A stretch of DNA of 64,000 bases, from assembly GCA_963809485.1 (NCBI GenBank), contig CAWEJX010000008.1, positions 320,001 through 384,000 on the forward strand, read 5' to 3'. Below the pieces are notes generated by a model. That model was not told the origin of the DNA and made no database searches. It saw only the letters and a list, made by a program, of their open reading frames with translations. The DNA is from an uncultured Acidobacteriota bacterium (GTDB lineage Bacteria; Acidobacteriota; UBA6911). The position numbers were made by a program, and so were the translations under genes. This document shows, piece after piece, positions 1-64,000 of this stretch; the first letter of the stretch is position 1; each line of letters opens with the position of its first letter.

Positions 1-1115
1 GACGGTGTTGGAGGATTTACTCCTGAAATTTTCGGTTCGGCTCCCGCCTGAAGATGGTTTTTTTGAATTCTTTCTCGCCAGGTTTGCAGCTCCTGATCCT
101 TCCAGGCAGAAGCTCTGCTTCTGAATAGTTCATCGCGCTGAAGAAGCAAGTCCAGAAAAGCCTTTATGTCACCCGCGATCTGGAGGTCGGCGGGATAATT
201 GACTCCCAGGACTTCAGGCGAACGATCCACATGAATCAGCTTATTCGCCGGCACGCGAAGCCCGAAACCATGACTCCCGTTTTGTGAGAATTTGCATCCC
301 ATGGCTATCAGGAGGTCACAGGATTCAATCAACTGATTAATAAGCTCCGCGCCTCCGGAGCCGGAATCTGAAACAAACGCCAGTCTGTTGCTTTCAGGGA
401 CAATGCCACGCCCCGATGTGGTAGACAGTACGGGCGATCCCAATCGTTCCGCCAGATCGCATACCCGCGCCGCTGCGCCGATGCAGCCGGCCCCCACATA
501 AAGGATCGCTTTCCTGGACGCTTTTATAATTTCGGCCGCCCGGTCCATGGATACGGATTCCGGGCATGATGAGACCGCCGCCTTAACCGGAATGTTTGCC
601 AATGAAAGGGGCGCTACCTGAGTAAGCAATGAGTTGCTTACTTCAACCAGAACGGGGCCCGGTTCTCCGGCACCTGCAGCGCTATAGGCTTCGTCGATAG
701 TCAAGGAGAGGTCGGCGATCTCGTCAACGGAATAAACCTCCTTGACAAGCGGACGTGCTATGGACTTTTGATCGATACTCTGCGTTCTAAAACGCTTTTC
801 GGTTGTATCAGCAGATTTGCCTGCTATCCATAAGACAGCCGCCGAATCAAGAAATGCCTCCCCTATTCCTGTAAGGGCATAGGTAAAACCAGGCCCGGGA
901 ATGGTGACAACCACACCGGCCTTGCCGCAGGATCTGAAATAGCCGCACGCCATGAAAGCGGCGGCGAGTTCGCTGGTTGCGAGGATTGTCCTGATCGAGG
1001 ATCTTCGCAACGCCTCGTAGAGCGCCACATTTTGGGAGCCCGGGAGCCCAAAAATATACTCGACACCCAGGCGCTTGAGGGTTGAGCAAATCAGCTGGCT
1101 TCCATTCATTACCAT
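1..1115 (-). CDS. Thiamine pyrophosphate-binding protein (acetolactate synthase-like), runs off the left edge
   Basis: Manual translation from 1115: MVMNGSQLICSTLKRLGVEYIFGLPGSQNVALYEAL...ELAAAFMACGY...TIPGPGFT, a typical TPP-enzyme N-terminus. Absent from the ORF track, presumably because it has no stop inside the window. Confidence 0.85.
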   Translation of the reverse strand, partial: MVMNGSQLICSTLKRLGVEYIFGLPGSQNVALYEALRRSSIRTILATSELAAAFMACGYFRSCGKAGVVVTIPGPGFTYALTGIGEAFLDSAAVLWIAGKSADTTEKRFRTQSIDQKSIARPLVKEVYSVDEIADLSLTIDEAYSAAGAGEPGPVLVEVSNSLLTQVAPLSLANIPVKAAVSSCPESVSMDRAAEIIKASRKAILYVGAGCIGAAARVCDLAERLGSPVLSTTSGRGIVPESNRLAFVSDSGSGGAELINQLIESCDLLIAMGCKFSQNGSHGFGLRVPANKLIHVDRSPEVLGVNYPADLQIAGDIKAFLDLLLQRDELFRSRASAWKDQELQTWRERIQKNHLQAGAEPKISGVNPPTP

Positions 1116-1119
1116 CGCC

Positions 1120-2181
1120 CTATACTTGATTGCGGCTTGGGTTCATCCTTTGGAGTTTACGAATACCTCGCTGTCCCAGACGCAGAATGCTCCGGCCCGT
1201 CCTGTAAAATCGGTCCAAAATCGACTCAGGAGCCGTCAGCACCAGACACATTGCAAGATCTCCCCCTAACTGGCTTTTAAAATGTGTCACGGGTCCCAGT
1301 GCCGCATCCGTGAGATCGTTTGCTGTATATCCCATAGCTGACAGCGACTCGAAGACCTTCCAGCGCAGAAAGGCGTTCGCGCCCATCTGCTGGAATTCCC
1401 TGTCTGCTGCCGCGCTGACAGTATGCGCACAGAAGTGCGGTCCCAGCAAGACGAGCTGGGAGGCAATCGAACGTCCATCCGGCAGTCTTGCATGAAAAAG
1501 CCGGCAGAGTTTCTGAGATCTCAGGCTTTCGAAATACCGTCGAAAAGAATCCTGGGGAAGATACAGAGATGCACCCTTTCTTTCCACGGTCTGCACATGC
1601 ATAGCATAGAAACTGCTGAAATCATCATCCTCCGTGAACTGGATTTCCTCCTGCCGACATCGATTGATCAGGCGCCTCAGGTTCTGCTCAAGACGGTTCC
1701 AGAGCGCATCCAGGTCGGCTAATGGAACCACATAGGTGTATGTAGGCCGGACGGACCACCCTCGATTCAGAAACAGGCGTGCATCTGCGAAGGCGCCTTG
1801 ATTTTTCAGCACAACCCTCGTGTACCCAAAACTGCCGATTTCCCGCTCTATTGCCTCCATAGTTTCCAGGGAGCGCGCGGTTCGCTGGGATGGGTATTTG
1901 GTCTGATACTCGCGAAGAACAAGGCCGTTGTAGTAAAGGAGAAGCCGTGTCGAGACATAGGTTCCAGAAGTGGTTTTGACTTCATAAAGCCCTACCCCTC
2001 CCGCCAGTTCATCGCCCCTTCGCACGGCAAGAATCCTGAAGGTCGCGCCGGTCACGGAACACAATATTTTCAGGTAGCCGGATGAGCTGTAAATGCTGCC
2101 GAGCGGTGAGGTGGAGACGAACCTGTCCCATTCCTCAAACTCGGATTCAGCCAGAATATGTGTCGATAATCGAGTGCCCAA
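1120..2181 (-). CDS. GNAT/FemAB-like acyltransferase
   Basis: EWDRFV...GSIY N-terminus, NLRRLINRC, and C-terminal DLTDAALGPVTHFKSQLGG resembling the FemAB/BioF2-like GNAT motif. Confidence 0.7.
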   Translation of the reverse strand: MGTRLSTHILAESEFEEWDRFVSTSPLGSIYSSSGYLKILCSVTGATFRILAVRRGDELAGGVGLYEVKTTSGTYVSTRLLLYYNGLVLREYQTKYPSQRTARSLETMEAIEREIGSFGYTRVVLKNQGAFADARLFLNRGWSVRPTYTYVVPLADLDALWNRLEQNLRRLINRCRQEEIQFTEDDDFSSFYAMHVQTVERKGASLYLPQDSFRRYFESLRSQKLCRLFHARLPDGRSIASQLVLLGPHFCAHTVSAAADREFQQMGANAFLRWKVFESLSAMGYTANDLTDAALGPVTHFKSQLGGDLAMCLVLTAPESILDRFYRTGRSILRLGQRGIRKLQRMNPSRNQV

Positions 2182-2508
2182 TTCTCACCGCCTGATGCAT
2201 CCAAAAGCCCTATAAACGTTCATCGGCATCACAGAGTAACTATGTCAGCATTCATCGCCGCTTGAATCAGCTCACAACTGCACTGTTAAATCCATGGACT
2301 GTCACCCCCGATACTTTCCTCCCAAATTTGAGGTATCGCCGGTGAAACAGGCATGACAGCGGAGTAGCACCTGCAGGTTACAGGTCTCAAATCGCCAATA
2401 GGGACATATTTACATGCTTTTCCGAAGCTGCCCTGGAAAACCACCGGTCGTTGCAGAACTCCAGGAGAGAGCTCCTAGAACATCGGCTGGGATCCATCAC
2501 CGGCACTG

Positions 2509-2534
2509 AAAAAATGCCGGGTATATACCCGGCA
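2509..2534 (-). terminator. Rho-independent terminator after the pot operon
   Basis: Minus strand TGCCGGGTATATACCCGGCA hairpin followed by TTTTTT, about 110 bp after the potD stop. Confidence 0.65.
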
Positions 2535-2645
2535 GATTCCTACTTCCACATCGGAATCAGCACCGTATCTCTTTAGTTCCGAACGTGATCCTGGGCACGA
2601 TGGGCAATCAAAACTGAACGAATCTGGCGGCGTAATCCTCCCGCC

Positions 2646-3680
2646 TCAGTCAGCGGCTTTGATCTGGTCCCAGATCCTGTTGTACTTGGCCGTGTCCTGT
2701 CCCAGATCGTCGATCACCTCACATTTGGCCTTTACCTCGGGAGCCAGGAATACGGCAGGGTTGTTGCGCAACGCGGAGTCCACCTTGGGGTAACTCGACT
2801 GGTTGGGGCACACATAGGAAAGGAAATTGGTATTTTCGGCTGCCACGTCCGGGTCATGAATGAAGTTTATGAAAGCATGGGCCAGCCGCGATTCCTTCGA
2901 ATCCTTCATGATGACCAGGTCGTCACATGAAATGGAGGTGCCTTCCATGGGGATTACGAAATCGACATCGGGGTTTTCCTTTTGCACCTGCAGAAGATCC
3001 CCGCTGTATCCGTGCACCAGTAAAAACTCTCCCGTGGCGACCCCGCTCTTGTATTGTTCGGATTCAAATTTTGCCAGGTTCTTTTTCCATCCAATCACCA
3101 CATCGCGGGCGGCCTCCAGTTCCTTATCATTGCGGGAATTCAAACTGTAACCCAGGAATTTCAATGCAGCGCCGACCGTCTCCCGCATGTCGTTGAGCAT
3201 GGTCATACGGCCCTTGAGGTTTGCCCGGTTAAACATCTTCCAGGACGGAATGAAGTCCTGAACCTTGCCCTTTTGGAAGGCGATGCCGGAATTGGTCAGC
3301 ATATAGGGCACGCTATGCTGCATTTGAGGATCCATGGCAATCTGCAGATAGTCGGCGTCGACATGCTTCAGATTCGGCAATTGGGCCCGGTCCAGAGTCA
3401 GCAGATAGCCCTGATCGAACATGATCTTAACAAAATAGCTGCTCGGGGTCAGAAGGTCGTAGCCGGTGGCTCCCGCCTTGATCTTGGCGTACATCGATTC
3501 ATTGGATTCGAATGTGTCGATGATGATCCGGCATTGGTGTTCTTTCTCGAAGCGCTCGAGCAGCTCCGGCTTGAAATAATCCGCCCAGGTGTAGATCTTC
3601 AATTCCGGAGTCTTGCGCCGGCAGCCCGCCGGCATCCAGCAAAGAACAATCATGCATAAAATCAGGGACCGGATTTTCAT
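2646..3680 (-). CDS. potD: Spermidine/putrescine ABC transporter substrate-binding lipoprotein
   Basis: Lipobox MPAGC; YTWADY, FESNESMYAK, GYDLLTPS and EGTSISCDDL motifs; last gene of the operon. Confidence 0.9.
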   Translation of the reverse strand: MKIRSLILCMIVLCWMPAGCRRKTPELKIYTWADYFKPELLERFEKEHQCRIIIDTFESNESMYAKIKAGATGYDLLTPSSYFVKIMFDQGYLLTLDRAQLPNLKHVDADYLQIAMDPQMQHSVPYMLTNSGIAFQKGKVQDFIPSWKMFNRANLKGRMTMLNDMRETVGAALKFLGYSLNSRNDKELEAARDVVIGWKKNLAKFESEQYKSGVATGEFLLVHGYSGDLLQVQKENPDVDFVIPMEGTSISCDDLVIMKDSKESRLAHAFINFIHDPDVAAENTNFLSYVCPNQSSYPKVDSALRNNPAVFLAPEVKAKCEVIDDLGQDTAKYNRIWDQIKAAD

Positions 3681-4447
3681 GGGACCTCCTTGGTTAACCT
3701 TTGGCTGAAAAAGACAGCCAGAAAAGTGACCAGCAAAAGGATAGAGGAAAGGGCGTTGATCAATGGCGGCGATCCGTGCTTGATCATGCTGTAAATGCGT
3801 ATGGGCAGGGTTGTGGAACCGGGGCCGGCCACAAAGAAGGTGATTACAAAATCGTCAATGGAGAGAGTGAAGGCCAAAAGCCCTCCCGCCACGATGCCGG
3901 GCATCAGCAGCGGCAACAGGACGCGCCACAGCGTTGTCCACCAGCCGGCCCCCAAATCCTGTGCAGCTTCGACGATGGCATAATCGAAATCCTGAAGGCG
4001 TCCCAGCACAACCATGGCGACGTAGCTGATGCAAAAGGTGACATGAGCCAGAAAAATGGTGAAAAGGCCCAGCTCCAGCTGCAGCGCGGCGAAGAAGAGC
4101 AGCAGGCTGATACCCATCAGGATTTCAGGAACCACCAGAGGGGTATAAATCAGGATGTAATGAAATTTTTGCAGGCGCGAGGAAAACCGGTGCAGGGCGA
4201 TGGCTGCAGTGGTCCCCAACACGAGGGATACGGCTGTTGCCGAGAACGCGATCACCAGGCTGTTGGTCAGGGCATGCCATATCTCCCGCTCCCGGCAGAG
4301 TTGCCGGTACCAGTGCAGCGACCAGCCATTCCAGGAACCGCCGAAGCGGGAGCTGTTAAAGGAATAGAGGACCAGGATGAAAATCGGCAGGTAGAAGAAG
4401 AGCAGCAGGATCCAGGTGACGATCAGCGGGAACCGGCTGCGCTTCAT
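3677..4447 (-). CDS. potC: Polyamine ABC transporter permease
   Basis: YLPIFILVLYSFN, EAAQDLGA (EAA motif), FTLSIDDF, TTLP. Confidence 0.9.
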   Translation of the reverse strand: MKRSRFPLIVTWILLLFFYLPIFILVLYSFNSSRFGGSWNGWSLHWYRQLCREREIWHALTNSLVIAFSATAVSLVLGTTAAIALHRFSSRLQKFHYILIYTPLVVPEILMGISLLLFFAALQLELGLFTIFLAHVTFCISYVAMVVLGRLQDFDYAIVEAAQDLGAGWWTTLWRVLLPLLMPGIVAGGLLAFTLSIDDFVITFFVAGPGSTTLPIRIYSMIKHGSPPLINALSSILLLVTFLAVFFSQRLTKEVP

Positions 4448-5322
4448 GCATCCTCCTCGATCAGCGGGGCAGCCTCCCCCTTTTTCCTCTGCAACACCAG
4501 GACCGCCAGCAAGGGAAGCAGTACGGCCAGGATGAGGAGGGCTGAAAGGCCGCTGGCATGCGGCAGATTGCGATCGACAAAAACCCTCTGGGCGATTTTA
4601 TTGCCGAGCATTTCCCCGCCCGGTCCGCCGACAATGTCGGGGATGACATAAGATCCCAGAGCGGGGATGAAGACCACCAGGATAGCGGTCCATAAACCTC
4701 GCCGGATCCCAGGCAGGAAAATAAAGAGCCAGGACTGCCATCGGCGAGCGCCCAAATCCTGCGCCGCCTCAAGCAGCCGGAATTCGAATTTCTCCGCGGC
4801 GGCATAAATCGGCAGGATGGCAAAAGGCAAAAATGTGTACACCATTACCAGCCAGACTGCCCAGGCGTTGTATAGCAATGAAGCTTCCGGCTGAACCAGA
4901 TGCAGGAACACCATCCCTTTCTTGACCAGGCCCTCGGGGTGGAGAAGGATTTTCCAGGCGAAAATACGGATCAGGAAGCTCGTCCAGAAGGGGATGATCA
5001 CCAAAAGGAGCAGGATCTGCCGCCAGCGCCGGTCGGTCCGCGCCAGGCAGTAACCGGCCGGGATTGCCAGAAGGATGCAGGCGGCCGTCGTCAGCAGGCT
5101 GAGGTACAGAGTGCGCCAAATGATGACGGCGTAATCCGCCTTGCACAGGCTGCGCAGGGTTTCCATCGTCCAGCTCGCCCCGATCCCTCCGTAAAGGTCC
5201 GGCGGTTTGAAGGCGATGGCAAACACAATGAGCGTGGGAATCAGGAAAAGGAAGATAAGCCAGAGCAGGGATGGAGCCGTCACCAGCCATTCTTGCACCT
5301 TTTTTTTCCCCGCCGCATTCAT
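4444..5322 (-). CDS. potB: Polyamine ABC transporter permease (start trimmed to ATG 5322)
   Basis: IIPFWTSFLIRIFAW, LPFAILPIY, EAAQDLGA; the longer ORF overlaps potA. Confidence 0.9.
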   Translation of the reverse strand: MNAAGKKKVQEWLVTAPSLLWLIFLFLIPTLIVFAIAFKPPDLYGGIGASWTMETLRSLCKADYAVIIWRTLYLSLLTTAACILLAIPAGYCLARTDRRWRQILLLLVIIPFWTSFLIRIFAWKILLHPEGLVKKGMVFLHLVQPEASLLYNAWAVWLVMVYTFLPFAILPIYAAAEKFEFRLLEAAQDLGARRWQSWLFIFLPGIRRGLWTAILVVFIPALGSYVIPDIVGGPGGEMLGNKIAQRVFVDRNLPHASGLSALLILAVLLPLLAVLVLQRKKGEAAPLIEEDA

Positions 5323-5347
5323 GGCTAATGACCTATGTAAAACCGGT

Positions 5348-6535
5348 TCAGGATTCGCCCTGCGTTTCGTCCGCCAAACCGCTTTCTCCCACCTTCTGCG
5401 GAGGCAGGTTTGTGAGCTTTTCATCCGATTCGCTGTAACGCTCGAGCATGAAGCCGTCATCCGCATGCCAGCTGATCCAGACATCCTCATGCCAGCGTAT
5501 TGGAGTTTCATCCAGAAGGAAACGGCTGTGCTGACGAAAAACCGCCAGCCTGTAATCCTGGATCCGCACCCAGTATTTGGTGTGCGTCCCCAGATAAATG
5601 ACATCTTCCACGTGCGCCCGCATTTTATTGTGGCGGCCATCCACAGCCGGCTCCTCGCGGGAGATGTTGAATTTTTCCGGCCGGATGCTCAAATAGACAG
5701 GATTGCCTTTGCCGATCTGCTTGTCGTTGAAACAGAGTACGTCAGGGAAGCCCTCAATTTTAAGACGGCTGTAATCACTTTCCGGCATGTCGGCCACTTC
5801 CCCCTCGAAGAAATTGGTGTCCCCGATGAAGGCCGCCACAAAGCTGCTCCGGGGGGCCTCATAGATTTCCGCCGGCATGCCCACCTGCTCGATCCGGCCC
5901 TGGTTCATGACGGCGATGCGATCGCTCAGGCTCATGGCTTCCCCCTGGTCATGCGTCACATAGAGGAACGTAATGCCAACCTGGTCGTGGATCAGGTCCA
6001 GTTCGATCAGCATGCGTTGCCTGAGCTTCAAGTCCAGCGCCGCGAGAGGCTCGTCCAGCAGAAGCACCTGCGGGCGGTTGATCAGCGCCCGGGCAACCGC
6101 CACTCGTTGCTTCTGCCCTCCGCTGATCTGTTCAGGGCGCTTGTGGGCCTGGTCCTCCATCTGTATGAGATGAAGCATGCGGCCCACTTCCTCTTCCATT
6201 TCTCTTTTGGGGATCTTGGAAATCCGCAGGCCGAAGGCGATATTTTCCCAAACCGTAAGATGAGGGAAGAGGGCGTAATTCTGGAAGATGGTGTTGACTT
6301 TGCGCTTGTGAGGAGGCAAGGACGTAATGTCCTCGCCGTCCAGCAGAACCCTGCCGCTGTCGGGCTGTTCGAAACCTGCCAGGATGCGAAGCAAAGTCGT
6401 TTTGCCGCAGCCGCTGGGGCCTAAAAGAGAAAAGAATTCTCCTTTTCGAATGGAGAGCGAGACATTGTCCGCAGCCCGCGTTGACCCGAAACGCTTGGAG
6501 AGGTTTTCAAAAACAAGGAAATCCGCCACCTCCAT
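5348..6535 (-). CDS. potA: Polyamine ABC transporter ATP-binding protein
   Basis: GPSGCGKT Walker A, ISGGQKQR signature, LLLDEPL Walker B, FVAAFIG, TOBE-like C-terminus. Confidence 0.92.
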   Translation of the reverse strand: MEVADFLVFENLSKRFGSTRAADNVSLSIRKGEFFSLLGPSGCGKTTLLRILAGFEQPDSGRVLLDGEDITSLPPHKRKVNTIFQNYALFPHLTVWENIAFGLRISKIPKREMEEEVGRMLHLIQMEDQAHKRPEQISGGQKQRVAVARALINRPQVLLLDEPLAALDLKLRQRMLIELDLIHDQVGITFLYVTHDQGEAMSLSDRIAVMNQGRIEQVGMPAEIYEAPRSSFVAAFIGDTNFFEGEVADMPESDYSRLKIEGFPDVLCFNDKQIGKGNPVYLSIRPEKFNISREEPAVDGRHNKMRAHVEDVIYLGTHTKYWVRIQDYRLAVFRQHSRFLLDETPIRWHEDVWISWHADDGFMLERYSESDEKLTNLPPQKVGESGLADETQGES

Positions 6536-6601
6536 CCTCCCCTTCAGAGGTGAAATCTGTAAAAACGCCGCTGCATGCTCCTGCAGCCTCCGGATATCGG
6601 C

Positions 6602-7333
6602 TTATTCCAAACTGAAAGTGAGGGTCGCTCCGCCATATAAGGTATCTCCATGCGGACTCACACTTGCACTGATGATGGCCTGCCGCGCATTCCGGCTCAG
6701 TGAGGTTGAATAGCCGAGCAGCGGTTCCAGGGAAAAACGCTTTCCCAGAGGGATTGTCAAGGATGTCTGGAAATCCGCATTGTAGAAATTGGAGAATTCC
6801 CTTCCCTCATCGTTCAGCCCCATATAAGAGTTTTTCAGCACGTATCCTGCGAAGGCTCTGATGTTCAGAGAAATATCCTTGCCCAGCGGGATTGAGGGCT
6901 CCAGACCTGCTTGAAGATAGGCCCCTTTGCCGGCGTTGACGTCAAAAAATGCCTTGAACGACGGGTTGAGGACATTGGAATGCCCTACGCTGCCATAGAT
7001 CTCGTCGCTGTCCAGATCCTCCAGCACTGCATAGTGGATAAATCCGATCTCATAATTGATGTTCCCGTTTTCACCTGAATAGGCGCCGGTGAAATCAACT
7101 TCAGTCCAGCGGTTGGGATCAAACTGGTAATTGGCCCAAAGGTTGGCGGAAAAACCTTTGCCGCCAACCGTCAGGGAGGGCTGGAAGACTCCATCTTCGC
7201 TCAGGTGAATTCCGCGCCACATATAGTGCGAGAAAACCGATCCCGAAGCTTCGTACTCCAAATCGCCTGCCGTCAGGGCATGTGGAATCCATAGGAGAAC
7301 CAGGAGGAGTAAAAAAAGCGCTTGGCCTTTCAT
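6602..7333 (-). CDS. Exported outer-membrane beta-barrel-like protein (TorF/TIGR02001-like)
   Basis: Signal peptide; SHYMWRG...QPSL...W...EVDF motif; aromatic-rich beta strands; ends YGGATLTFSLE. Confidence 0.6.
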   Translation of the reverse strand: MKGQALFLLLLVLLWIPHALTAGDLEYEASGSVFSHYMWRGIHLSEDGVFQPSLTVGGKGFSANLWANYQFDPNRWTEVDFTGAYSGENGNINYEIGFIHYAVLEDLDSDEIYGSVGHSNVLNPSFKAFFDVNAGKGAYLQAGLEPSIPLGKDISLNIRAFAGYVLKNSYMGLNDEGREFSNFYNADFQTSLTIPLGKRFSLEPLLGYSTSLSRNARQAIISASVSPHGDTLYGGATLTFSLE

Positions 7334-7395
7334 ATCTGAACCTCAATGTGTATGGAAAGGAAAGCGAAAGGAGCCCAACCCTTTCAGAAGGCCGG

Positions 7396-7424
7396 AGTCT
7401 ATGAGGTATACCCAGGGATGTCAA
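7396..7424 (-). promoter_or_regulatory. Sigma70-type promoter for the barrel-pot operon
   Basis: TTGACA (7424-7419), 17-bp spacer, TAGACT (7401-7396), about 60 bp upstream of ATG 7333. Confidence 0.7.
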
Positions 7425-7466
7425 GCCGCTTTTGCCGGCTTGAAAAAGCCACATTCCCATAGTTCT

Positions 7467-7666
7467 ATTGGTAAACCCCCGGCTCTGCCGGGGGACTCAT
7501 AGAGTTTGACAGCTCCGTATTTTGAAACGCTGAGATACGCTGACAAAAGCACTGACAAACGCCGATTTGTTCGGCGAGGGTCGGCGAGCAAGACCAGCGT
7601 ACCTCCTCCAACCGCTTTGAGCGGTTCCAATCTTTCAAGCCTCCGGCTTTGCCGGAGGTGCCTGAC
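7467..7666 (+). mobile_element. Non-autonomous IS200/IS605-end element, copy A (200 bp)
   Basis: Left hairpin CCCCCGGCTCTGCCGGGGG; subterminal AACCGCTTTGAGCGGTT and right hairpin CCTCCGGCTTTGCCGGAGG ending CCTGAC; repeated elsewhere in the window. Confidence 0.75.
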
Positions 7667-7738
7667 ATTCTTTGCGCACTTTCAGCGTAGATCAGCGCAG
7701 TCAAACACCGGTGCAGCATGACTGCATGATTTCCCCCG

Positions 7739-9587
7739 CTAATTCGTTGCGCGCTTTTTCTTCCGCACAAATATTACGGACATTTTGCATTCTTCACAGT
7801 CGAATTTCAGCAGATATTCATGATGCCCGTCGCTGATCCGCAACGGCTCCTTGAAGCCGGCGCGTTGACCGGCCGGACTTAAGGCAGGCGTCCAGCTCAT
7901 GGCGGAGACAGTACCTGGTTCTCATGACCTCTTTCCCTGCTCATTTCCGAAAGGATCTCAAAGGCGGGTTCCAAAACCTCGGCACCGTGGCGGTGATAAA
8001 ATTGCCGGGCATGCTCATTAAGCACATTGGCACGATAATCCAGCTGTTTTTCAGGATAGGGAATGCTGTTGGGCGTGAACGCCGCCGTTTCACGCGGATA
8101 CTTTTCAATCCTGATCCTTGACAAGTTCCGCCAGGACATCCCGTTTGATTCTGTTTAAAAAGCTTATAGGTAAAAATCCGTCGCGGCCGGCAGATATTTA
8201 TCTTTGTTGCCTTAAACGGAGTGTTGCCCGTGCTGGAAAGGTGTTTTTCAATCTGTTCCCGCGCCGCGGACGGATCCCTGGCTTCCTCATAAGGGATATC
8301 AACTACCAATTCCGAGCTATTACCGTCTTCGTCTCTCGCCGAAAGACGAACCGTATCTCCGTCGTGCCGGAAATCCATCTCCACAGCGGACCTGTCTTCG
8401 ACTGGAGATCCTATTCAGTAGGCGGGTCAGCGCGATGTCGTGGTTGCGATACAAGGAGGAGGCCCACGCCAAGATCCTTCATGGTATTGGGAAATACCTT
8501 TGAGTTCTCGACACGCTCAACGCGGAATCCCGAAAGCTCACTCTCCTTGGTGAAGAAGCAGAGCCCATCTCCGTTTTCAAGGTCTGTGCAATCCGTTCTG
8601 AAGAATCCCTTCCCCAGGCTGGTAACGGTCCCAACAGGTTGGCCGATGGACTTCGGGGTATCCATGGAAGCAATCTTCTCTCTCCGGCCGGAGATGAAGT
8701 ATCCCGTGTAATCCCCGGTTAAATGTCTTCGCCGGATCCGGCAAAAATGTCGGTTCGCTCCTGCCGGAACTGCGGCGGCGATAATCCGGATGAGTGCGTA
8801 TGAAGTCATCCAGCGTCCGGCTATAGGCAGCCGTGACATTTTTCACATAATCGATCTCTTTGTATCTTCCTTCAATCTTGAAAGATGTGATTCCGGCGGC
8901 AATCAGATCCGGGATGTCGTTCATCAGGTTCAGATCCTTCAGGGAGAGCAGGAACTTGTCGGAAAGAATCGTGTTGCCGTCACCGTCCGTAAGCGTGTAC
9001 CGCGACCGGCAGGGCTGGGCGCAGACACCGCGGTTTCCGCTGCGCCCTGTGACAGCCTGGCTCATGTAGCATTGCCCGCTGTAGGAGACGCACAGCGCGC
9101 CGTGAACAAAGCATTCCAGTTCAATGCGGGTCCCTTGACGGATGGCGGCAATCTCTTCAAGGGAAAGCTCCCTTGCCAGGATGACCCGTTTGAAACCCAC
9201 GTCCTCGAGGAAGCGGATCTTTTCCGGCGTATCGTTGTGCATCTGAGTGCTGGCGATGAGGGGAATGGGGGGAAGATCCATTTCCAGGAGGCCCGGATCC
9301 TGAATAATCAGTCCGTCCGCGCCCAAATCATGGATTTCCCGGATGACATCCAGAGCTTCAGGAATTTCCTCGTCGGTGAGGATGGTATTGAGAGCGACAT
9401 AGACCCTGGCATAGTAGAGATGCGCATGCCGTATCAATCGGGCGATCTCCTCCGTCTCCACACCTGCATCGGCCCTGGCGCTGAATCGCGGGGCTCCGAC
9501 ATATACGGCGTCCGCTCCGTGATCGATGGCGGCAATGCCGATATCCGCGTTGCCCGCTGGCGCTAAAAGCTCAAGATTTATTTTCAT
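7739..9587 (-). pseudogene. Peptidase U32 family protein (RlhA-like, with C-terminal extension), broken by about 7 frameshifts
   Basis: LELLAPAG, GADAVY, FVHGALCVSYSGQC, NRGVCAQPCR, KIEGR; homology continues through successive frames to ...FDCEECKM...TN* (TAG 7741-7739). Confidence 0.8.
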
Positions 9588-9790
9588 ATGTCCTAACTTG
9601 CCGATGGATCCGCCATTAAAATTCGTTTCCCGTTTCCGGTTTCCCGTTTAAAAAAGTGTCTCATTGGGGAAAATGTACAATAAAGCAGATACTCTTTCCG
9701 GATTTTTTTGGCTTATGTTCTCAGGGGGTATTGCACAGAAAGCGCAAATCTCGGGTCTGTATCAAACAATTGCGATTGATTGAGGCAAAA

Positions 9791-9945
9791 GGCTGGGCGG
9801 CGAAATCCACACCTTTGGCTCAGTCGCCCATACCCCAGTCAGGATGGGGATCTTCTTTGACGTGGCGCCTGAAATGGCAACGGCAAGTGGCCTATAGCGA
9901 AGCTCGTCAGAACCGAGTAAGACCTGCTTTGGAACAGGGCACATC
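9791..9945 (+). ncRNA. OLE RNA-like segment (partial, internally shortened)
   Basis: Colinear blocks GGCTGGGCGGCGAAATCCA, TCAGGATGGGGA, GACGTGGCGCCTGAAAT, AAGTGGCCTATAGCGAAG, GAACCGAGTAAGACCTG, GGAACAGGGC match my recollection of OLE central motifs; intergenic; not verified by a covariance search. Confidence 0.55.
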
Positions 9946-9963
9946 CGTCAGTTCCGGCAGCGA

Positions 9964-10144
9964 GTCAGGCACCTCCGGCAAAGCCGGAGGCTTGTAAGAT
10001 TGGAACCGCTCAAATCGGTTGGAGCAGTTACGCTGGTCTTGAACACTGACTTACGCGAGCAAAAGCCTCATCGGCTTTTGCTCGCCGACCCTCGCCGAAC
10101 AAATCAGCGTTCGTCGGCGCTTCCTTCAGCGTGTGTCGGCGTTA
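9964..10144 (-). mobile_element. IS200-end element, copy B (left hairpin missing)
   Basis: GTCAGGCACCTCCGGCAAAGCCGGAGG, GAACCGCTCAAATCGGTT and a collapsed GCAAAAGCC/TCATCGGCTTTTGC core. Confidence 0.7.
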
Positions 10145-10181
10145 TTTGATCCTGGAGCAGACAGGCACCCCGGATTTTTCA

Positions 10182-11504
10182 TCAAATTCCCGAAACAACC
10201 ACGTCTCTGAAAACCAGGCTCGGGACTCTCGAAGCAGAATACGGATACGGATCATCGGCCGCCTCGATGAAGCGCGTCCAGAGCTTCAGGTGATTGTCGG
10301 CAATATTCATTTCCGCCACCGCCTGGACCGGGATGCCATTCTCGAACAGCTGTCCCACAATCCCCACCGACATGTCCCCTGTGGTCGAGTTCGAATTGCC
10401 CCCAATGAATCCCGTAATCAGGATGCCGCGGCCAAGATCTTTCATGATTTCCGAGACGGAGCGTTTCCCCGGCGGAACGATAAGATTGGATGAACCTCCG
10501 GTGGTTGGCTCCCAACCCAACTTACGGCTGTAATACCAGTCGACATAAAATTCCTTTAAAACCCCTGCATCAATCATGACCCTCTTTCTGGCGGCAAAAC
10601 CATCCCCATCGAAAGGTTTGCTTGCCAACCCTCTTTTAAGCAGGGGATCGTCCATCAGGGTCAGGAGGTCGCTCGCGATCTTCTGGCCCTTTTTTTCCGC
10701 AAGGAAAGACTGCTTCTGCTGGATGGCCCGGCCGGACATGGCGTCGATCAATCCACCTCCAATGCGTTCGACGACCCGGTTTTCAATGATGATCGGAAGC
10801 GTCTCGGTCTTTACTTTTTTCCCGCCGAGAAGGGCTAGAGTTCTGCGGGCGGCTTCCTCGCCAATTGCCTCCGGTTTTACCATGTCTTTCCGGTGCAGAG
10901 CCACTGCCGTGCCATATTCCGCAGGCCGTCGATCTCCCTGGTCTTTGGCCGTCATGGAAGCGCTGCCGACGAAATAGGTGGCTTCGGAATATCCGTCAAA
11001 GCCGTTGCTGGCCATGAGCAGCGATTCGTTGTGGCCGTCGGTAGTTTCGGCTGTGACCGATATCACCTTATCTCCGCCTTTGGCCAGGCAGGAATCCTCG
11101 ATCGCCTTGACGAACGCGTGCCGGGACTCCGGGTTCCAGGCGCCGTACTCGGGATCGACCATCTCGAGATCCAGATTCTGGCGGCCCTGATAATATTTCG
11201 GATCAGGAAGGGTCCGGAATGGATCTTCGGCCAGGAGCCTGGTTTGAGCCACGGCACGGCGGATGAACTCCTTCAGCGCCGGCTTCCTCAAATCCGACGT
11301 GGACATGCTTGAATAGCGGCCGCTGACGAATACCTCCAAAGACAGTGATTTCGTCGACGCCTCCTTGATGTTCTCCGGTTTGCGCTCCCGGTAGCCGATC
11401 TCGACAGTGCGCGCCGAGTTGATGTTAATCCGGCAGCCGGCTGCGCCGGCGCCCTTTGCCGTGTCAATTCCCCATGCAGCAAGATCATAAAGCTCTTTTT
11501 TCAT
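10182..11504 (-). CDS. pmbA: TldD/PmbA family protein, PmbA (TldE) subunit
   Basis: SFLAEKKGQKIAS, DDPL, PFDGDG, NSTTGDMS; no HExxxH; directly downstream of tldD. Confidence 0.85.
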   Translation of the reverse strand: MKKELYDLAAWGIDTAKGAGAAGCRININSARTVEIGYRERKPENIKEASTKSLSLEVFVSGRYSSMSTSDLRKPALKEFIRRAVAQTRLLAEDPFRTLPDPKYYQGRQNLDLEMVDPEYGAWNPESRHAFVKAIEDSCLAKGGDKVISVTAETTDGHNESLLMASNGFDGYSEATYFVGSASMTAKDQGDRRPAEYGTAVALHRKDMVKPEAIGEEAARRTLALLGGKKVKTETLPIIIENRVVERIGGGLIDAMSGRAIQQKQSFLAEKKGQKIASDLLTLMDDPLLKRGLASKPFDGDGFAARKRVMIDAGVLKEFYVDWYYSRKLGWEPTTGGSSNLIVPPGKRSVSEIMKDLGRGILITGFIGGNSNSTTGDMSVGIVGQLFENGIPVQAVAEMNIADNHLKLWTRFIEAADDPYPYSASRVPSLVFRDVVVSGI

Positions 11505-11520
11505 ACTCCGTCTCCTTCTC

Positions 11521-13053
11521 TCAGCTCCGGGTTCCGCCCACAGTTAATGATTTGACCAGAACGGTAGGCTGGCCGAATCCAACAGGCGCGGTCTGGCCGT
11601 TCTTGCCGCATGAGCCTCCCCCACCCTGATAGAATTGGAAGTCGTTTGCGAGCATGATCATGTTCGCCAGCATCTTGGGCCCATTTCCCATGATGTTCAC
11701 ATCCTTGATCGGAGCCCCCAGCTTGCCACCCTCGATCATTCTCCCCTGAGAAACGAAAAAGGCGAAGTCGCCCTCGCCGATCTTGACCTGCCCATTGCTG
11801 ACATCCTGGACATAGATGCCGTTTCCTGCAGCCTTAATGACGTCTTCCGGGGTCGCGGGCCCTGCCGGCATGTATGTGTTCCTCATGCGCGGCATCGGAT
11901 AATTCTGGTAGTCCTGACGGCGGCCGTTTCCCGTGGGCTGGACTCCATAGAATTTGGCGGAAATTCTGTCATGGAGATAGCTGGTTAAAATACCGTTTTC
12001 GACAAGAACCGTCTTCTGCCCGGGTATGCCCTCATCGTCGACGTTGATCGAGCCGGTCAAATTGGGATTGGTTCCGTCGTCGATGATCGTTACAAACGGT
12101 TCGGCGACTTTCTTACCCACCATCGTGCTGTAGGTCGAAATTTTCTTTCGGTTGAAGTCCGCTTCCATGCCGTGCCCGATTGCCTCGTGCAGGAGGATTC
12201 CGGTAAGGCCGGGGCCCAGCACGACGGGCATCTCGCCAGCCGGCGGCTGAACGGCATCAAACAAGGTAAGGGTGCGGTTGACGGCAATCCGGGCGGTATC
12301 TTCAACAATAGCCGGGGTGAAATAGTCGAAATTCTTTCGCCCGCCGTAATTCCAGCCGGATCGTTCACGGCGGCCATTCTTCTCGGCTACAACGTTTGCA
12401 TTCAAAAAGATCCTTGGCTGCAGGTCCTCCGCCTTCGTGCCGTCGCTGGTAACTACCATGATGCGCTTCTGCTGATCCAGGTAAGCAGCGTTGACTTTAA
12501 TGACAAGCGGAGAAAGATCAAAACATCGGTCGTTAACGGATTGCACAATGTTGAGTTTCGGTTCGAGCGGGATATCACTGAACAGTGTTTTTAAAGGATA
12601 ATGATCCTCTATTTTGAGCCGCGTAAAACTCTGGGGCGCAATTTTTGTTGCGCCTGCGGCAATCGTTGCCGCAGTGTCCGCTGCCGCCGCCATGGATTTT
12701 TCTTCCAGCTCCTGCGTGAAACCATAGCCGACCTGGTCGCCTTTGATGGTGCGGATCCCAATGCCCAAAGCCACGTTGCTGAAGGCCTGGTTGACCTTGC
12801 CGTCCTCGAGGATCAGATAATTGCTGATCGTGTGCTCGAAATACAGGTCTGCGTAATCGCCCCCCTTGGCCAAAGCTTTGGCAAGAACCCTGCGGCAGAC
12901 TGCGTCCGTTACGGCAAACTCGCGCTCGAAATAGCCCGAGGCTTCCGCTCCGGCCAGAGCGAACCAGGTGTTGTTGAAAACAGGAGCCGCAATTGAGATA
13001 GTGGCAGTCGCTGCCCCTGCCTTCAGGAAAGATCGCCGGTTAATGATTTTCAT
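11521..13053 (-). CDS. tldD: TldD metalloprotease with twin-arginine signal peptide
   Basis: ILLHEAIGHGMEAD, DDEG, TGNGRR, PRMRNT, CGKNGQ; N-terminal NRRSFLK; RBS GGGAGG before ATG 13053. Confidence 0.9.
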   Translation of the reverse strand: MKIINRRSFLKAGAATATISIAAPVFNNTWFALAGAEASGYFEREFAVTDAVCRRVLAKALAKGGDYADLYFEHTISNYLILEDGKVNQAFSNVALGIGIRTIKGDQVGYGFTQELEEKSMAAAADTAATIAAGATKIAPQSFTRLKIEDHYPLKTLFSDIPLEPKLNIVQSVNDRCFDLSPLVIKVNAAYLDQQKRIMVVTSDGTKAEDLQPRIFLNANVVAEKNGRRERSGWNYGGRKNFDYFTPAIVEDTARIAVNRTLTLFDAVQPPAGEMPVVLGPGLTGILLHEAIGHGMEADFNRKKISTYSTMVGKKVAEPFVTIIDDGTNPNLTGSINVDDEGIPGQKTVLVENGILTSYLHDRISAKFYGVQPTGNGRRQDYQNYPMPRMRNTYMPAGPATPEDVIKAAGNGIYVQDVSNGQVKIGEGDFAFFVSQGRMIEGGKLGAPIKDVNIMGNGPKMLANMIMLANDFQFYQGGGGSCGKNGQTAPVGFGQPTVLVKSLTVGGTRS

Positions 13054-13177
13054 GAATCCCTCCCAAGATTCGATAGAAATAGGCTTCGGCATATATAAGT
13101 CCAGGCGGAAAAAATATACATTTCTTTAGCGCTATATACGCAAGACAAACGAAAAACGTTCACCGAAAGATCAATAA

Positions 13178-13219
13178 AAACGCTGACATACGCCGACAAG
13201 AGCGCTGATGAACGCTGAC
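13178..13219. repeat. Fragment of the CGCTGA-rich internal repeat of the IS200-end elements
   Basis: AAACGCTGACATACGCCGACAAGAGCGCTGATGAACGCTGAC resembles 7526-7570 and 62128-62170. Confidence 0.5.
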
Positions 13220-13359
13220 CCCAAGTACAACTGCAGCAAGCATCACCCCAGCGGGCGGATCCGTTACTGCCTTGCGCCATTGAACCTGTTGTGGCAGGAT
13301 GCTGCCCAACATAGAAACAATATTTATTTCTATCCCATAGTGGAATTTGGGGAACGCTT

Positions 13360-15243
13360 ATGCGATTGATGATGATCCACGCCGATCGGTTTTCCTATAA
13401 GGTGACCGACAAGACCAGCGTAGCCGGTTTTGCCGACGAGCTTTCTCCGGGCGAGGAGCAGGATCACGTTGAGGAAGTGCTCGTTGCCTTCCTTGCCGTG
13501 GAAAATGGGGACGAAGCCGGTGCGCAGGAAGCTGCCCGGAAGGCGGCCGGTCAAATCCGTGCCACGGCCGGGAAGGTGAATGCCACCCGCGTTATGGTTT
13601 ACCCCTATGCGCACCTCTCCAGCGATCTGGCAAAACCTCGAATTGCCACGCGCATCATTGACCAGGTCGTGGAGTTGCTGCGCGCGGGACCGGACCTGGA
13701 AATCCATCGGGCACCCTTCGGATATTACAAAGCCTTCGAAATCAGCTGCAAGGGACACCCGCTCTCCGAGCTGGCGATGACACTGGTTCCAGGCGATGGA
13801 GACGGCAAAGCGTCGCGGAAAGAAGACGCGGCGGAATCAAAAGCTCTGGCCGCTGAAAAAACCCTGCGCTCCGAGTGGCGCGTCTATCATCCGGACGGTT
13901 CCTTTGTTTCTGCGGACAGGTTTAATTTTGATGCACATCAGGGATTGAAAGACCTCTTTCTGTACGAGCGCGAAGGAACGCGCCAGGCCGAAGAAGCGCC
14001 GCCCCACATCAGGCTGATGCGAGAGCAGGAGCTCGTCGACTATGAACCGGCTTCCGATTCGGGCAACCTGCGCTGGTATCCCAAGGGTCTTCTCGTAAAG
14101 CGGCTCCTGGAACTGCACGTCACGCGCATGGCCGTGGACTATGGCGCCATGCAGGTTGAGACGCCCATCATGTACGATTATGGGCATCCTGCGCTTTCAA
14201 AATACCTGCACCGCTTCCCTGCCCGTCAATATGTGGTCAAAAGCGACGAAAAGGAGTTTTTCCTTCGCTTCGCAGCCTGCTTCGGCCAGTACATGATCCA
14301 GCACGATATGGTCACTTCATATCGCCATCTTCCCGTGCGCCTTTACGAGCTCACCCATTTCTCCTTCAGGCGCGAACAAAGCGGCGAAGTGGCCGGACTC
14401 CGGCGCCTGCGCGCCTTCACCATGCCCGATATGCATACGCTTGTCCGGGACATGAAGATGGCAAAGGAAGAGTTTGTGCGCCAGGTTTCGCTTTGCCTGC
14501 GTTGGCTGGACGACCTCGGCCTCGAATGCGTTCCGGCCATCCGCTTCGTGCGTTCATTCCTGGACGAGAATCCCGGGTTCGTAGAGGAATTGATGAGAAT
14601 CCTCGACCGTCCGGCTCTGGTTGAGGTCTGGGACCAGCGCTTTTTCTATTTCGTCGCCAAGTTTGAGATGAACTTTGTCGATATGGCCAAAAAGGCCGCA
14701 TGCCTCTCCACCGTGCAAATCGACGTGGAAAATTCCGAACGGTTCAATATCAATTACATAGAAGAGGATGGCACGAAGCATCACCCCCTGCTCATGCACG
14801 CATCCCTCTCGGGATCGGTGGACCGGAATCTGTTTGCCATTTTGGAAAACCAGGCGATGCGCATGGAGCAGGGCCAAAAAGCCTTTTACCCGATCTGGCT
14901 TGCGCCGATTCAGGTACGCCTGCTGCCGGTCTCGCAGGCGCATATTGAGGGAGCGCTGCGGCTGGCGGGCCGGATCCCCTACCGGGTCGACCTAGACGAT
15001 CGCGACCTGAAGGTTGGCAAGAAAATTCGTGAAATGGAAAAGGAGTGGATCCCCTACGGGCTGGTGATAGGCGAGAAGGAGCTTTCGGGCGGTACTCTTA
15101 CGGTACGCCCCCGGTTCGGAGAGCAACTGGAAATGACGCTCGACAGCTTCCTCGAGAGACTCGCCGCAGAGACGGCCGGAAAACCAGCGCTTCCGGCCAA
15201 CACTCCGCTCCTCCTGTCGCGGCGTCCGGTCTTTGTGGGATAG
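13360..15243 (+). CDS. thrS: Threonine--tRNA ligase, archaeal type
   Basis: N-terminal archaeal editing domain (IHADRFSY, VYPYAHLSSDLA, RAPFGYYKAFEISCKGHPLSEL); LRFAACFGQ, RLRAFTMPDMH, STVQIDVEN; anticodon domain WLAPIQVR. Confidence 0.92.
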   Translation: MRLMMIHADRFSYKVTDKTSVAGFADELSPGEEQDHVEEVLVAFLAVENGDEAGAQEAARKAAGQIRATAGKVNATRVMVYPYAHLSSDLAKPRIATRIIDQVVELLRAGPDLEIHRAPFGYYKAFEISCKGHPLSELAMTLVPGDGDGKASRKEDAAESKALAAEKTLRSEWRVYHPDGSFVSADRFNFDAHQGLKDLFLYEREGTRQAEEAPPHIRLMREQELVDYEPASDSGNLRWYPKGLLVKRLLELHVTRMAVDYGAMQVETPIMYDYGHPALSKYLHRFPARQYVVKSDEKEFFLRFAACFGQYMIQHDMVTSYRHLPVRLYELTHFSFRREQSGEVAGLRRLRAFTMPDMHTLVRDMKMAKEEFVRQVSLCLRWLDDLGLECVPAIRFVRSFLDENPGFVEELMRILDRPALVEVWDQRFFYFVAKFEMNFVDMAKKAACLSTVQIDVENSERFNINYIEEDGTKHHPLLMHASLSGSVDRNLFAILENQAMRMEQGQKAFYPIWLAPIQVRLLPVSQAHIEGALRLAGRIPYRVDLDDRDLKVGKKIREMEKEWIPYGLVIGEKELSGGTLTVRPRFGEQLEMTLDSFLERLAAETAGKPALPANTPLLLSRRPVFVG

Positions 15244-15353
15244 GTGATCTACCGAATAGACGTTCGTCACGATCGGGCTTGATTCAGCCGTGCATTCTCC
15301 ATCCGCCCGGGATCTAACCTAACGGGAGATCCACCGCTTCTGCAGGTGTGAGT

Positions 15354-15450
15354 TTGAATTTTAAATGTAGAATATCGAATGTCGAACCGCAGAAGTAGGG
15401 CGCGACTTCGAAATTTATCATTCATTATTCGACATTCTGCGCTTCAAAAT
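15354..15450. repeat. Imperfect inverted repeat built from GAATRTC-like heptamers, downstream of thrS
   Basis: GAATATCGAATGTCGAA ... TTCGACATTC. Confidence 0.4.
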
Positions 15451-15527
15451 CCTTACAGAAGTTTATTGCGCGTGAAACCGGTTATATGTTTTATCGGTTG
15501 CGATCAAGCCTCTTTGAGGGGCCGGCA

Positions 15528-15922
15528 GTCAGGTACCTCCGGCAAAGCCGGAGGCTTGAAAGATTTGAACCGCTCAAAGCGGTTGGAGGAGTTGCGCCGG
15601 TCTTGAACGCTGACTTACGCGGGCAAAAGCCGATGAGGCGCTTCCGATCCCCGCAGGGGCCAGCGCTCCGCGCTGGACAGTTTTCTGCGGCGGCACTGTG
15701 GCAAGCGCCGTGCGGCAAGCAGATGAAGGGTATGAGAAACCGGGCGTTTGCCACAGTGCCGCCGCAGAAAACTCCATCGGAAGCGCCTCATCGGCTTTTG
15801 CTCGCCGACCCTCGCCGAACAAATCGGCGTTTGTCAGCGCTTTTATCAGCGTTTCTCAGCGTTTCAAAATACGGAGCTGTCAAACTCTTTGAGTCCCCCG
15901 GCAGAGCCGGGGGTTTACCAAT
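15528..15922 (-). mobile_element. IS200-end element, copy C (395 bp, nested inverted repeats)
   Basis: Both terminal hairpins; 26-bp perfect IRs at 15623-15648/15776-15801 and 15679-15704/15748-15773. Confidence 0.8.
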
Positions 15923-16111
15923 GTAATTACGCCTACGGCTCTGCCGGATGATACCTGCTCAGTGTTTTTTCAGCGCAGGCCGGCGTTATGGATCCCGAAG
16001 CCGTCAAATCCAGCAAGCCTCACCGCAGATCTTTGAATTGCCCATGCATTCATAATTGTGTGCGGTCGTCGCTGCATATGTCGCGAACCAGGGTGCCGCT
16101 GTGAAAAATCC

Positions 16112-16140
16112 CCTTACGCTATCCTTACGGTTTCCTCACG
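16112..16140. promoter_or_regulatory. Three direct repeats with 11-bp period (putative OmpR/PhoB-family site)
   Basis: CCTTACG-ctat-CCTTACG-gttt-CCTCACG, about 160 bp upstream of the TonB receptor start. Confidence 0.45.
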
Positions 16141-16302
16141 GCAAGCTCAACCGAATTAGGCGATAAATCAATACAAATGTCCGAAAAGCCCTTTCACCAG
16201 ATTGGTTAGGTTGTTTTACGTAATACGGGGCTACGAATGATGCACAAGGCCCATTTGGGTCAGGGCTTGGAGGACAGAACCTGGCGAAACCTTAGGAGGA
16301 CT

Positions 16303-19300
16303 ATGCATTCGAGAAAATATGTCGGACTGGTTTTTTGCCTGATCGCCGCAACAGTATTCATTGCGGGAACCTGTCAGCCGTTGGCCGGCCAGACGACAGG
16401 CGGCACCCTGCGTGGGGTGGTCAAAGACGGCACGGGCGGAGTGATCCCCGATGCAATCGTCACGGCAACGAATGAGGCAACGGGGGCAAAGTTCGAAACG
16501 GCTGCAAGCAGCGCCGGACTCTTTTCTTTCACCAACCTGCTGGTCGGCAATTATTCTGTTTCAGTGGAGCATACGGGATTTAAGAGTTTTGTTCGAAAGA
16601 ACGTCCCCGTGTCCGCCAACCAGATCACCGATTCCGATGCCATACTGGAGGTCGGAGCGGTGACCACAATCGTCGAAGTGGAAGGAGGAGCGGAAATGGT
16701 GTCCACTTCGACTTCCCAATTGGGAGCTACCCTCGAGGAGAGAGCCGTTTTGGATCTCCCCAATTCTGTTCTTGGCGGAAGCCCTCTGAATCTCGCGATC
16801 CTGCTTCCGAACACGACCACGCAGGCAGGCGGCGTTTCGGGAGAAGGCGGCTCGATCGGCGGCAACCGGCCGCGCAACAACAATTTCACCATTGACGGCG
16901 TTGACAACAACGACGTCTCCATAACCGGCTCTCTGCAGCCTGTGATCCAGGACGCCGTGGCCGAATTCAACCTGATCAGCAACCAGTTCAGCGCCGAATA
17001 CGGCCATTCCACGGCCGGGCAATTCAACATCATCACCAAGTCCGGAACCAACGACTTTCACGGGAGCGCCTTCTATTACGGCCAGAATCGCAGCCTGAAC
17101 GCCATGGACAACCTGAACAAGGCGGCCCTCGAGGCCGGCGACATCGATAAAAAGCCTCGCTTTGACTATACCCGCCTCGGCGGCACGTTCGGGGGTCCGA
17201 TCAGAAAAGACAAGCTCTTTTTTTTCGGCGCCTATGAATACCGCACACGCGGAGAGGCAGCCACGGGAGTCACAGTTCTCAGTCCCACCCAGTCCGGGAT
17301 GTCTCTTTTGAACAACCTCGCCGCAAATTCCGAGGTGAAGGATATATTGCAGCAGTTCCCGTTGGCGTCGACGGCTTCCGATTCGGTCACGGTGAGCGGC
17401 CAGGAAATTCCGGTCGGAAACGTGCAGTATTTTGCGCCCGATTACGACACACAGCACGATTTTCAGACCAACCTGGATTACAATCTCGCCCGGCACCAGC
17501 TGCGCGGAAGGTTTTTGTATGACCGATTGCGCCAGCCAAACCTGAATCCGGCGCTGCCGCTGCCACAATTTACCGGCGCCTATTACCGGGATGCCCGCAA
17601 AGTGGCCTTCACCGACATCTGGGCGATCTCTTCCAGGCTGGCGAACGATTTTCGCCTTTCCTATTCCCGCAATAACCTGGGATGGAGTATCCCCGAAGAT
17701 TTTGCCAACTTCCCCACGGTCAAAATCGACGAACTGGGCCTGAACATCGGCCCCGAGGAAAATTCGCCCCAAAGCAGCATACAGAACAGCTATCAGGCGC
17801 TCAACAACCTGAGCTATGTAGTCGGACGCCACCAGATCAAGGCCGGCATTGAATATCGCAACATAATTTCGCCCGGAGATCTCCTGCCGCGAAGCCGCGG
17901 CGAGTGGGATTACGCGGACATGAGCGAGTTCATCAATGACCTGGTCCCCAACGGCTACAATGGCGCACTGCGCGGGGCGGGATCCGGTTTTTTTGCCGGC
18001 AACCAGCAATCTCTGTACTGGTTCTTCCAGGATGACTTGAAGGCCACCCGGAATCTTACGCTCAATCTTGGAATTCGCTATGAATTCACGACCAATCCGC
18101 GCGATGCAGACCTTCAGACTCTAAACGCCATCGCAACTCTCCCGGGCGTATTCGAGTTCCGGAATCCTACCACCGACAAGAACAACTTCGGGCCGCGGTT
18201 CGGCTTTGCCTATTCACCCGATTTTGACGGTGGTTTTCTGAGAAAGCTGTTCGGCCCCCAAGGCACGTCGTCCATACGAGGCGGATTCGCTCTCGCCTAT
18301 GATGTCAATTTTCAGAACCTGGTGCTTCTGCAGCTGCCTCCGCAGGTTCAGACGGAACAAAATCCGACCATAACCTGCACCTACGCCACTCCACCCGCCT
18401 GGTGTGCCACAGGCACGGGATTCCTGGCAGGGGGCGGCTTGCTCCAGGTCAACGTCCCGCCTGTTACCCAGGAGGAAGCCCGCGCTGCGACGGGCTCCCT
18501 GATCGTGGACCAGGTGGCGCCCAAAACCTACACATGGACCTTGAGCATGCAGCGCGAGTTTGCCAAAAACTACGTCCTGGAGCTTCGCTACCTCGGCACC
18601 CGGGGCCAAAATCTGCCACTGCAGGCCCGCCTGAATGCTATTACAGTTTTTGAGCATCATCCGGAGCTTGCCCTGCCCACCTATTTTGCCGACGCGGAAG
18701 TGCCATCCCTTGTTTCACTGGCGGCACCCAGCCTCCTGGATTTCTATAGCGCTCAGGATCTGCGCTATTCCTCGGACGGGTTCTACAGCCTGGTCACGGC
18801 GTTCCCGGCCGTAGGTAATTCGATCTACCACGCCGGATCCGTTGAGATTCGCCGCCGATTTTCCCGCGGCCTTTTCATGCTTGCGAATTATACCTGGAGC
18901 CGCACCATCGATGATTCCACCAACGAGCTTTACTCGAGCCTCGTGAATCCCCGCCGCCCGCAGGACCCTTACAATCTGAGGAATGAACGAGGGCTCTCGG
19001 CTCTTGATATGCCTCACAAATTCTCGGTCTCCTGGACCTATGAACTGCCGAGATTCTTTCCCGGCAACGCTCTCGCCGGACGGTTTCTGGGCGGGTGGCA
19101 ATTCAACGGCAGCTATCTGGCTCAGAGCGGTCAGCCGGTCACGGCGCTTGCCGGCCAGGATGCAAATGGCGATTACGACGCCGCCGGAGACCGGGCCTTG
19201 CTGAATCCCAATGGCAACGGCCTTACAGGCACCCGCGTGAATTATGTACTGAGAGATCCTTCTACGGGAGCGACGTCCATCGTCACGGGGATCGACGATT

Positions 19301-19680
19301 ACGGGAGTCAGGATTCCCAGGTCGTAGGGTATGTGGCGGCCGATCCGAAAGCCCGGTTTGTGGTAGCCATGCCTGGAACGGTCGATGACGGGAGACGCGC
19401 TGGCCGGAATACCATTCGATCCCTGGGATTGAACAACTGGAATTTCTCGATTTTCAAGGCGTTCAGACTTGATGAAGCCAGGCAATTCCAGCTTCGTGCC
19501 GAGTTTTTCAATGCGCTGAACCACCGCCAATACAGCCTGGGACTGCCTTCGTACGAGCAGTCGACAGACAATGCCTTGAGCAGCACCTATGCCAACGTCT
19601 CCGCTCTTCAGTTCCTGGATGCCAGCCAGTTCAGCGGCGGCAGCCGGACGGTCCAGATGAGCCTGAAGTTCATCTTTTAG
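16303..19680 (+). CDS. TonB-dependent receptor, Oar-like, with N-terminal carboxypeptidase-regulatory-like domain
   Basis: Signal peptide, GTLRGVVKD, NNFTIDGVDNND, FSAEYG, TKSGTNDFHGS, LTLNLGIRYE, NNFGPRFGFAY, RAEFFN, C-terminal LKFIF; RBS AGGAGG before ATG 16303. Confidence 0.9.
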   Translation: MHSRKYVGLVFCLIAATVFIAGTCQPLAGQTTGGTLRGVVKDGTGGVIPDAIVTATNEATGAKFETAASSAGLFSFTNLLVGNYSVSVEHTGFKSFVRKNVPVSANQITDSDAILEVGAVTTIVEVEGGAEMVSTSTSQLGATLEERAVLDLPNSVLGGSPLNLAILLPNTTTQAGGVSGEGGSIGGNRPRNNNFTIDGVDNNDVSITGSLQPVIQDAVAEFNLISNQFSAEYGHSTAGQFNIITKSGTNDFHGSAFYYGQNRSLNAMDNLNKAALEAGDIDKKPRFDYTRLGGTFGGPIRKDKLFFFGAYEYRTRGEAATGVTVLSPTQSGMSLLNNLAANSEVKDILQQFPLASTASDSVTVSGQEIPVGNVQYFAPDYDTQHDFQTNLDYNLARHQLRGRFLYDRLRQPNLNPALPLPQFTGAYYRDARKVAFTDIWAISSRLANDFRLSYSRNNLGWSIPEDFANFPTVKIDELGLNIGPEENSPQSSIQNSYQALNNLSYVVGRHQIKAGIEYRNIISPGDLLPRSRGEWDYADMSEFINDLVPNGYNGALRGAGSGFFAGNQQSLYWFFQDDLKATRNLTLNLGIRYEFTTNPRDADLQTLNAIATLPGVFEFRNPTTDKNNFGPRFGFAYSPDFDGGFLRKLFGPQGTSSIRGGFALAYDVNFQNLVLLQLPPQVQTEQNPTITCTYATPPAWCATGTGFLAGGGLLQVNVPPVTQEEARAATGSLIVDQVAPKTYTWTLSMQREFAKNYVLELRYLGTRGQNLPLQARLNAITVFEHHPELALPTYFADAEVPSLVSLAAPSLLDFYSAQDLRYSSDGFYSLVTAFPAVGNSIYHAGSVEIRRRFSRGLFMLANYTWSRTIDDSTNELYSSLVNPRRPQDPYNLRNERGLSALDMPHKFSVSWTYELPRFFPGNALAGRFLGGWQFNGSYLAQSGQPVTALAGQDANGDYDAAGDRALLNPNGNGLTGTRVNYVLRDPSTGATSIVTGIDDYGSQDSQVVGYVAADPKARFVVAMPGTVDDGRRAGRNTIRSLGLNNWNFSIFKAFRLDEARQFQLRAEFFNALNHRQYSLGLPSYEQSTDNALSSTYANVSALQFLDASQFSGGSRTVQMSLKFIF

Positions 19681-19745
19681 CGCCAGGTCGCAAGGCTCCA
19701 CCGGTAGCCCTCCGGAAACCTTTGCAGACAAAGTGCAGGATGGAC

Positions 19746-19787
19746 AAAAAGGGGGAAGGCGGTCCTGAAGGCGCCTTCCCCCTTTTG
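19746..19787. terminator. Bidirectional terminator between the convergent TonB receptor and MFS genes
   Basis: AAAAGGGGGAAGGCG-loop-CGCCTTCCCCCTTTT. Confidence 0.75.
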
Positions 19788-19832
19788 GAAATCTCGAATA
19801 GTTTTTTCCGCAACTCAAGGACTATTGCTGTG

Positions 19833-21098
19833 TCAAATGGCTTGCGAGGCCCTGGCTTTTGCTCTCCTCTCCAATACAATGGGAGCGCTCTCTTTATAGA
19901 ATAATGCTACAACCAAAGCCACCGCCATGGAGATGGCGCAACCCCAGATCGCCGCGTGCAATCCATATTTATCGGCAAGAATTCCCAACAATATGGCGCC
20001 GCCGGATGCGCCCAGCAGTTCGCCGGTCAACTGGTTCGCTCCAATAATTGTCGCGACAAATCTCGGATCGCCGGACTCGGCCGGAATTGTGGATTGCATA
20101 AGAGCGCAGACCCCAACGCCACCCCAACCCACAAATGCAACCAGCATCAGCAGAAAGAGATTGGAGGGAGCATACAGGATTCCGATGGAGGCAAACACCC
20201 CCAATGCGGCGGCAATGAGGACCATGGGCTTACGCCCGACCTTATCGGACAATCCGGGAACCACAATGCCCCAGAAGATTGCGCCCAGGCCAAAGGCACT
20301 CATTACGTAGCTCATATAGGAAGGATCCAGGCCCTTCACGTTTACCAGATATCCGGGCGTATAGGTCAGCATGCAGATATACCAGCAGAGCAGGAAAATG
20401 GTCCCGATAATGGAAAGTATGATATTTCTTTTGCCCAGCACTTCGGAAATCTTCGCCTTCTCCCTGGCTTTGCCTTCAGCCAGGGCGCGACGCTCGGCCT
20501 CTTCCCGCGTCTCGGGATTGATGAGAATCTTGGCAATCATGATGGAAATAATGATTCCGGGGACGATCGTCACCACAAACGTCCATCTCCAGCCGATGGA
20601 TTTGGCCAGCGCCACCTGGATAATGGGGCCCAGCATGCTGGATATGAGACCCACGGCCACTACCTGCATCAATCCCATATTCAAGCCTCTTCGGCTGGGC
20701 GTGGATTGAGGGATGATGAAGCTCTGCGACACGGGCATGACGGGACCTTCGGAGGCGCCCATGATCAAGCGGATAAAAACCAGCATGACAAATCCGGTGG
20801 CAAGGCCCGTCAGCAGGGAGCAAATCGAAAACACCAGAACGATTCCCGCCAACAAAGCCTTTCTGGAACCCTTGCTGTCCGCAAACCAGCTTCCGAACAA
20901 ACCGACGATGGCCCAGCTGAAAGCAAATGCGGAGGTCGCCATGCCGAGTTGTGCGTTGTTCATTTTAAGATCGGGCAACACATAAACGGACAGGTTTGCC
21001 AACGCGAACCGGTCGAACATGACGAATCCGAATGCCAGGCACAGAGTCAGGACCATCCTATTTTCATAAGTCCAGAATCCTTTCGTCTTGCCATCCAT
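19833..21098 (-). CDS. MFS transporter
   Basis: About 12 hydrophobic segments; FDRFAL, RLIMGASEG, LSDKVGRK. Confidence 0.88.
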   Translation of the reverse strand: MDGKTKGFWTYENRMVLTLCLAFGFVMFDRFALANLSVYVLPDLKMNNAQLGMATSAFAFSWAIVGLFGSWFADSKGSRKALLAGIVLVFSICSLLTGLATGFVMLVFIRLIMGASEGPVMPVSQSFIIPQSTPSRRGLNMGLMQVVAVGLISSMLGPIIQVALAKSIGWRWTFVVTIVPGIIISIMIAKILINPETREEAERRALAEGKAREKAKISEVLGKRNIILSIIGTIFLLCWYICMLTYTPGYLVNVKGLDPSYMSYVMSAFGLGAIFWGIVVPGLSDKVGRKPMVLIAAALGVFASIGILYAPSNLFLLMLVAFVGWGGVGVCALMQSTIPAESGDPRFVATIIGANQLTGELLGASGGAILLGILADKYGLHAAIWGCAISMAVALVVALFYKESAPIVLERRAKARASQAI

Positions 21099-21202
21099 TT
21101 AGCTTGTCTCCTTCCATTCCATGGGAAATAGCAATAGCCAACTATCAAGAACCACTAGGTGTATTTCGAATTTTCCGCGGCGGCATAGTATCACCCAATT
21201 GG

Positions 21203-21762
21203 GGGGACAGGCTACCTGATTCCGGAGTCGGGCACCTCCGGCAAAGCCGGAGGCTTGTAAGATTTGAACCGCTCAAAGCGGTTGGAGGAGTTACGCCGGT
21301 CTTGAACGCTGACTTACGCGGGCAAAAGCCGATGAGGCGCTTCCGATCCCCGCAGGGGCCAGCGCTCCGCGCTGGACAGTTTTCTGCGGCGGCACTGTGG
21401 CAAGCGCCGTGCGGCAAGGAGATGAAGGGTATGAGAAACCGGGCGTTTGCCACAGTGCCGCCGCAGAAAACTCCATCGGAAGCGCCCCATCGGTTTTTGC
21501 ACGCCGATCCTCGCCGAACAAATCAGCGTTTGTCAGCGCTTTTATCAGCGTTTCTCAGCGTTTCAAAATACGGAGCTGTCAAACTCTTTGAGTCCCCCGG
21601 CAGAGCCGTGGGTTTACCAATGTAATCATTAGGTTCGCCCGGGGCAAGCCAGACCGTTGTTTCGGACCCAGCCCTTTCCGCAGCAGCTTCCTGCAGGCTA
21701 TTTCTTTCAGGCGACAAACAAATTCCTTGTTCCCGAATTGTGGAATCCCGTAGCCTGTCCCT
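21203..21762. repeat. GGGACAGGC inverted-repeat pair enclosing element copy D
   Basis: GGGGACAGGCTACCTGATTCC (21203-21223) and GGAATCCCGTAGCCTGTCCCT (21742-21762), 18/21 complementary. Confidence 0.6.
21227..21621 (-). mobile_element. IS200-end element, copy D (395 bp)
   Basis: Same length as copy C and nearly identical to it. Confidence 0.8.
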
Positions 21763-21885
21763 GTATCCGTGAGATAAAATGGCCTCGATTGAAGGTTGGT
21801 GTTGCTGAACTCCAAGCCGATGCAGCTGGGCAATCATGGTTTTGTTGTCTTCATAAACATACATTTTTCATGAGGTGATCAGCCA

Positions 21886-23199
21886 ATGACATCCCGGACT
21901 GAATTAAAAAAATTCCAGGCGGAAAACCTGCTTCTCAAAAAGCAGATTGAGGAAAAGGCCGGCAAAACGGTCGACCAGCTCTATGCCGAAAGAGCCAAAC
22001 GGGTGAGGGACGTAATCGAGTTGAGGGTGCCGGACCGGGTACCTTTCTCGTTCTTCGTCGAACCCCACACCTACTGCGGAATCCCCAATTCGGCCGCCTA
22101 TTACGACCCACTCACCTTCAAGCGGGCGACGCGGAAAATAGCCGTGGATCTGGAACCTGACATGTGCGAGGGCGGACTGCCGCGCTCCGGAGATGCGATG
22201 ACGGAGATGGATGTCAAAACCATGGTCTGGCCTGGCGGCCCGAAACCGCCTGACTTTGAGTACCAGTTCATCGAAGGGGAGTACATGAAGGAAGACGAGT
22301 ACGATATGTTCCTGAATGACCCTTCGGGTTTTATGATCCGGCGCTATCTTCCCCGCATCTACGGAGCCCTGGAACCTTTGAGCAAACTGCCTCCGCTGGA
22401 CAGCATGTACATGGGATTTGACGCACTGACGCCGCTCTTTATCACCCCGGAGTTCATCCAAATGGCTAAACGCCTGGCCAAAGCCGGAAAGCACGCCATA
22501 AAGTTCCGCAAAAACATCGGGGATGCTTATGAGGAGATGGCCCAGCTGGGATTCCCTCCATTCGCCCGGTTTCTGCCCGGCGGGGTGGGCGGAGCGCCTT
22601 TCGACACTGTTTCGAGCTTCCTGCGAGGCATGAAAGGCTCCATGCTCGATATGTATCGGCGGCCCGAGAAACTGCTCGCCGCCTGTGATGCGATCCTGGA
22701 AAGGCGTATCGCGCATGCCATTCCGGCCGACCGCAACGACAAAGACTTTCCTCAGAGAGTCGGAATGCCGCTCTGGAGAGGCGACCCGACGTTCATGTCC
22801 GAGGCTCAATTCAAGAGGTTTTACTGGCCCGGACTGAAAAAATCTCTGCAAACCCACGTGGATCTGGGTTATGTGCCCGTGCCGTTCTTTGAAGCTCCTT
22901 TTGGCGACCGGCTGGAGTGCCTGTCGGAGCTCCCCAAGGGGAAAGTATTGCCCGCGATAGAATCGGCGGATGCGGTCCGGGCGAAGGAGATGCTGGGAAA
23001 CCACAGCGCCCTGTTAGTGCATTGCCCGAACATGTTCAAGCTATGGTCGCTCCGGGACGTTGAATCGTTCGTCAAAGATCTCATTGACAAATGCGGCAAA
23101 AATGGCGGCCTCATTATTGCTATCCGGATACCGGACAAAGCCGAGACCCAAGACATCCAGGCCATGCTGAAATCACTGCGGGAATACAGCCGATATTGA
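21886..23199 (+). CDS. Uroporphyrinogen decarboxylase (URO-D/MtaA-CmuA superfamily)-like protein
   Basis: PDRVP, EYMKEDEYD...DPS, APFD...LRGMKG..LDMYRRPEKL, FMSEAQFKRFYWP, AKEMLG, CGKNGG. Confidence 0.8.
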   Translation: MTSRTELKKFQAENLLLKKQIEEKAGKTVDQLYAERAKRVRDVIELRVPDRVPFSFFVEPHTYCGIPNSAAYYDPLTFKRATRKIAVDLEPDMCEGGLPRSGDAMTEMDVKTMVWPGGPKPPDFEYQFIEGEYMKEDEYDMFLNDPSGFMIRRYLPRIYGALEPLSKLPPLDSMYMGFDALTPLFITPEFIQMAKRLAKAGKHAIKFRKNIGDAYEEMAQLGFPPFARFLPGGVGGAPFDTVSSFLRGMKGSMLDMYRRPEKLLAACDAILERRIAHAIPADRNDKDFPQRVGMPLWRGDPTFMSEAQFKRFYWPGLKKSLQTHVDLGYVPVPFFEAPFGDRLECLSELPKGKVLPAIESADAVRAKEMLGNHSALLVHCPNMFKLWSLRDVESFVKDLIDKCGKNGGLIIAIRIPDKAETQDIQAMLKSLREYSRY

Positions 23200-23228
23200 T
23201 GCAAACTGTATGAGAGGACATGAATCAG

Positions 23229-23322
23229 GGGGACAGGCTGCATGATTCCGTAGTTGCCAGTTGCCAACGGGAGACTCCCATTGAACGGTCTATGGAACTG
23301 CTGAGTCCATAAGCCTGTCCCT
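23229..23322. repeat. GGGACAGGC inverted-repeat doublet (about 95 bp)
   Basis: GGGGACAGGCTGCATGATTCC ... GAGTCCATAAGCCTGTCCCT. Confidence 0.55.
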
Positions 23323-23480
23323 GTGTTGCCATCTGCGTAGGTCGGCGTTACCAAAATGCCATACAAATCATATTAATGCGATAGATCCCAAAATAGGGTA
23401 AGCTGATTTTAAGAGACGCATTTAATGCGCTCAATTTCGGGCTAGAGAGCAATAGAAGTTTCTGTAAGGAGAACTATCCA

Positions 23481-25334
23481 ATGGCAGTCCCTTATGAAAT
23501 AGGCGGATATGTAGGCAAAATACTGCGCGTCGATCTTACGAGCGAGCGCATAAGTGAAGAAATCCTCGACATCGAAATTCTGCGAAAGTACGTCGGCGGC
23601 ACGGCGTTGGGCGCCAAATATCTATATGAAGAGGTTCCTCCGGGCGTCGAGTGGTCGGATCCTGAGAACCGGATGATGTTCTTCACCGGGCCCTTGACCG
23701 GAACGAAGGTCGGATCGGGGATCTTCTCCGTTATCAGCAAGGGGGCGACAACGGGATTGGCCGGGAGTTCCCAGGCAAACGGATTCTTCGGGGCCTTTCT
23801 GAAATTCGCCGGTTACGACGGCATCATCGTCCAGGGCCGGGCAAAGCAATGGTCCTATCTTTACATCCACGACAACACGGCCGAGATCCGAAACGCGGAA
23901 GACCTCGTGGGCAAGGACACATGGGAGACCGAGGATGCCATCAAGAAGGGATTGAAGCGGCAGAGCAGCGTTTATTCCATAGGCCCTGCCGGTGAAAACC
24001 TGGTCCGTTTCGCATGCATCGTCGGCGACCATGGTCATGTTGTTGCCCACAGCGGCCTGGGCGCGGTCATGGGATCGAAGCGGTTGAAGGCGGTTGTAGC
24101 CGAACGGATGCAGCGGAGCATCCCGGTTGTCGACCCGGGACGACTGAACGAGGTTGCGAAGTCCATGTACGAAGCGGCACAGAAGGCCATGCCCACTCTC
24201 TCTTCAGGAGGTACGGCTTCCGGATATCCCATCCTCTACCGGATCGGTCAGGTGCCCGTAAGGAACTACACGACGAATATCTTCCCGGAACACGAAAAAT
24301 TCGGCCCGGACTATCTTCGTACCCGCTTCAATAACACACCGACCAGCTGCTGGGCGTGCCGCTTTGCTCATTGCCGGCAAACCGAGGTCACCGAAGGCCC
24401 CTACAAAGGCTATCGGGGTGAAGAGCCCGAGTACGAGGTGTTGGCCGGGATGAGTGCGGCGATTGGCATAACCGACCCCGGCGCGACGGTTATGCTTGGG
24501 AACGAAATCGACCGGATGGGGCTGGAGGGGAACGAATCGAGCTACACGATTGCCTGGATGATGGAATGTTATGAGAACGGGTTCTTGAGCAAGGGAGACT
24601 TTGACGGACTCGAGATGACGTGGGGAAATGCCGAATCGACGCTTGCCATGCTGAAGAAGATCGCCTATCGGGAGGGCTGTGGCAATATTTATGCGGAAGG
24701 CCTGAAGAGAGTGGCGGAGAGGTTTGGCGGCGAGGCACAGAATTGCGCCGTCTATACCCTGAAGGCTGCAACTCCCCGCGGGCACGACCACCGGGCTCGC
24801 TGGACGGAGCTGGTCGACACCTGCACATCGAATACCGGCACGATCGAGATTGGCCCCGGAGTTCCCTTCATCAAGGAGCTGGGACAGACGCCGCCCAAGG
24901 ATCCCTTTGATGCGATGGATGTCTCGACCATGAACGCCGTCGTAAACGGGCGGCGTGTTTTTGAGGATTCCCTGGCTGTCTGCATCCTCACCAGCCACGA
25001 TTTTCAGATGGAGGTTGAAGCCCTCAACGCCGTAACCGGCCTGGATTATGGCTTGCAGGAGGCGTTTGACGTTGGACGGCGCGCCGTTAATCAGCTTCGG
25101 GTTTTCAACTTCCGCCACGGGCTGACAAAAGAAATGGAGGCTCCCTCTGTCCGTTATGCCTCGGTGCCGGTGGATGGCCCGCAGGCGGGCAAGGCCATCA
25201 TGCCCCACTGGGAAGCGCTGCGGAGCAACTACTACCAAAAAATGGGATGGGATCCCGAAACGGGCAAGCCGCTGCCTGAGACTCTGGAAAAGCTCGGGCT
25301 TGGACACCTCATTCCCGACCTTGGTAATTCCTGA
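23481..25334 (+). CDS. aor: Aldehyde:ferredoxin oxidoreductase family protein (W/Mo-bispterin)
   Basis: GYVGKILRVDL, GPLTGT, LKFAGYDGI, IGPAGEN, GLGAVMGSKRLKA, CWACRFAHC, EPEYE, YYQKMGWD..G.P. Confidence 0.9.
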   Translation: MAVPYEIGGYVGKILRVDLTSERISEEILDIEILRKYVGGTALGAKYLYEEVPPGVEWSDPENRMMFFTGPLTGTKVGSGIFSVISKGATTGLAGSSQANGFFGAFLKFAGYDGIIVQGRAKQWSYLYIHDNTAEIRNAEDLVGKDTWETEDAIKKGLKRQSSVYSIGPAGENLVRFACIVGDHGHVVAHSGLGAVMGSKRLKAVVAERMQRSIPVVDPGRLNEVAKSMYEAAQKAMPTLSSGGTASGYPILYRIGQVPVRNYTTNIFPEHEKFGPDYLRTRFNNTPTSCWACRFAHCRQTEVTEGPYKGYRGEEPEYEVLAGMSAAIGITDPGATVMLGNEIDRMGLEGNESSYTIAWMMECYENGFLSKGDFDGLEMTWGNAESTLAMLKKIAYREGCGNIYAEGLKRVAERFGGEAQNCAVYTLKAATPRGHDHRARWTELVDTCTSNTGTIEIGPGVPFIKELGQTPPKDPFDAMDVSTMNAVVNGRRVFEDSLAVCILTSHDFQMEVEALNAVTGLDYGLQEAFDVGRRAVNQLRVFNFRHGLTKEMEAPSVRYASVPVDGPQAGKAIMPHWEALRSNYYQKMGWDPETGKPLPETLEKLGLGHLIPDLGNS

Positions 25335-25589
25335 GAAAAGCCTTAACCGCCAAAGGCAAGAGCCGTGGCGAATGATCAATGAGCTACAGGTTTATTTTCA
25401 AGCAGGAATGCGGCACTTTTGATGCGGAATTGCCGGCGCGAATCTTTGTATCATTATGTGGCACCAATGTCGTAATAGTGACAGGGCGGGGTGAGTTGAG
25501 TCGTGCTGCGAGAGAATCGGGACAAGATCTGGAGCAATCTGACGAACGTCTGTAAGGAAATCCGACGATGCGAAATTTTTGCCCAAAGC

Positions 25590-26247
25590 CTATATTTTTT
25601 CTGCTTTGACAATCCAGTTTGAGAAGAACTGTTGTTCCCCATTGTGATCCCAATACCCTTCGCTTTTGCTGCGCGAAACAGCGCGAAATCCTTCGAGGAA
25701 TTCATCCAGATCCGCTTCGTCCGCAAAATAGTGAATTTCTCCGGGTGTAATGGATTTGGCGCACCGATAGGTATGCGGAGCCACCATTTCGCCAAAACCA
25801 TATTTGCCATCCATCCGGCTGGGACAGGTGAAGAAAAAGATCCCCTTCTGATGGAGCAGTTTGTGAACGTGTCGCATTGCCTGCATGAATTGGGCGCGCA
25901 ATCCATGGTAGAGAACATTGTAGCTGAGCACCACGTCAAAAAAATTAGATGGCAAGGTCTGCATCCATGGCGTCGCAAACGCGCGTATCGATGGCCAACT
26001 GGAGAAGGTTTGCCCAGTCCCGAAGGTGTTGAATAGCGGTTGGCGAAGGGTCGGTAGCCGTTACGGAAAAACCCGCAGCGGCAAAGGCAATGGCGTGGCG
26101 CCCGAGACCGCAGCCCAAGTCCAGGATCCTGGGCATATCCACTGGCGAAAGGGAGGCAATGAGATCCGTAACCTCCGGCGCAGGAGTTTTCCACCAGGCA
26201 TGGTTCTCGGTATCGGACCAAAAGGCTTCCCAAACGCTCTCAGCCAT
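25590..26247 (-). pseudogene. Class I SAM-dependent methyltransferase with one frameshift near 25960
   Basis: ILDLGCGLGRHA in ORF 25945-26274; continues as LPSNFFDVVLSYNVLYH in ORF 25590-25964. Confidence 0.78.
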
Positions 26248-26567
26248 GGATTTATTCTCTGTTTGAATAGACATAACTGATTGGTTCCAGTATTGCGGCC
26301 GGCGTGGAGCATTTTCCAGCCAGGCACGGCTAAAGAGCGGCCGACCGCGAAATCTTTTCTCGACACAAGAATGATCCGGCCTATGATAATCTCAAACAGC
26401 GCATCAGTCTTTCAAAATTCACAATAAGGATCAGCGGGTAACAGCTTCCATCCGGGTCTTACCGTGAACTCGATGGTCACCATATATGTTGCTTCACCTC
26501 AGCATTCGATTCTGAAGTTTGTCCAAGCAGTTTTCACCAGCATCTTCTTTTCGAGAGGAGAGTATCG

Positions 26568-27191
26568 ATGAGCAGCAAGAAAAGCACAACCCGAAGGGCG
26601 TTCGTCCAGGATGTGTCAGCAGGCACCGCGGGGATGGCCTTCGTCGGCGCTTTAGCCCAACTGAATGCTTCCGCCTCGGCTCAGGAAGCCGGGAAGGAGG
26701 CCAGCAAAATGGTAAGCCTGGAACAACTAAAAAACGTCCTGCATGGATCAAACATCGTGGAACTAAAGCCGTGGAGATCCATCCACAAGAGCATCACAAT
26801 GCCGATGATAACGGCTCTGGGTGAGAAAGACATCCCGGGCTCCAAACTGGCGATTGGTTTTGCGTACGTCGAAAAGCCGGACTTGTTGGGAGTGGAAACC
26901 CACAAGCACAATAAGCGCGACCAGTGGATATTCCTTTTCGGCGCCAGGAACTTTGTGGATTTCGATGCCGATGTTGAATTCGTGATAAATAATCAGGTCA
27001 ACAAAATCAACTACCCCTTCTACGCCTATATCCCGGCAGGCATGTACCATATGCCGCTAAACGTAACCCGTGTCGGCAAACCCCTTATCTTCATTGACGC
27101 CAGGATAGCCGGCGACGATGATCCCCCGGTGTTCCTTGACAAGAACATTCCCAATAAAGGCCCCATGATACCTGCCAAGAAGAAATCCTGA
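26568..27191 (+). CDS. Cupin-like protein with twin-arginine signal peptide
   Basis: TRRAFVQ...ASA leader; HKH motif 1 and YIPAGMYHMP motif 2; paralogue of 55799-56275. Confidence 0.75.
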   Translation: MSSKKSTTRRAFVQDVSAGTAGMAFVGALAQLNASASAQEAGKEASKMVSLEQLKNVLHGSNIVELKPWRSIHKSITMPMITALGEKDIPGSKLAIGFAYVEKPDLLGVETHKHNKRDQWIFLFGARNFVDFDADVEFVINNQVNKINYPFYAYIPAGMYHMPLNVTRVGKPLIFIDARIAGDDDPPVFLDKNIPNKGPMIPAKKKS

Positions 27192-27553
27192 CCTCAGGTC
27201 TATTGTGGAGAGCCAGCGTGGGATTAGCTTTCATCAGATCGGACAGTATCCAGTTTAAAAATGGAAGACTGCAAACCCGGAGGCACCATTCCTACTTTCA
27301 ATCCGAAATATGCGTCTCTTCCGGTAGCAGGAGATTTGCCCGGACAGACTGCGGCTTCTTGCAGAGCTCTTCCCTTCCGTGCATCCGATCAGATTTCGCA
27401 GTGATCAGCGGCGCAGCCGGAAGGGTTCCGAGATTCGCGCGCAATTCTCCGAGTCGATGAGGGTTTGCCCTGCCCAGCGCTGGAAAATCGTTGCCAGGTT
27501 TGTGTATGAAAACAAACTCAGCGATTTGGGCAGGGCATTTACAGATAAAGATA

Positions 27554-27946
27554 TCAGAACCTGATTACTTTAGGTTCTCCTCCAAAACTGTAAAAAGTTG
27601 CTGTGGCATTTTTGAGATATAAAACCTGGTTATTGCCGTCATCAGCCGAATACATAGACTTCAGTTGCGGGTATGCATCCAGCATCTTCTGTCTGACTTC
27701 AGTCCTGTCATCCTCAACAGCAACACCCTCGACGCGGACCCATTTGTCACCCGACATGCCGCAAATTTCTATCTTGGGATTTTTCATGATCTGTTTGGCG
27801 ACATTCTTGGCTTTTGCGGTCTGGATATAAAGCCTATTCTCAGAGATCAGCACTGTACCGAATGGCCGCACTCTAGGCTGGTCTCCATCGATCGTCGCGA
27901 TATAGTAGGTGCCGCACTTTTTAAGAAACTCATAGACTTCTTGCAT
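27554..27946 (-). CDS. Pyridoxamine 5'-phosphate oxidase-like FMN-binding protein
   Basis: YYIATIDGDQPRVRPF, K.VAKQIMKNPKIEI, WVRVEG. Confidence 0.82.
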   Translation of the reverse strand: MQEVYEFLKKCGTYYIATIDGDQPRVRPFGTVLISENRLYIQTAKAKNVAKQIMKNPKIEICGMSGDKWVRVEGVAVEDDRTEVRQKMLDAYPQLKSMYSADDGNNQVLYLKNATATFYSFGGEPKVIRF

Positions 27947-28361
27947 GGATCGTTCCTCCGTTTTTCAGAAATTGAATTTTCCCCAACAAAAAAAGTGAAT
28001 ATCAAGCTCAATGATTTCAGCCATTCAGGTCACAATTTTACTGTGTCTCGGCTTTGCAGCTTCCAGAAAACACCCCTTTTGCTGGCAGATATTTTGTGCG
28101 CATTCGTGACCTCAACCTTCTTCAGGCTATGCGAGCATAACGTTTCAGGGCTTTTCCACGTTGTTCCAGTGTATTGAATCCCGTTTCAGGATTCCGCCAG
28201 TCCCGCATCGCCTAACAGGAGCGAAGACAATCATTTCCCGTCAGGGTGTCAGGTTATTTCCCGGAGAAGCATGCTATTGGAATTTGAGGACAAACTCAAG
28301 GTTGTTCAAAAACTGGCACCGCGATTCGGAAAAACTGGAAAGACAGAAAGACTCAAAAGAC

Positions 28362-28459
28362 TGGACACCCATTTCCTTTCCAAGAAGGGAATGACATACC
28401 AGGATATAGATGATCAAAGGATGGACACCCATGTCCGGACTGCACCCATTTCCTTTCCA
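28362..28459. repeat. Three GGACACCCAT-type short repeats upstream of the RAYT
   Basis: TGGACACCCATTTCCTTTCCA (28362), TGGACACCCATGTCC (28422), CACCCATTTCCTTTCCA (28443). Confidence 0.55.
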
Positions 28460-28536
28460 CCTATTTCCAATTCATCAGTCGGATTTTTTGGCACATACCA
28501 TGGATTCACCATTAGATGTATCGAAAGGAGTGAACC

Positions 28537-29607
28537 ATGACTATGCCACGAAGCAAATATGTCCAGGAAGGACAAGATGGCGTCTATCACTGCTTCAGCC
28601 GCTGCGTCCGCCGCGCGTTTCTATATGGATTCGATCCACACTCCGGCCGCGACTTCTCCCACCGCAAAGCATGGTTGGTCGACAGGTTACGGTTTCTCTC
28701 CGCCATTTTTGCCATCGATGTCTGTGCTTTCGCCGTCATGCAAAACCACTTCCACGTCATTCTTCGTATCTGCCTCGAAATCGCCGCCGCCTGGTCCGAT
28801 CGCGAGGTGGCCATCCGATGGCTTACCCTCTTCCCTATACGGCACGCACCCCCTTCTGAAGCCCAGATCTGCGCCCTGGCCGATTGCCCCGAACGTATCG
28901 CCGTATTGCGCAAACGACTCTGCAGCCTCAGCTGGTTTATGGGCCGCCTCAACGAATTTATCGCCCGAGCCGCTAATAAAGAAGATAACGTCAAGGGCCG
29001 ATTCTGGGAATCCCGATTCAAATGTCAGGCCCTGCTCGACGAAGCTGCCATTGCCGCCTGTATGGTTTATGTGGATCTGAATCCCATCCGTGCCGGCCTG
29101 GCCCCAACTCCCGAAGAAAGCGACTTCACCAGCATTCAGGAACGGATTCGCGCCTGGCAGAACGAAATGACCAGCAAAGCTCTGATAACCAGCGAGTTAA
29201 CTCAGCACAAACCGGACGATTCTTCCGCGGAGAACATGCCAACGTCGGAAGACATAACGGGCATTCCCGGTTCAATTACCGAAGCTATCCCTGTCGGCAC
29301 TCTCAACCCCTCATCCCTTTGGCTGTGTCCCATTCAATCAGATACCCACCGTCGCGGCATCTTGCAGATGACTGAAGCCGATTACTTCAATCTGGTAGAT
29401 CGGTCGGGGCGCCTATTGCGGGCTGACAAACGCGGAGCCATTGATCCCCAGCTTGCACCTATTCTGCTGCGCATTGGAGCCAATCCCCAAGCCTGGATAG
29501 ATACAATTTCCCGTTTCGGTCCGAAATTCCGTCTCGCGGCAGGCCAAATTTCCAGCCTGGGCGGATCCTGCTGCAGGTCAGATAGGGACCGCAGCTGCAT
29601 ACTTTAA
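28537..29607 (+). mobile_element. REP-associated tyrosine (Y1 HUH) transposase, C-terminus truncated near 29555
   Basis: YHCFSRCVRR, FAVMQNHFHV (HUH), GRFWESRF, YVDLNPIRAG; the last codons overlap an unrelated TonB fragment. Confidence 0.85.
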
Positions 29608-29875
29608 CGATTACAGATACCGGCGCCGTCCGGTGGAGAATATGTCCCTGGGCCGGATCTTCCGGCTGATGGAAGGGGTCAGCCTCAATATCAGGGCGGA
29701 GTTTACCAACATCTTCAATCGCATACAGCCGAACGATCCCTCCTCGGGCAATGCTTTGTCGACGCAGGTCAAAGACCCGGTGACAGGCAAACCGCTGGGC
29801 GGCTTCGGTTACATCGACACCGCAAGCGCCGGAGCTCCCCGTGGGGGCATGATCGTCGCGCGGCTACAATTTTAG
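29552..29875 (+). pseudogene. 3' remnant of a TonB-dependent receptor gene
   Basis: PAWADPAAGQIGTAAAYFNDYRYRRRPVENMSLGR...IRAEFTNIFNR...PRGGMIVARLQF*; hairpin follows at about 29891-29919. Confidence 0.75.
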
Positions 29876-30176
29876 ATAGCAGCTCCAAACGCCTCGTCGC
29901 CGCCTTGCGGCGGCGAGGCACTCCAATATCACCGTTCCCTCGATATCAAATGTTTTATGGGGTAAATCCAATGAAACTCCTGCCCCGGATCGGGGGCAGC
30001 TCCGCCATTGCAGGGCGCACCCTTTGCATGGCCGGGTTGTTCAACGTAAGGGCTGCTACCCTCGCGGCAGGGAGCCTTAATGGCCGGCGCCCGGGCTCCT
30101 TACGCAATGCTACCGCCGGCGCCGCGACAGGTGGTAGGATACGCTAAGTCTATCCAACAAGAGCAAGGAGGGTTCC

Positions 30177-31745
30177 ATGGCAAAATCCACAAGGCTCATG
30201 TGCCTGGTGGCACTCGTACTACTGTCTCCCGGTCTGGCCGGTTTGGCTTTTTCAGGATCTCCGGCGGTCAAAGCCGAAGATTACCCGTCGCTGTCGGCAA
30301 AGGAATTGGGCCACGTTCAATTCCTGGTCCAGGTTGCCCAACAGCCGCCCGGAGACTGGTCCTTTATGGGGGGCCGGGAGGAAGGACAGGAAGGGATGGA
30401 AGCCTACCGATACCAGCTCGGATATATGGCCTATGCGCTGGCGCTCGCCCAGTATCACAAAACGCCCGCCTACCGGGAGTTGTATCAGAAAGCGCTGGAC
30501 AATCTCATTCAGAAGATGATTCGCAAAGATGTCTGGTACTACTGGCAGAATACGAGCAAGGGTTTTACAACGGCAGATCCGCCGCAAAGGGGGCGAGGGT
30601 TGGGCTGGCTCGATCCGGTCGTAGAGAAAAACATCATGTATAGCGGCCACCTGATCAACATGGTGGAGCTCTATCACATGCTCTATCGCGATGACAGGTA
30701 CGACAAACCCAAATCCATCACCTTCCGCTGGAATTTGTTCGAGAAAGTCAAAGACATTTTTGAGTACGACGGCAACAAGCTTGCAGAGCGAATGAATCGG
30801 CAGTTCCTGGAAAATCCCCTTCATATGATTGAATGCGAGATTGGCCTGGTTTTTCCGGTTTGCAACCAGCACCCGCTTCTCGGGCTGATCCTTTATGATC
30901 ACAATCACGGAACCAGCCTGGCTGGGCCCGTCAAAGACCTCATGATGAAGACCTTTACGGAAAAGGGTCTGCTGGATCCGGCCACCCAGTATTGGCAGCA
31001 GTTCTATATGATCGATCAGGGTAAAGTGGTTGGGCCGCCTTCGCCCGTAAACAACGCATTCGTCGGAATGCCTATGCATGTGTGGAAGACGGAGCTGATC
31101 GAAAAACTCTATCCGGTTCATGCAAAGCAGGTCCAGTTTGAGAGTGACGGCACCGCCAAGGTGGAGGGTGATGCCGGTTTCGGAACAACTTCCGTGCCCG
31201 GATTTGCAGGTTATGCGAGGGAAATGGGCGATGAGAAAACGGCCGGGAGCCTGATTGCCTGGATGGAGAAAAACTGCGCGCCCCAGTGGATGGGCAGCAA
31301 ATATTTCTATCCGCGCAATGATGAGAAAAAAATCTCCACGATATTCAAAGTCCATGCAGCGGTTGCCGAACTCAATGTCAAAAATGGGATCTGGTCGATG
31401 TATAACCGGCCATGGAATGGCGGGTATTTCAATCAGCCCTTCATTTCCGGCGTCGAGCATCCCAAGGCGATTGTCAGGCAAGCCTATTATGACAGCGCCA
31501 AGGACGTTCTCGCGATAACACTCCTGCCGGGAGAACCGAGCGGAACCCATACCTCCTTTGCCGTCAATCAGCTGAATAAGGCAAAAGTTTATTCGATAAA
31601 GCAAAACGGCAAGCTTGTGGGCCGTCTCAAGAAAGGCACTGTCGAATCGGGTGCGAAAGGGATCGAGTGCACAAAGGAAGGGATCCTCAAAATTTCAACC
31701 GGCCTCGATAAGGCACAGACATTTCTGATTCAGGCAGAAATCTGA
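30177..31745 (+). CDS. Exported linalool dehydratase/isomerase (LinD/Ldi)-like protein
   Basis: Signal peptide; RYQLGYMAY, KDVWYYW, DPVVEKNIMYSGHL and CEIGLVFPVCNQ, matching the LinD NIMYxGHL and CE-x7-CN catalytic segments. Confidence 0.75.
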   Translation: MAKSTRLMCLVALVLLSPGLAGLAFSGSPAVKAEDYPSLSAKELGHVQFLVQVAQQPPGDWSFMGGREEGQEGMEAYRYQLGYMAYALALAQYHKTPAYRELYQKALDNLIQKMIRKDVWYYWQNTSKGFTTADPPQRGRGLGWLDPVVEKNIMYSGHLINMVELYHMLYRDDRYDKPKSITFRWNLFEKVKDIFEYDGNKLAERMNRQFLENPLHMIECEIGLVFPVCNQHPLLGLILYDHNHGTSLAGPVKDLMMKTFTEKGLLDPATQYWQQFYMIDQGKVVGPPSPVNNAFVGMPMHVWKTELIEKLYPVHAKQVQFESDGTAKVEGDAGFGTTSVPGFAGYAREMGDEKTAGSLIAWMEKNCAPQWMGSKYFYPRNDEKKISTIFKVHAAVAELNVKNGIWSMYNRPWNGGYFNQPFISGVEHPKAIVRQAYYDSAKDVLAITLLPGEPSGTHTSFAVNQLNKAKVYSIKQNGKLVGRLKKGTVESGAKGIECTKEGILKISTGLDKAQTFLIQAEI

Positions 31746-32233
31746 TGGTATGTCAGCGCGAAAAGCCCGGGAACTTAAAAGGTTGCCGGGCTTTTAGGCA
31801 TTTTTTTTGCTTTGCGTTTCTCGGCGTTTTTTGCGCCTTCGCATCCGGCTGCACAACCGGAAGACCGGTTGCCGAGAGATGCGGGCAATGCGGGATGGAC
31901 CTTTCGCGGTATGGGCGGACAGCGTTTGAAATCCGCTGGACAGACGGCAGCGTTACAAAAACCTGCGGAGTTCAGTGCGGCCTGACACAACATCTGCTGC
32001 ACCGCGACAAGTACAAATCCTCCTTGGCAAAGGACTATTATACCGGCAGGCTTTTTGACGCATCCGTTGGATATTATATATTTGGCAGCAAGGTTGTGCC
32101 CGATATGGCCCCAGGTTTCATTGCATTCAGGCAACGCTCAGACGCTGAAAAATTCCGGATGGAATCCGGCGGCCAAATCATGAGCTTCGATGAATCCCTG
32201 TCCGCATGGGCGGAAAGAAAGGCGCGTCATTGA
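31745..32233 (+). CDS. NosL-family metal-binding lipoprotein
   Basis: Lipobox FASGC; CGQCGM, TCGVQC, KDYYT, YIFGS.V..DM...IAF...DAEKF...GG. Confidence 0.8.
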   Translation: MVCQREKPGNLKGCRAFRHFFCFAFLGVFCAFASGCTTGRPVAERCGQCGMDLSRYGRTAFEIRWTDGSVTKTCGVQCGLTQHLLHRDKYKSSLAKDYYTGRLFDASVGYYIFGSKVVPDMAPGFIAFRQRSDAEKFRMESGGQIMSFDESLSAWAERKARH

Positions 32234-32577
32234 AAGGATCGCTGGCATCCAGCGGCTTTAAGCTGACAATTGCTGCAGCAGCAGCCGCATGTCTTGCGGC
32301 TGTGCTTATTGCGCTCGATAGCAGTAAAAATGGCAATTTTTCTGATACGAGCGCAATGAGATTGTTTCAGCGCACGGTCGGTGGTCTGGGAATGGGCTCT
32401 GCGGCCACTCCCGCATGGAATCTGCTTCACTATGACCCGCGCCTTCAATCTGTCGATGATTCGAATATGTGGCCCGTTGCGGGAGGCTACCCCTATAGCC
32501 CATCGGCTGTGTCCACAGCAGCCGGCATCCGGGAACTGCCCCGCGAGGATCTGAAAATAATCAGGTTAGGCCCATGA
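32230..32577 (+). CDS. Small membrane-anchored hypothetical protein
   Basis: TTG overlapping the nosL stop; one hydrophobic segment; FQRTVGGLGMG, YDPRLQ, WPVAGGYPY; its stop overlaps the next ATG. Confidence 0.6.
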   Translation: MKGSLASSGFKLTIAAAAAACLAAVLIALDSSKNGNFSDTSAMRLFQRTVGGLGMGSAATPAWNLLHYDPRLQSVDDSNMWPVAGGYPYSPSAVSTAAGIRELPREDLKIIRLGP

Positions 32578-33752
32578 CGATGCGGCGGCTGCCTTCCAAT
32601 CTGAAGCATATCAATTTGATCCTTGCTGCCGGCGGCAATCTTGTCGGAAGATATCCGCTCCGCACCCTCGTGTTGATATTTTCTTTGGCTGCGATTCTCT
32701 TCCCTTTCCTCACGGCGCTGTCAATCTCGGAAGGCATCAAGCTTCAGTCGAAGATATCCGTGGATGAGGGCGCCGATTTTTATGTTTCCGGAGACTCCGC
32801 GGGAAGCGCTTCGCCGTTGCCTCTTTCCAGTGTCGATCGATTTCGAGGGATCGCCGAAATAGACCGGATCGTGCCCCGGGTTGTTGGAAGAGCTTACCTC
32901 CAAGAGCGCACGGTCGCGATTGTCGGAATGCCCGGCGGGGCTGTACCCGAATCCATCCTGATTGCAGGCGGTCGGATTATCCAAAACAAGGGAGAGGTTA
33001 TAGTCGGATCCACCCTCAGCCGCCGATATGGTCTCCATCCCGGTGCGAAGTTCTATATGCCTATCAACCGATGGAAGCATTTTACGGTGGTGGGGGTCTT
33101 TTCGAGCCGCTGCTCGATCTGGAGTTCCAGCCTCATTTATATGTCCCTGGATGATGCCGGCGAACTCTTCAGAATGAAGGGGATGGCAACCGATTTTCTT
33201 ATCTATGCGAAGCCGAGGCAAAGCCCGGTGGTCAGCGTCTATCTTCAAAACGAGAATCAGAAGGATCCCCCCTTCCGAATTCAAAGCCGGGATCTGGTGA
33301 ACAGTTTTTTTCAGAAGGGATTTGAATCAAGAGCCGGTGTCTTCACCGTCTTTTACCTCGCTGCCTTCGCCCTTGCCATTCCCCTCATTTTCATTTTGAC
33401 CGGACTCGGCTGGACGGAGCGACGCAGAGAGATCGGCACGCTCAAGGCTGTCGGCTGGCAGACTCTCGATGTCATGCAGGTCGCCCTCTGGGAGAACGTC
33501 TATGTAAGTGTCCTCTCGGCCTGTTTGGCCCTCGCGGCGGCCTATGTTTGGATCCATGCATTGAACGGTTTTATGATCGCCCAGTTTTTTGTTGCCGATC
33601 CCGGGCTTATGCCCAATTTCCCCGTGCCTGCGCGCTTTGTTCCGGTTCCGGCATTTCTCGCCTTCCTATTGGCGCTTGCCCTGACTATGACCGGAAGTCT
33701 TTACAATACCTGGAGGATGGCGGCAACGCTGCCCGCCGAGACCATGCGATAA
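32574..33752 (+). CDS. FtsX/MacB-like ABC transporter permease
   Basis: N-terminal TM, periplasmic domain, ERRREIGTLKAVGW, three C-terminal TMs. Confidence 0.85.
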   Translation: MTMRRLPSNLKHINLILAAGGNLVGRYPLRTLVLIFSLAAILFPFLTALSISEGIKLQSKISVDEGADFYVSGDSAGSASPLPLSSVDRFRGIAEIDRIVPRVVGRAYLQERTVAIVGMPGGAVPESILIAGGRIIQNKGEVIVGSTLSRRYGLHPGAKFYMPINRWKHFTVVGVFSSRCSIWSSSLIYMSLDDAGELFRMKGMATDFLIYAKPRQSPVVSVYLQNENQKDPPFRIQSRDLVNSFFQKGFESRAGVFTVFYLAAFALAIPLIFILTGLGWTERRREIGTLKAVGWQTLDVMQVALWENVYVSVLSACLALAAAYVWIHALNGFMIAQFFVADPGLMPNFPVPARFVPVPAFLAFLLALALTMTGSLYNTWRMAATLPAETMR

Positions 33753-33754
33753 CC

Positions 33755-34450
33755 ATGGGAAGAGACAACTCTGCAATGGTGAAAGCCGAGAACGTGTCCA
33801 AGACCTATCGCCTGTCAAAGCAAAACAGGGTGGAAGCCTTGCGCAATGTAACCATCAGCGTAGCCAAAGGACAAAGCGTAATCATCCGTGGTGCTTCAGG
33901 TTCGGGAAAAAGTACCCTGCTCAGGCTCCTCGGTTTCCTCGACCGCCCGTCCGCGGGCCGCATATTCCATGATGGAGAGGACGTTACAGGTTTCAGCGAG
34001 GAGGAGCTTTGCCGCATCCGAAGAGAACGGACCGGCTTTGTTTTTCAGGATTTTCGCCTGCTTCCCCGCATGGCCGCCTGGGAGAATGTCTCCGTCAGCC
34101 TTGTGCCCCTGGGAGTGCGTGAGAAGGAGCGCCTCCGGCGCGCCTCCGCGCTTCTCGACCAGCTGGGGCTTCACGATCGCATCTATCACAGGCCTGAGGA
34201 AATGAGCGGCGGAGAACAGCAGCGCCTCGCAATGGCGCGCGCCCTGATCCGCAATCCTGAACTGCTCCTGGCAGACGAACCCACCTCCAATATCGATGCG
34301 GATTCGGCCCGGAAAGCGCTTGAGATTCTTGCCGGTCTGAGATCGAAGGGCTGTACCATTATTGTGGCGACTCACGACGTGGATCTGTTCCATCCCTTTG
34401 AGGCGGACGCCGTGTATTGCCTGGCCAATGGAATGATTGAGCCCGTGTAA
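33755..34450 (+). CDS. LolD/MacB-like ABC transporter ATP-binding protein
   Basis: [35 protein letters not shown]. Confidence 0.9.
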
Positions 34451-34522
34451 CAGCCGGGTTACAGGTTGCGGGTCCCAGGCCGGAAGGAACCCGTCACGGA
34501 TTGAAGCCCTGGCGCGGGAAAT

Positions 34523-35524
34523 GTGGATAGCATGATTCTCAACCCATTTGCATTGACGGCTCTTTTCGTCGGCACGATCTCTCTTGCCTTAACGGCGGCG
34601 TCCGTTTTCTCGGCGCTCTATTTCTTCCGCCAATGGAAACGATGCGAAGGCGCCGACGAGAAGGCACGCATGGAGATCCGCATCCATTTGTCCCTGTTGC
34701 TTCTCCTCACAGCCTTTCTCCTTCGACTGGCTTCCTGGCCTCTCTTCTACATTCTGCTGCAGAGCTACATTCCGATCGTTACAGGCGCCATGTGCATCTT
34801 CGGGGTAACGAGGGTGATGCCCGCATTCGTCGCATTTTTGCAGATTCTGAAACCACTCGCCTTTTTTCTGGTTGGAGGGTGGTTGATTTTTTACAGCCTT
34901 GATCTTTCGTTGAAAACCCATTTTCCTGCAAGAAAAGGCATCCGTTTCCTTACAATCGCCTCCGCAGTCACCGCGACCGATTGCGCGGCAGAGCTTCTTT
35001 TTGTATTTTTATTCACGCCTCCGGGTGTGGCCGTCTCCTGCTGCACAGCCCTTGCGGATCTCGTCATACCTGCGACGCCCCTCCTTCCAAGAGCCCTCTT
35101 CAGCTCTCAATATCACCAAACCCTCATTGCCGCGTATCACGGCAGCCATTTGGCCTTGCTGGGGCTTCTGGGCGCTTTGATATGGAGGAAAGGCGCGAAG
35201 CGTCCTCTATTGACGCTGCTGGCCTTCCTGGGGTTGATAAACGGCGCAATTTCCTATGGCGCATTCAAGGAGTATCTGGGTCCCCGTCTCATGCATCTTC
35301 CCGATCATCACTGCCTTTATTGCCTGCTTCAGTACCGGCCTGTTTCAATCGCTATTCTCGGCCTACTTATCCTGGGGTCCTTCCTGGCCATGTGGCCTCG
35401 GTTGCTATGGCACTTCGCGACCGATGAAGCGCGGGAAAAGCTAAGCCTTCTCGTCACGAGTCTTCTTAAATATTCTGCCGGATGCATTCTTGTTTCGTGG
35501 CTGATAACAACGATTCTTTCATAG
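34523..35524 (+). CDS. Polytopic membrane protein with Cys/His motifs
   Basis: About 8 hydrophobic segments; GAMCIFG, VSCC, HHCLYCLL. Confidence 0.75.
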   Translation: MDSMILNPFALTALFVGTISLALTAASVFSALYFFRQWKRCEGADEKARMEIRIHLSLLLLLTAFLLRLASWPLFYILLQSYIPIVTGAMCIFGVTRVMPAFVAFLQILKPLAFFLVGGWLIFYSLDLSLKTHFPARKGIRFLTIASAVTATDCAAELLFVFLFTPPGVAVSCCTALADLVIPATPLLPRALFSSQYHQTLIAAYHGSHLALLGLLGALIWRKGAKRPLLTLLAFLGLINGAISYGAFKEYLGPRLMHLPDHHCLYCLLQYRPVSIAILGLLILGSFLAMWPRLLWHFATDEAREKLSLLVTSLLKYSAGCILVSWLITTILS

Positions 35525-35580
35525 CCAGCGTGTTCCGCAGAGTTTAATTCAGAGACCAGGCAGGAGCTTTTATCGGCAGA

Positions 35581-36813
35581 TTACGGGATAACGACTGCCG
35601 GCAGCTCAGTTTCGGCTGTCGACTGCCGTATATTGATCTTTCGGGAAGAGATAAAGTTGAGCAGCGCGACCACGGCGCCGCCCAGGAAAACATATTTATA
35701 TCCGCCGGGCCCGCTCCTGGACCAGGCCAGTCCGCCAAGGATGGGGAGGAAAATCGTAACCATATGGTCAACGCTTGTTCCCAGCGAGAGGCTGGGAGAG
35801 ACATCCTCGGGTCTGAGGGCGATCTTCCTCATGTAAGTAGTGCGGGCCATATAAACGGAGTCGAGCGTAAAATCCGTAACATAGCAGATGTAGATCACCA
35901 GAATTGCTATGGATGGACGGAATAAATCTTCTGCAAAGGCGTAGCCGAGACATGTGAGGAAAAAAAGGAATGCTTCCGTGCTCAGGACGACTTTCTCTCC
36001 AACCTTGTCGATGAGATGCCCCACCCATGGTTTTACGAATATCCCGATCACGGCAACGATGAAAAAGAGCAGCGACATGGTGGCAACCGGCTGCCGGAAC
36101 ACCTCGACCAAAACCCAGGGTCCGAACGTGATGAAAATCTGTTTGCGGGCGCCGTACAGCATGCACAGCCAATAGTACAGACCATACTCTTTCCGGAAGA
36201 TGAATCGCTTCCTGACATGCACGGTCTGAGTCGGCTTAATGAAGAACATTAGAATCGCCGCTATCACAAAGGCAGTAGCGCCGATCGTAAAGGCCGTGGA
36301 AAAGCTGATATGCGCAAATTTGTATAGCGCCCACAGGGTTGCGGAGCTCAGAACGACGGCGATGTTGCCGACGGAACTCAGTTTTCCCAGTACCTTCCCC
36401 ATCTCGCCGGGCCTGGCAAAACTCATTCCGATGCTTCCGCTCAAGGGCATAAAAATGTGCTGGCCCATGCTGTATATGAAAACGACGAGGATGACGATTG
36501 TGTAATGAGGCGGAATGATTCCGAGGGAAAACATGCCGATGGCGGCCAGCAGGTTTGCCACGACGGAAATGCGTACATCCCCGCCCAGAAACGACAGGGC
36601 GCCGATCACGAGGAACACGAGCAGACCGGGTATTTCCCTGGGGAATTCCAGAGCCGAGCGCTGCAAAATCATCATGCCGATATGTTCTTTGAGATAATTC
36701 GTAATCGTGGAGCCGTCCACGCTCTGAGCGATTCCCAGGAAAACGCCCGCAATCAGGAACAGGCGAAAATCCTTTTCAGCTCCCCCCACCACTCCCTTAA
36801 TCGACTTCATCAT
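35581..36813 (-). CDS. MFS transporter
   Basis: About 12 TMs; LEFPREIPG, YGARKQIFITFGPW, GHLIDKVGEK; start trimmed to MMKSIK. Confidence 0.82.
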   Translation of the reverse strand: MMKSIKGVVGGAEKDFRLFLIAGVFLGIAQSVDGSTITNYLKEHIGMMILQRSALEFPREIPGLLVFLVIGALSFLGGDVRISVVANLLAAIGMFSLGIIPPHYTIVILVVFIYSMGQHIFMPLSGSIGMSFARPGEMGKVLGKLSSVGNIAVVLSSATLWALYKFAHISFSTAFTIGATAFVIAAILMFFIKPTQTVHVRKRFIFRKEYGLYYWLCMLYGARKQIFITFGPWVLVEVFRQPVATMSLLFFIVAVIGIFVKPWVGHLIDKVGEKVVLSTEAFLFFLTCLGYAFAEDLFRPSIAILVIYICYVTDFTLDSVYMARTTYMRKIALRPEDVSPSLSLGTSVDHMVTIFLPILGGLAWSRSGPGGYKYVFLGGAVVALLNFISSRKINIRQSTAETELPAVVIP

Positions 36814-36935
36814 GCCCGGACACTCCCGCCGACGTGATTCCATACGCAAATTGAACGCAACCCCGGCCTTATAGGGCATCGCCCGCATCCGACGCAAGCA
36901 GAAAATGCTCGGACAGGCTACGCAATATTTCTCCC

Positions 36936-37235
36936 TAATTGGTTTTTGTTGCGAAACTCGGGTTTTGCGAAAAAGCCAAATTTTTCAACCGTCAATAGGA
37001 TATTTGATATTACATAGAAGCCGATAATTGGAGTCAGGCCGCGTAGCGGCCAGCTGAATTTAGCCAGGCCTTTTAAGGCCTGGATCGAAAGGAGTTAAGT
37101 TTTCCGTCGCGTAGCGACGGCTGAATCTCAGGCGTCGCTACGCGACGCGCTGCTCGCTGTACCATGGTTCCCGGCCTTGAAAGGCCGGGCTAAAATCATA
37201 GTGCCGCTACGCGGCACAAACCAGTTTCGCGACAG
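36936..37235. mobile_element. TIR-bounded MITE with palindromic REP-like core, copy 1
   Basis: About 300 bp, near-identical to 56600-56899; ends TGTTGCGAAACT / AGTTTCGCGACA. Confidence 0.75.
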
Positions 37236-37557
37236 TCCTCCATGCGCCCGGGGCGCACCCAAGTGCATGAAAATCGGCTTCGCCGACGCTCAGTTGGGTG
37301 AATGAATGGTGTAATTGATTCATCGCGGCCGCTATTTTCGGAGCAGAAACCAATTGCCTGATCCAGACCCCTCCTGAATTTGTATTTCATGAGGACGGCT
37401 CTCCAGATCCGTCGGACGCAGGGATAGCGGATTAAAAGCTTAGCCAGACGGGTCTCTATGCTCTTGTTTGCTGTCCAAACAAGAGGGAAAAGACATGCTC
37501 GGCCATTTGTCGAACGGATGCCGCCCTGCCGGCTGAGCCGGCGGATCTCCCGCTATA

Positions 37558-38271
37558 TCAGTTCAGGAACTTCGCGTAACCCGATATCATGATGGGATCA
37601 AAGCCCTGACCCATAACACAGCCGACCGTCATCATGTGGTCATAGTCCTGAAGCATAATAACGCGGTTTGTGAAGAATGGGGCGCAAACGCCCTGATGGA
37701 CGCGGCCCTTAATATCGACGAGGTAAATGGGACCTTTGATACTGGTTGCCTGGCAGGGCTGTTCAAAGGGCTCATTTTCTCTAGGCGACCAGGCCACGCG
37801 GCACTTGCCCGCCTCAAAGAAGTCCTGTGCCGTAAAACGGCCGCAGCCCAAAATCCAGGCCACATTGGTCCCGACCATAGCGTCGCCGGCGGAGCCATGG
37901 AGGGCCTGCGAACCGTCGGTCTTTGACTTTTGATCCGGGTCCCCGATGGCGCCATGGACATAATCATCGCCAAGAACCAGCGTTACGAGGGACTGCTCAA
38001 GTTCCATGACCGCAACATTGAGGCCGAAACGGACAAAATAGGTATTCAGCTCCAGTTTCAGGCACTCGTAGGCATATTCCTTGCCCTCGAATACGGCATT
38101 CTTTTTACACTTGAACGCCAGCTTATATTCCTTGTCCCCTGCGATAAGGGTGAAATCCTTGCCCGCGAGTTCGTAGTTATGCGCGAATCTGTACTGGCCG
38201 ATGCCATGCTTCTCGCCGGAGTTGGCAAGATTCTTTATATATACGCCGCCATCGTCATAAACGTAATTCAT
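37558..38271 (-). CDS. Hypothetical protein, distant MoaF-like paralogue
   Basis: Shares ELAGKDF, YECLK, MVGTNVAW, IKGPIY and LQDYDHM blocks with the adjacent gene (ELEGRSF, YECLK, MVGTRVEW, IKENMY, LQNYDRM). Confidence 0.65.
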   Translation of the reverse strand: MNYVYDDGGVYIKNLANSGEKHGIGQYRFAHNYELAGKDFTLIAGDKEYKLAFKCKKNAVFEGKEYAYECLKLELNTYFVRFGLNVAVMELEQSLVTLVLGDDYVHGAIGDPDQKSKTDGSQALHGSAGDAMVGTNVAWILGCGRFTAQDFFEAGKCRVAWSPRENEPFEQPCQATSIKGPIYLVDIKGRVHQGVCAPFFTNRVIMLQDYDHMMTVGCVMGQGFDPIMISGYAKFLN

Positions 38272-38308
38272 TTATGGTTGCTCCTTTCTTTTCGATGAGA
38301 TCGACCGC

Positions 38309-39181
38309 TCAGACTGTGTATGGATTCTCGGCGTTCAGGAACTCGTCATTGAGCTTCACAGGGTTGCCAAATGCGCCGAACAGTGTGCGGCAAGGCCCTA
38401 GGACGCCGTCCCTCTGGATGGTGCCGAAAGTACGGCCGACATGATACATGCGGTCGTAGTTCTGCAGGAAATTCATGTTGTTTGAGCGGAACAGGCACTT
38501 GTCGCCGACGATGCGCTCCATCATCTCCTCTGTGAGACTGAAGAGGTACATATTCTCTTTGATCTTGATGTACTGGGCGACCTCGTCCGAGGCGGGCATC
38601 AACTCAAAGGGATCGCCGATTTTTTCAACGGCAGTGCTGATCCTGGGCCAGGTGATACGGTAATAAGAGGTGCAATAATAGTCATGCTGGGTAAACATTG
38701 AGGTGTTCCAGTGCCACTCAACCCTGGTGCCGACCATCTGGGTGGTGAAGCAGTGGCGTTTCATGGGCAACTCCATCCCCTCGACCTCGATGGCGCCGAA
38801 GTCGTACTCGCTTTTGACGAGATAGGGGAGCTTTGGATTGCCTCCCATGGAGCAAACTGCCCTCGTGACGAGGCGCTGCTCCAGATCAATAATGAAAAAA
38901 TGGTTCACCTTGTTTGGCTTGTCAAGGAACTCCACAAGATCGTAGTCCACGAGGTATGTCGTGTCGTCGCCCTTGAGGCACTCGTATCTGGCTGCTTTCG
39001 GCTTATCGCCGGCAATATTCCATTCGCAGGCATCTTTGCCGGTGAATTTCAGTTCGAAATCATAACCGTTGTCCATAATGAAGCGAAAACTCCTACCTTC
39101 CAGCTCAGAGCAGTGGGGCTGCGTGAACTGATCGATGGCATAATCCCTGCGTGGATAGTTTTTGAGATTCAATTTGCTCAC
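38309..39181 (-). CDS. MoaF-family-like protein
   Basis: ELEGRSFRFIMDNG, TYLVD, IIDLEQRLVT, HCFTTQMVGTRVEW, YIKIKENMY; GTG start with GGGAGG RBS. Confidence 0.65.
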   Translation of the reverse strand: MSKLNLKNYPRRDYAIDQFTQPHCSELEGRSFRFIMDNGYDFELKFTGKDACEWNIAGDKPKAARYECLKGDDTTYLVDYDLVEFLDKPNKVNHFFIIDLEQRLVTRAVCSMGGNPKLPYLVKSEYDFGAIEVEGMELPMKRHCFTTQMVGTRVEWHWNTSMFTQHDYYCTSYYRITWPRISTAVEKIGDPFELMPASDEVAQYIKIKENMYLFSLTEEMMERIVGDKCLFRSNNMNFLQNYDRMYHVGRTFGTIQRDGVLGPCRTLFGAFGNPVKLNDEFLNAENPYTV

Positions 39182-39414
39182 CTCCCGTTCATAAAATATT
39201 CAAGCGATTCCAGCAATACATTCGTTTCGCCGGCAATTTCTGGCTGATAGGCATAATCAGCCGCCCTCCAGGGGATGGCCAGGATGGACAAGCTGTCTTT
39301 TTGCATGGCCAACACGCCGCCGGAAAACCTTTCCCAATCTTGACGCTCATGCCACTCAGTGCCTGCCGCCGCCCGCATGTGGTATTTCATGCATGTACCG
39401 TTGTGAATTGCCAA
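39178..39414 (-). CDS. Short ORF coupled to the MoaF-like gene, possibly a gene remnant
   Basis: Its TGA overlaps the downstream GTG (GTGA); no recognisable motif. Confidence 0.3.
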   Translation of the reverse strand: MAIHNGTCMKYHMRAAAGTEWHERQDWERFSGGVLAMQKDSLSILAIPWRAADYAYQPEIAGETNVLLESLEYFMNGR

Positions 39415-39700
39415 AATATGCTTCCTATGGAATGCACGATATGAGCGCTGGAAATCCCATTAAGCCGTTGATTTCGACACTGATTGCAATTTTATCCCAT
39501 ATTGGGACAATATATCCTGGAATTTTTACAGGTCTGAACTTATCAGCCGGATTTTGGACTCAACGGAGGAAAGTCATAATTCCATGCATGCTGAACTGGG
39601 AAATTAGTTAGCCTGATCCTGGATTTGGACACTATGGGGCTGTTTAAGACATAATTCTCTAATGGGGACTTCAAAACTAATTATCATGGAGGAATCGCGC

Positions 39701-41419
39701 ATGAAATTGCGTATCGCGGTCCTTGCAGTTTTGTGCATAGGCCTTGTTTGCAGTGTTTCAATGCAGAGCAATCAGACCTATGCGCAAGGGAAGAAATCAG
39801 CCTCGGCCAATGGACCGGTGGTCATGCCGAAAATAACGGTGCTCAATCCGATGGGAACGCCGCCGCCGATCACGTTGATCCCTCAGGCGCCGCGCCCGAA
39901 CACGCTGGACGGCAAGACTCTCTACTTTATTAATACCGGCTATATAGGGACCGATCGTCTTATGGCAGTAATGTCCGATTGGTTTAAGGCCAACTATCCC
40001 AAAACCAACATCGTATATAAAGACTATAAAAGCGGGGCCGGATTGGCCGAGCTGAGCAAAGAATTGTGGGCTGAGGTTGCTGAAAAAGGAGACGCCGCAA
40101 TCGTCGGGCTGGGCCATTGAAGTCTCTGTGCGCCAGCGGCGGTTCGCCTCTCTTTTGATATCGAATCCAAAATGAAAAAGCCCGCAGTGCCCCTCATCCT
40201 GACCGATTTTGAAAAACAGGAAAAAGAGGTGGCTTATAACCTCGGAATGCCCAATCTGCGGATCCAATTTTTCCGCGGCCCGGTCTGGGGTAAAACGAAC
40301 GAGCAACTCAAGAAGCAGATTGTGGAAGGAAACAATCCGATTACGGGGAAACCGGTGATGCCGGAGCTGGTGGAAAAACTGACCAAACCCCTGACGGCTG
40401 AAGAACAAAAAACCGGAGAAGTGAAGCAGAATCTGGGACCGAAGACTTATACAGGAACGCCCGACGAACTCCAGAAGTTATTTCTCGAAAAAAGATACAC
40501 GGACTTCCTGCCCGTGGTATTGCCCACCGAAGATAAAGTCGCCGAAATGCTGAAGTTCACCAGCCACGAACCCACCAAGGTGCTCGGCAAAATGAATCCC
40601 GGGTCCGAGGCCGGCGAAAGCTGGACCTATACGGTAAAGGATGCAGCCGTGAGCGCAGTCATGGCGGGCGCCAAACCGGAATATTTCCCGGTCATTCTGG
40701 CATTGGGCTCAACCGGCATGACGGCCGTCAACGTTTCCGATAACGGCTTCATGGCGGGTGCCGTAATCAATGGCAAGATCCGCGACGAAATCGGGCTTAA
40801 TTACGAAGAGGGCGCCGTAGGCCCCTATGCCCACGCCAATACGACCATTGGCAGAGCCTGGAGCCTGCTGTCCATCAATGGCGGAAACTGCGGCAAAGTC
40901 GGAACAACCTATATGGGCACGATCGGAAATCCAATGAACCTGATCGGGATCATCATGGCCGAAAATGAAGGGAAATCTCCCTTCAAGCCGCTGTCTGTGA
41001 GGCGCGGATTTAAAGAAGGTGAAAACATCGTCACTCTATTCATGGGATGGGGCATTCTTTCCGCCAAGAACTGGGCCGCAACTATTTGGGGGCCCAACAT
41101 GAACTATCCCGAGATTATCAAGGAGATCTACAGTACGCAGGACGGACACTTGTTTGGAACTTGCGCCGTTCTGAGTCCGCCGATCGCCAATTTCGTCAAG
41201 GACGCCGGATACGATACCGTGGAAAAGTTTACGGAATGGGTAACGGGCCAGCCGATTGGAGCCAAGCCCGCCGCTCCCCGCGGAGCGGAGATCAACATGG
41301 GCGTTCGCAAAGCCGGAGGGATGTTCACCGTCATCGTCACCGGCGGATCCAACAACAACTACTTCAGCATGGGCGGCATGGTGCCGGCCCAGTCAGTCCA
41401 GATTGATAAGTGGCGGTAG
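39701..41419 (+). CDS. Exported UGSC-family selenoprotein (572 aa, Sec140, motif USLC)
   Basis: ORFs 39662-40120 and 40172-41419 are in frame across TGA 40118-40120, giving AAIVGLGH-U-SLCAPAAVRLSFDIESKMKKPAV; signal peptide; TDFLPVVLPT, AVMAGAKPEYFPV, ANTTIGRA, AENE; GGAGG RBS. Confidence 0.88.
40121..40151 (+). promoter_or_regulatory. SECIS-like hairpin
   Basis: AG-c-GGCG[GTT]CGCC-t-CT; G-starting loop at +22 from the UGA. Confidence 0.6.
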
Positions 41420-41433
41420 TTAACATTGGGAAA

Positions 41434-41509
41434 TAAGGGACAGGCGGGGCAATGAAAAAGGCAGTTCCTGCCTGCGACGATTTCGAACGTTGCCCAGCCT
41501 GTCTCCTTA
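41434..41509. repeat. GGGACAGGC inverted-repeat doublet
   Basis: TAAGGGACAGGCGGGGCAATG ... CGTTGCCCAGCCTGTCTCCTTA. Confidence 0.55.
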
Positions 41510-41650
41510 TATCCCAACTCCATTACAGGGGGCATGGTCGACGCGACGGAATCCTCTTCCCTCCTTCGGATCCGTCCTGGAAAGGTCTGGGAGAAATTCA
41601 GTTTGACGCTACGCGGCAGCGAAAATCCTATTGCGTGACTTGCATGCTCA

Positions 41651-42332
41651 TCAGGGCGCCTGCCATACCACGGTGTCATCTTTTCCCAGGAACGTCAGCG
41701 ATGCGGCCGACCTGGCGAGGCCCTTACTTTTGCCCGAAGTTTTCCCTTGATCCGTATGGCCCAGAATAGCTTTGTATTTATCCTCATCCCTTATTTTCAT
41801 CGAACTGGAAGTCAGCAGTGTATCGGCTTCCCCTTTCTGCAGGAAAATATGTTCCGGACGCATGGACAACATCGATCTGTCATTCATTAAGGCAAGGATT
41901 GACTCATCGAGCATTGACCCCATGAGCCCCGCCGCGTTCTTAAAGGCGATCGAGGCTCCTATTTCGCGCACCACAAGGTCAAACCGTTGCACGCCGTCCC
42001 TGCTGCATATTATTCCTTCCGGCCTGATCACGGTAGAATACCTGCCGCCCAAAGAAAATTCGGATGCGGCAATTGTGGCCTTTTCAGCCTCACGCCCCGA
42101 TTTGGCGCTGAAGATAAGCGACTGGGGAGTGAGTTTGGCGCTCATATCTCCATCGCTCAATACTATTTCCCGCGCTTCTATCCGTTCCATTCTGCTTTCG
42201 GTTTTTTGCGGGAAGGACATATCCCATCGTTAAAAGTGCCCCCAGGCACAGGCACAGGCCCGACAGTGTCACCCTCATTCGCTTGTTTTGCCTCTCGAGG
42301 TTCTCGATTCTTTTAAGCAATTGATCGGTCAT
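41651..42332 (-). pseudogene. Hypothetical membrane-anchored protein with one frameshift near 42221
   Basis: MTDQLLKRIENLERQNKRMR + TM, continuing in ORF 41651-42220 (RIEAREIVLSD ... SLTFLGKDDTVVWQAP). Confidence 0.6.
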
Positions 42333-42412
42333 GATGCCCTCCTGCACATATGGCTATGAATCAACGTATGGCATGCTAAGGTTGGAATACAATTCGTTTT
42401 GATAAACGATAG

Positions 42413-42449
42413 GATTGCGGATTGCGGAAGTAATCCGCAATCCGCAATC
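42413..42449. repeat. Perfect 16-bp hairpin built from GATTGCG heptamers
   Basis: GATTGCGGATTGCGGA-agtaa-TCCGCAATCCGCAATC, just after the aldo/keto reductase stop. Confidence 0.7.
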
Positions 42450-42456
42450 TGCGGCT

Positions 42457-43601
42457 CTACGCCAGAAGGTCTTGCGCCCTGATCAGTCTGTTTCGGACCT
42501 CGACCCCATTGGGGCACCGAATAGCGCAGGCGGAGCAATCGCTGCAACGAACGGCGCGGATTTCATCCGGCAGACGCATAAAATTATTGCGTGCCTGCCT
42601 GAAGTCGCCGGCGAAATCGTTATAGGCCAGGTACCGCAATTCATCGGTGACCGGTATCCCCTTCGGGCATTTGCCTTTGCACTCATAGCACATGCGGCAG
42701 TAGAGCGGACGGATCTCCTCGTTTCGCGCAAACAGCATTTTCTCGTCCTGAGGAGTATACGGCTCCGTCATTGCCCGGAAGTTCATCTCAACCTCGCTAT
42801 GTTTTCTGCATAAGGCACGGTGGTCGATATGTCGGGATTCATTAAAACCCACTTGACGGCCGCCAGCGGCCCCTCGTTTGTCAGCACCCTCTTCCTTTTG
42901 GGGGAGGCCCGAATCCGGCCATGGCCATCGCGACAATCACTTTCATCGCCACGACGCCGATTCCCGCTTCATGCAGCTTGTGCAGGGCCGCATTGCGGTC
43001 GGAGCCTATCGGGTAGCTGTAGGTGGTTTGCACGACATCGTGTTTTCCGAGTTTTATGATTTTGTCCACGACAGCATTGATATCGTGCGTGCTGATTCCG
43101 ATGAAACGCGTCTTGCCCTGCTTTTTCAGCATTTCCTGGGCTTCGACCGCCTCGTCGGTTATCGAATCCGGCGTGTCTCTGGCGTGCAGATGCCAGATGT
43201 CGACATGATCCGTCCGCAGCGCCTTGAGACTCTCGTCCATTTCCTTGAAGACTTCCGCTTTGGTCATTCCATCGGTTTTGCTGGCCAGAATGATTTTGTT
43301 TCTCCTGGCACTTGAGAGCGGCCCCGGTGATTTCTTCGCTTTTGCCCTTTTCGTACGTGCGGGCAGTGTCGAAGTAGTTGACACCCAAATCTGCGGCACG
43401 AACGAGGACCGCGGGATCGGGAATAAGGCCGACGCCGCAGCCGACACCGGATACTTTCAGGCCGGTCTTGCCGAGTACCCGGTAGCCCACTACGCCTGTG
43501 GACTGGCCAAAGGATTCCGGAGAATGAGAAGCGACAAGTCCCGCAACGGGCAAAGCAAGTCCGGTTTGGAGGAATTTCCTGCGCGATGAATCGAACTCCA
43601 T
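42457..43601 (-). pseudogene. Tat-signal aldo/keto reductase with C-terminal Fe-S motifs; three frameshifts
   Basis: SRRKFLQ; YRVLGKTGLKVS, GVNYFDTARTY, ESLKALRTDHVD, GKTRFIGISTH, GVVAMK, CRMCYECKGKCP, CSDCSACAIRCP; shifts near 43310, 42893 and 42796. Confidence 0.78.
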
Positions 43602-43822
43602 GAAGCGCTCCTTTCACAAAAAGGTCTGAAATCCCTGAGCCACGGTATCAGGCTCAAAGACCCAAACACTCCTGATGCGTCCAAAATTGCTGAAAAAGTT
43701 TTTTGATTGCTGCGCCGATGGCTATAAATCCCGGTTAAGGCCTCCATGGGCGGCACAGTGAGGTCCATACGCGATGGCGCCGTATGCGCCGCACCGGATG
43801 TCAAAGATGTGTCCAGCATATC

Positions 43823-44178
43823 ATGAAAAGGGCTCGGATCCTGCAAAATGATTCTATTGCCGGGAACAAGCATCCGTAAGGGGCCATGCGGCCATGGTCG
43901 GGATATCCGGTTGAGACAGCTGCACATCGGCCGTGAGCCGAAATTGCAGAACGCTGGAACAGAACTTTCAGATTCCCACTGTCGGAGGCGCGGCATCCAA
44001 TATCATCCAATATGCCCAGGGACACGATTTCCAGTACACCAACGGCTCGCCCATTCGATATATATCCTTTCCCTTCCCAGTGGCCGGGCAACCTCAATCA
44101 GTCCACCATCTCAAAGGCATCTATCTGAGCCTCGTCTGCCACATAAATCGGCCTGCCTCGGTGATAATTTCGTTTTGA
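43823..44178 (+). pseudogene. Decayed UGSC-family selenoprotein remnant (motif UDSC)
   Basis: In-frame GHAAMVGISG-TGA(43912-43914)-DSCTSAVSRNCRTLEQNFQIPTV...PIRYISFPFP, parallel to GDAAIVGLGH-U-SLC...IESKMKKPAV...NLRIQFF of 39701; the frame is closed upstream and truncated downstream. Confidence 0.7.
43915..43949 (+). promoter_or_regulatory. SECIS-like hairpin
   Basis: CTGCA-ca-TCGGC[CGTGA]GCCGA-aat-TGCAG: two stems, loop at +18 with G in second position. Confidence 0.6.
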
Positions 44179-44414
44179 AATACGCTGTTCATCTCCCGTA
44201 GTTTTATCAAGTCCACGCGGCGTCCGCGGTTTGAAAATTCCGGTCTATGCTGTTTTCCCTGTTCTCTGCGTTTTCTGGCGATGCTTATCTGGTGTCCGGG
44301 CACGGAGGCCGCGGGCGATCAGCTCGACGGTGCCGATCTCCCAGATCGCGGACAGCACTCCGCGATCTGGATGCATACCGAAATCCAACGGTTCTCCGAA
44401 ATCCCGGATTTACC

Positions 44415-45200
44415 TCACTTCTTTTCGCGCCTCTTGCGCGCCACGATCACGATGATGATGATGATCAGCAAGACGATTAGCCCTACTCGCAGCAGCTGGC
44501 TCATCCTCATCCCCCCGGTTTCCGCCGCTGCTGGCTCAGGAGCAGCCGGCGTGGCGGGTTCTGTCACTGCTGACTCAGGAGTGGCCGGCGGCGGAGAGGC
44601 CGAGGCCCGCAATGTCGGCGCCGGGGCATGACCCACGACCGAGGTGTCCGTGGTGATCTCCACGTCCGGCTCTTCGACGATCTTCTCGGCCGAGACCACC
44701 ATACCCTTCCTGAGCTCGAAAACGGTTGCCGAGCGGCCATCGACGGTGAACCGGATGGGGTCATCACGTTTCACCACGTATTGCTTGTTCTCGCCGTTCG
44801 CCAAGGTCAGGATAACGGTGGGCGGCGCGATATACCACACACGGCCGCTCAGGACGGATTTGGTCCGGACGGTTACGGGAGTGGTGGTCGTTTTCACCGT
44901 GGCGGTGAGCGTTGTGCCCGGCTGCAGATCGTGCACCGATAGTTCCTTGCCGTCCACGACGAATCTCCTGCTTTCCGGCACCCTGAACGTCCTGAATTCG
45001 CCGGTCGTAAGCTTGACAACGAGGTCGTTGCCCTCTACCTGCACGACCTCGCCTGTTAATTGCGAGGTGCTGACGGTCGCGCTGCCCCTCGCTGTACCTG
45101 ACGTCGCATTCTGTGCCTGGACCGCGACAGCCGCCGCGAAAAGCAGCGACGCGCAGAACACCGCGCACAGGGTGATCGAGAGCTTCGGTCTTGAGAACAT
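44415..45200 (-). CDS. Exported protein with two OB-like repeats, Pro/Ala linker and C-terminal membrane anchor
   Basis: Signal peptide; repeats F.VDG...SV.DL..G; tail ETGG...LIVLLIIIIIVIVARKRREKK; RBS GAGGAGG before ATG 45200. Confidence 0.75.
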   Translation of the reverse strand: MFSRPKLSITLCAVFCASLLFAAAVAVQAQNATSGTARGSATVSTSQLTGEVVQVEGNDLVVKLTTGEFRTFRVPESRRFVVDGKELSVHDLQPGTTLTATVKTTTTPVTVRTKSVLSGRVWYIAPPTVILTLANGENKQYVVKRDDPIRFTVDGRSATVFELRKGMVVSAEKIVEEPDVEITTDTSVVGHAPAPTLRASASPPPATPESAVTEPATPAAPEPAAAETGGMRMSQLLRVGLIVLLIIIIIVIVARKRREKK

Positions 45201-45739
45201 GCTAATCCTCCTCTTGCTCTTCTTTATGAAGTTAGGTGCTATCCCACGACTGCATGTGATGATGCTCACTATGGCAATATTTGAATCAACGAACCGCTCC
45301 TGAGGCGGATACCACACGTAGCGTCGGGCTGCCGCATCGCTGGACCGATCGCCGACGGGAGTCAGACTTGGACAACCGATGTCTTGCCGGCATGATGGGT
45401 CTTGTGGAGGGAGCTAACAGCAAACCTGTAACATGCTGAAGCTCTCGTTTTCAGCCTTCGGCAGTGCACTGCCGAAGGCTTCACGCCTCTCGTTGCTGCC
45501 AGGTTTCCAAATTCGTAAATTGCTTTTATTTTTCTTTAGCATGTTGAGAGATCAAGATAAAGCTTCGGTTTGGCCCCAAATCGCCTATCTGTTAATACTA
45601 ACAGTGGTCGGCAACGGAGGACATGCCCAAAATTGAGAAGTAAGGAATGGTCGCGGGTACTGTCGAATATTGGAGGGATTTGATTGCCTTCCGGCCGGAT
45701 CCTTTGTATCTAAGACATATCCAGAAAGGAAAAACGAAA

Positions 45740-46336
45740 ATGAATAATAAACGGCCAAGGAAAGCGATTCTTATAGCAACGGTCGCGGTTTCCTCTATCC
45801 TGCTGCTATCGGCAGTCATTTTGGGCTTTGCACAGGGCAAGCCGGAGGTCATCGAATGCACCGCCATGGGCACATCAACACAAATGGGACGAAGCTTTAC
45901 GCTGAAGATCATTATCGACGAGTACAGCACAGAGGAAGACAGAAACACCGTGATCCAGGCTTTTGAAAAGGGAAAGAACAAGGGCCTCTATGACGCTCTG
46001 CGCAAATTGCCGACCAGGGGACGGATACAGACTCCGGCTACAGTGGGTTTCGAACTGAAATTCATTAGACTCATGCCGAACAGCCCCACGGGCACCCGCA
46101 AAATCAATATTATGTCGGATCGCCCAATCAACATCGGCGAAACATACTCACAAAGCCGCTCGCTGGATTACACACTGTCTGCCGTTCAACTCGATTTGAA
46201 TGAGGATAGCAAAAAAAGCACCGGCGTCCTTCTTCCGCTTTGCGAGTTTAAACTCAATAAAAAAACCAAAGAGCTCGAAATCGAGGTCCGCAAGAATCCC
46301 TTTAAATTGCTCAATTTCTTCAGCCAGGAGAAATAG
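45740..46336 (+). CDS. Exported hypothetical protein
   Basis: Signal peptide; AMGTSTQMGR, DRPI..GE...SRSLDY, GVLLP; RBS AAGGA. Confidence 0.7.
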   Translation: MNNKRPRKAILIATVAVSSILLLSAVILGFAQGKPEVIECTAMGTSTQMGRSFTLKIIIDEYSTEEDRNTVIQAFEKGKNKGLYDALRKLPTRGRIQTPATVGFELKFIRLMPNSPTGTRKINIMSDRPINIGETYSQSRSLDYTLSAVQLDLNEDSKKSTGVLLPLCEFKLNKKTKELEIEVRKNPFKLLNFFSQEK

Positions 46337-46404
46337 TACGAGTGGCCTGCAGTATTTGGGCCGCACGAGGACAGTCACCCAGTATCCCCAAACCGGCGGA
46401 CGAG

Positions 46405-46532
46405 CCGCTCCGGCTCGTCCAGTACTATATTGCCCCGCCAGGGCGATAGACGGCCTCCTTGCGGAGCCCCTCGTCGATCGCGCTCACCAGCCCCTTCTCC
46501 ATTACCCCGGCGTTCAAAAACGCCCGGAGTCG
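46405..46532 (-). pseudogene. Degenerate fragment of a group II intron reverse transcriptase
   Basis: RLRAFLNAGVMEKGLVSAIDEG/APQGGRLSPWRGNIVLDEPER versus consensus ..RAFLNAGVME.G....EGTPQGGPLSPLLSNIVLDELD. Confidence 0.7.
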
Positions 46533-46657
46533 GTGTATATTCAGCTGGACAGCTCCTGAAGCAGCTCATTGGGTATAGCGAGGTAATGGCTACGCAATAC
46601 CGGATACCCGGGAGCGCGTTTGGGCGAACCTGACTCCGACGAGAAGGAGAGATTCTC

Positions 46658-48589
46658 ATGAAACATAGATTTACGTTGCTTGTGCTTCTCCTTGCATTGA
46701 CGTTCGTTCATGCGCAACAGGCCGTCATCTCGCCCGGCGACAATCTGGTCCTTGACGGCATCCCTCCGATTCCGCAGTCCGTTGCCGATTCTGTTGCGCG
46801 CTACACCGAATTCCGCAGCGCTGCGCTTGCCGGCTGGCGCCCGACCAGGATCGAGATGCTCATCGGTACGAGGTTCGCGGATGTCAACCAGATTCACCAC
46901 GTCAAAATGCCCAGCGGGGCGAGGACACAACTCACTTTCTTACCTGAAAGAATCGCTGAGGCTTCCTTTAATCCCGTCAATCCCGAATACTTCGTATTTA
47001 GCAAAGATATCGGAGGCGGGGAATGGTTCCAGAATTTTCGATACGACATGAGCAATGGATCGTCCACGCTGCTGACTGACGGCAAGTCGCGCAACACTCT
47101 CGGGGTTTGGGCCAGGGACGGCAGCAGAATGGCATACGGTTCGACCCGGCGCAACGGTAAGGACGTCGACCTATATGTCATCGACCCCGCAAATCCTTCG
47201 TCAGACCGCCTCCTCGCCGAAAACCAGAGCAGCGGCTGGTCTCCCGTAGATTGGGCGCCGGACGGTAAACGCATTGTGGTCCTCGAGTATGTTTCCATTA
47301 ATGAAAGCTACCTCTGGATATTTGACTCCAACACCGGCGCCAAAACGCTGGTCACTCCGAAGGATGAGAACAATCAGATCTTCTACGGCGATGCTCAATT
47401 CAGTCACGACGGCAAGGGGCTCTTTGTCACGACGGATCGGGAGTCCGAATACCGCCGCCTGGCGTATCTGGATCTGGAGACGAAGAAGCATACCTTTCTT
47501 GGCGGCAAGATCTCCTGGGATGTTGACGAATTCAGGCTGTCCCCGGACGGGAAAACAGTCGTGTTTGTTGTCAATGAGGACGGGGTCGGCGTTCTCCACC
47601 TGATGAATATCACGGGGAAGGAACTGCCTGTCCCGGCCCTCCCTACAGGATTGATCTCGGGCATTGGATGGCACCCATCGGGAACCCACCTCGGATTCAA
47701 TCAGAGCTCGGCGCGATCGCCCAGCGACGTTTACTCTCTGGAGATCGCGACGCGCAAGGTCGAGCGGTGGACGTTCAGTGAGACCGGCGGGCTCAATACC
47801 GCAATCTTCCCGCAGGCCGAACTGATCAAGTGGACTTCATTCGACGGGCGGACGATTTCAGGATTCCTCTACCGTCCGCCGTCATCGTTTACCGGAAAGC
47901 GGCCCGTGATCATAAACATCCACGGCGGTCCGGAAGGACAGGCCCGGCCGGGCTTTCTCGGCGGAAGCAACTTCTTTCTCAACGAGTTGGGAATTGCCGT
48001 TATCGCCCCCAATATTCGCGGCTCGTCGGGATACGGGAAGACATTCCTCAAACTCGACAACGGATTCAAACGCAAAGATTCGTATCAGGATATTGCAGCC
48101 CTGCTCGACTGGATCAAGACGCAACCCGGCCTCGACGGGGAGCGCATCATGGTGATGGGCGGAAGTTACGGAGGGCACGCGACGCTCGCGGTTTCGACTC
48201 AATACAGCGACAAAATCCGGTGCGCCGTGGATATCGTTGGAATGTCGAATCTGGTAACGTTCCTCGAGCGAACCGAAAGCTATCGAAGGGATCTGCGAAG
48301 GGCGGAATACGGCGACGAGCGGGATCCTGAAATGCGGGCCTTCATGGAAAAGATCGCACCGATGAACAATCTGGACAGGCTGACCAGGCCTCTGCTCGTT
48401 ATCCAGGGCAAAAACGATCCCCGAGTGCCGGCGGCCGAATCGGAACAGATCGTTGCCGCCCTGAAGAAGAGAAACACCCCGGTGTGGTATCTCATGGCCA
48501 TCGACGAGGGACACGGGTTTGCCAAAAAGAAGAACCAGGACTTCATGTTCTATGCCATCGTGATGTTCGTGAAGCAACACCTGCTTTGA
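46658..48589 (+). CDS. S9 family (prolyl oligopeptidase/acylaminoacyl peptidase-like) serine peptidase
   Basis: Signal peptide, propeller repeats, IHGGPE, RGSSGYG, GGSYGG, GKNDPRVP, DEGHGF. Confidence 0.92.
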   Translation: MKHRFTLLVLLLALTFVHAQQAVISPGDNLVLDGIPPIPQSVADSVARYTEFRSAALAGWRPTRIEMLIGTRFADVNQIHHVKMPSGARTQLTFLPERIAEASFNPVNPEYFVFSKDIGGGEWFQNFRYDMSNGSSTLLTDGKSRNTLGVWARDGSRMAYGSTRRNGKDVDLYVIDPANPSSDRLLAENQSSGWSPVDWAPDGKRIVVLEYVSINESYLWIFDSNTGAKTLVTPKDENNQIFYGDAQFSHDGKGLFVTTDRESEYRRLAYLDLETKKHTFLGGKISWDVDEFRLSPDGKTVVFVVNEDGVGVLHLMNITGKELPVPALPTGLISGIGWHPSGTHLGFNQSSARSPSDVYSLEIATRKVERWTFSETGGLNTAIFPQAELIKWTSFDGRTISGFLYRPPSSFTGKRPVIINIHGGPEGQARPGFLGGSNFFLNELGIAVIAPNIRGSSGYGKTFLKLDNGFKRKDSYQDIAALLDWIKTQPGLDGERIMVMGGSYGGHATLAVSTQYSDKIRCAVDIVGMSNLVTFLERTESYRRDLRRAEYGDERDPEMRAFMEKIAPMNNLDRLTRPLLVIQGKNDPRVPAAESEQIVAALKKRNTPVWYLMAIDEGHGFAKKKNQDFMFYAIVMFVKQHLL

Positions 48590-48670
48590 AAGCAGGATTT
48601 GCCAGTTCCGAGTTCCTGTTGCTTTTGGAATTCGTTTTGGGGGTTTTTCGGCTCCAACCTCAATCCCGTT

Positions 48671-48840
48671 TTATTTGCTCACCAGTACCTTTTGCTTGAG
48701 CTCTTCGAACCAGTTCGTGACAACGATGATTTTGCGGCGAGTTGCCGCGGCGGATGCTTCCTTTTGCGATCCATCATAGGCATTCGATGATTTCTTCATC
48801 ATCAGAAAGAGCTTGCCGTCCGGGCTGATGCGCCACGGCG
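48671..48840 (-). pseudogene. C-terminal remnant of a Ser/Thr kinase-propeller protein
   Basis: PWRISPDGKLFLMMK...KIIVVTNWFEELKQKV*, the characteristic tail of acidobacterial kinase/PD40 proteins. Confidence 0.6.
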
Positions 48841-48849
48841 TGGTATAAT
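48841..48849 (+). promoter_or_regulatory. Extended -10 promoter (TGnTATAAT)
   Basis: TGGTATAAT followed by 7 nt and then ATG 48857; no SD. Confidence 0.55.
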
Positions 48850-48856
48850 GCAGCGT

Positions 48857-49222
48857 ATGGCTGTCGAACAAACGGTGAAATCAAGAGCGAAAGATGCCTC
48901 CAATAAGGTAAAGGCGGGCGATATCGCTCGAGCAGCACGACCGGTTTTCGAACGCCACAACATAGAGCGGGCGATTCTCTTTGGATCTTTTGCCACAGGG
49001 CGACAGAGCCGAAAGAGTGACGTGGATCTGATTCTGGTCAAGAAAACCACCCAGCGTTATTTCGAGCGATTCGAGACACTGCTGGAAGATCTTTACCGGG
49101 CGCTTCCGGGCTGCGAAATTGATTGCTTTATCTATACTCCCCAAGAGCTCGCGTCGATTTCTCACAGGATTTTCGTCCGGAGGGCTCTGGACGAAGGAAT
49201 AGTTATTTATGAGCGTGGATAA
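48857..49222 (+). CDS. Minimal nucleotidyltransferase (MNT)
   Basis: AILFGSFATG....SDVDL, EIDCFIYTPQE, EGIVIYE. Confidence 0.85.
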   Translation: MAVEQTVKSRAKDASNKVKAGDIARAARPVFERHNIERAILFGSFATGRQSRKSDVDLILVKKTTQRYFERFETLLEDLYRALPGCEIDCFIYTPQELASISHRIFVRRALDEGIVIYERG

Positions 49223-49637
49223 GGAACGTTATGAAGCGGGCCGTTGGGTGGATACTGCCAGGGAAGATCTGGACGCCGCCCGCAGCCTGTTGGAATCGGG
49301 GAAGTTTTCACACTCATGTTTTTTCAGCCAGCAGGCAGGGGAAAAGGCGGTCAAGGCACTGTGGTACTTGCTCGGAGAAGATCCCTGGGGACATTCGATT
49401 CAGAAGCTGATCGCGGAGCTTCCCAATCCGGCTGCATTCAAACGATTGCAGCTGCTCATCCAGGATGGAGCCTTGTTGGACCGCTACTACATCCCTACCC
49501 GATACCCCAACGGACTTCCCGACCTGACTCCGGGGCAAGCATATTTCCGGCGGGATGCGGAACTCTGCCTCGAATCATCCCACCGTCTGCTATCGGCGGT
49601 TGCAGGATTTGCAGACGAAGCCGGCAATCCCAAGTGA
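49209..49637 (+). CDS. HEPN domain protein
   Basis: W...AREDL..A, CFFSQQAGEKAVKA, WGHSI, LDRYYIPTRYPN; overlaps the MNT gene. Confidence 0.85.
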   Translation: MSVDKERYEAGRWVDTAREDLDAARSLLESGKFSHSCFFSQQAGEKAVKALWYLLGEDPWGHSIQKLIAELPNPAAFKRLQLLIQDGALLDRYYIPTRYPNGLPDLTPGQAYFRRDAELCLESSHRLLSAVAGFADEAGNPK

Positions 49638-49671
49638 CCGCTCAACTGCAGAGAATTGGCGATTGAGATTA

Positions 49672-49850
49672 GAGATTTAAGGGGGAAAAGCATCGGATAG
49701 CTGTGTCCGAGGAAGCTTACTCTAGTTCCCCCGCTGTGCAAATGAAGTGTTTCCCTGCCCTTGAACATTGCCGACACCTTTTCGACATCCTTCAGGTCGC
49801 CGAGCAGCCTTTCCCCATCATATGGTTCGGGATTGAACAGATCCAGATTC
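49672..49850 (-). pseudogene. Possible fragment of an AbiEii-like nucleotidyltransferase
   Basis: LDLFNPEPYDGERLL...TLHL..GTRVSFLGHSYPMLFPL; weak resemblance only. Confidence 0.35.
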
Positions 49851-49975
49851 CCCGATAGGGATCGAACCGCGCTTCTGCTGATCCGCCAGCCTCTCCCCTT
49901 CCACCAGTTCGAGGACGAGAAAATTTGTTCCGCCGGATTTCCTCAGGTCGTAAATAGCACACACGATTTGGGGGG
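49845..49975 (-). pseudogene. N-lobe fragment of a Ser/Thr protein kinase
   Basis: PQIVCAIYDLRKSGGTNFLVLELVEGERLADQQKRGSIPIGES (kinase subdomains IV-V). Confidence 0.7.
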
Positions 49976-50099
49976 TAAGTATCCAATAATCCTTTATCCG
50001 ATAAATTTTGGGATTTGACGCAACGCCGGTTGGAAGTACTATACCCATCCATGACTACACCTCATTCAAATCAGCGACGCTAGACGATATCGGAGGACG

Positions 50100-50568
50100 A
50101 TGATGCTCCACGCCGGCCGGATGCTTTTTCTGACCTCAATTGCGACGCTGATACTTGTCGCTGCAATTCACGGGCAGGATCAAAGAGGCGGGCCTGGCAA
50201 ACCGCAAAGTGGATCTGTAGCAGGAGCCTGCGGCGGGCAGGGATTCGGAGCTATACCCACGCATCCTCCCCCTAAGTCGCTCTTTCCCAATGCAAAAACA
50301 GATGGGAGGTCCGGAAAAGACCTCGCAGTTCATTCGGTTGTTCATGGCGCCCGGAGTCGGTCATTGCGGCGGCGGCAATGGGCCGTCCCCTTCCGGGCAG
50401 CAGGAAGCGCTTCTGGAATGGGTGGAGAAAGGCACGGCACCGGAGACTTTGCCGGCTACGAGCCGGGATCGGTCACGGCCGCTGTGCCGGTATCCGCTCG
50501 TTGCAAAATACAAAGGAACCGGCAGTACGGATGACGCAGCGAATTTTGTGTGCAGCAAAGGATTTTAG
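50100..50568 (+). pseudogene. Tannase/feruloyl esterase family gene with large internal deletion
   Basis: Signal-peptide N-terminus to about 50290, joined out of frame to RLFMAPGVGHCGGG...WVEKGTAPE...RSRPLCRYP..AKYKGTGS...AANFVC. Confidence 0.75.
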
Positions 50569-50616
50569 GGATTCCGGCGGATACTGTTTGATAGCCGCTA
50601 AAAGGGAGACACAACG

Positions 50617-51558
50617 ATGAGGTTCGAATACAAAACGAAAATCAAAATTGCCCTGGTTGCATTGTGCCTGCAGATCAGCCTGGCCCAGGCTCAATTCGCG
50701 CCGGCTCAGGAACCTGCGCCACAGCCCAAACCCAAGACGGATCAACGCGGCTTGAAGCAGATACGCGTGGATCCTCGTGTCCAAACGCGGTCGTACCTCT
50801 TCAAGGACACGGGCGAGAACCTGGAATATGCCCTGTTCATTTCCTCGAAGGTAAGCGAAGACAGGAAAAATCCGCTCATTGTCACCTTACACGGTCTGGG
50901 TGCCGGCCCGGCAATTATGCTTACAAAAGAGGCTGTGGATCTTGCGGAGGAAGGCGGCTACATCCTCGTGGGGCCTATGGGTTATAACGTCCGGGGATGG
51001 TACGGCATCCCGATGGGGCCGCCTCCCGATTTCTCCAAGTTTCCACCCCCAAAGGCCAATGCGGACGGAAAGGTTCAACCGGATAGCAAAACATCAGCCA
51101 AACCAAAGGCCTCCCCTCCCAATGATCCGCCAAATCTGCGCGAGCTGAGCGAAAAAGATGTCATGAATGTTCTGGGCATCGTCCGCAAGGAGTTCAACGT
51201 CGATGAACGACGGATATATCTGATGGGCCACTCCATGGGCGGAGCCGGAACGCTTTATCTCGGCGTCAAGTATGCCTCCATTTGGGCGGCTCTGGCCCCG
51301 GTTGCGCCTGCAGCTTTTGGCCTCAACCCCGACAGCCTGGCGGAAATCAAAAGCATGCCGGTTATATTTGTTCACGGCGATGCCGACGAGGTGGTTCCCG
51401 TTGCCATTACCCGGCAGTGGGTCGATAAGCTAAAACAACTGAACATGACTTACGAATACAAGGAGATGCCTGGGGTAAGCCATGGCCCCGTGATCACGGC
51501 CAGCCTGCCGAGCATTTATGAGTTTTTCGGCAAACACTCGAAACCGTTGATCCATTGA
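50617..51558 (+). CDS. Exported alpha/beta hydrolase (esterase/peptidase-like)
   Basis: Signal peptide; PLIVTLHGLG, RIYLMGHSMGG, HGDADEVVP, GVSH. Confidence 0.82.
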   Translation: MRFEYKTKIKIALVALCLQISLAQAQFAPAQEPAPQPKPKTDQRGLKQIRVDPRVQTRSYLFKDTGENLEYALFISSKVSEDRKNPLIVTLHGLGAGPAIMLTKEAVDLAEEGGYILVGPMGYNVRGWYGIPMGPPPDFSKFPPPKANADGKVQPDSKTSAKPKASPPNDPPNLRELSEKDVMNVLGIVRKEFNVDERRIYLMGHSMGGAGTLYLGVKYASIWAALAPVAPAAFGLNPDSLAEIKSMPVIFVHGDADEVVPVAITRQWVDKLKQLNMTYEYKEMPGVSHGPVITASLPSIYEFFGKHSKPLIH

Positions 51559-51685
51559 GGCACGCCTGTCTCAGCAGACCTGAAAATCAAACGCAGGATG
51601 CCGTCGATTCCTCAGCATTGACATTGCGTTTGCGGTGATGATATGAACAACAGCAACGAAAGCGCCTCAAGTTTAGGAGACGGCA

Positions 51686-53230
51686 ATGTCTCTGGAAGAG
51701 AAGCTGGAGGAACTGCGCCGGAAGAATGCTCTCGCCATAGAGGGCGGGGGCAGCAAACGGATCGATACTCAACATGCCCAGGGAAAGCTGACGGCGAGGG
51801 AACGGATAGAATTGCTTCTCGATCCGAATACCTTTGTAGAACTGGACCGCTTTGTGCAACACCGATGCTCCGACTTCGAACTGGAGAAGTATCTTGGAGA
51901 CGGCGTCATCACGGGCTACGGGCAAATCAACGGGCGATTGGTTTACGTTTTTGCCCAGGACTTCACGATTTTCGGCGGTTCTTTATCCGAAGCCTACGCT
52001 TCGAAGATCTGCAAAATCATGGATCATGCCGCCCGCAACGGGGCTCCCGTCATCGGATTGAATGACTCGGGAGGCGCTCGCATTCAGGAGGGCGTCCAGA
52101 GCCTCGCAGGGTACGCAGACATCTTTCTCCGCAACACGCTCTGCTCGGGTGTCGTTCCCCAGATCTCAGCCATCATGGGGCCCTGCGCCGGCGGAGCCGT
52201 CTATTCTCCGGCAATTACCGACTTCATCCTGATGGTAAAAGACACGGCCTATATGTTCGTTACCGGACCCGATGTGATCAAGACGGTCACCCACGAGGAG
52301 GTCACCAAGGAGGACCTCGGCGGCGCGATGACGCACAACGAGCGCAGCGGCGTTGCGCACTTTGCGGCCGACGATGAGCAGGAGTGTCTACGGTTGATCC
52401 GGGAACTCCTCGCCTTCGTCCCCCAGAATAATATGGAGGATCCGCCGGCCATTTCTCCGAAGGATTCTCCCAGCCGCACTGACGAAACGTTAAACATCAT
52501 AGTCCCCGACATTCCGACCAAGCCGTACGATATGCGGGATGTTTTCAAGCGAGTGGTCGATTCCGGAGAGTTTTTCGAAATCCAGGAGCATTACGCAAAG
52601 AACATCGTCATCGGCTTTGCCCGGATGAACGGCCGTGCGATAGGAATCGTGGCCAACCAGCCGGCGGTTCTCGCCGGTTGTCTTGATATCAATTCTTCGG
52701 TCAAGGGAGCGCGTTTCGTCCGATTCTGTGACGCCTTCAACATCCCGATTCTGACCTTCGTCGATGTTCCGGGTTTCCTTCCGGGAACGAATCAGGAATA
52801 TGGAGGCATCATCAAGCACGGAGCAAAGCTTCTTTACGCTTACGCCGAAGCCACCGTCCCCAAGGTTACAGTGATCACCCGGAAGGCCTATGGCGGGGCC
52901 TATGACGTCATGGCGTCCAAACATATTCGTGCCGACATCAACTTCGCTTTCCCGACTGCAGAGATCGCGGTTATGGGACCCGACGGGGCCGTCAATATCA
53001 TCTTCCGCAAGGAGCTCAATAAATCCGAAGATCCGGACCGCACCAAATCCGAACTGGTGGCCGATTACAGGTCGCGGTTTGCTACACCCTATAAGGCTGC
53101 AGAACTCGGATATATCGATGAGGTCATCCTGCCTCAAGATACGCGCCCAAAGGTTATTCAGGCATTCGAGATGTTGAAGAACAAGCGCGACAGCAATCCG
53201 CCGCGCAAGCACGGCAACATTCCTCTCTAG
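51686..53230 (+). CDS. pccB: Acyl-CoA (propionyl/methylmalonyl-CoA) carboxyltransferase subunit
   Basis: [54 protein letters not shown]. Confidence 0.9.
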
Positions 53231-53234
53231 GAGG

Positions 53235-54761
53235 ATGGCAGTGTTTCAGAAAATCCTGATTGCCAACCGCGGCGAAATTGCGGTCCGTGTGCTGCGCGCC
53301 TGCAGGGAGATGGGGATTTCTTCGGTGGCGATATTCTCCGAAGCGGATCGCGCTGCGCTCCACACACGATACTCGGACGAAGCCTATTGCATTGGAGCCC
53401 CGCCCGCGCGGGAGTCCTACCTGGGAATCGATAAAATAATCGACGCTGCAAAAAAGAGCGGGGCTCAGGCGATCCATCCGGGATACGGATTCCTGGCGGA
53501 GAATCCGCTGTTCGCGGAACGCTGCGAAAAGGAAAGCATTAAGCTCATCGGCCCTTCTTCCTATGCAATCCGGACCATGGGCTCAAAAACCCTGGCGCGA
53601 AAAACCGTTCAAGCCGCGGGGGTCCCGGTGGTACCCGGGACCCTGGAGCCTGTCTCAACAGAGGATGAGGCTCTCAAAATCGCATCGGGGATCGGATTCC
53701 CTGTGTTATTAAAAGCCACTGCCGGAGGGGGAGGAAAGGGATTGCGTTTGGTGACCAATGCGGCGGGACTCCGATCATCGCTTCGAATGGCAAAATCCGA
53801 GGCGAAATCCGCCTTTGACGACGATTCGGTATATATTGAAAAGTATATCGAGGACACACGCCACATTGAGATTCAGATCCTCGGGGATCAATATGGAAAT
53901 TACATTCACCTGTGCGAACGCGAATGCTCCATTCAGCGGCGCCATCAGAAGGTGATCGAAGAAACCCCCTCCATGATCGTTACGCCGGAAATGCGCGAGG
54001 CGATGGGGAATGTAGCGATCGAGGCCGCGCGCGCTGTGCGCTACGAAGGAGCCGGAACATGCGAATTTCTGGTCGATAAAAACCGGAATTTTTTCTTTCT
54101 CGAGATGAATACGCGGCTTCAGGTGGAGCATCCGGTTACAGAAATGGTAACGGGAGTTGACATTGTAAAAGAGCAAATCCGGCTGGCGGCGGGGGAAAAG
54201 CTCACCATCAGGCAGAAGGATGTAAAGCAGACGGGACACGCTATCGAGTGCCGGATTTACGCGGAAGATCCCGACCGGAATTTTATCCCGTGCCCGGGTT
54301 TGATCACTTCCCTGCGCGTTCCCGGAGGCCCCGGCGTGCGGGACGACTCAGGAGTATATGCAGGATTTGAAATCCCCATCCATTACGACCCAATCATTTC
54401 CAAGCTGATTGCCTGGGGCAGAGATCGGAGCGAGGCAATCGCGCGCATGAAGCGAGCCCTGTCGGTCTATGTGGTTACCGGGATTAAAACCACGCTTCCC
54501 TTCCACATTCGGGTAATGAACAATCGCCATTTCATCGAGGGGGACTTCGATACAAACTTCATCGATAAGGCCTTTTTCCGTCAAGAAGCGGAGCGCAAGT
54601 TCGGAGGTGAGGAAATTGCCATCATCGCCGCGGCGATCCACGTTTACACGGATGAGCAGAAGTGCGCCGTAAACCACGCCCAGGAAGGTTCGTCCGGGCC
54701 GGTTTCCATGTGGAAGTACTCCACGCGGCCGGGTATTCACAAGATAGGACGGGCACGGTAA
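53235..54761 (+). CDS. accC: Biotin carboxylase subunit
   Basis: ILIANRGEIA, IHPGYGFLAEN, GGGGKG, RECSIQRRHQK, EMNTRLQVEHPVTE, ECRIYAED. Confidence 0.92.
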   Translation: MAVFQKILIANRGEIAVRVLRACREMGISSVAIFSEADRAALHTRYSDEAYCIGAPPARESYLGIDKIIDAAKKSGAQAIHPGYGFLAENPLFAERCEKESIKLIGPSSYAIRTMGSKTLARKTVQAAGVPVVPGTLEPVSTEDEALKIASGIGFPVLLKATAGGGGKGLRLVTNAAGLRSSLRMAKSEAKSAFDDDSVYIEKYIEDTRHIEIQILGDQYGNYIHLCERECSIQRRHQKVIEETPSMIVTPEMREAMGNVAIEAARAVRYEGAGTCEFLVDKNRNFFFLEMNTRLQVEHPVTEMVTGVDIVKEQIRLAAGEKLTIRQKDVKQTGHAIECRIYAEDPDRNFIPCPGLITSLRVPGGPGVRDDSGVYAGFEIPIHYDPIISKLIAWGRDRSEAIARMKRALSVYVVTGIKTTLPFHIRVMNNRHFIEGDFDTNFIDKAFFRQEAERKFGGEEIAIIAAAIHVYTDEQKCAVNHAQEGSSGPVSMWKYSTRPGIHKIGRAR

Positions 54762-55264
54762 TGAACTACACGGCAACAATCGGCGAAAAAGAAGTGAAGG
54801 TGGCCGTGGAAGGGATCGGGGGATCAAACTATAGGGTTAGTGTTGATGGGACCAGCTACATTGTAGACGCGCTTCAGGTGGCTAGCCATTTATGGTCGAT
54901 CCTCCTCGGCAACAAATCCATTGAGGTGGACATAACGCCGCTGCCGGGAGAGGAATTCGAGATCCTGATCAATGGCGATTGCCATAAATTTTCGCTGGTG
55001 AACGAGCAGCGCAAAACGATGATCCGGTCGGGCGGCAAGGGGATTACAGCCAAAGCGATCCTCGTTTCCCCAATGCCGGGAAAGGTTGTAAAGCTTCTCG
55101 TCGGAGTTGGAGAAGAGGTGAAGGCGGATCATGGATTGATAGTTATGGAAGCCATGAAAATGGAGAATGAACTCAAATCCTCCGGTCCCGGAAAGATCAA
55201 GGGGATATTCGTAAAAGAAGGGGATGTGGTTGAAGCAGGAGCCAGGCTGCTTCTTATGGAATAA
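54761..55264 (+). CDS. Biotin carboxyl carrier protein
   Basis: SPMPGKVV, EAMKMENE; TAATG overlap with the accC stop. Confidence 0.88.
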   Translation: MNYTATIGEKEVKVAVEGIGGSNYRVSVDGTSYIVDALQVASHLWSILLGNKSIEVDITPLPGEEFEILINGDCHKFSLVNEQRKTMIRSGGKGITAKAILVSPMPGKVVKLLVGVGEEVKADHGLIVMEAMKMENELKSSGPGKIKGIFVKEGDVVEAGARLLLME

Positions 55265-55421
55265 GGACTTTGCCGACAACCCGACCATGCCGTTGTTGGG
55301 CCCATGGAAGGGACCTTGTCACGGGACCCGGTTTAACCTCAAACCCAAAGTTGAAGCGCCGGGAGCGTCCCGCCTGCAGGAAATTGCCGAACACCACAGA
55401 TAGAACTTTCAAAAAAACGAT

Positions 55422-55595
55422 GTCCGGAGGATGGATTCCTGCCTTCTGGATGAACTCGGGATTGACCCTCAGGTGATGGCGGATCAGATGGGGCACGGCG
55501 TAAACGTAAACCAACACCAATATACCCGATCGTTACTTAAGCGCAGGGCAAATGCTTTTAACGTGATCGAGAAAACTTTCAGGCGGTGTTTATAG
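55422..55595 (+). pseudogene. C-terminal remnant of a tyrosine recombinase/integrase
   Basis: VRRMDSCLLDELGIDPQVMADQMGHGVNVNQHQYTRS: R...GH...Y box II. Confidence 0.65.
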
Positions 55596-55798
55596 TCTTT
55601 CAGAACACCTGGGAAAATTCGTGATCCAGTATTTGTCAAACTGAGGCTGCCTCACCGGCAGAGCCGGTGGATGTCTCATTGGATTAGGGCAACACACAAT
55701 TGGTTCATATCCGATACATTAAGCCTTGCCGCGCACCTGTAGCAGGATTATTATCGAAAATTCAGGGCGAAAAAACCAAATCGTGAGGGGAGATAGCT

Positions 55799-56275
55799 AT
55801 GGCTGATATGCCTATCATAAAGAACATAAAGCGCGAACAAACTGTATATGAATTGAAACCCTGGAAATCAATTCACGACACCATTAAAAAACCGATGGTC
55901 ACCGGTCTGGGCCCGGCGGAAATCCCGGAATCCGCTCTGGGGATGGGATTCGCTCACATCACGGAACCCGACATACTGGGTAGCCCTACGCATATTCATC
56001 CGTTCGACCAATGGATTTACCTTATCGGAGCTGAGGTTTTTTCCGATTTTGATGCGGATATTGAGTTTACCTTCGGCGAAGAGGTTCTGAAGATCAACTA
56101 TCCATGCTATATCTTTGTCCCAAAAGGTACCAAGCATTGCCCGTTGGATATTAAGCGCGTCGGGAAGCCACTGATCTTCATCGATGCCAGTATTACCCAG
56201 GAGGCGTCCGTTCGTCCGGAAAAAATCGCGAGTGTCGAGCGCCCGATTTATCAGGCGTTAAAAAATAAAAAGTAA
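55799..56275 (+). CDS. Cupin-like protein, no signal peptide
   Basis: THIHPFDQ, FVPKGTKHCPL; close paralogue of 26568-27191 (ELKPW.SIH, DFDAD.EF, KINYP, RVGKPLIFIDA). Confidence 0.78.
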   Translation: MADMPIIKNIKREQTVYELKPWKSIHDTIKKPMVTGLGPAEIPESALGMGFAHITEPDILGSPTHIHPFDQWIYLIGAEVFSDFDADIEFTFGEEVLKINYPCYIFVPKGTKHCPLDIKRVGKPLIFIDASITQEASVRPEKIASVERPIYQALKNKK

Positions 56276-56469
56276 ATCGGTTTGGGACCACGGACCTTCT
56301 CGATACAAGCCGGATTTCGAAAGAGCTCTCATCATTGAAGGAAAAAGCTGTGCATATTGGCGTGCTCCGAGCTTGAAAAGGCACGCGGCTTTTCCCGATA
56401 GGATGAGGACTATCAAGGGTTGCGTTTGTTCTCCCTGGGGCTTGAGGCAGGGACAGTTCCATTTCCTTA

Positions 56470-56598
56470 GGCTTTTGCTCGCCGACCCTCGCCGGACAAA
56501 TCGGCGTTTGTCAGCGCTTTTATCAGCGTTTCTCAGCCTTTCAAAATACGGAGCGGTCAAACACTTTGAGTCCCCCGGCAGAGCCGGGGTTTATCGAT
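56470..56598 (-). mobile_element. IS200-end element, copy E (left-end half only)
   Basis: GGCTTTTGCTCGCCGACCCTCGCC ... GAGTCCCCCGGCAGAGCCGGGG, as in copies C and D. Confidence 0.72.
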
Positions 56599-56599
56599 G

Positions 56600-56908
56600 T
56601 AATTAGTTTCTGTCGCGAAACTCGGGTTTTGTGAAAAAGCCAAATTTTTCAACCGTCAATAGGATATTTGATATTACATGGAAGCCGATAATTGGGGTCA
56701 GGCCGCGTAGCGGCCAGCTGAATTTAGCCAGGCCTTTTAAGGCCTGGATCGAAAGGCGTTAAGTTTTCCGTCGCGTAGCGACGGCTGAATCTCAGGCGTC
56801 GCTACGCGACGCGCTGCTCGCTGTACCATGGTTCCCGGCCTTGAAAGGCCGGGCTAAAATCATAGTGCCGCTACGCGGCACAAACCAGTTTCCCGACAGA
56901 AATAATTA
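56600..56908. mobile_element. TIR-bounded MITE with palindromic REP-like core, copy 2
   Basis: TAATTAGTTTCTGTCGCGAAACT ... AGTTTCCCGACAGAAATAATTA; near-identical to 36936-37235. Confidence 0.78.
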
Positions 56909-57700
56909 GCGGTTCATGGGAGATAATTGAGCTGCCGCTTTGGCGCATCTCTTACCATAGAGCTGCATTTTTTCTTTTGTCATCCTGAATGCGGGCCCCA
57001 CTATTGACAAAGCCCCCATTACCCGCTCTTCCGAATCAAACAATGGTGCCGAAACCGCACTGATTCCTTCCTGGAACTCTTCAGTATCGGCAGCATAGCC
57101 TTGTTCGCGGACAATCGCCAGTTCGTTTCGATAAAGCTTCACGCCTGTAATGGAGTTCTTGGTTCTAGCAGGAAGCCCCTCCCTTCTGATGATTGTGTTG
57201 ACCCGGCTTTCAGGAAGCCAGGCGAGCACGGCCTTACCATTGGATTTGTTTAGGACTGAATCCATTGTTCCAATAGGCGGAGACACACGGAGCTCGACCG
57301 GGGATTCCACCGATTCCACTATGACCATTTTGGTTCCACTCAAAACGGCCAGGTTGGCAGTTTCCCCGCTATATTCAGCCAGATCTTTTAAAAATGCTTT
57401 TGTTGAACGATTGATATGTAAATTGTTCAATGCAGCCTGGCCACACTGCACCAGCGCAAGCCCAAGAGTGTACGCCTTGGTCGTTTCATTGCGGTTTAGG
57501 AATCCGAGGTGACTCAATGTCACAAGGATTTTGTGCACACTGCTTTTATGATATCCGGTAATAGAGGCTATTTCGGCGAGGGTCATTTCTCGTGTTCTGC
57601 TTCCAATCATCAGCATGATACGAGCTGCTCTGTCTACCGCTGGGACATTGTATGCGGAAATATCATCTTCCACGGAAGGATCTTTTGAGTTCCGTTTCAT
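56906..57700 (-). CDS. IclR family transcriptional regulator
   Basis: VPAVDRAARI, HTH LAEIA...HKSSVHKIL, SGETANLAV, GKAVLA, REQGYA.D.EE..EG..AVSAP. Confidence 0.9.
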   Translation of the reverse strand: MKRNSKDPSVEDDISAYNVPAVDRAARIMLMIGSRTREMTLAEIASITGYHKSSVHKILVTLSHLGFLNRNETTKAYTLGLALVQCGQAALNNLHINRSTKAFLKDLAEYSGETANLAVLSGTKMVIVESVESPVELRVSPPIGTMDSVLNKSNGKAVLAWLPESRVNTIIRREGLPARTKNSITGVKLYRNELAIVREQGYAADTEEFQEGISAVSAPLFDSEERVMGALSIVGPAFRMTKEKMQLYGKRCAKAAAQLSPMNR

Positions 57701-57738
57701 GACTTTTTCCTTTGAATCAAGGGTGAAGCTTGGCATGA

Positions 57739-58021
57739 TCAGGAATCACCAGCAGGCACGACATTGATCTCAATTCCATATTCACCAGCGCATCGGCAAT
57801 GCCCTGGGTGCTCGTCTGCGCGGGAATTAACAGCGAATAGCTGTTGGGGAAACACTGTCAGGGTGTTGTCCTCTTTCTTGAAGCCCCGTGAAACATGCAA
57901 GGGTTCCCAGGGACTATCTTCCCCATGCATATGCGTCCGTATCTAATGGAGCTTTAAAGGAAACGTGTACTACCATGATGGAGATCATCCTCATGGCAAA
58001 AATCAGCACAATCCTTCGTAT
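57739..58021 (-). pseudogene. Internally deleted UGSC-family gene remnant
   Basis: EDSPWEPLHVSRGFKKEDNTLTVF aligns with EGKSPFKPLSVRRGFKEGENIVTLF and EEMSPWDPYQVSQGFAKGDSTVTV; preceded by GGAGGGAGG and a signal-peptide-like stretch. Confidence 0.65.
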
Positions 58022-58110
58022 TCTGCCCTCCCTCCATATCCAGGACATTGTTTATTTGATGGCAATCGCGTCAGGTCCGATGGAGTGCGCAAACTGCTTT
58101 TAACGCATCA

Positions 58111-58524
58111 CTACTTTTCTATCGGGTACCCCGCATCCTTCCAGCCCTTAATGGCTGGATCCGCCAATACCTTTACATTTTCAAGGCCCATTTGAAGCAA
58201 CTGAGACGCAACATCCGCGCTGTCCGATTCTCCCGGTCCGCAGTCGCAATAAACGATAATGGGATTGTTTTTCGGCAGACTGAACACCGCATCGACCGGG
58301 ATCTGCGCCTTCCACGGAAGAGAGACAGCTCCTTTAATGTGGCCCTCTTGATAAACATCCTTCGGCTGAACATCCACGATGGTAACCGGCTTGCCATCAT
58401 CCATCATCTTCTTCAGTTCCTGAATGCTTATTCGGGGCACATCCTGCGCCGCCGCATAGGCCGCGCCAAAAAGGAAACAAACAATCAAAACGCCGGACAA
58501 AACACACAAGTTCTTGTTCTTCAT
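58111..58524 (-). CDS. Exported rhodanese-like domain protein
   Basis: Signal peptide; VPRISIQELK, IVDV, EGHIKGA, VYCDC, GW..AGYP; RBS AAGGAG. Confidence 0.85.
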   Translation of the reverse strand: MKNKNLCVLSGVLIVCFLFGAAYAAAQDVPRISIQELKKMMDDGKPVTIVDVQPKDVYQEGHIKGAVSLPWKAQIPVDAVFSLPKNNPIIVYCDCGPGESDSADVASQLLQMGLENVKVLADPAIKGWKDAGYPIEK

Positions 58525-58580
58525 ATTCTCCTTTGCCCGGCAGCCCATGTGTGGACCGCCGTCTGCAGTGCATCCTGATT

Positions 58581-58637
58581 TCCTATACGATATAGCATAT
58601 TATATAGGATTCTAAAATGCCCTAACCAGGCAGTCAA
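58581..58637 (-). promoter_or_regulatory. Sigma70 promoter with overlapping palindromic operator
   Basis: TTGACT (58637-58632), 17 bp, TAGAAT (58614-58609); palindrome TCCTATAcgATATagcATATtaTATAGGA at 58581-58609. Confidence 0.62.
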
Positions 58638-59040
58638 GCGAATTGTTGGGCGCCATCGGCCAGTTTTGTGACTCGAGAACCGCCGTATTTGCCCTCCCGC
58701 CCGGACTAGAAAATGATGAGTTTCCCGAGCTGCCGATATGGCAGGCTGAGCCATCAGACCGCAGGGGTCGGTCAGGACCTTCCGAATGCCCACCGTCACT
58801 TCTAAGATGTTGCAGTATAGGTGCGCGGGCGCGCGCCGATGCGCCCAAAATCCCTTTCAAAAGCCATAATTTCAGGTTAGGATGCCACCGAATTCGACAA
58901 AGGGGGCAATTTATAACCCCGAAATTTACATAAGGCATACTTATCGGAAGTTTATGAGGCGGCCTGCCGCCGGGCGAATTCATAAATGGCCGGCAGCTTA
59001 TGCTATCCCCCCAAGAATACATCGAGAAAAGGGGCATGAC

Positions 59041-60366
59041 ATGGCAGCGTTCAAATCCAGGGAAGAACTCATCGCCGCTGAAAAGGGTCTTAAAGAAGCC
59101 ATCGAAAGGAAACACGGCAAAACCGCCGAGGAGCTTTGCCTGGAGCGGGAAAAAAGGATTGACGCTGCGATGCGGCTGAAAGAGCCGGACCGTGTGCCGG
59201 TGGTTTTCTGGGATGTTCCTTTGCTCGCCTGCCGCTATGCCGGGCTGCCCTATTCTGCCGCCTATTACGACGCCCCCGCCTGGAAGGCAGCCTTCAAAAC
59301 GATGCTAGCCGACCTTGAACCCGACGGCTGGGCGGTAGCCGGCCGCGAATCGGGCGCGGCGCTGGAAGCCACCGGCACCAATTTCACCCGCTGGCCAGGC
59401 GGCAATCTGCCCCCCGACGTCGGCAACCAGGTAGCCGAACAGGAATTCATGAAAGAGGACGAATACGACCATTTCCTGGCCGACCCTTCCGACTTTATCG
59501 TGCGGGTCTGGCTGCCGCGGGCCTACAGCTCGCTTCAGCCGCTGGCCAAACTGCCGCCGCTGATGGACATGGGGACGGGCGTGGCTGCGATGGGCAGGAT
59601 GTTCGCCGCGGGACAATTCGAGCAGCTTATCGGGGCGATGAAGGCTGCCGGCGCAGCGGCGGCGAAATGGGAAAGCGAGATGGGGCGCATGGATGTGGAG
59701 ATGGCCTCCCTGGGTCTTCCGGCAGCGCCGCTGTCCTTCGGCGGCGTAACCCCGCCTTTTTCGAGCTTCAGCAACAATTTCCGCACCTTCCGGGGGGTGG
59801 CGCTCGATATGTTCCGCCGCCCGGAGAAGCTCAAGGCTGCCCTGAACAAGCTACTGGAATACCGGATCGCCACTGCTGCACCCCCTGTGAAAAAGGAGGG
59901 AAAACTGGCCGTGGGCAGCGCCAGCGAACCCCACCGGGTTTCCGACGAATTTCTTTCGCTGAAACAATTCGAGGAATTCGTCTGGCCTTTCTGGAAACGG
60001 TCCATCGAGGCCACGCTTAAACTCGGGTATGATGTCAACTGGATGTTTTTCGAGGGGCGCCGCGATAAACAGCTCGAGTATTTCGCCGATTTCCCGAAAG
60101 GCAGTCTGATGATTTTGTTCGAGAGAACGGATATTTTCCGGGCCAAGGAAATCCTCGGAGACCGCGTCTGCCTGATGGGCAATGTTCCTCTTTCCCTCCT
60201 CCAGCTCGGTTCGCCTCAGGAAGTCGAGGATTACGGCAAGAACCTAATCAAGGTTTGCGGCAAGGGCGGCGGGTTTATCCTGGCCAACGGCGGCGGTATC
60301 TATGACGCCAAACCGGAGAATATGCGCGCTATGGTTGAAACCGTCCGGAAACACGGATGGTACTAA
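59041..60366 (+). CDS. URO-D/MtaA-CmuA superfamily-like protein, paralogue of 21886-23199
   Basis: PDRVP, EFMKEDEYD..LADPS, LDMFRRPEKL, FLSLKQFEEFVWP, FFEG, AKEILG..CLMGNVP, CGKGGGFIL. Confidence 0.82.
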   Translation: MAAFKSREELIAAEKGLKEAIERKHGKTAEELCLEREKRIDAAMRLKEPDRVPVVFWDVPLLACRYAGLPYSAAYYDAPAWKAAFKTMLADLEPDGWAVAGRESGAALEATGTNFTRWPGGNLPPDVGNQVAEQEFMKEDEYDHFLADPSDFIVRVWLPRAYSSLQPLAKLPPLMDMGTGVAAMGRMFAAGQFEQLIGAMKAAGAAAAKWESEMGRMDVEMASLGLPAAPLSFGGVTPPFSSFSNNFRTFRGVALDMFRRPEKLKAALNKLLEYRIATAAPPVKKEGKLAVGSASEPHRVSDEFLSLKQFEEFVWPFWKRSIEATLKLGYDVNWMFFEGRRDKQLEYFADFPKGSLMILFERTDIFRAKEILGDRVCLMGNVPLSLLQLGSPQEVEDYGKNLIKVCGKGGGFILANGGGIYDAKPENMRAMVETVRKHGWY

Positions 60367-60438
60367 TGGCGCCGGCGCTGCAACCCCGCGGTGCTTGTCG
60401 CTTGAAGCCCACTATTTTCACTGGCGGCGATCCATCGA

Positions 60439-61770
60439 CTAGAAGTTTTTGTCGTAAGCCAGGTCCCTTTTCAGTGTTCTGGCAGCCAGCAGAAAATGTA
60501 TGGCCGCCCATAGGGTTGCGACAATGACAACCATCAGAATCGCATATCTCAGCGAATCATTGCCATACCGCGGCTGCATGGAATCACTTAATGCGCCGAC
60601 GACCAGCGGCCCCACGCCCATGGAAATCAGGTTTACAAAAAAGGCATAGATCGCGGACGCCACGGCACGCCGGGCCGATCCCGCAATACCGAGCAGCATG
60701 GACATCGTCGGGCCAAGATACATGTGTCCGAGAAGAGTCGGGAGGATCAGGAAAAGCAGGGCCGGTATGGGAGCGGGCCAGAGATATACCAGGAAAACGA
60801 CAGGGACAGCGACCAGGATTCCGGCGCTGGAAATCCACATATACCAGCGTGGATCCTGAGTTTTCCGGAACATGCGATCGCCCATTGCACCTCCGAGGAA
60901 TGCGCCGCAGGCTCCGGAGATCCCGAAGACGAAGGCAAGCCAGGTTCCCGTTTCGCCGCTTGTCATTCCGTGCGAGCGCATGAAAAATGAAGGCTGCCAT
61001 ATTCCCGCTCCCCAGCCGGAAAGGCCATAGAGAGCCGCGGCGAAAATTAGATGAAGGGAGGCAGGCCTCTCCCACAAGTAGCGCAATGTAGTCAACACAG
61101 GGGGTGCCGGAGCTTGCGGCTGCAAAGTATCGTGGAATCCGCGCGGCGGTTCACGCACAGTGAGCCTGAGAAGTATCGCGACCGCGATACCCGGCAATCC
61201 AACGACCATGAAAGCCGCGCGCCAGCCGAAAAACTGATTGACCCAGCCGCCAACCAGGAATCCCGTTAGTACCCCCAGCGGCACCCCCATACCCTGCACG
61301 GCCAACGCCGTGCCTCGCCTTTCCGCAGGGTAATAATCCGCTAAAATCGAATTCGACGCCGGCGAGCTTCCGGCTTCACCGATCCCGACACCGACGCGTG
61401 CCAGAAAAAGCGATATGAATCCGGTAGCCAGGCCGCACACAGCCGTCATACCGCTCCACAGGCAGAGAGTCACGGCAATTATATTTCTTCTATTAACTCT
61501 ATCCGCAAGAGAAGCGATAGGAATTCCCACAATAGAATAGAATACCGCAAAGGCCAATCCTCCCAGCATTCCGAGCTGAGTGTCCGTAAAGCCGAACTCC
61601 AGTTTGATCGCCTCCAGCAATACGGCCATTATCTGTCGGTCCACGAAGTTGAGAACTGAAATAATCAGCAGCAGTACTACAACATACCTGCGCTCCATTT
61701 CTGTGATTCTGAAGGCGGGCAGGTTCCCTGCTCTGAGAGTTTCCCTTGCGGCTGCAGCATCCACAATCAT
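60439..61770 (-). CDS. MFS transporter (spinster-like)
   Basis: NFVDRQI, GIPIASLADRVNR, ARVGVGIGEAG, DYYPAERRG, GWRAAF; AGGAGG RBS. Confidence 0.9.
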   Translation of the reverse strand: MIVDAAAARETLRAGNLPAFRITEMERRYVVVLLLIISVLNFVDRQIMAVLLEAIKLEFGFTDTQLGMLGGLAFAVFYSIVGIPIASLADRVNRRNIIAVTLCLWSGMTAVCGLATGFISLFLARVGVGIGEAGSSPASNSILADYYPAERRGTALAVQGMGVPLGVLTGFLVGGWVNQFFGWRAAFMVVGLPGIAVAILLRLTVREPPRGFHDTLQPQAPAPPVLTTLRYLWERPASLHLIFAAALYGLSGWGAGIWQPSFFMRSHGMTSGETGTWLAFVFGISGACGAFLGGAMGDRMFRKTQDPRWYMWISSAGILVAVPVVFLVYLWPAPIPALLFLILPTLLGHMYLGPTMSMLLGIAGSARRAVASAIYAFFVNLISMGVGPLVVGALSDSMQPRYGNDSLRYAILMVVIVATLWAAIHFLLAARTLKRDLAYDKNF

Positions 61771-62049
61771 TCTGCCCTCCTGCGAATACGTTTCCGACCA
61801 ACATGAGATCTATACGTGGCCCGTCAACTGGAAGACAAATACATTTTTCATTGCCTGAGCGATCTTCACGAGGCAGTTCGGAGTTCGCCACACTGTGGGA
61901 CGCCGCCTTCTTTATGTCAAGTCTGAATGTGAGATTATCCGTGTAGGGCAAATGGCTCCCAATCATCTCAGCGGGTGGCGTCCTAAATGAATCTATGTTT
62001 GAAAATGCCTTAACGAATGGCGCGAAGCTTCTCGGCTCGCGTCCTGTTA

Positions 62050-62283
62050 ATCAGGTACCTACGGCAAAGCCGGAGGCTTAAAAGGTTTGAACCGCTCAAA
62101 GCGGTTGGAGGAGTTACGCCGGTCTTGAACGCTGACATACGCTGAACGAACGCCGACCCACGCCGACAAAAATTTATATATTTTTTCAGCGTACGTCAGC
62201 GTCATGTCAGCGTACGTCAGCGTTTCAAAATAGGAGCTGTCAATCTCTTTGAGTCCCCCGGCAGAGCCGGGGGTTTACCAAAT
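62050..62283 (-). mobile_element. IS200-end element, copy F (about 234 bp, different core)
   Basis: Both terminal hairpins; core of CGCTGA/TCAGCG repeats around AAAAATTTATATATTTTTT. Confidence 0.75.
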
Positions 62284-62286
62284 AAA

Positions 62287-63942
62287 TTATCGCCCGGCCT
62301 TGGTCATGGTCGCGCCCGTGATCTTTTTTGTGACATGGGCAACCGTCTCGTAGCTCCACAACAGGGAATAGCCCGGCACACCGCCGGCCACGGTAATGGA
62401 AAAATTCTTTTCCGGTATGCCGGTCTTTTGAGCAAACCAAGCCTGTACATCCTTGCTGGTTTTATAACCCATTTTTGCTAAACCTTGAGCACATTCCGGG
62501 TGAAACCATACCAGATAGCCCCCTCTGCCTTTGCCGATCGATTTAATCATACCGTCCAAAATCCCCTGCTCCGTCCAGATAGCGACCGCTCCACCTCCAA
62601 ACATATTGGCCCCAGATCCACCATAAGAGCCGACCTTGGTCACCGTCACTGTACTGTCTCCCTTGGCAAAACCCTGGCTTACCTGATAGGGGTCCCAGGG
62701 GCTCATCTCTTCATTTTCGGCAAAGGTGTAAAAGGTATGCGGCGACGTCCGCCCGGTCAGGGCCATGTCGTTCTCCGCCGGCCACGTGTGACCAATATTG
62801 CGCGTCGCTAATCGAACGGACCGTCCAATGGTATTATTGGCGCGCCAGCAATCGCCCAGGTAACCAATCCCCGAATTCATGTTGATTTCCTTAGCTATTG
62901 GACCGTTCACCTGAATGGCAAGAGTAAAGGCACCCGCCGATCCCATCATGTGCCAGAATCCCATCCCGGTGTACCCTGGCGCCACAAATGCCTCCATCGC
63001 CGCGATTACCACTGGAAAGTACTCCGGCTTTGCTCCCGCCATCACCGCGTTGATCGCAATCTTTTCAATAGTGGCCGTGCCGGATTTCATGGGGATTTTG
63101 CCTATCACTTCGCTCGGGGAACGACTCGTCCCTTTGAGCATCCGGGCAACGGCTTCCCTGGTCGGGGGCACCAGAGGCAATCCATCGCCCATCTTGTTTT
63201 CGAGAAACGACGCGTTGAACTTTTCCACCGCGTCCTCATAACTATCGCCCGTAATGCGAACGGGCGGGTATTCGACTGCGGATCTTGTCTGAGGCTTCGC
63301 CTCCTCTGCTGTCAGAGGCTTCGTCAGTGCATCCACAATGGGATTAAAAGCGGCTTCAACGAGGGGTCTTAACTCTTGTACCGTTCCCCGAAGCCTGTAC
63401 CATTTTTCGGAAGGAAATGTTACCATCCGCATGTTGGGCATCAACCAATCAGCAGCGGCTGATTTTGCGTCCTTCAGGAAATTCGAGCTGACCAGAAGTA
63501 CTCCAGGCGCTCCATACTTTTCCATCTGCATTGTGCGGCGGGAACCCCACCACGTGCAGGTCCCTCAGTCTCCCATCGCATATACAAATGCATCGCATCC
63601 CTTCGCGATCGACTGAAAATGCTCTTCCTGTGCCTGTGCCTGTATTCCCGGGTTAAATCCTCGCTGAATAGTTACGCCCGGATACTTCTGCTTCAGCATT
63701 TCTTCCAGTATGTCAAATAGCTGCGGCACACCCGGTTTGATGTTATGCACCAGAGCAATCTTCTTACCAGAGTAATCCGAAAGACGAGGCCTCAGTGCTA
63801 AAAATGGCTCAGGCTCAATCACGCCCATGGGATTGAGCAGCTCCAAAGTAACCTTTTCGTTCGCCGGCCCGGCCTTCGACCACCCGCCAAAAAATAAACC
63901 GGCGGTCAGCAGCAAAAAAGCCGCTAAGATTTTATTTCTCAT
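62287..63942 (-). CDS. Exported UGSC-family selenoprotein (551 aa, Sec126, motif UGTC)
   Basis: ORFs 63565-63942 and 62287-63531 are in frame across TGA 63567-63565, giving YAMGD-U-GTCTWWGSRRTMQMEKYGAPGV; signal peptide; GDGLPLVPPT, ATIEKIAINAVMAGAKPEY, ANNTIGR, FAENE. Confidence 0.9.
63535..63564 (-). promoter_or_regulatory. SECIS-like hairpin
   Basis: GTGGTGGG[GTT]CCCGCCGC, an 8-pair stem with two G-U pairs, starting 12 nt after the UGA; loop at +20. Confidence 0.7.
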
Positions 63943-64000
63943 TCTTGTCTCCTTATTGGTTATCGCTAAATACGGGTTATCTCCCGTTTATTTCATCACT

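Follow-up and report, generated by a model that had tools for sequence, protein, structure and literature searches.

The question raised by this locus was whether the genes of a 64,000-nucleotide stretch of DNA (the window) from an uncultured Acidobacteriota bacterium, in which two separate neighbourhoods draw on the same protein families, encode one anaerobic pathway built around exported selenoproteins, as an earlier note on the sequence had proposed. All genes listed in that note were recovered where it had placed them. The first neighbourhood consisted of MFS transporter 1 (19833..21098, minus strand; PF07690, E 1.9e-47), the URO-D-like protein 1 (21886..23199, plus strand), a tungsten-type aldehyde:ferredoxin oxidoreductase (AOR) family protein (23481..25334, plus strand; PF01314 and PF02730; E 2e-82 to 1aor) and a Tat-signal cupin (26568..27191, plus strand) with an RRAFV motif (TIGR01409, E 0.012) and the family cupin motif. 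A copy of an approximately 400-bp intergenic repeat (21218..21636, no strand given), of which the genome has about 100 near-full-length copies, was located between MFS transporter 1 and URO-D-like 1. The second neighbourhood comprised a cytoplasmic cupin (55799..56275, plus strand), an IclR-family regulator (56906..57736, minus strand; PF01614 and PF09339), a single-domain rhodanese of Cys form (YCDC) with a signal peptide (58111..58524, minus strand; PF00581; NF041203, E 8.7e-18, below cut-off), URO-D-like 2 (59041..60366, plus strand; PF01208, E 1.7e-22), MFS transporter 2 (60439..61770, minus strand; PF07690, E 1.5e-48) and the predicted exported UGSC-fusion selenoprotein B (62287..63942, minus strand), the gene of which lay downstream of three genes that form a xanthine-dehydrogenase-type unit just beyond the window edge. 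A further predicted exported UGSC fusion, selenoprotein A (39662..41419, plus strand; likely start at 39701), was accompanied by the MoaF-like proteins 1 (38309..39181, minus strand; PF10703, E 1.6e-9) and 2 (37558..38271, minus strand; PF10703, E 0.001, under the cut-off). Rfam and ARAGORN searches of the window gave no match, and a promoter/terminator scan gave signals no better than chance.

The TGA codons of selenoprotein A (40118-40120, GH-U-SLC) and selenoprotein B (63567-63565, GD-U-GTC) can credibly be read as selenocysteine (Sec), because SelA, SelB and tRNA-Sec were all found in the genome and each TGA sits on the UxxC motif of the UGSC family (PF24696, NF041046). Both fusions matched the two family models on the N-terminal domain, which, as elsewhere in the family, is joined to a large unannotated domain; the name 'UGSC/Unknown_1 fusion' is used in PMC2398784. 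In selenoprotein A, PF24696 matched on both sides of the TGA and the read-through product gave an E value of 7.8e-9 to NF041046, while the corresponding values for selenoprotein B were 3e-11 (PF24696) and 5.8e-20 (NF041046). The PF24696 scores of 28.8 and 44.1 bits passed the Pfam cut-off of 25, and the scores of 35.7 and 71.8 bits against the equivalog model NF041046 were below the curated NCBIfam cut-off of 125. SECIS-like hairpins following the UGA were supported family-wide (mean -14.1 versus -9.9 kcal/mol; p 1e-7 by synonymous shuffling of 45 rows, including a single spurious row), and the z values of single genes were -0.85 for selenoprotein B and +0.40 (weak) for selenoprotein A. Two remnants of such fusions were also present. 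A UGSC N-domain remnant at 43846..44109 (plus strand; TGA at 43912, SG-U-DSC; hairpin z -1.83), 92% identical in nucleotides to the paralog C4:391829, is a third UGSC locus with a TGA and was absent from the earlier list. The other, a frameshifted C-terminal domain at about 57726..57921 (minus strand), matched the paralog C12:123461 by blastx (E 4.6e-17) with the match split over two frames.

The genome contained about 55 UGSC fusions, 44 of them with TGA. Among 51 full-length copies, which shared a median identity of 29%, the Sec position was occupied by TGA in 39, by a non-thiol residue in 12 and by Cys in none. Cys was found at this column in 27 of the 60 database homologues covering the N-domain, a share inflated by the truncation of Sec forms in those databases. 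A signal or Tat peptide was assigned by a hydrophobicity heuristic to 34 of the 39 Sec forms versus none of 19 URO-D-like proteins, in agreement with the exported UxxC selenoproteins of the earlier note. Such signal peptides, the number of paralogs and the lack of a Cys form in the genome set these proteins apart from the UGSC family at large. Contamination was rejected as the source of the copies, as only two paralog pairs exceeded 90% identity and a single-contig genome of the genus held 36 matches. The 400-bp repeat was likewise dismissed as a cause of the expansion, being found at 12 of 60 UGSC genes versus a background of 21.5%. De novo prediction of all selenoproteins of the genome yielded 434 candidates, most of them spurious, and was discarded.

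The AlphaFold model of selenoprotein B (pLDDT 94, pTM 0.94) was used to compare the N-domain (residues 31-191) with known structures, and the listed matches were parallel-sheet Rossmann/flavodoxin-like folds. By profile-profile alignment, this flavodoxin-like domain proved to be distantly homologous in sequence to the Sec domain of GrdB/PrdB (PF07355), the selenoprotein B of glycine and D-proline reductases. Indeed, hhalign gave P 88% and E 3e-6 against genuine GrdB, with Sec aligned on Sec, and P 84% and E 7e-6 against a PrdB-like profile, when compared to P 11% for the best of 114 control families. The shared segment spans about 70 columns, in which the aligned Sec is followed by ExxGxP and the next strand. 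Sec is apparently favoured over Cys in both groups, and the U151C variant of PrdB is inactive (PMC11229817). In contrast to the glycine and proline reductase systems, the pyruvoyl proprotein GrdE/PrdA (PF09338) was detected in none of three genus genomes including this one, nor was GrdA (PF04723) above the cut-off, while the control genome was positive for both. The fused C-domain bore no likeness to GrdE (hhalign P 0.4%) and the GRDB model did not match the fusions, which differ from GrdB/PrdB in being exported as well. The absence of GrdE/PrdA and GrdA and the unrelated C-domain therefore confine the analogy with glycine/proline reductase to one domain. The fusion matched no PDB entry in sequence searches, and an Atlas search returned unannotated clusters only; no row of the whole-model structure searches covered the C-domain well, which is not proof of a new fold. 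In the passages of open-access UGSC literature consulted, neither the GrdB homology nor the expansion in this genus was found.

Both URO-D-like proteins, predicted to be cytoplasmic, were full-length homologues of the corrinoid methyltransferase CdmB and the O-demethylase-type methyltransferase I, as shown by sequence comparison. URO-D-like 1, which had no Pfam match, gave an E value of 2.1e-23 to CdmB (9rui) by phmmer with a Trp aligned with that of CdmB, and the E value of URO-D-like 2 was 1.1e-31. Assignment to HemE, the true uroporphyrinogen decarboxylase, was rejected, as TIGR01464 gave 26.7 bits for URO-D-like 2, below its cut-off of 303, and no match for URO-D-like 1. The lack of an HxC motif had been taken as an argument against a methyltransferase role; CdmB, a chloromethane:corrinoid methyltransferase of the UroD superfamily, works without zinc (PMC13222342), so that the missing motif excludes no such role, and relatives of the window genes adjoined a corrinoid protein gene in 23 of 79 loci. 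The closest relatives of URO-D-like 2 (69-85% identical) were from Dehalococcoidia. The placement beside CdmB points to a capacity for alkyl transfer that has gone unrecognised both in this lineage and in Dehalococcoidia. The match to CdmB is distant, and the genes here differ from its locus in that a corrinoid protein, MT II and activator are all missing from their vicinity. The window indeed holds no corrinoid gene, as previously remarked; five corrinoid-cap (PF02607) matches were detected in the genome, two of them adjoining URO-D-like genes, giving about five corrinoid proteins to up to 19 URO-D-like paralogs. Both window proteins belong to clade A, a group of 36 rows with SH-aLRT 99 in a quick tree.

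The identity of the cupins held at the family level, with an invariant HxH...H and Cupin_2 matches in 8 of 22 members, but not by Pfam on either window protein singly, where no family was matched. H65, H67 and H113 of the cytoplasmic cupin, whose profile matched PDB 6j4b with E 9.8e-5, were invariant in 22 paralogs. The family shares the HxH...E...H metal-binding pattern and a profile match with 6j4b and 7eqk, which we take to be MarH/StnK3-type epimerases, although the E values reached only 1e-4 and the window family has 60 paralogs, many with Tat or Sec-type export signals.

Comparison among genomes revealed a genus-restricted co-expansion of the UGSC, URO-D-like and cupin families. This genome carried 60 UGSC C-domain ORFs, 60 cupin-like, 19 URO-D-like and 22 AOR paralogs. 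UGSC was present in 29/29 genus genomes (9-36 matches, the maximum in the closed single-contig genome) versus 7/31 relatives (1-2 matches), URO-D-like proteins in 29/29 versus 3/31, cupins in 29/29 versus 1/31 and the MoaF-like family in 24/29 versus 0/31, while SelB was found in 29 of the 31 relatives outside the genus. The copy numbers of UGSC and URO-D-like genes covaried within the genus beyond genome size (partial rho 0.59); such covariation is also expected from a shared function. The families share one genus-level profile, and the anaerobic, small-molecule catabolic context suggested in the earlier note was supported, with the anaerobic lifestyle read from gene content only. Lineage-restricted, exported redox enzymes in tens of copies also form the multi-reductase arsenals of Eggerthella, Sutterella and Holdemania (bioRxiv 10.1101/2022.12.26.521950); the main expanded family of this genus differs in consisting of selenoproteins, none of them characterised. 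Three RNA runs contained 5-7% of the words of this genome in a metatranscriptome check, and the short contigs came from relatives only.

The shared profile and the covariation count in favour of a dedicated pathway, in which IclR would control periplasmic Se/S chemistry, MFS uptake and subsequent steps by the URO-D-like proteins, the cupins and AOR. URO-D-like genes also often lay beside MFS genes (in this genome 4 of 30 within two genes, p 0.0015), URO-D-like genes were found near cupins (8 of 60 within five genes, p 0.009), and the three blocks of the window are contiguous in a sister genome. This contiguity, however, arose because of deletions that truncated both URO-D-like genes and the AOR gene; the sister genome keeps both selenoproteins and lacks the IclR gene in the block, which speaks against one defined pathway. 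The genus-level profile amounts to a single evolutionary event and is displayed by an unrelated exported family as well. Moreover, UGSC genes of this genome were not enriched near cupin (p 0.31-0.61), MFS (p 0.50-0.71), IclR (p 0.42-1) or rhodanese genes (p 0.37-1) and only marginally so near URO-D-like genes (p 0.04-0.08), and the 80 URO-D loci of the genus included IclR and rhodanese in none, cupin in 11, AOR in 10 and UGSC in 10, so that neither IclR control nor the rhodanese as a component could be upheld. The window genes are of mixed orientation with repeats in between. The reuse of families in two neighbourhoods, which had been taken as the signal, was mostly at chance level, since few paralog families of the genome are larger than these, and the same set was not co-located across genomes beyond family abundance. 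A single pathway is consequently very unlikely. A narrower coupling would join UGSC to clade A CdmB-like proteins only, for instance with the selenolate taking over from cob(I)alamin as alkyl acceptor or with both acting sequentially on one substrate class. Clade A had corrinoid neighbours in 0/36 rows versus 25/53 other rows and UGSC neighbours in 8/36 versus 1/53; the latter counts were 4/29 versus 0/43 without this genome (p 0.023) and 7/34 versus 2/40 in other genus genomes (p 0.07), p-values overstated by the kinship of the rows. The predicted Rossmann/flavodoxin-like N-domain would also resemble the domain that binds cobalamin and enters the barrel of CdmB. Against this, most clade A loci lack a nearby UGSC gene, only 1 of 15 URO-D-like genes of the closed genome lies within 10 kb of UGSC versus 1.3 expected, and clade B is likewise detached from corrinoid genes within the genus (2/40). 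The two families are mostly separated by export in the genus, while three inspected UGSC neighbours of URO-D-like genes in Dehalococcoidia/Chloroflexota had no signal peptide. We regard this coupling as unlikely.

For the UGSC fusions themselves, a role as thioredoxin-like thiol-disulfide oxidoreductases or peroxidases in envelope redox maintenance would suit the UxxC motif, the export and the CxxC forms in 22 of 60 database proteins, and the family is labelled 'likely Trx-like fold' in PMC2398784 and PMC13188914. The N-domain of the confident model matches Rossmann/flavodoxin-like folds instead, with no thioredoxin among the listed top matches, an absence that does not rule out the thioredoxin family; the GrdB/PrdB homology and the dozens of 29%-identical copies with a large conserved fused domain are better suited to substrate-specific catalysis, which makes this role improbable. 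Still less probable are binding or metal-cluster proteins for sensing, scavenging or trafficking, as suggested by the 12 of 51 copies without Sec or Cys and by the top N-domain match, 8s7v_H (Z 11.0, rmsd 4.8, 136 aligned), a subunit of the complex that activates methyl-coenzyme M reductase. On re-alignment this match (Z 9.4) was barely above generic Rossmann rows, and SECIS-supported Sec is retained in the other 39 copies.

We thus favour, with a probability of roughly 60%, the reading that the window is part of an accessory catabolic island, in which re-assorted cassettes of expanded families, rather than one pathway, include UGSC proteins of GrdB-like character. The fusions would then be mostly exported single-chain selenoenzymes. 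By analogy with GrdB/PrdB, the selenolate may attack a carbon or heteroatom of a substrate held by the fused domain of approximately 330 residues, the substrate bond would be cleaved reductively, and the resulting selenenyl-sulfide of UxxC would be re-reduced by a donor. The diverged copies may differ in specificity, as in the arsenals of gut anaerobes. The most likely role of the URO-D-like proteins is to transfer alkyl groups of substrates imported by MFS transporters to one of the few corrinoid proteins encoded elsewhere in the genome, a partnership in trans that is an assumption, given that clade A lacked a corrinoid neighbour in 36/36 rows. The cupins, AOR and MoaF-like proteins would be independent members of the same toolkit. 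A bolder version, which we consider rather doubtful, is that the genus possesses a periplasmic arsenal of dozens of single-chain GrdB-type selenoenzymes without a pyruvoyl subunit, some of which would have corrinoid-unlinked clade A CdmB-like partners that use selenolate, not cob(I)alamin, as alkyl acceptor. Such an arsenal, if true, would add to the flavin and molybdopterin enzymes a third respiratory-like reductase class, able to cleave or reduce diverse small organics.

Few selenoprotein families are as abundant in the environment as UGSC, to which no function has been assigned since 2008. A nucleophile of the GrdB/PrdB type, together with export and a genus with tens of diverged copies, provides a specific mechanism for assays as well as targets for enrichment. 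The 44 Sec codons of this family alone exceed the 39 selenoprotein genes of Syntrophobacter (PMC9312934) and approach the records of 57 and 63 reported in PMC13188914. This expansion has been hidden in databases because annotation splits the UGSC genes at the TGA. Pathway calls based on neighbourhood mislead where genomes carry such family expansions. The genome also encodes 22 FAD_binding_2-type flavoproteins, 12 of them with Tat signals, and these were enriched beside UGSC genes.

Every gene listed in the earlier note was found at its claimed coordinates. The two UGSC fusions, in which an N-terminal PF24696 domain with a UxxC selenocysteine (Sec) site is joined to a domain of about 330 residues, were each encoded by a single open frame through one TGA: gene A (39662-41419, + strand) with the motif GH-U-SLC and gene B (63942-62287, - strand) with GD-U-GTC. 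Both proteins carried a signal peptide and the PF24696 domain, and a Pfam search gave no match for the C-terminal domain of either. The genome carrying the window, G000 (6.04 Mb, 95.7% complete, 7.3% contamination), encoded SelA, SelB and tRNA-Sec. Family-wide, the 45 nt 3' of the TGA folded at a mean of -14.1 kcal/mol, compared with -9.9 kcal/mol in coding controls, and was also more stable than synonymous shuffles, z being negative in 38 of 45 rows (p 1e-7), with one of the 45 a spurious second TGA; the hairpin of gene A on its own was weak (z +0.40). The window also contained a frameshifted C-domain remnant (57726-57921) and an additional UGSC remnant with a TGA (43846-44109). A 95.6% identical twin of gene B (62284-63961 in the window, 156525-158204 on contig C12), likewise downstream of a xanthine-dehydrogenase-type gene, represents a recent duplication or a second strain.

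All-against-all clustering of the 4841 called genes of G000 detected 60 ORFs with the UGSC C-domain, 60 cupin-like, 45 xanthine-dehydrogenase-type, 22 AOR and 19 URO-D-like genes. Among 51 full-length UGSC fusions, 39 had TGA at the motif (UxxC, 36; UxxA, 3), 12 had S, A, T, G, L or M at the Sec position, and none had Cys. Their median identity was 29%, with two pairs above 90%, and the diverged copies may differ in specificity. Including partial genes, the family held 44 Sec codons; the largest whole selenoproteomes reported in the available text of two papers comprise 39, 57 and 63 genes (PMC9312934, PMC13188914). A hydrophobicity heuristic assigned a signal or Tat peptide to 34 of the 39 Sec-form UGSC proteins and to none of the 19 URO-D-like proteins. 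Three UGSC fusions in tandem on contig C4 (341623-348040) carried U-x-x-A in place of U-x-x-C.

A structure model of the UGSC fusion built from a 135-row alignment reached pLDDT 94 and pTM 0.94, with the two domains packed as one unit. Residues 31-191 gave Rossmann/flavodoxin-like matches (Z 9-11), none standing out, in a comparison that barely covered the C-domain; an earlier study (PMC2398784), in its available text, considers that the family is probably thioredoxin-like and lists a fusion to 'Unknown_1'. Profile comparison aligned the N-domain, Sec on Sec, with 31 PrdB-like proteins (P 84%, E 7e-6, 70 columns) and with a genuine GrdB adjoining GrdE (P 88%, E 3e-6, 35% identity), and none of 114 control families exceeded P 11%. 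In proline reductase, as far as the excerpted report goes, the alpha-carbon of the substrate is attacked by the selenocysteine of PrdB, and the U151C variant is inactive (PMC11229817), which fits the lack of Cys-form fusions in G000. Of 60 database homologues that span the N-domain, 27 have Cys at the Sec site, which counts against a strict necessity for Sec. Although the Sec domain is homologous to that of the glycine and proline reductases, GrdE/PrdA and GrdA were absent from all three genus genomes examined, so the fusion is at most selenoprotein B-like and lies outside those complexes. A selenolate of the fusion would attack a bound substrate and cleave a bond in it reductively, and the UxxC would be recycled by a donor; the conserved polar C-domain residues D229, N345, R350 and E385 form a candidate substrate site. 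The closest lifestyle analogy is that of gut bacteria with 30-100 exported reductases, described in a preprint (10.1101/2022.12.26.521950). G000, which lacks PrdA, also encoded a stand-alone PrdB-like selenoprotein (contig C20, 1216512-1216865), whose family had matches in 50 of 201 phylum genomes.

Several families of the window were expanded in one genus. In a profile set of 60 relatives, UGSC fusions occurred in all 29 same-genus genomes (9 to at least 36 matches each, scoring being capped near 35) versus 7 of 31 others (1-2 copies), URO-D-like genes in 29 of 29 (2-17 copies) versus 3 of 31, cupins in 29 of 29 (2-41 copies) versus 1 of 31, and MoaF-like genes in 24 of 29 versus 0 of 31. A closed genus genome had 36 UGSC matches, most with one TGA. 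Across the phylum, with at most eight candidates per genome scored, UGSC matches were found in 25 of 251 genomes, at 1-3 copies outside the genus. SelB was present in 29 of the 31 non-genus relatives, so the contrast is not accounted for by the ability to use Sec. With genome size removed, UGSC copy numbers covaried with those of URO-D-like genes (rho 0.59) and cupins (rho 0.60), the genomes being kin and unevenly complete. The same profile was shown by a family outside the proposed system, an exported family of about 300 residues without a Pfam match (contig C12, 208101-208985, and 25 paralogs; 5-34 copies in each of the 29 genus genomes, none in the 31 relatives). The shared profile reflects a single event in one lineage, which is insufficient to define a pathway. 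For UBA6911, a tentative family assignment, the passages searched in the published description mention neither selenium nor methyltransferases (10.1101/2021.04.09.439258).

The earlier note had placed exported UGSC, MFS, URO-D-like, cupin and AOR proteins in one pathway under IclR control and had offered co-location as a test. Circular-shift tests in G000 (about 100 comparisons, p-values raw) did not bear the pathway out: cupins (p 0.31-0.61), MFS (p 0.50-0.71), IclR and rhodanese genes were not enriched near UGSC genes. AOR reached p 0.04 only at the 2-gene distance, and 3, 5 and 6 of the 19 URO-D-like genes lay within 2, 5 and 10 genes of UGSC (p 0.08, 0.04 and 0.07). Stronger neighbours were DUF4352-like genes (7/9), FAD_binding_2 flavoproteins (11/22), carboxylesterases and xanthine-dehydrogenase-type genes. 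The DUF4352-like proteins (contig C12, 197253-197666, and 8 paralogs) were small and many were exported; lying within two genes of a fusion, they were the tightest partner found. URO-D-like genes were themselves enriched near MFS (p 0.0015) and cupins (p 0.009). Of the 15 URO-D-like genes in the closed genome, one had a UGSC gene within 10 kb, versus 1.3 expected. Among 80 URO-D loci from the genus, each spanning at most 20 kb and drawn from the rows listed out of 322 matches with long contigs favoured, MFS occurred in 36, cupin in 11, AOR in 10, UGSC in 10, corrinoid protein in 2, and IclR and rhodanese in none. The 79 loci of other taxa, mostly Dehalococcoidia, contained corrinoid protein in 23, MFS in 15, pterin-binding methyltransferase in 11, AOR in 7, cupin in 6, UGSC in 5 and IclR in 2. 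These results demonstrated that the families do not form a fixed gene set.

The missing HxC motif had been taken as an argument against methyltransferase function of the URO-D-like proteins 1 (21886-23199, + strand) and 2 (59041-60366, + strand). By far the best PDB match of both, over the full length, was CdmB of Acetobacterium dehalogenans (E 2.1e-23 and 1.1e-31, respectively), described in the available text as a zinc-free UroD-superfamily methyltransferase I, related to O-demethylases, that transfers the chloromethane methyl group to a corrinoid protein (PMC13222342); the missing motif thus excludes nothing. G000 had five corrinoid-cap matches, two adjoining URO-D-like paralogs, and the URO-D-like proteins would probably use corrinoid proteins as methyl acceptors in trans. 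A fast phylogenetic tree of 89 proteins, from which 7 short locus rows and 2 fragments were left out, placed both window proteins in a clade of 36 rows (SH-aLRT 99). None of these 36 rows had a corrinoid neighbour, versus 25 of the remaining 53. UGSC neighbours were found in 8 of 36 versus 1 of 53 rows, in 4 of 29 versus 0 of 43 with G000 removed, and in 7 of 34 versus 2 of 40 with other genus genomes only (p 0.07). This adjacency, a weak and non-independent signal, is the only part of the proposal to survive; the observation of the earlier note was confirmed and its interpretation partly supported. One URO-D-like paralog of G000 clustered tightly with Acidobacteriota MAG proteins, which makes Acidobacteriota the probable phylum. 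Each family of the window is either catalogued already or related to characterised proteins. What this analysis adds is that the proposed system was tested and rejected, that controls covered the whole genus, that the URO-D-like proteins were placed with CdmB, and that a clade unlinked to corrinoid genes was recognised; Supplementary Data 3 of PMC13222342 may include these clades.

In the sister genome G006 (87-97% protein identity), the corresponding island (contig C48, 1-20000) was some 40 kb shorter, and deletion had brought the three blocks of the window together. Both selenoproteins, both MFS, the MoaF pair and cupin 2 were intact; URO-D-like 1 (residues 315-422), URO-D-like 2 (1-116) and AOR (273-614) were remnants, and IclR, rhodanese and Tat-cupin were missing. 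These truncations and deletions may be an assembly artefact. Also missing from that block were the genes at 30177-35524 (+ strand) for an exported linalool dehydratase/isomerase-like protein, a NosL-like protein, an ABC permease and a membrane protein. Two window genes were split by frameshifts into several ORFs, a class I methyltransferase (25590-26274, - strand) and a Tat aldo-keto reductase/4Fe-4S gene (42457-43601, - strand).

Palindromic intergenic repeats of 200-400 bp occupied about 447 sites in G000, some copies being 96-98% identical, and the window held copies at 7452-7674, 9953-10156, 15352-15938, 21218-21636, 36933-37350, 56466-56912 and 62043-62303. A transposase-like gene (28537-29607, + strand; weak IS200/Y1 match, E 0.068; seven copies in G000) could mobilise them. 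The 3'-terminal 155 nt of the IclR gene (56904-57058) recurred with 99% identity on contig C1 (174124-174278), close downstream of selA.

Follow-up and report, generated by a model that had tools for sequence, protein, structure and literature searches.

The gene at 39701-41419 and its in-frame UGA

On the plus strand of the window (the whole 64,000-nucleotide stretch of DNA that was analysed), positions 39701-41419 hold a coding sequence of 572 codons followed by TAG, in which translation, Pfam and orthologues point to one UGA as a selenocysteine (Sec) codon. With translation table 11 the region gives two ORFs in the same frame, 39662-40120 (152 aa, ending in GLGH) and 40172-41419 (415 aa), and the 51 nt between the TGA at 40118-40120 and the ATG at 40172 are 17 sense codons, through which the two are joined in frame, as an earlier note on this DNA had claimed. 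Reading the TGA as Sec (U) yields the 572-residue product that the note had described, with U140 as the sole recoded codon in the context GLGH-U-SLC-APAAV and its partner Cys143 (codon TGT at 40127-40129) three codons further on, again as noted.

We favour a start at 39701 over one at 39662, because a Shine-Dalgarno-like GGAGGA, read from the sequence at 39688-39693 (plus strand), lies 7 nt before that ATG, and because the orthologues keep M-K/R-L-R and the hydrophobic core with the sequence upstream diverging. A promoter-like TGGACA-18-CATAAT on the same strand (39626-39655, 10 of 12 matches) is a weak lead only, as shuffled sequence has 2.1 +/- 1.5 such sites where the region holds 3, which is chance level; a terminator scan also gave nothing above chance. 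The gene stands alone, with a MoaF-like gene divergent upstream and, downstream on the opposite strand, an unnamed ORF and an aldo-keto-reductase/ferredoxin gene that is apparently frame-shifted. Within 1.5-kb flanks the MoaF-like gene recurs at none of 19 orthologue loci and the downstream ORF at one of 19; with neighbours so little conserved, the context gives no substrate. Two further members of the family lie in the window: a paralogue of 551 codons at 62287-63942 (minus strand), whose U126, in MGD-U-GTC (TGA at 63565-63567), aligns to the U140 column as the earlier note had said, and the remnant of a third member at 43864-44109 (plus strand, 82 residues), which keeps its TGA (43912-43914) and D-S-C.

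The protein matches the Pfam family PF24696 (UGSC) at 62.3 bits (cut-off 25), over residues 47-206 (39839-40318, plus strand) and thus across U140, which bears out its assignment to a known family; the window paralogue matches at 86.8 bits over residues 35-178, also across its TGA. Were the TGA a true stop, the locus would encode two products, an exported stub of 139 residues and, from the ATG at 40172, a protein of 415 residues. Table 11 does yield exactly two ORFs here, and public gene callers report a C-terminal piece of 413-415 residues: 118 of the best 120 database matches are this piece only, covering at most 75% of the query. A stop at this point would, however, cut the UGSC domain in the middle, and the comparisons with relatives described below also stand against it.

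The genome (6.04 Mb in 21 contigs, completeness 95.7%, contamination 7.3%) holds the Sec machinery on which the earlier note's reading depends, with selB at 391 bits, selA at 565, selD at 346 and tRNA-Sec at 70.6, all above their family cut-offs; ARAGORN reports a tRNA-SeC with anticodon tca, and the selD frame of the genome itself contains one in-frame TGA. We searched 40 relatives, 24 of them genomes of the same genus and 16 from other families of the class. Strong matches occur in all 24 genus genomes, and none of the 16 others has a match at E <= 1e-60. Among the matches listed, every one that spans residue 140 has an internal TGA, in 24 of 24 genus genomes, and the seven stop-free rows all begin at residue 144 or beyond. 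Orthologue loci could be read by site pattern in 19 cases out of 20, and all 19, each from another species of the genus, have TGA followed by S-L-C, which refutes a base-calling slip from TGC or TGT. Public contigs of relatives (about 85-95% identity) run across the TGA; they come from three RNA libraries, which can hold DNA, and one DNA run, show no difference at 40118-40120 among the differences listed, and so offer no contrary evidence on the TGA. None of the public runs holds half of the words of the stretch (best 0.28).

The pattern of substitution among the 19 orthologues also bears on the reading frame. In a 105-nt alignment the variable columns number 8/35, 4/35 and 30/35 at codon positions 1, 2 and 3, and over the 17 codons from the TGA to the ATG at 40172 they number 4/17, 4/17 and 14/17. 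This in-frame variation of third positions past the TGA indicates that the reading frame continues through it. The ATG at 40172 is ATA in one orthologue and is therefore not a conserved start, and no GGAGG-like site lies upstream of it. Farther afield, among 32 distant full-length representatives, which are single proteins, the Sec column holds Cys in 15 (14 of these as C-x-x-C) and Ser, Ala, Met, Gly, Thr or His in the other 17; in the protein records of two closer full-length database entries it is Ser and Leu. The alignment that the earlier note had suggested thus finds Sec at this column in 40 paralogues (see below) or Cys in 15 of the 32 distant representatives. As all 19 readable orthologues retain the TGA and 40 paralogues have one at the corresponding column, we regard termination at this codon as very improbable.

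A decaying pseudogene that has acquired a nonsense mutation is an alternative to which we give still less weight. The remnant at 43864-44109 shows that genuine decay within the family has taken place in this same window, but the gene has a single in-frame stop in 572 codons, its orthologues from 19 other species are 75-93% identical over their full length with exactly one TGA each, and substitutions before and after the TGA alike are mostly at third codon positions.

A hairpin follows the UGA at 40135-40151 (plus strand), 17-33 nt after its U, as the earlier note had seen; it is weak taken alone and gains from comparison with other genes. Its pairs are A-U, G-C, a C/U mismatch, G-C, G-C, C-G and (G-C), closed by a GUU loop. 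It is not thermodynamically special, a point that would suit a true stop: folding 63 nt gives -10.4 kcal/mol (z = +0.31), a stability equalled or exceeded by 114 of 200 shuffles. In most orthologues G replaces the mismatched C, giving a stem of seven pairs. In the alignment of all 19, pairing holds in 94.7% of cells and drops to 54-79% if the 3' partner is offset by 1-3 columns. Compensatory double changes were found at none of the seven pairs in these orthologues, and the covariation score equals that of shuffles; the stem could therefore be kept partly for the protein sequence. Third codon positions within the stem are nonetheless constrained, as three of five are invariant, one varies once and one switches between A and G (both of which pair with U), whereas 27 of 28 outside it vary (Fisher test on 3/5 against 1/28 invariant, p ~0.007 by hand calculation). 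Most of the 41 in-frame TGAs of the family in this genome are followed by a hairpin that starts about 13-16 nt after the UGA and has a loop of 3-5 nt with GU; that of the window paralogue (63526-63559, minus strand) has an inner stem of 8 bp, a GUU loop and an outer stem of 5 bp. Position and conservation, rather than energy, make it plausible that the hairpin at 40135-40151 is a bacterial SECIS element. Taken together, these observations lead us to conclude that 39701-41419 is very probably one gene with Sec at the UGA at 40118.

Expansion of the family in the genome

A profile built from four full-length members was run against every stop-to-stop frame of 250 codons or more, TGA being counted as sense, and found 64 frames in the genome. 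A TGA stands at the Sec column in 41 of these, 37 of them in the form U-x-x-C; the others are three tandem copies with SW-U-GAAT and one low-scoring frame with two adjacent TGAs. Cys occupies the Sec column in none of the 64 frames. The remaining frames have Ser, Ala, Leu, Gly, Thr, Val, Met, Asn or a gap at the column, and lack the Cys at +3 too. At 150 bits or more there are 40 Sec frames and 11 with another residue. The 40 Sec frames form 39 clusters at 95% identity, with a median identity to the nearest paralogue of 70%, and the only near-identical pair (98%), formed by the second copy in the window and a copy on contig 12, could represent a co-assembled strain.

That such an expansion is not an artefact of assembly follows from a closed, single-contig genome of the genus (6.9 Mb), which has at least 23 matches at E <= 1e-60 among up to 33 candidates scored. 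The motifs of the paralogues include UGTC, USTC, UDGC, UGSC and others, so that the middle two residues are not fixed. The USLC motif, which the earlier note had singled out as an unusual variant, is one of many U-x-x-C forms and is fixed in this orthologue group.

In a sample of the phylum the family was present in 13 of 151 genomes, with the best nine candidates per genome scored. Outside this lineage the usual form is an adjacent pair of genes, a short UGSC gene with one or two TGAs and a gene for the C-terminal domain (C-domain) that is fused to UGSC in our protein; examples are found in genomes G106, G118, G164, G055 and G087. This adjacency of separate genes elsewhere in the Acidobacteriota suggests that the UGSC and C-domain parts work together.

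As a single gene, then, 39701-41419 is an ordinary new member of the known UGSC family, and the earlier note was correct to call a hidden selenoprotein. The more notable features are the large C-domain, which has no name, and the size of the family.

Domains of the protein and surroundings of its paralogues

Residues 1-28 (39701-39784, plus strand) form a predicted Sec-type signal peptide, with a basic n-region (MKLR), a hydrophobic core of 15 residues and T-Y-A followed by Q, features that, judged by eye, are kept in the orthologues. In the AlphaFold model residues 2-32 form a single helix (pLDDT 62-77), which leads into a linker. By a crude hydrophobicity rule 41 of the 51 paralogues at 150 bits or more have a hydrophobic, signal-like N-terminus, and the signal peptide is therefore not the unusual part that the earlier note had taken it for; two paralogues and the database relative P0084 have a twin-arginine-like N-terminus. 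From these sequence features we think it probable that the protein is exported to the periplasm.

The whole protein was modelled with confidence (pLDDT 91.0, pTM 0.89, from an alignment of 81 rows). In the model the UGSC domain consists of five parallel beta-alpha units, with U140 between the strand at 132-138 and the helix at 143-157, and the structures that match it best, at Z 8-10, are flavodoxin-like domains of the B12-binding and receiver types (for example 7te2_A, Z 9.9, rmsd 2.4 over 114 residues). None of the best 50 structural matches listed is a thioredoxin by its title. The UGSC domain, apparently not thioredoxin-like, is modelled as flavodoxin-like, an arrangement that is common and gives no function.

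The C-domain, of about 340 residues (236-572; 40406-41416, plus strand), lies outside any Pfam family and, folded alone, reaches pLDDT 89.7 and pTM 0.91. Across the whole protein the polar residues R65, E155, D268, T276, T287, N380, R385 and E421 are present in essentially all 51 paralogues, with Sec or not, and D268, N380 and nearly E421 hold in all 40 Sec copies and all 11 non-Sec ones. No Cys of the C-domain is conserved among the 51. Searches with 80 family members against Pfam at E up to 1 returned only UGSC as a recurrent match. Against PDB sequences the single protein had no match at E up to 1 and the family profile just two, at the level of chance (E 0.9 and 1.4), Foldseek with the whole model had none at E <= 0.001, and the ESM Atlas returned only the clusters of the family itself. 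Two candidate folds for the C-domain were rejected: that of class I fumarate hydratase, its best Foldseek match (E 7.9e-4, probability 0.66), gave TM 0.26 and rmsd 16.8, and that of a phage capsid protein reached only Z 5.7 over 76 residues in its best VIA-align comparison, in which no chain attained Z >= 8.

Around 57 family frames we scanned 180 ORFs lying within 2.5 kb, and found among them neither a universal partner nor a thioredoxin-reductase-like partner beside exported copies. The recurrent neighbours are subunits of the xanthine-dehydrogenase family (9 ORFs in 5 loci), FAD_binding_2 flavoproteins (5), aldehyde:ferredoxin oxidoreductases (4) and MFS transporters (3); esterases and peptidases are also numerous. 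At three loci a gene for a large molybdopterin subunit, one for an FAD_binding_5 subunit and a long UGSC gene follow one another on one strand. The second copy in the window is one of these three, with its upstream partners just beyond the window end.

These neighbours raise the alternative of a role other than that of a reductase that turns over a substrate, in which the Sec/Cys pair of the exported selenoprotein would carry sulfur or selenium, or accept electrons, for partners such as molybdoenzymes of the xanthine-dehydrogenase family, or in which the protein would be a periplasmic binding or sensing module. The three paralogues placed directly after molybdopterin large-subunit and FAD_binding_5 genes, and a share of 9 out of 175 neighbouring ORFs for the xanthine-dehydrogenase family, agree with such a role. 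So does the nucleophile at the strand-to-helix turn of the modelled flavodoxin-like domain, a geometry that is also used by sulfur carriers such as DsrE and rhodaneses. The paralogues with neither Sec nor Cys retain all C-domain motifs, as a binding module would. However, the gene at 39701-41419 and its three closest paralogues lack such molybdoenzyme neighbours, and the genome has 34 matches to the molybdopterin large-subunit family, so that some adjacency is expected by chance (on a rough estimate about 2 cases, against 6-7 seen). Some 40 diverged copies would also suit many substrates better than one delivery task, and a carrier, electron-accepting or binding role seems to us rather improbable for this protein.

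Proposed function and known selenoproteins

We propose that the gene encodes an exported long-form UGSC selenoprotein acting as a substrate-specific periplasmic oxidoreductase, and consider this overall explanation likely. A Sec-type signal peptide would send the chain to the periplasm, and SelB with tRNA-Sec would decode the UGA at 40118, aided by the hairpin at 40135-40151. In the model the third strand ends at Sec140 and the helix that follows has Cys143 in its first turn, a placement from which the pair could cycle between selenol/thiol and selenenylsulfide. The C-domain would most likely bind the substrate and position it for the Sec/Cys pair, and a periplasmic selenol/thiol oxidoreductase with a substrate-binding C-domain is our best guess. 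As to direction, the enzyme would most likely be a reductase, the pair reducing (or else oxidising) the substrate held by the C-domain, and the roughly 40 diverged copies may differ in substrate. Electrons could enter the periplasm through a DsbD-type membrane carrier, which this genome encodes; this is weak support, because such proteins are common in bacteria and 10 of 14 control genomes have one. The mechanism of a reductase with a substrate domain, which is drawn by analogy, is one that we hold tentatively and put a little short of an even chance.

Both Sec and Cys are absent from the column in 11 paralogues and in 17 of the 32 distant representatives, all of which keep the C-domain motifs. 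This suggests that the C-domain can work without the redox pair, and argues, as far as sequence comparison goes, that it would have a role of its own, which would be compatible with its acting as a carrier or binding module.

More speculatively, and on balance we think it doubtful in this full form, the genus may have multiplied one exported, always-Sec family to about 40 copies per genome and so have created a new class of periplasmic Sec enzymes, in which a flavodoxin-like Sec domain joins a catalytic domain of new fold, each enzyme having its own substrate in the anaerobic degradation of plant-derived compounds and some being coupled to molybdenum hydroxylases.

The practical consequence of the long form is that standard gene callers split it, and genomes that carry it therefore under-report their selenoproteins. 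The genome has 40 TGA frames of this family (39 distinct at 95% identity) and in addition selD, to be set against published bacterial records of 57 genes and of 63 predicted in one assembled genome, as given in PMC13188914, and against earlier records of 39 to 46, as given in PMC12013277. If the family is as large throughout the genus, it would by itself give the genus one of the largest known bacterial selenoproteomes. An exported, multiplied and always-Sec family would also be a practical system in which to study the role of UGSC proteins and the reason for keeping selenium instead of sulfur, and the wider expansion and the unexplained C-domain are the parts that deserve follow-up.

The UGSC-containing protein is listed as a selenoprotein family of unknown function (PMC13188914, PMC9312934), and was counted among the most abundant selenoproteins of ocean and freshwater metagenomes (Zhang and Gladyshev 2008, PMC2398784). 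The text of the 2026 review (PMC13188914) contains none of the terms 'signal peptide', 'periplasm', 'exported' or 'secreted'; the 2022 review (PMC9312934) does not use 'signal peptide' and uses 'periplasm' twice, about selenite reduction. Our literature search found nothing on selenoproteins in Aminicenantes, and nothing on the UGSC family in work on Acidobacteriota selenoproteomes.

Our protein shares with the UGSC family the PF24696 domain, the Sec column followed by x-x-Cys, the hairpin after the UGA and the rarity of Cys forms, here 40 Sec and no Cys paralogues, compared with 255 Sec and 21 Cys sequences counted from ocean samples in PMC2398784. It differs in that its motif is U-S-L-C and not the literal U-G-S-C, and in having a predicted signal peptide and a fused domain of 340 residues. 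With NCBIfam NF041046, which describes a short form of 147 residues, it scores 35.8 bits and the window paralogue 71.8, against a cut-off of 125, and it is therefore not an equivalog of that form, though related to it. Where the 2008 paper guessed a thioredoxin-like fold, the model made here is flavodoxin-like.

Table 2 of PMC2398784 records U-x-x-C in the Stickland reductase selenoproteins PrdB and GrdB as well. These proteins (PF07355) serve us as a working analogy only, in that their Sec-x-x-Cys pair reacts with the substrate they bind and is then returned to its reduced state by a dithiol system. A relationship to them was considered and rejected: four family members had no match to PF07355 at E up to 10, and the only PF07355-like frame of the genome, compared with the family profile, gave a probability of 0.2%.

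The UGSC/Unknown_1 fusion from ocean metagenomes (PMC2398784), as far as its description in the text and in the legend of Figure S1A allows a likeness to be drawn, also joins a UGSC domain to an uncharacterised conserved domain; the passages that describe it make no mention of export or of large gene families. Another counterpart is the split form of other Acidobacteriota, in which a short UGSC gene adjoins a gene for the same C-domain, whereas here the two parts are fused, a predicted signal peptide is carried and the copies are multiplied.

Copies of the family in and beyond the window

Downstream of the long-form UGSC selenoprotein gene lies a remnant of a third member of its family (43864-44109, + strand), whose 82 residues are 88% identical to residues 111-192 of another copy in the same genome (G000:C4:390890-392167). 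It has neither the N-terminal part nor the C-domain, and the TGA (43912-43914) followed by D-S-C is still present. The second copy in the window (62287-63942, - strand) is preceded, 129 nt upstream, by genes for FAD_binding_5 and molybdopterin-binding large subunit proteins of the xanthine dehydrogenase family (G000:C8:384072-387301, locus L059), and is followed by an MFS transporter gene (60439-61770). Genes are arranged in this order again at C12:123464 and at C20:505863, and the genome holds 34 matches to the large-subunit family.

Other genes in the window

An aldo-keto reductase carrying a 4Fe-4S part at its C-terminus is encoded at 42457-43601 (- strand), where a frameshift or sequence error splits the gene across two overlapping frames (42881-43447 and 42969-43601); an intact relative of 405 residues is found at L073:4795-6009. 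The gene at 30177-31745 (+ strand) encodes a linalool dehydratase/isomerase-like domain (273 bits). Esterases, S9 peptidases and subunits of acyl-CoA carboxylase are abundant in the wider surroundings, a content consistent with a catabolic neighbourhood.

Predicted export, selD and variation of the selenocysteine motif

In three members the Sec-type signal is replaced by twin-arginine-like N-termini: SRRAFF (G000:C12:202394-204226), PRRAFL (C4:293828-296194) and SRREFV (database protein P0084), which suggests that some copies may be exported already folded. The genome's selD (G000:C8:80982-81905) contains one in-frame TGA, and so is itself predicted to encode a selenoprotein.

In the full-length database relatives P0063 and P0084 (57-59% identity) the column of U140 holds Ser and Leu, each of which has codons differing from TGA by one base, and the Cys at +3 is retained. 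Three tandem paralogues (G000:C4:340996-348037) carry selenocysteine in SW-U-GAAT and have no Cys at +3; if these are real, selenocysteine there acts without its usual Cys partner.
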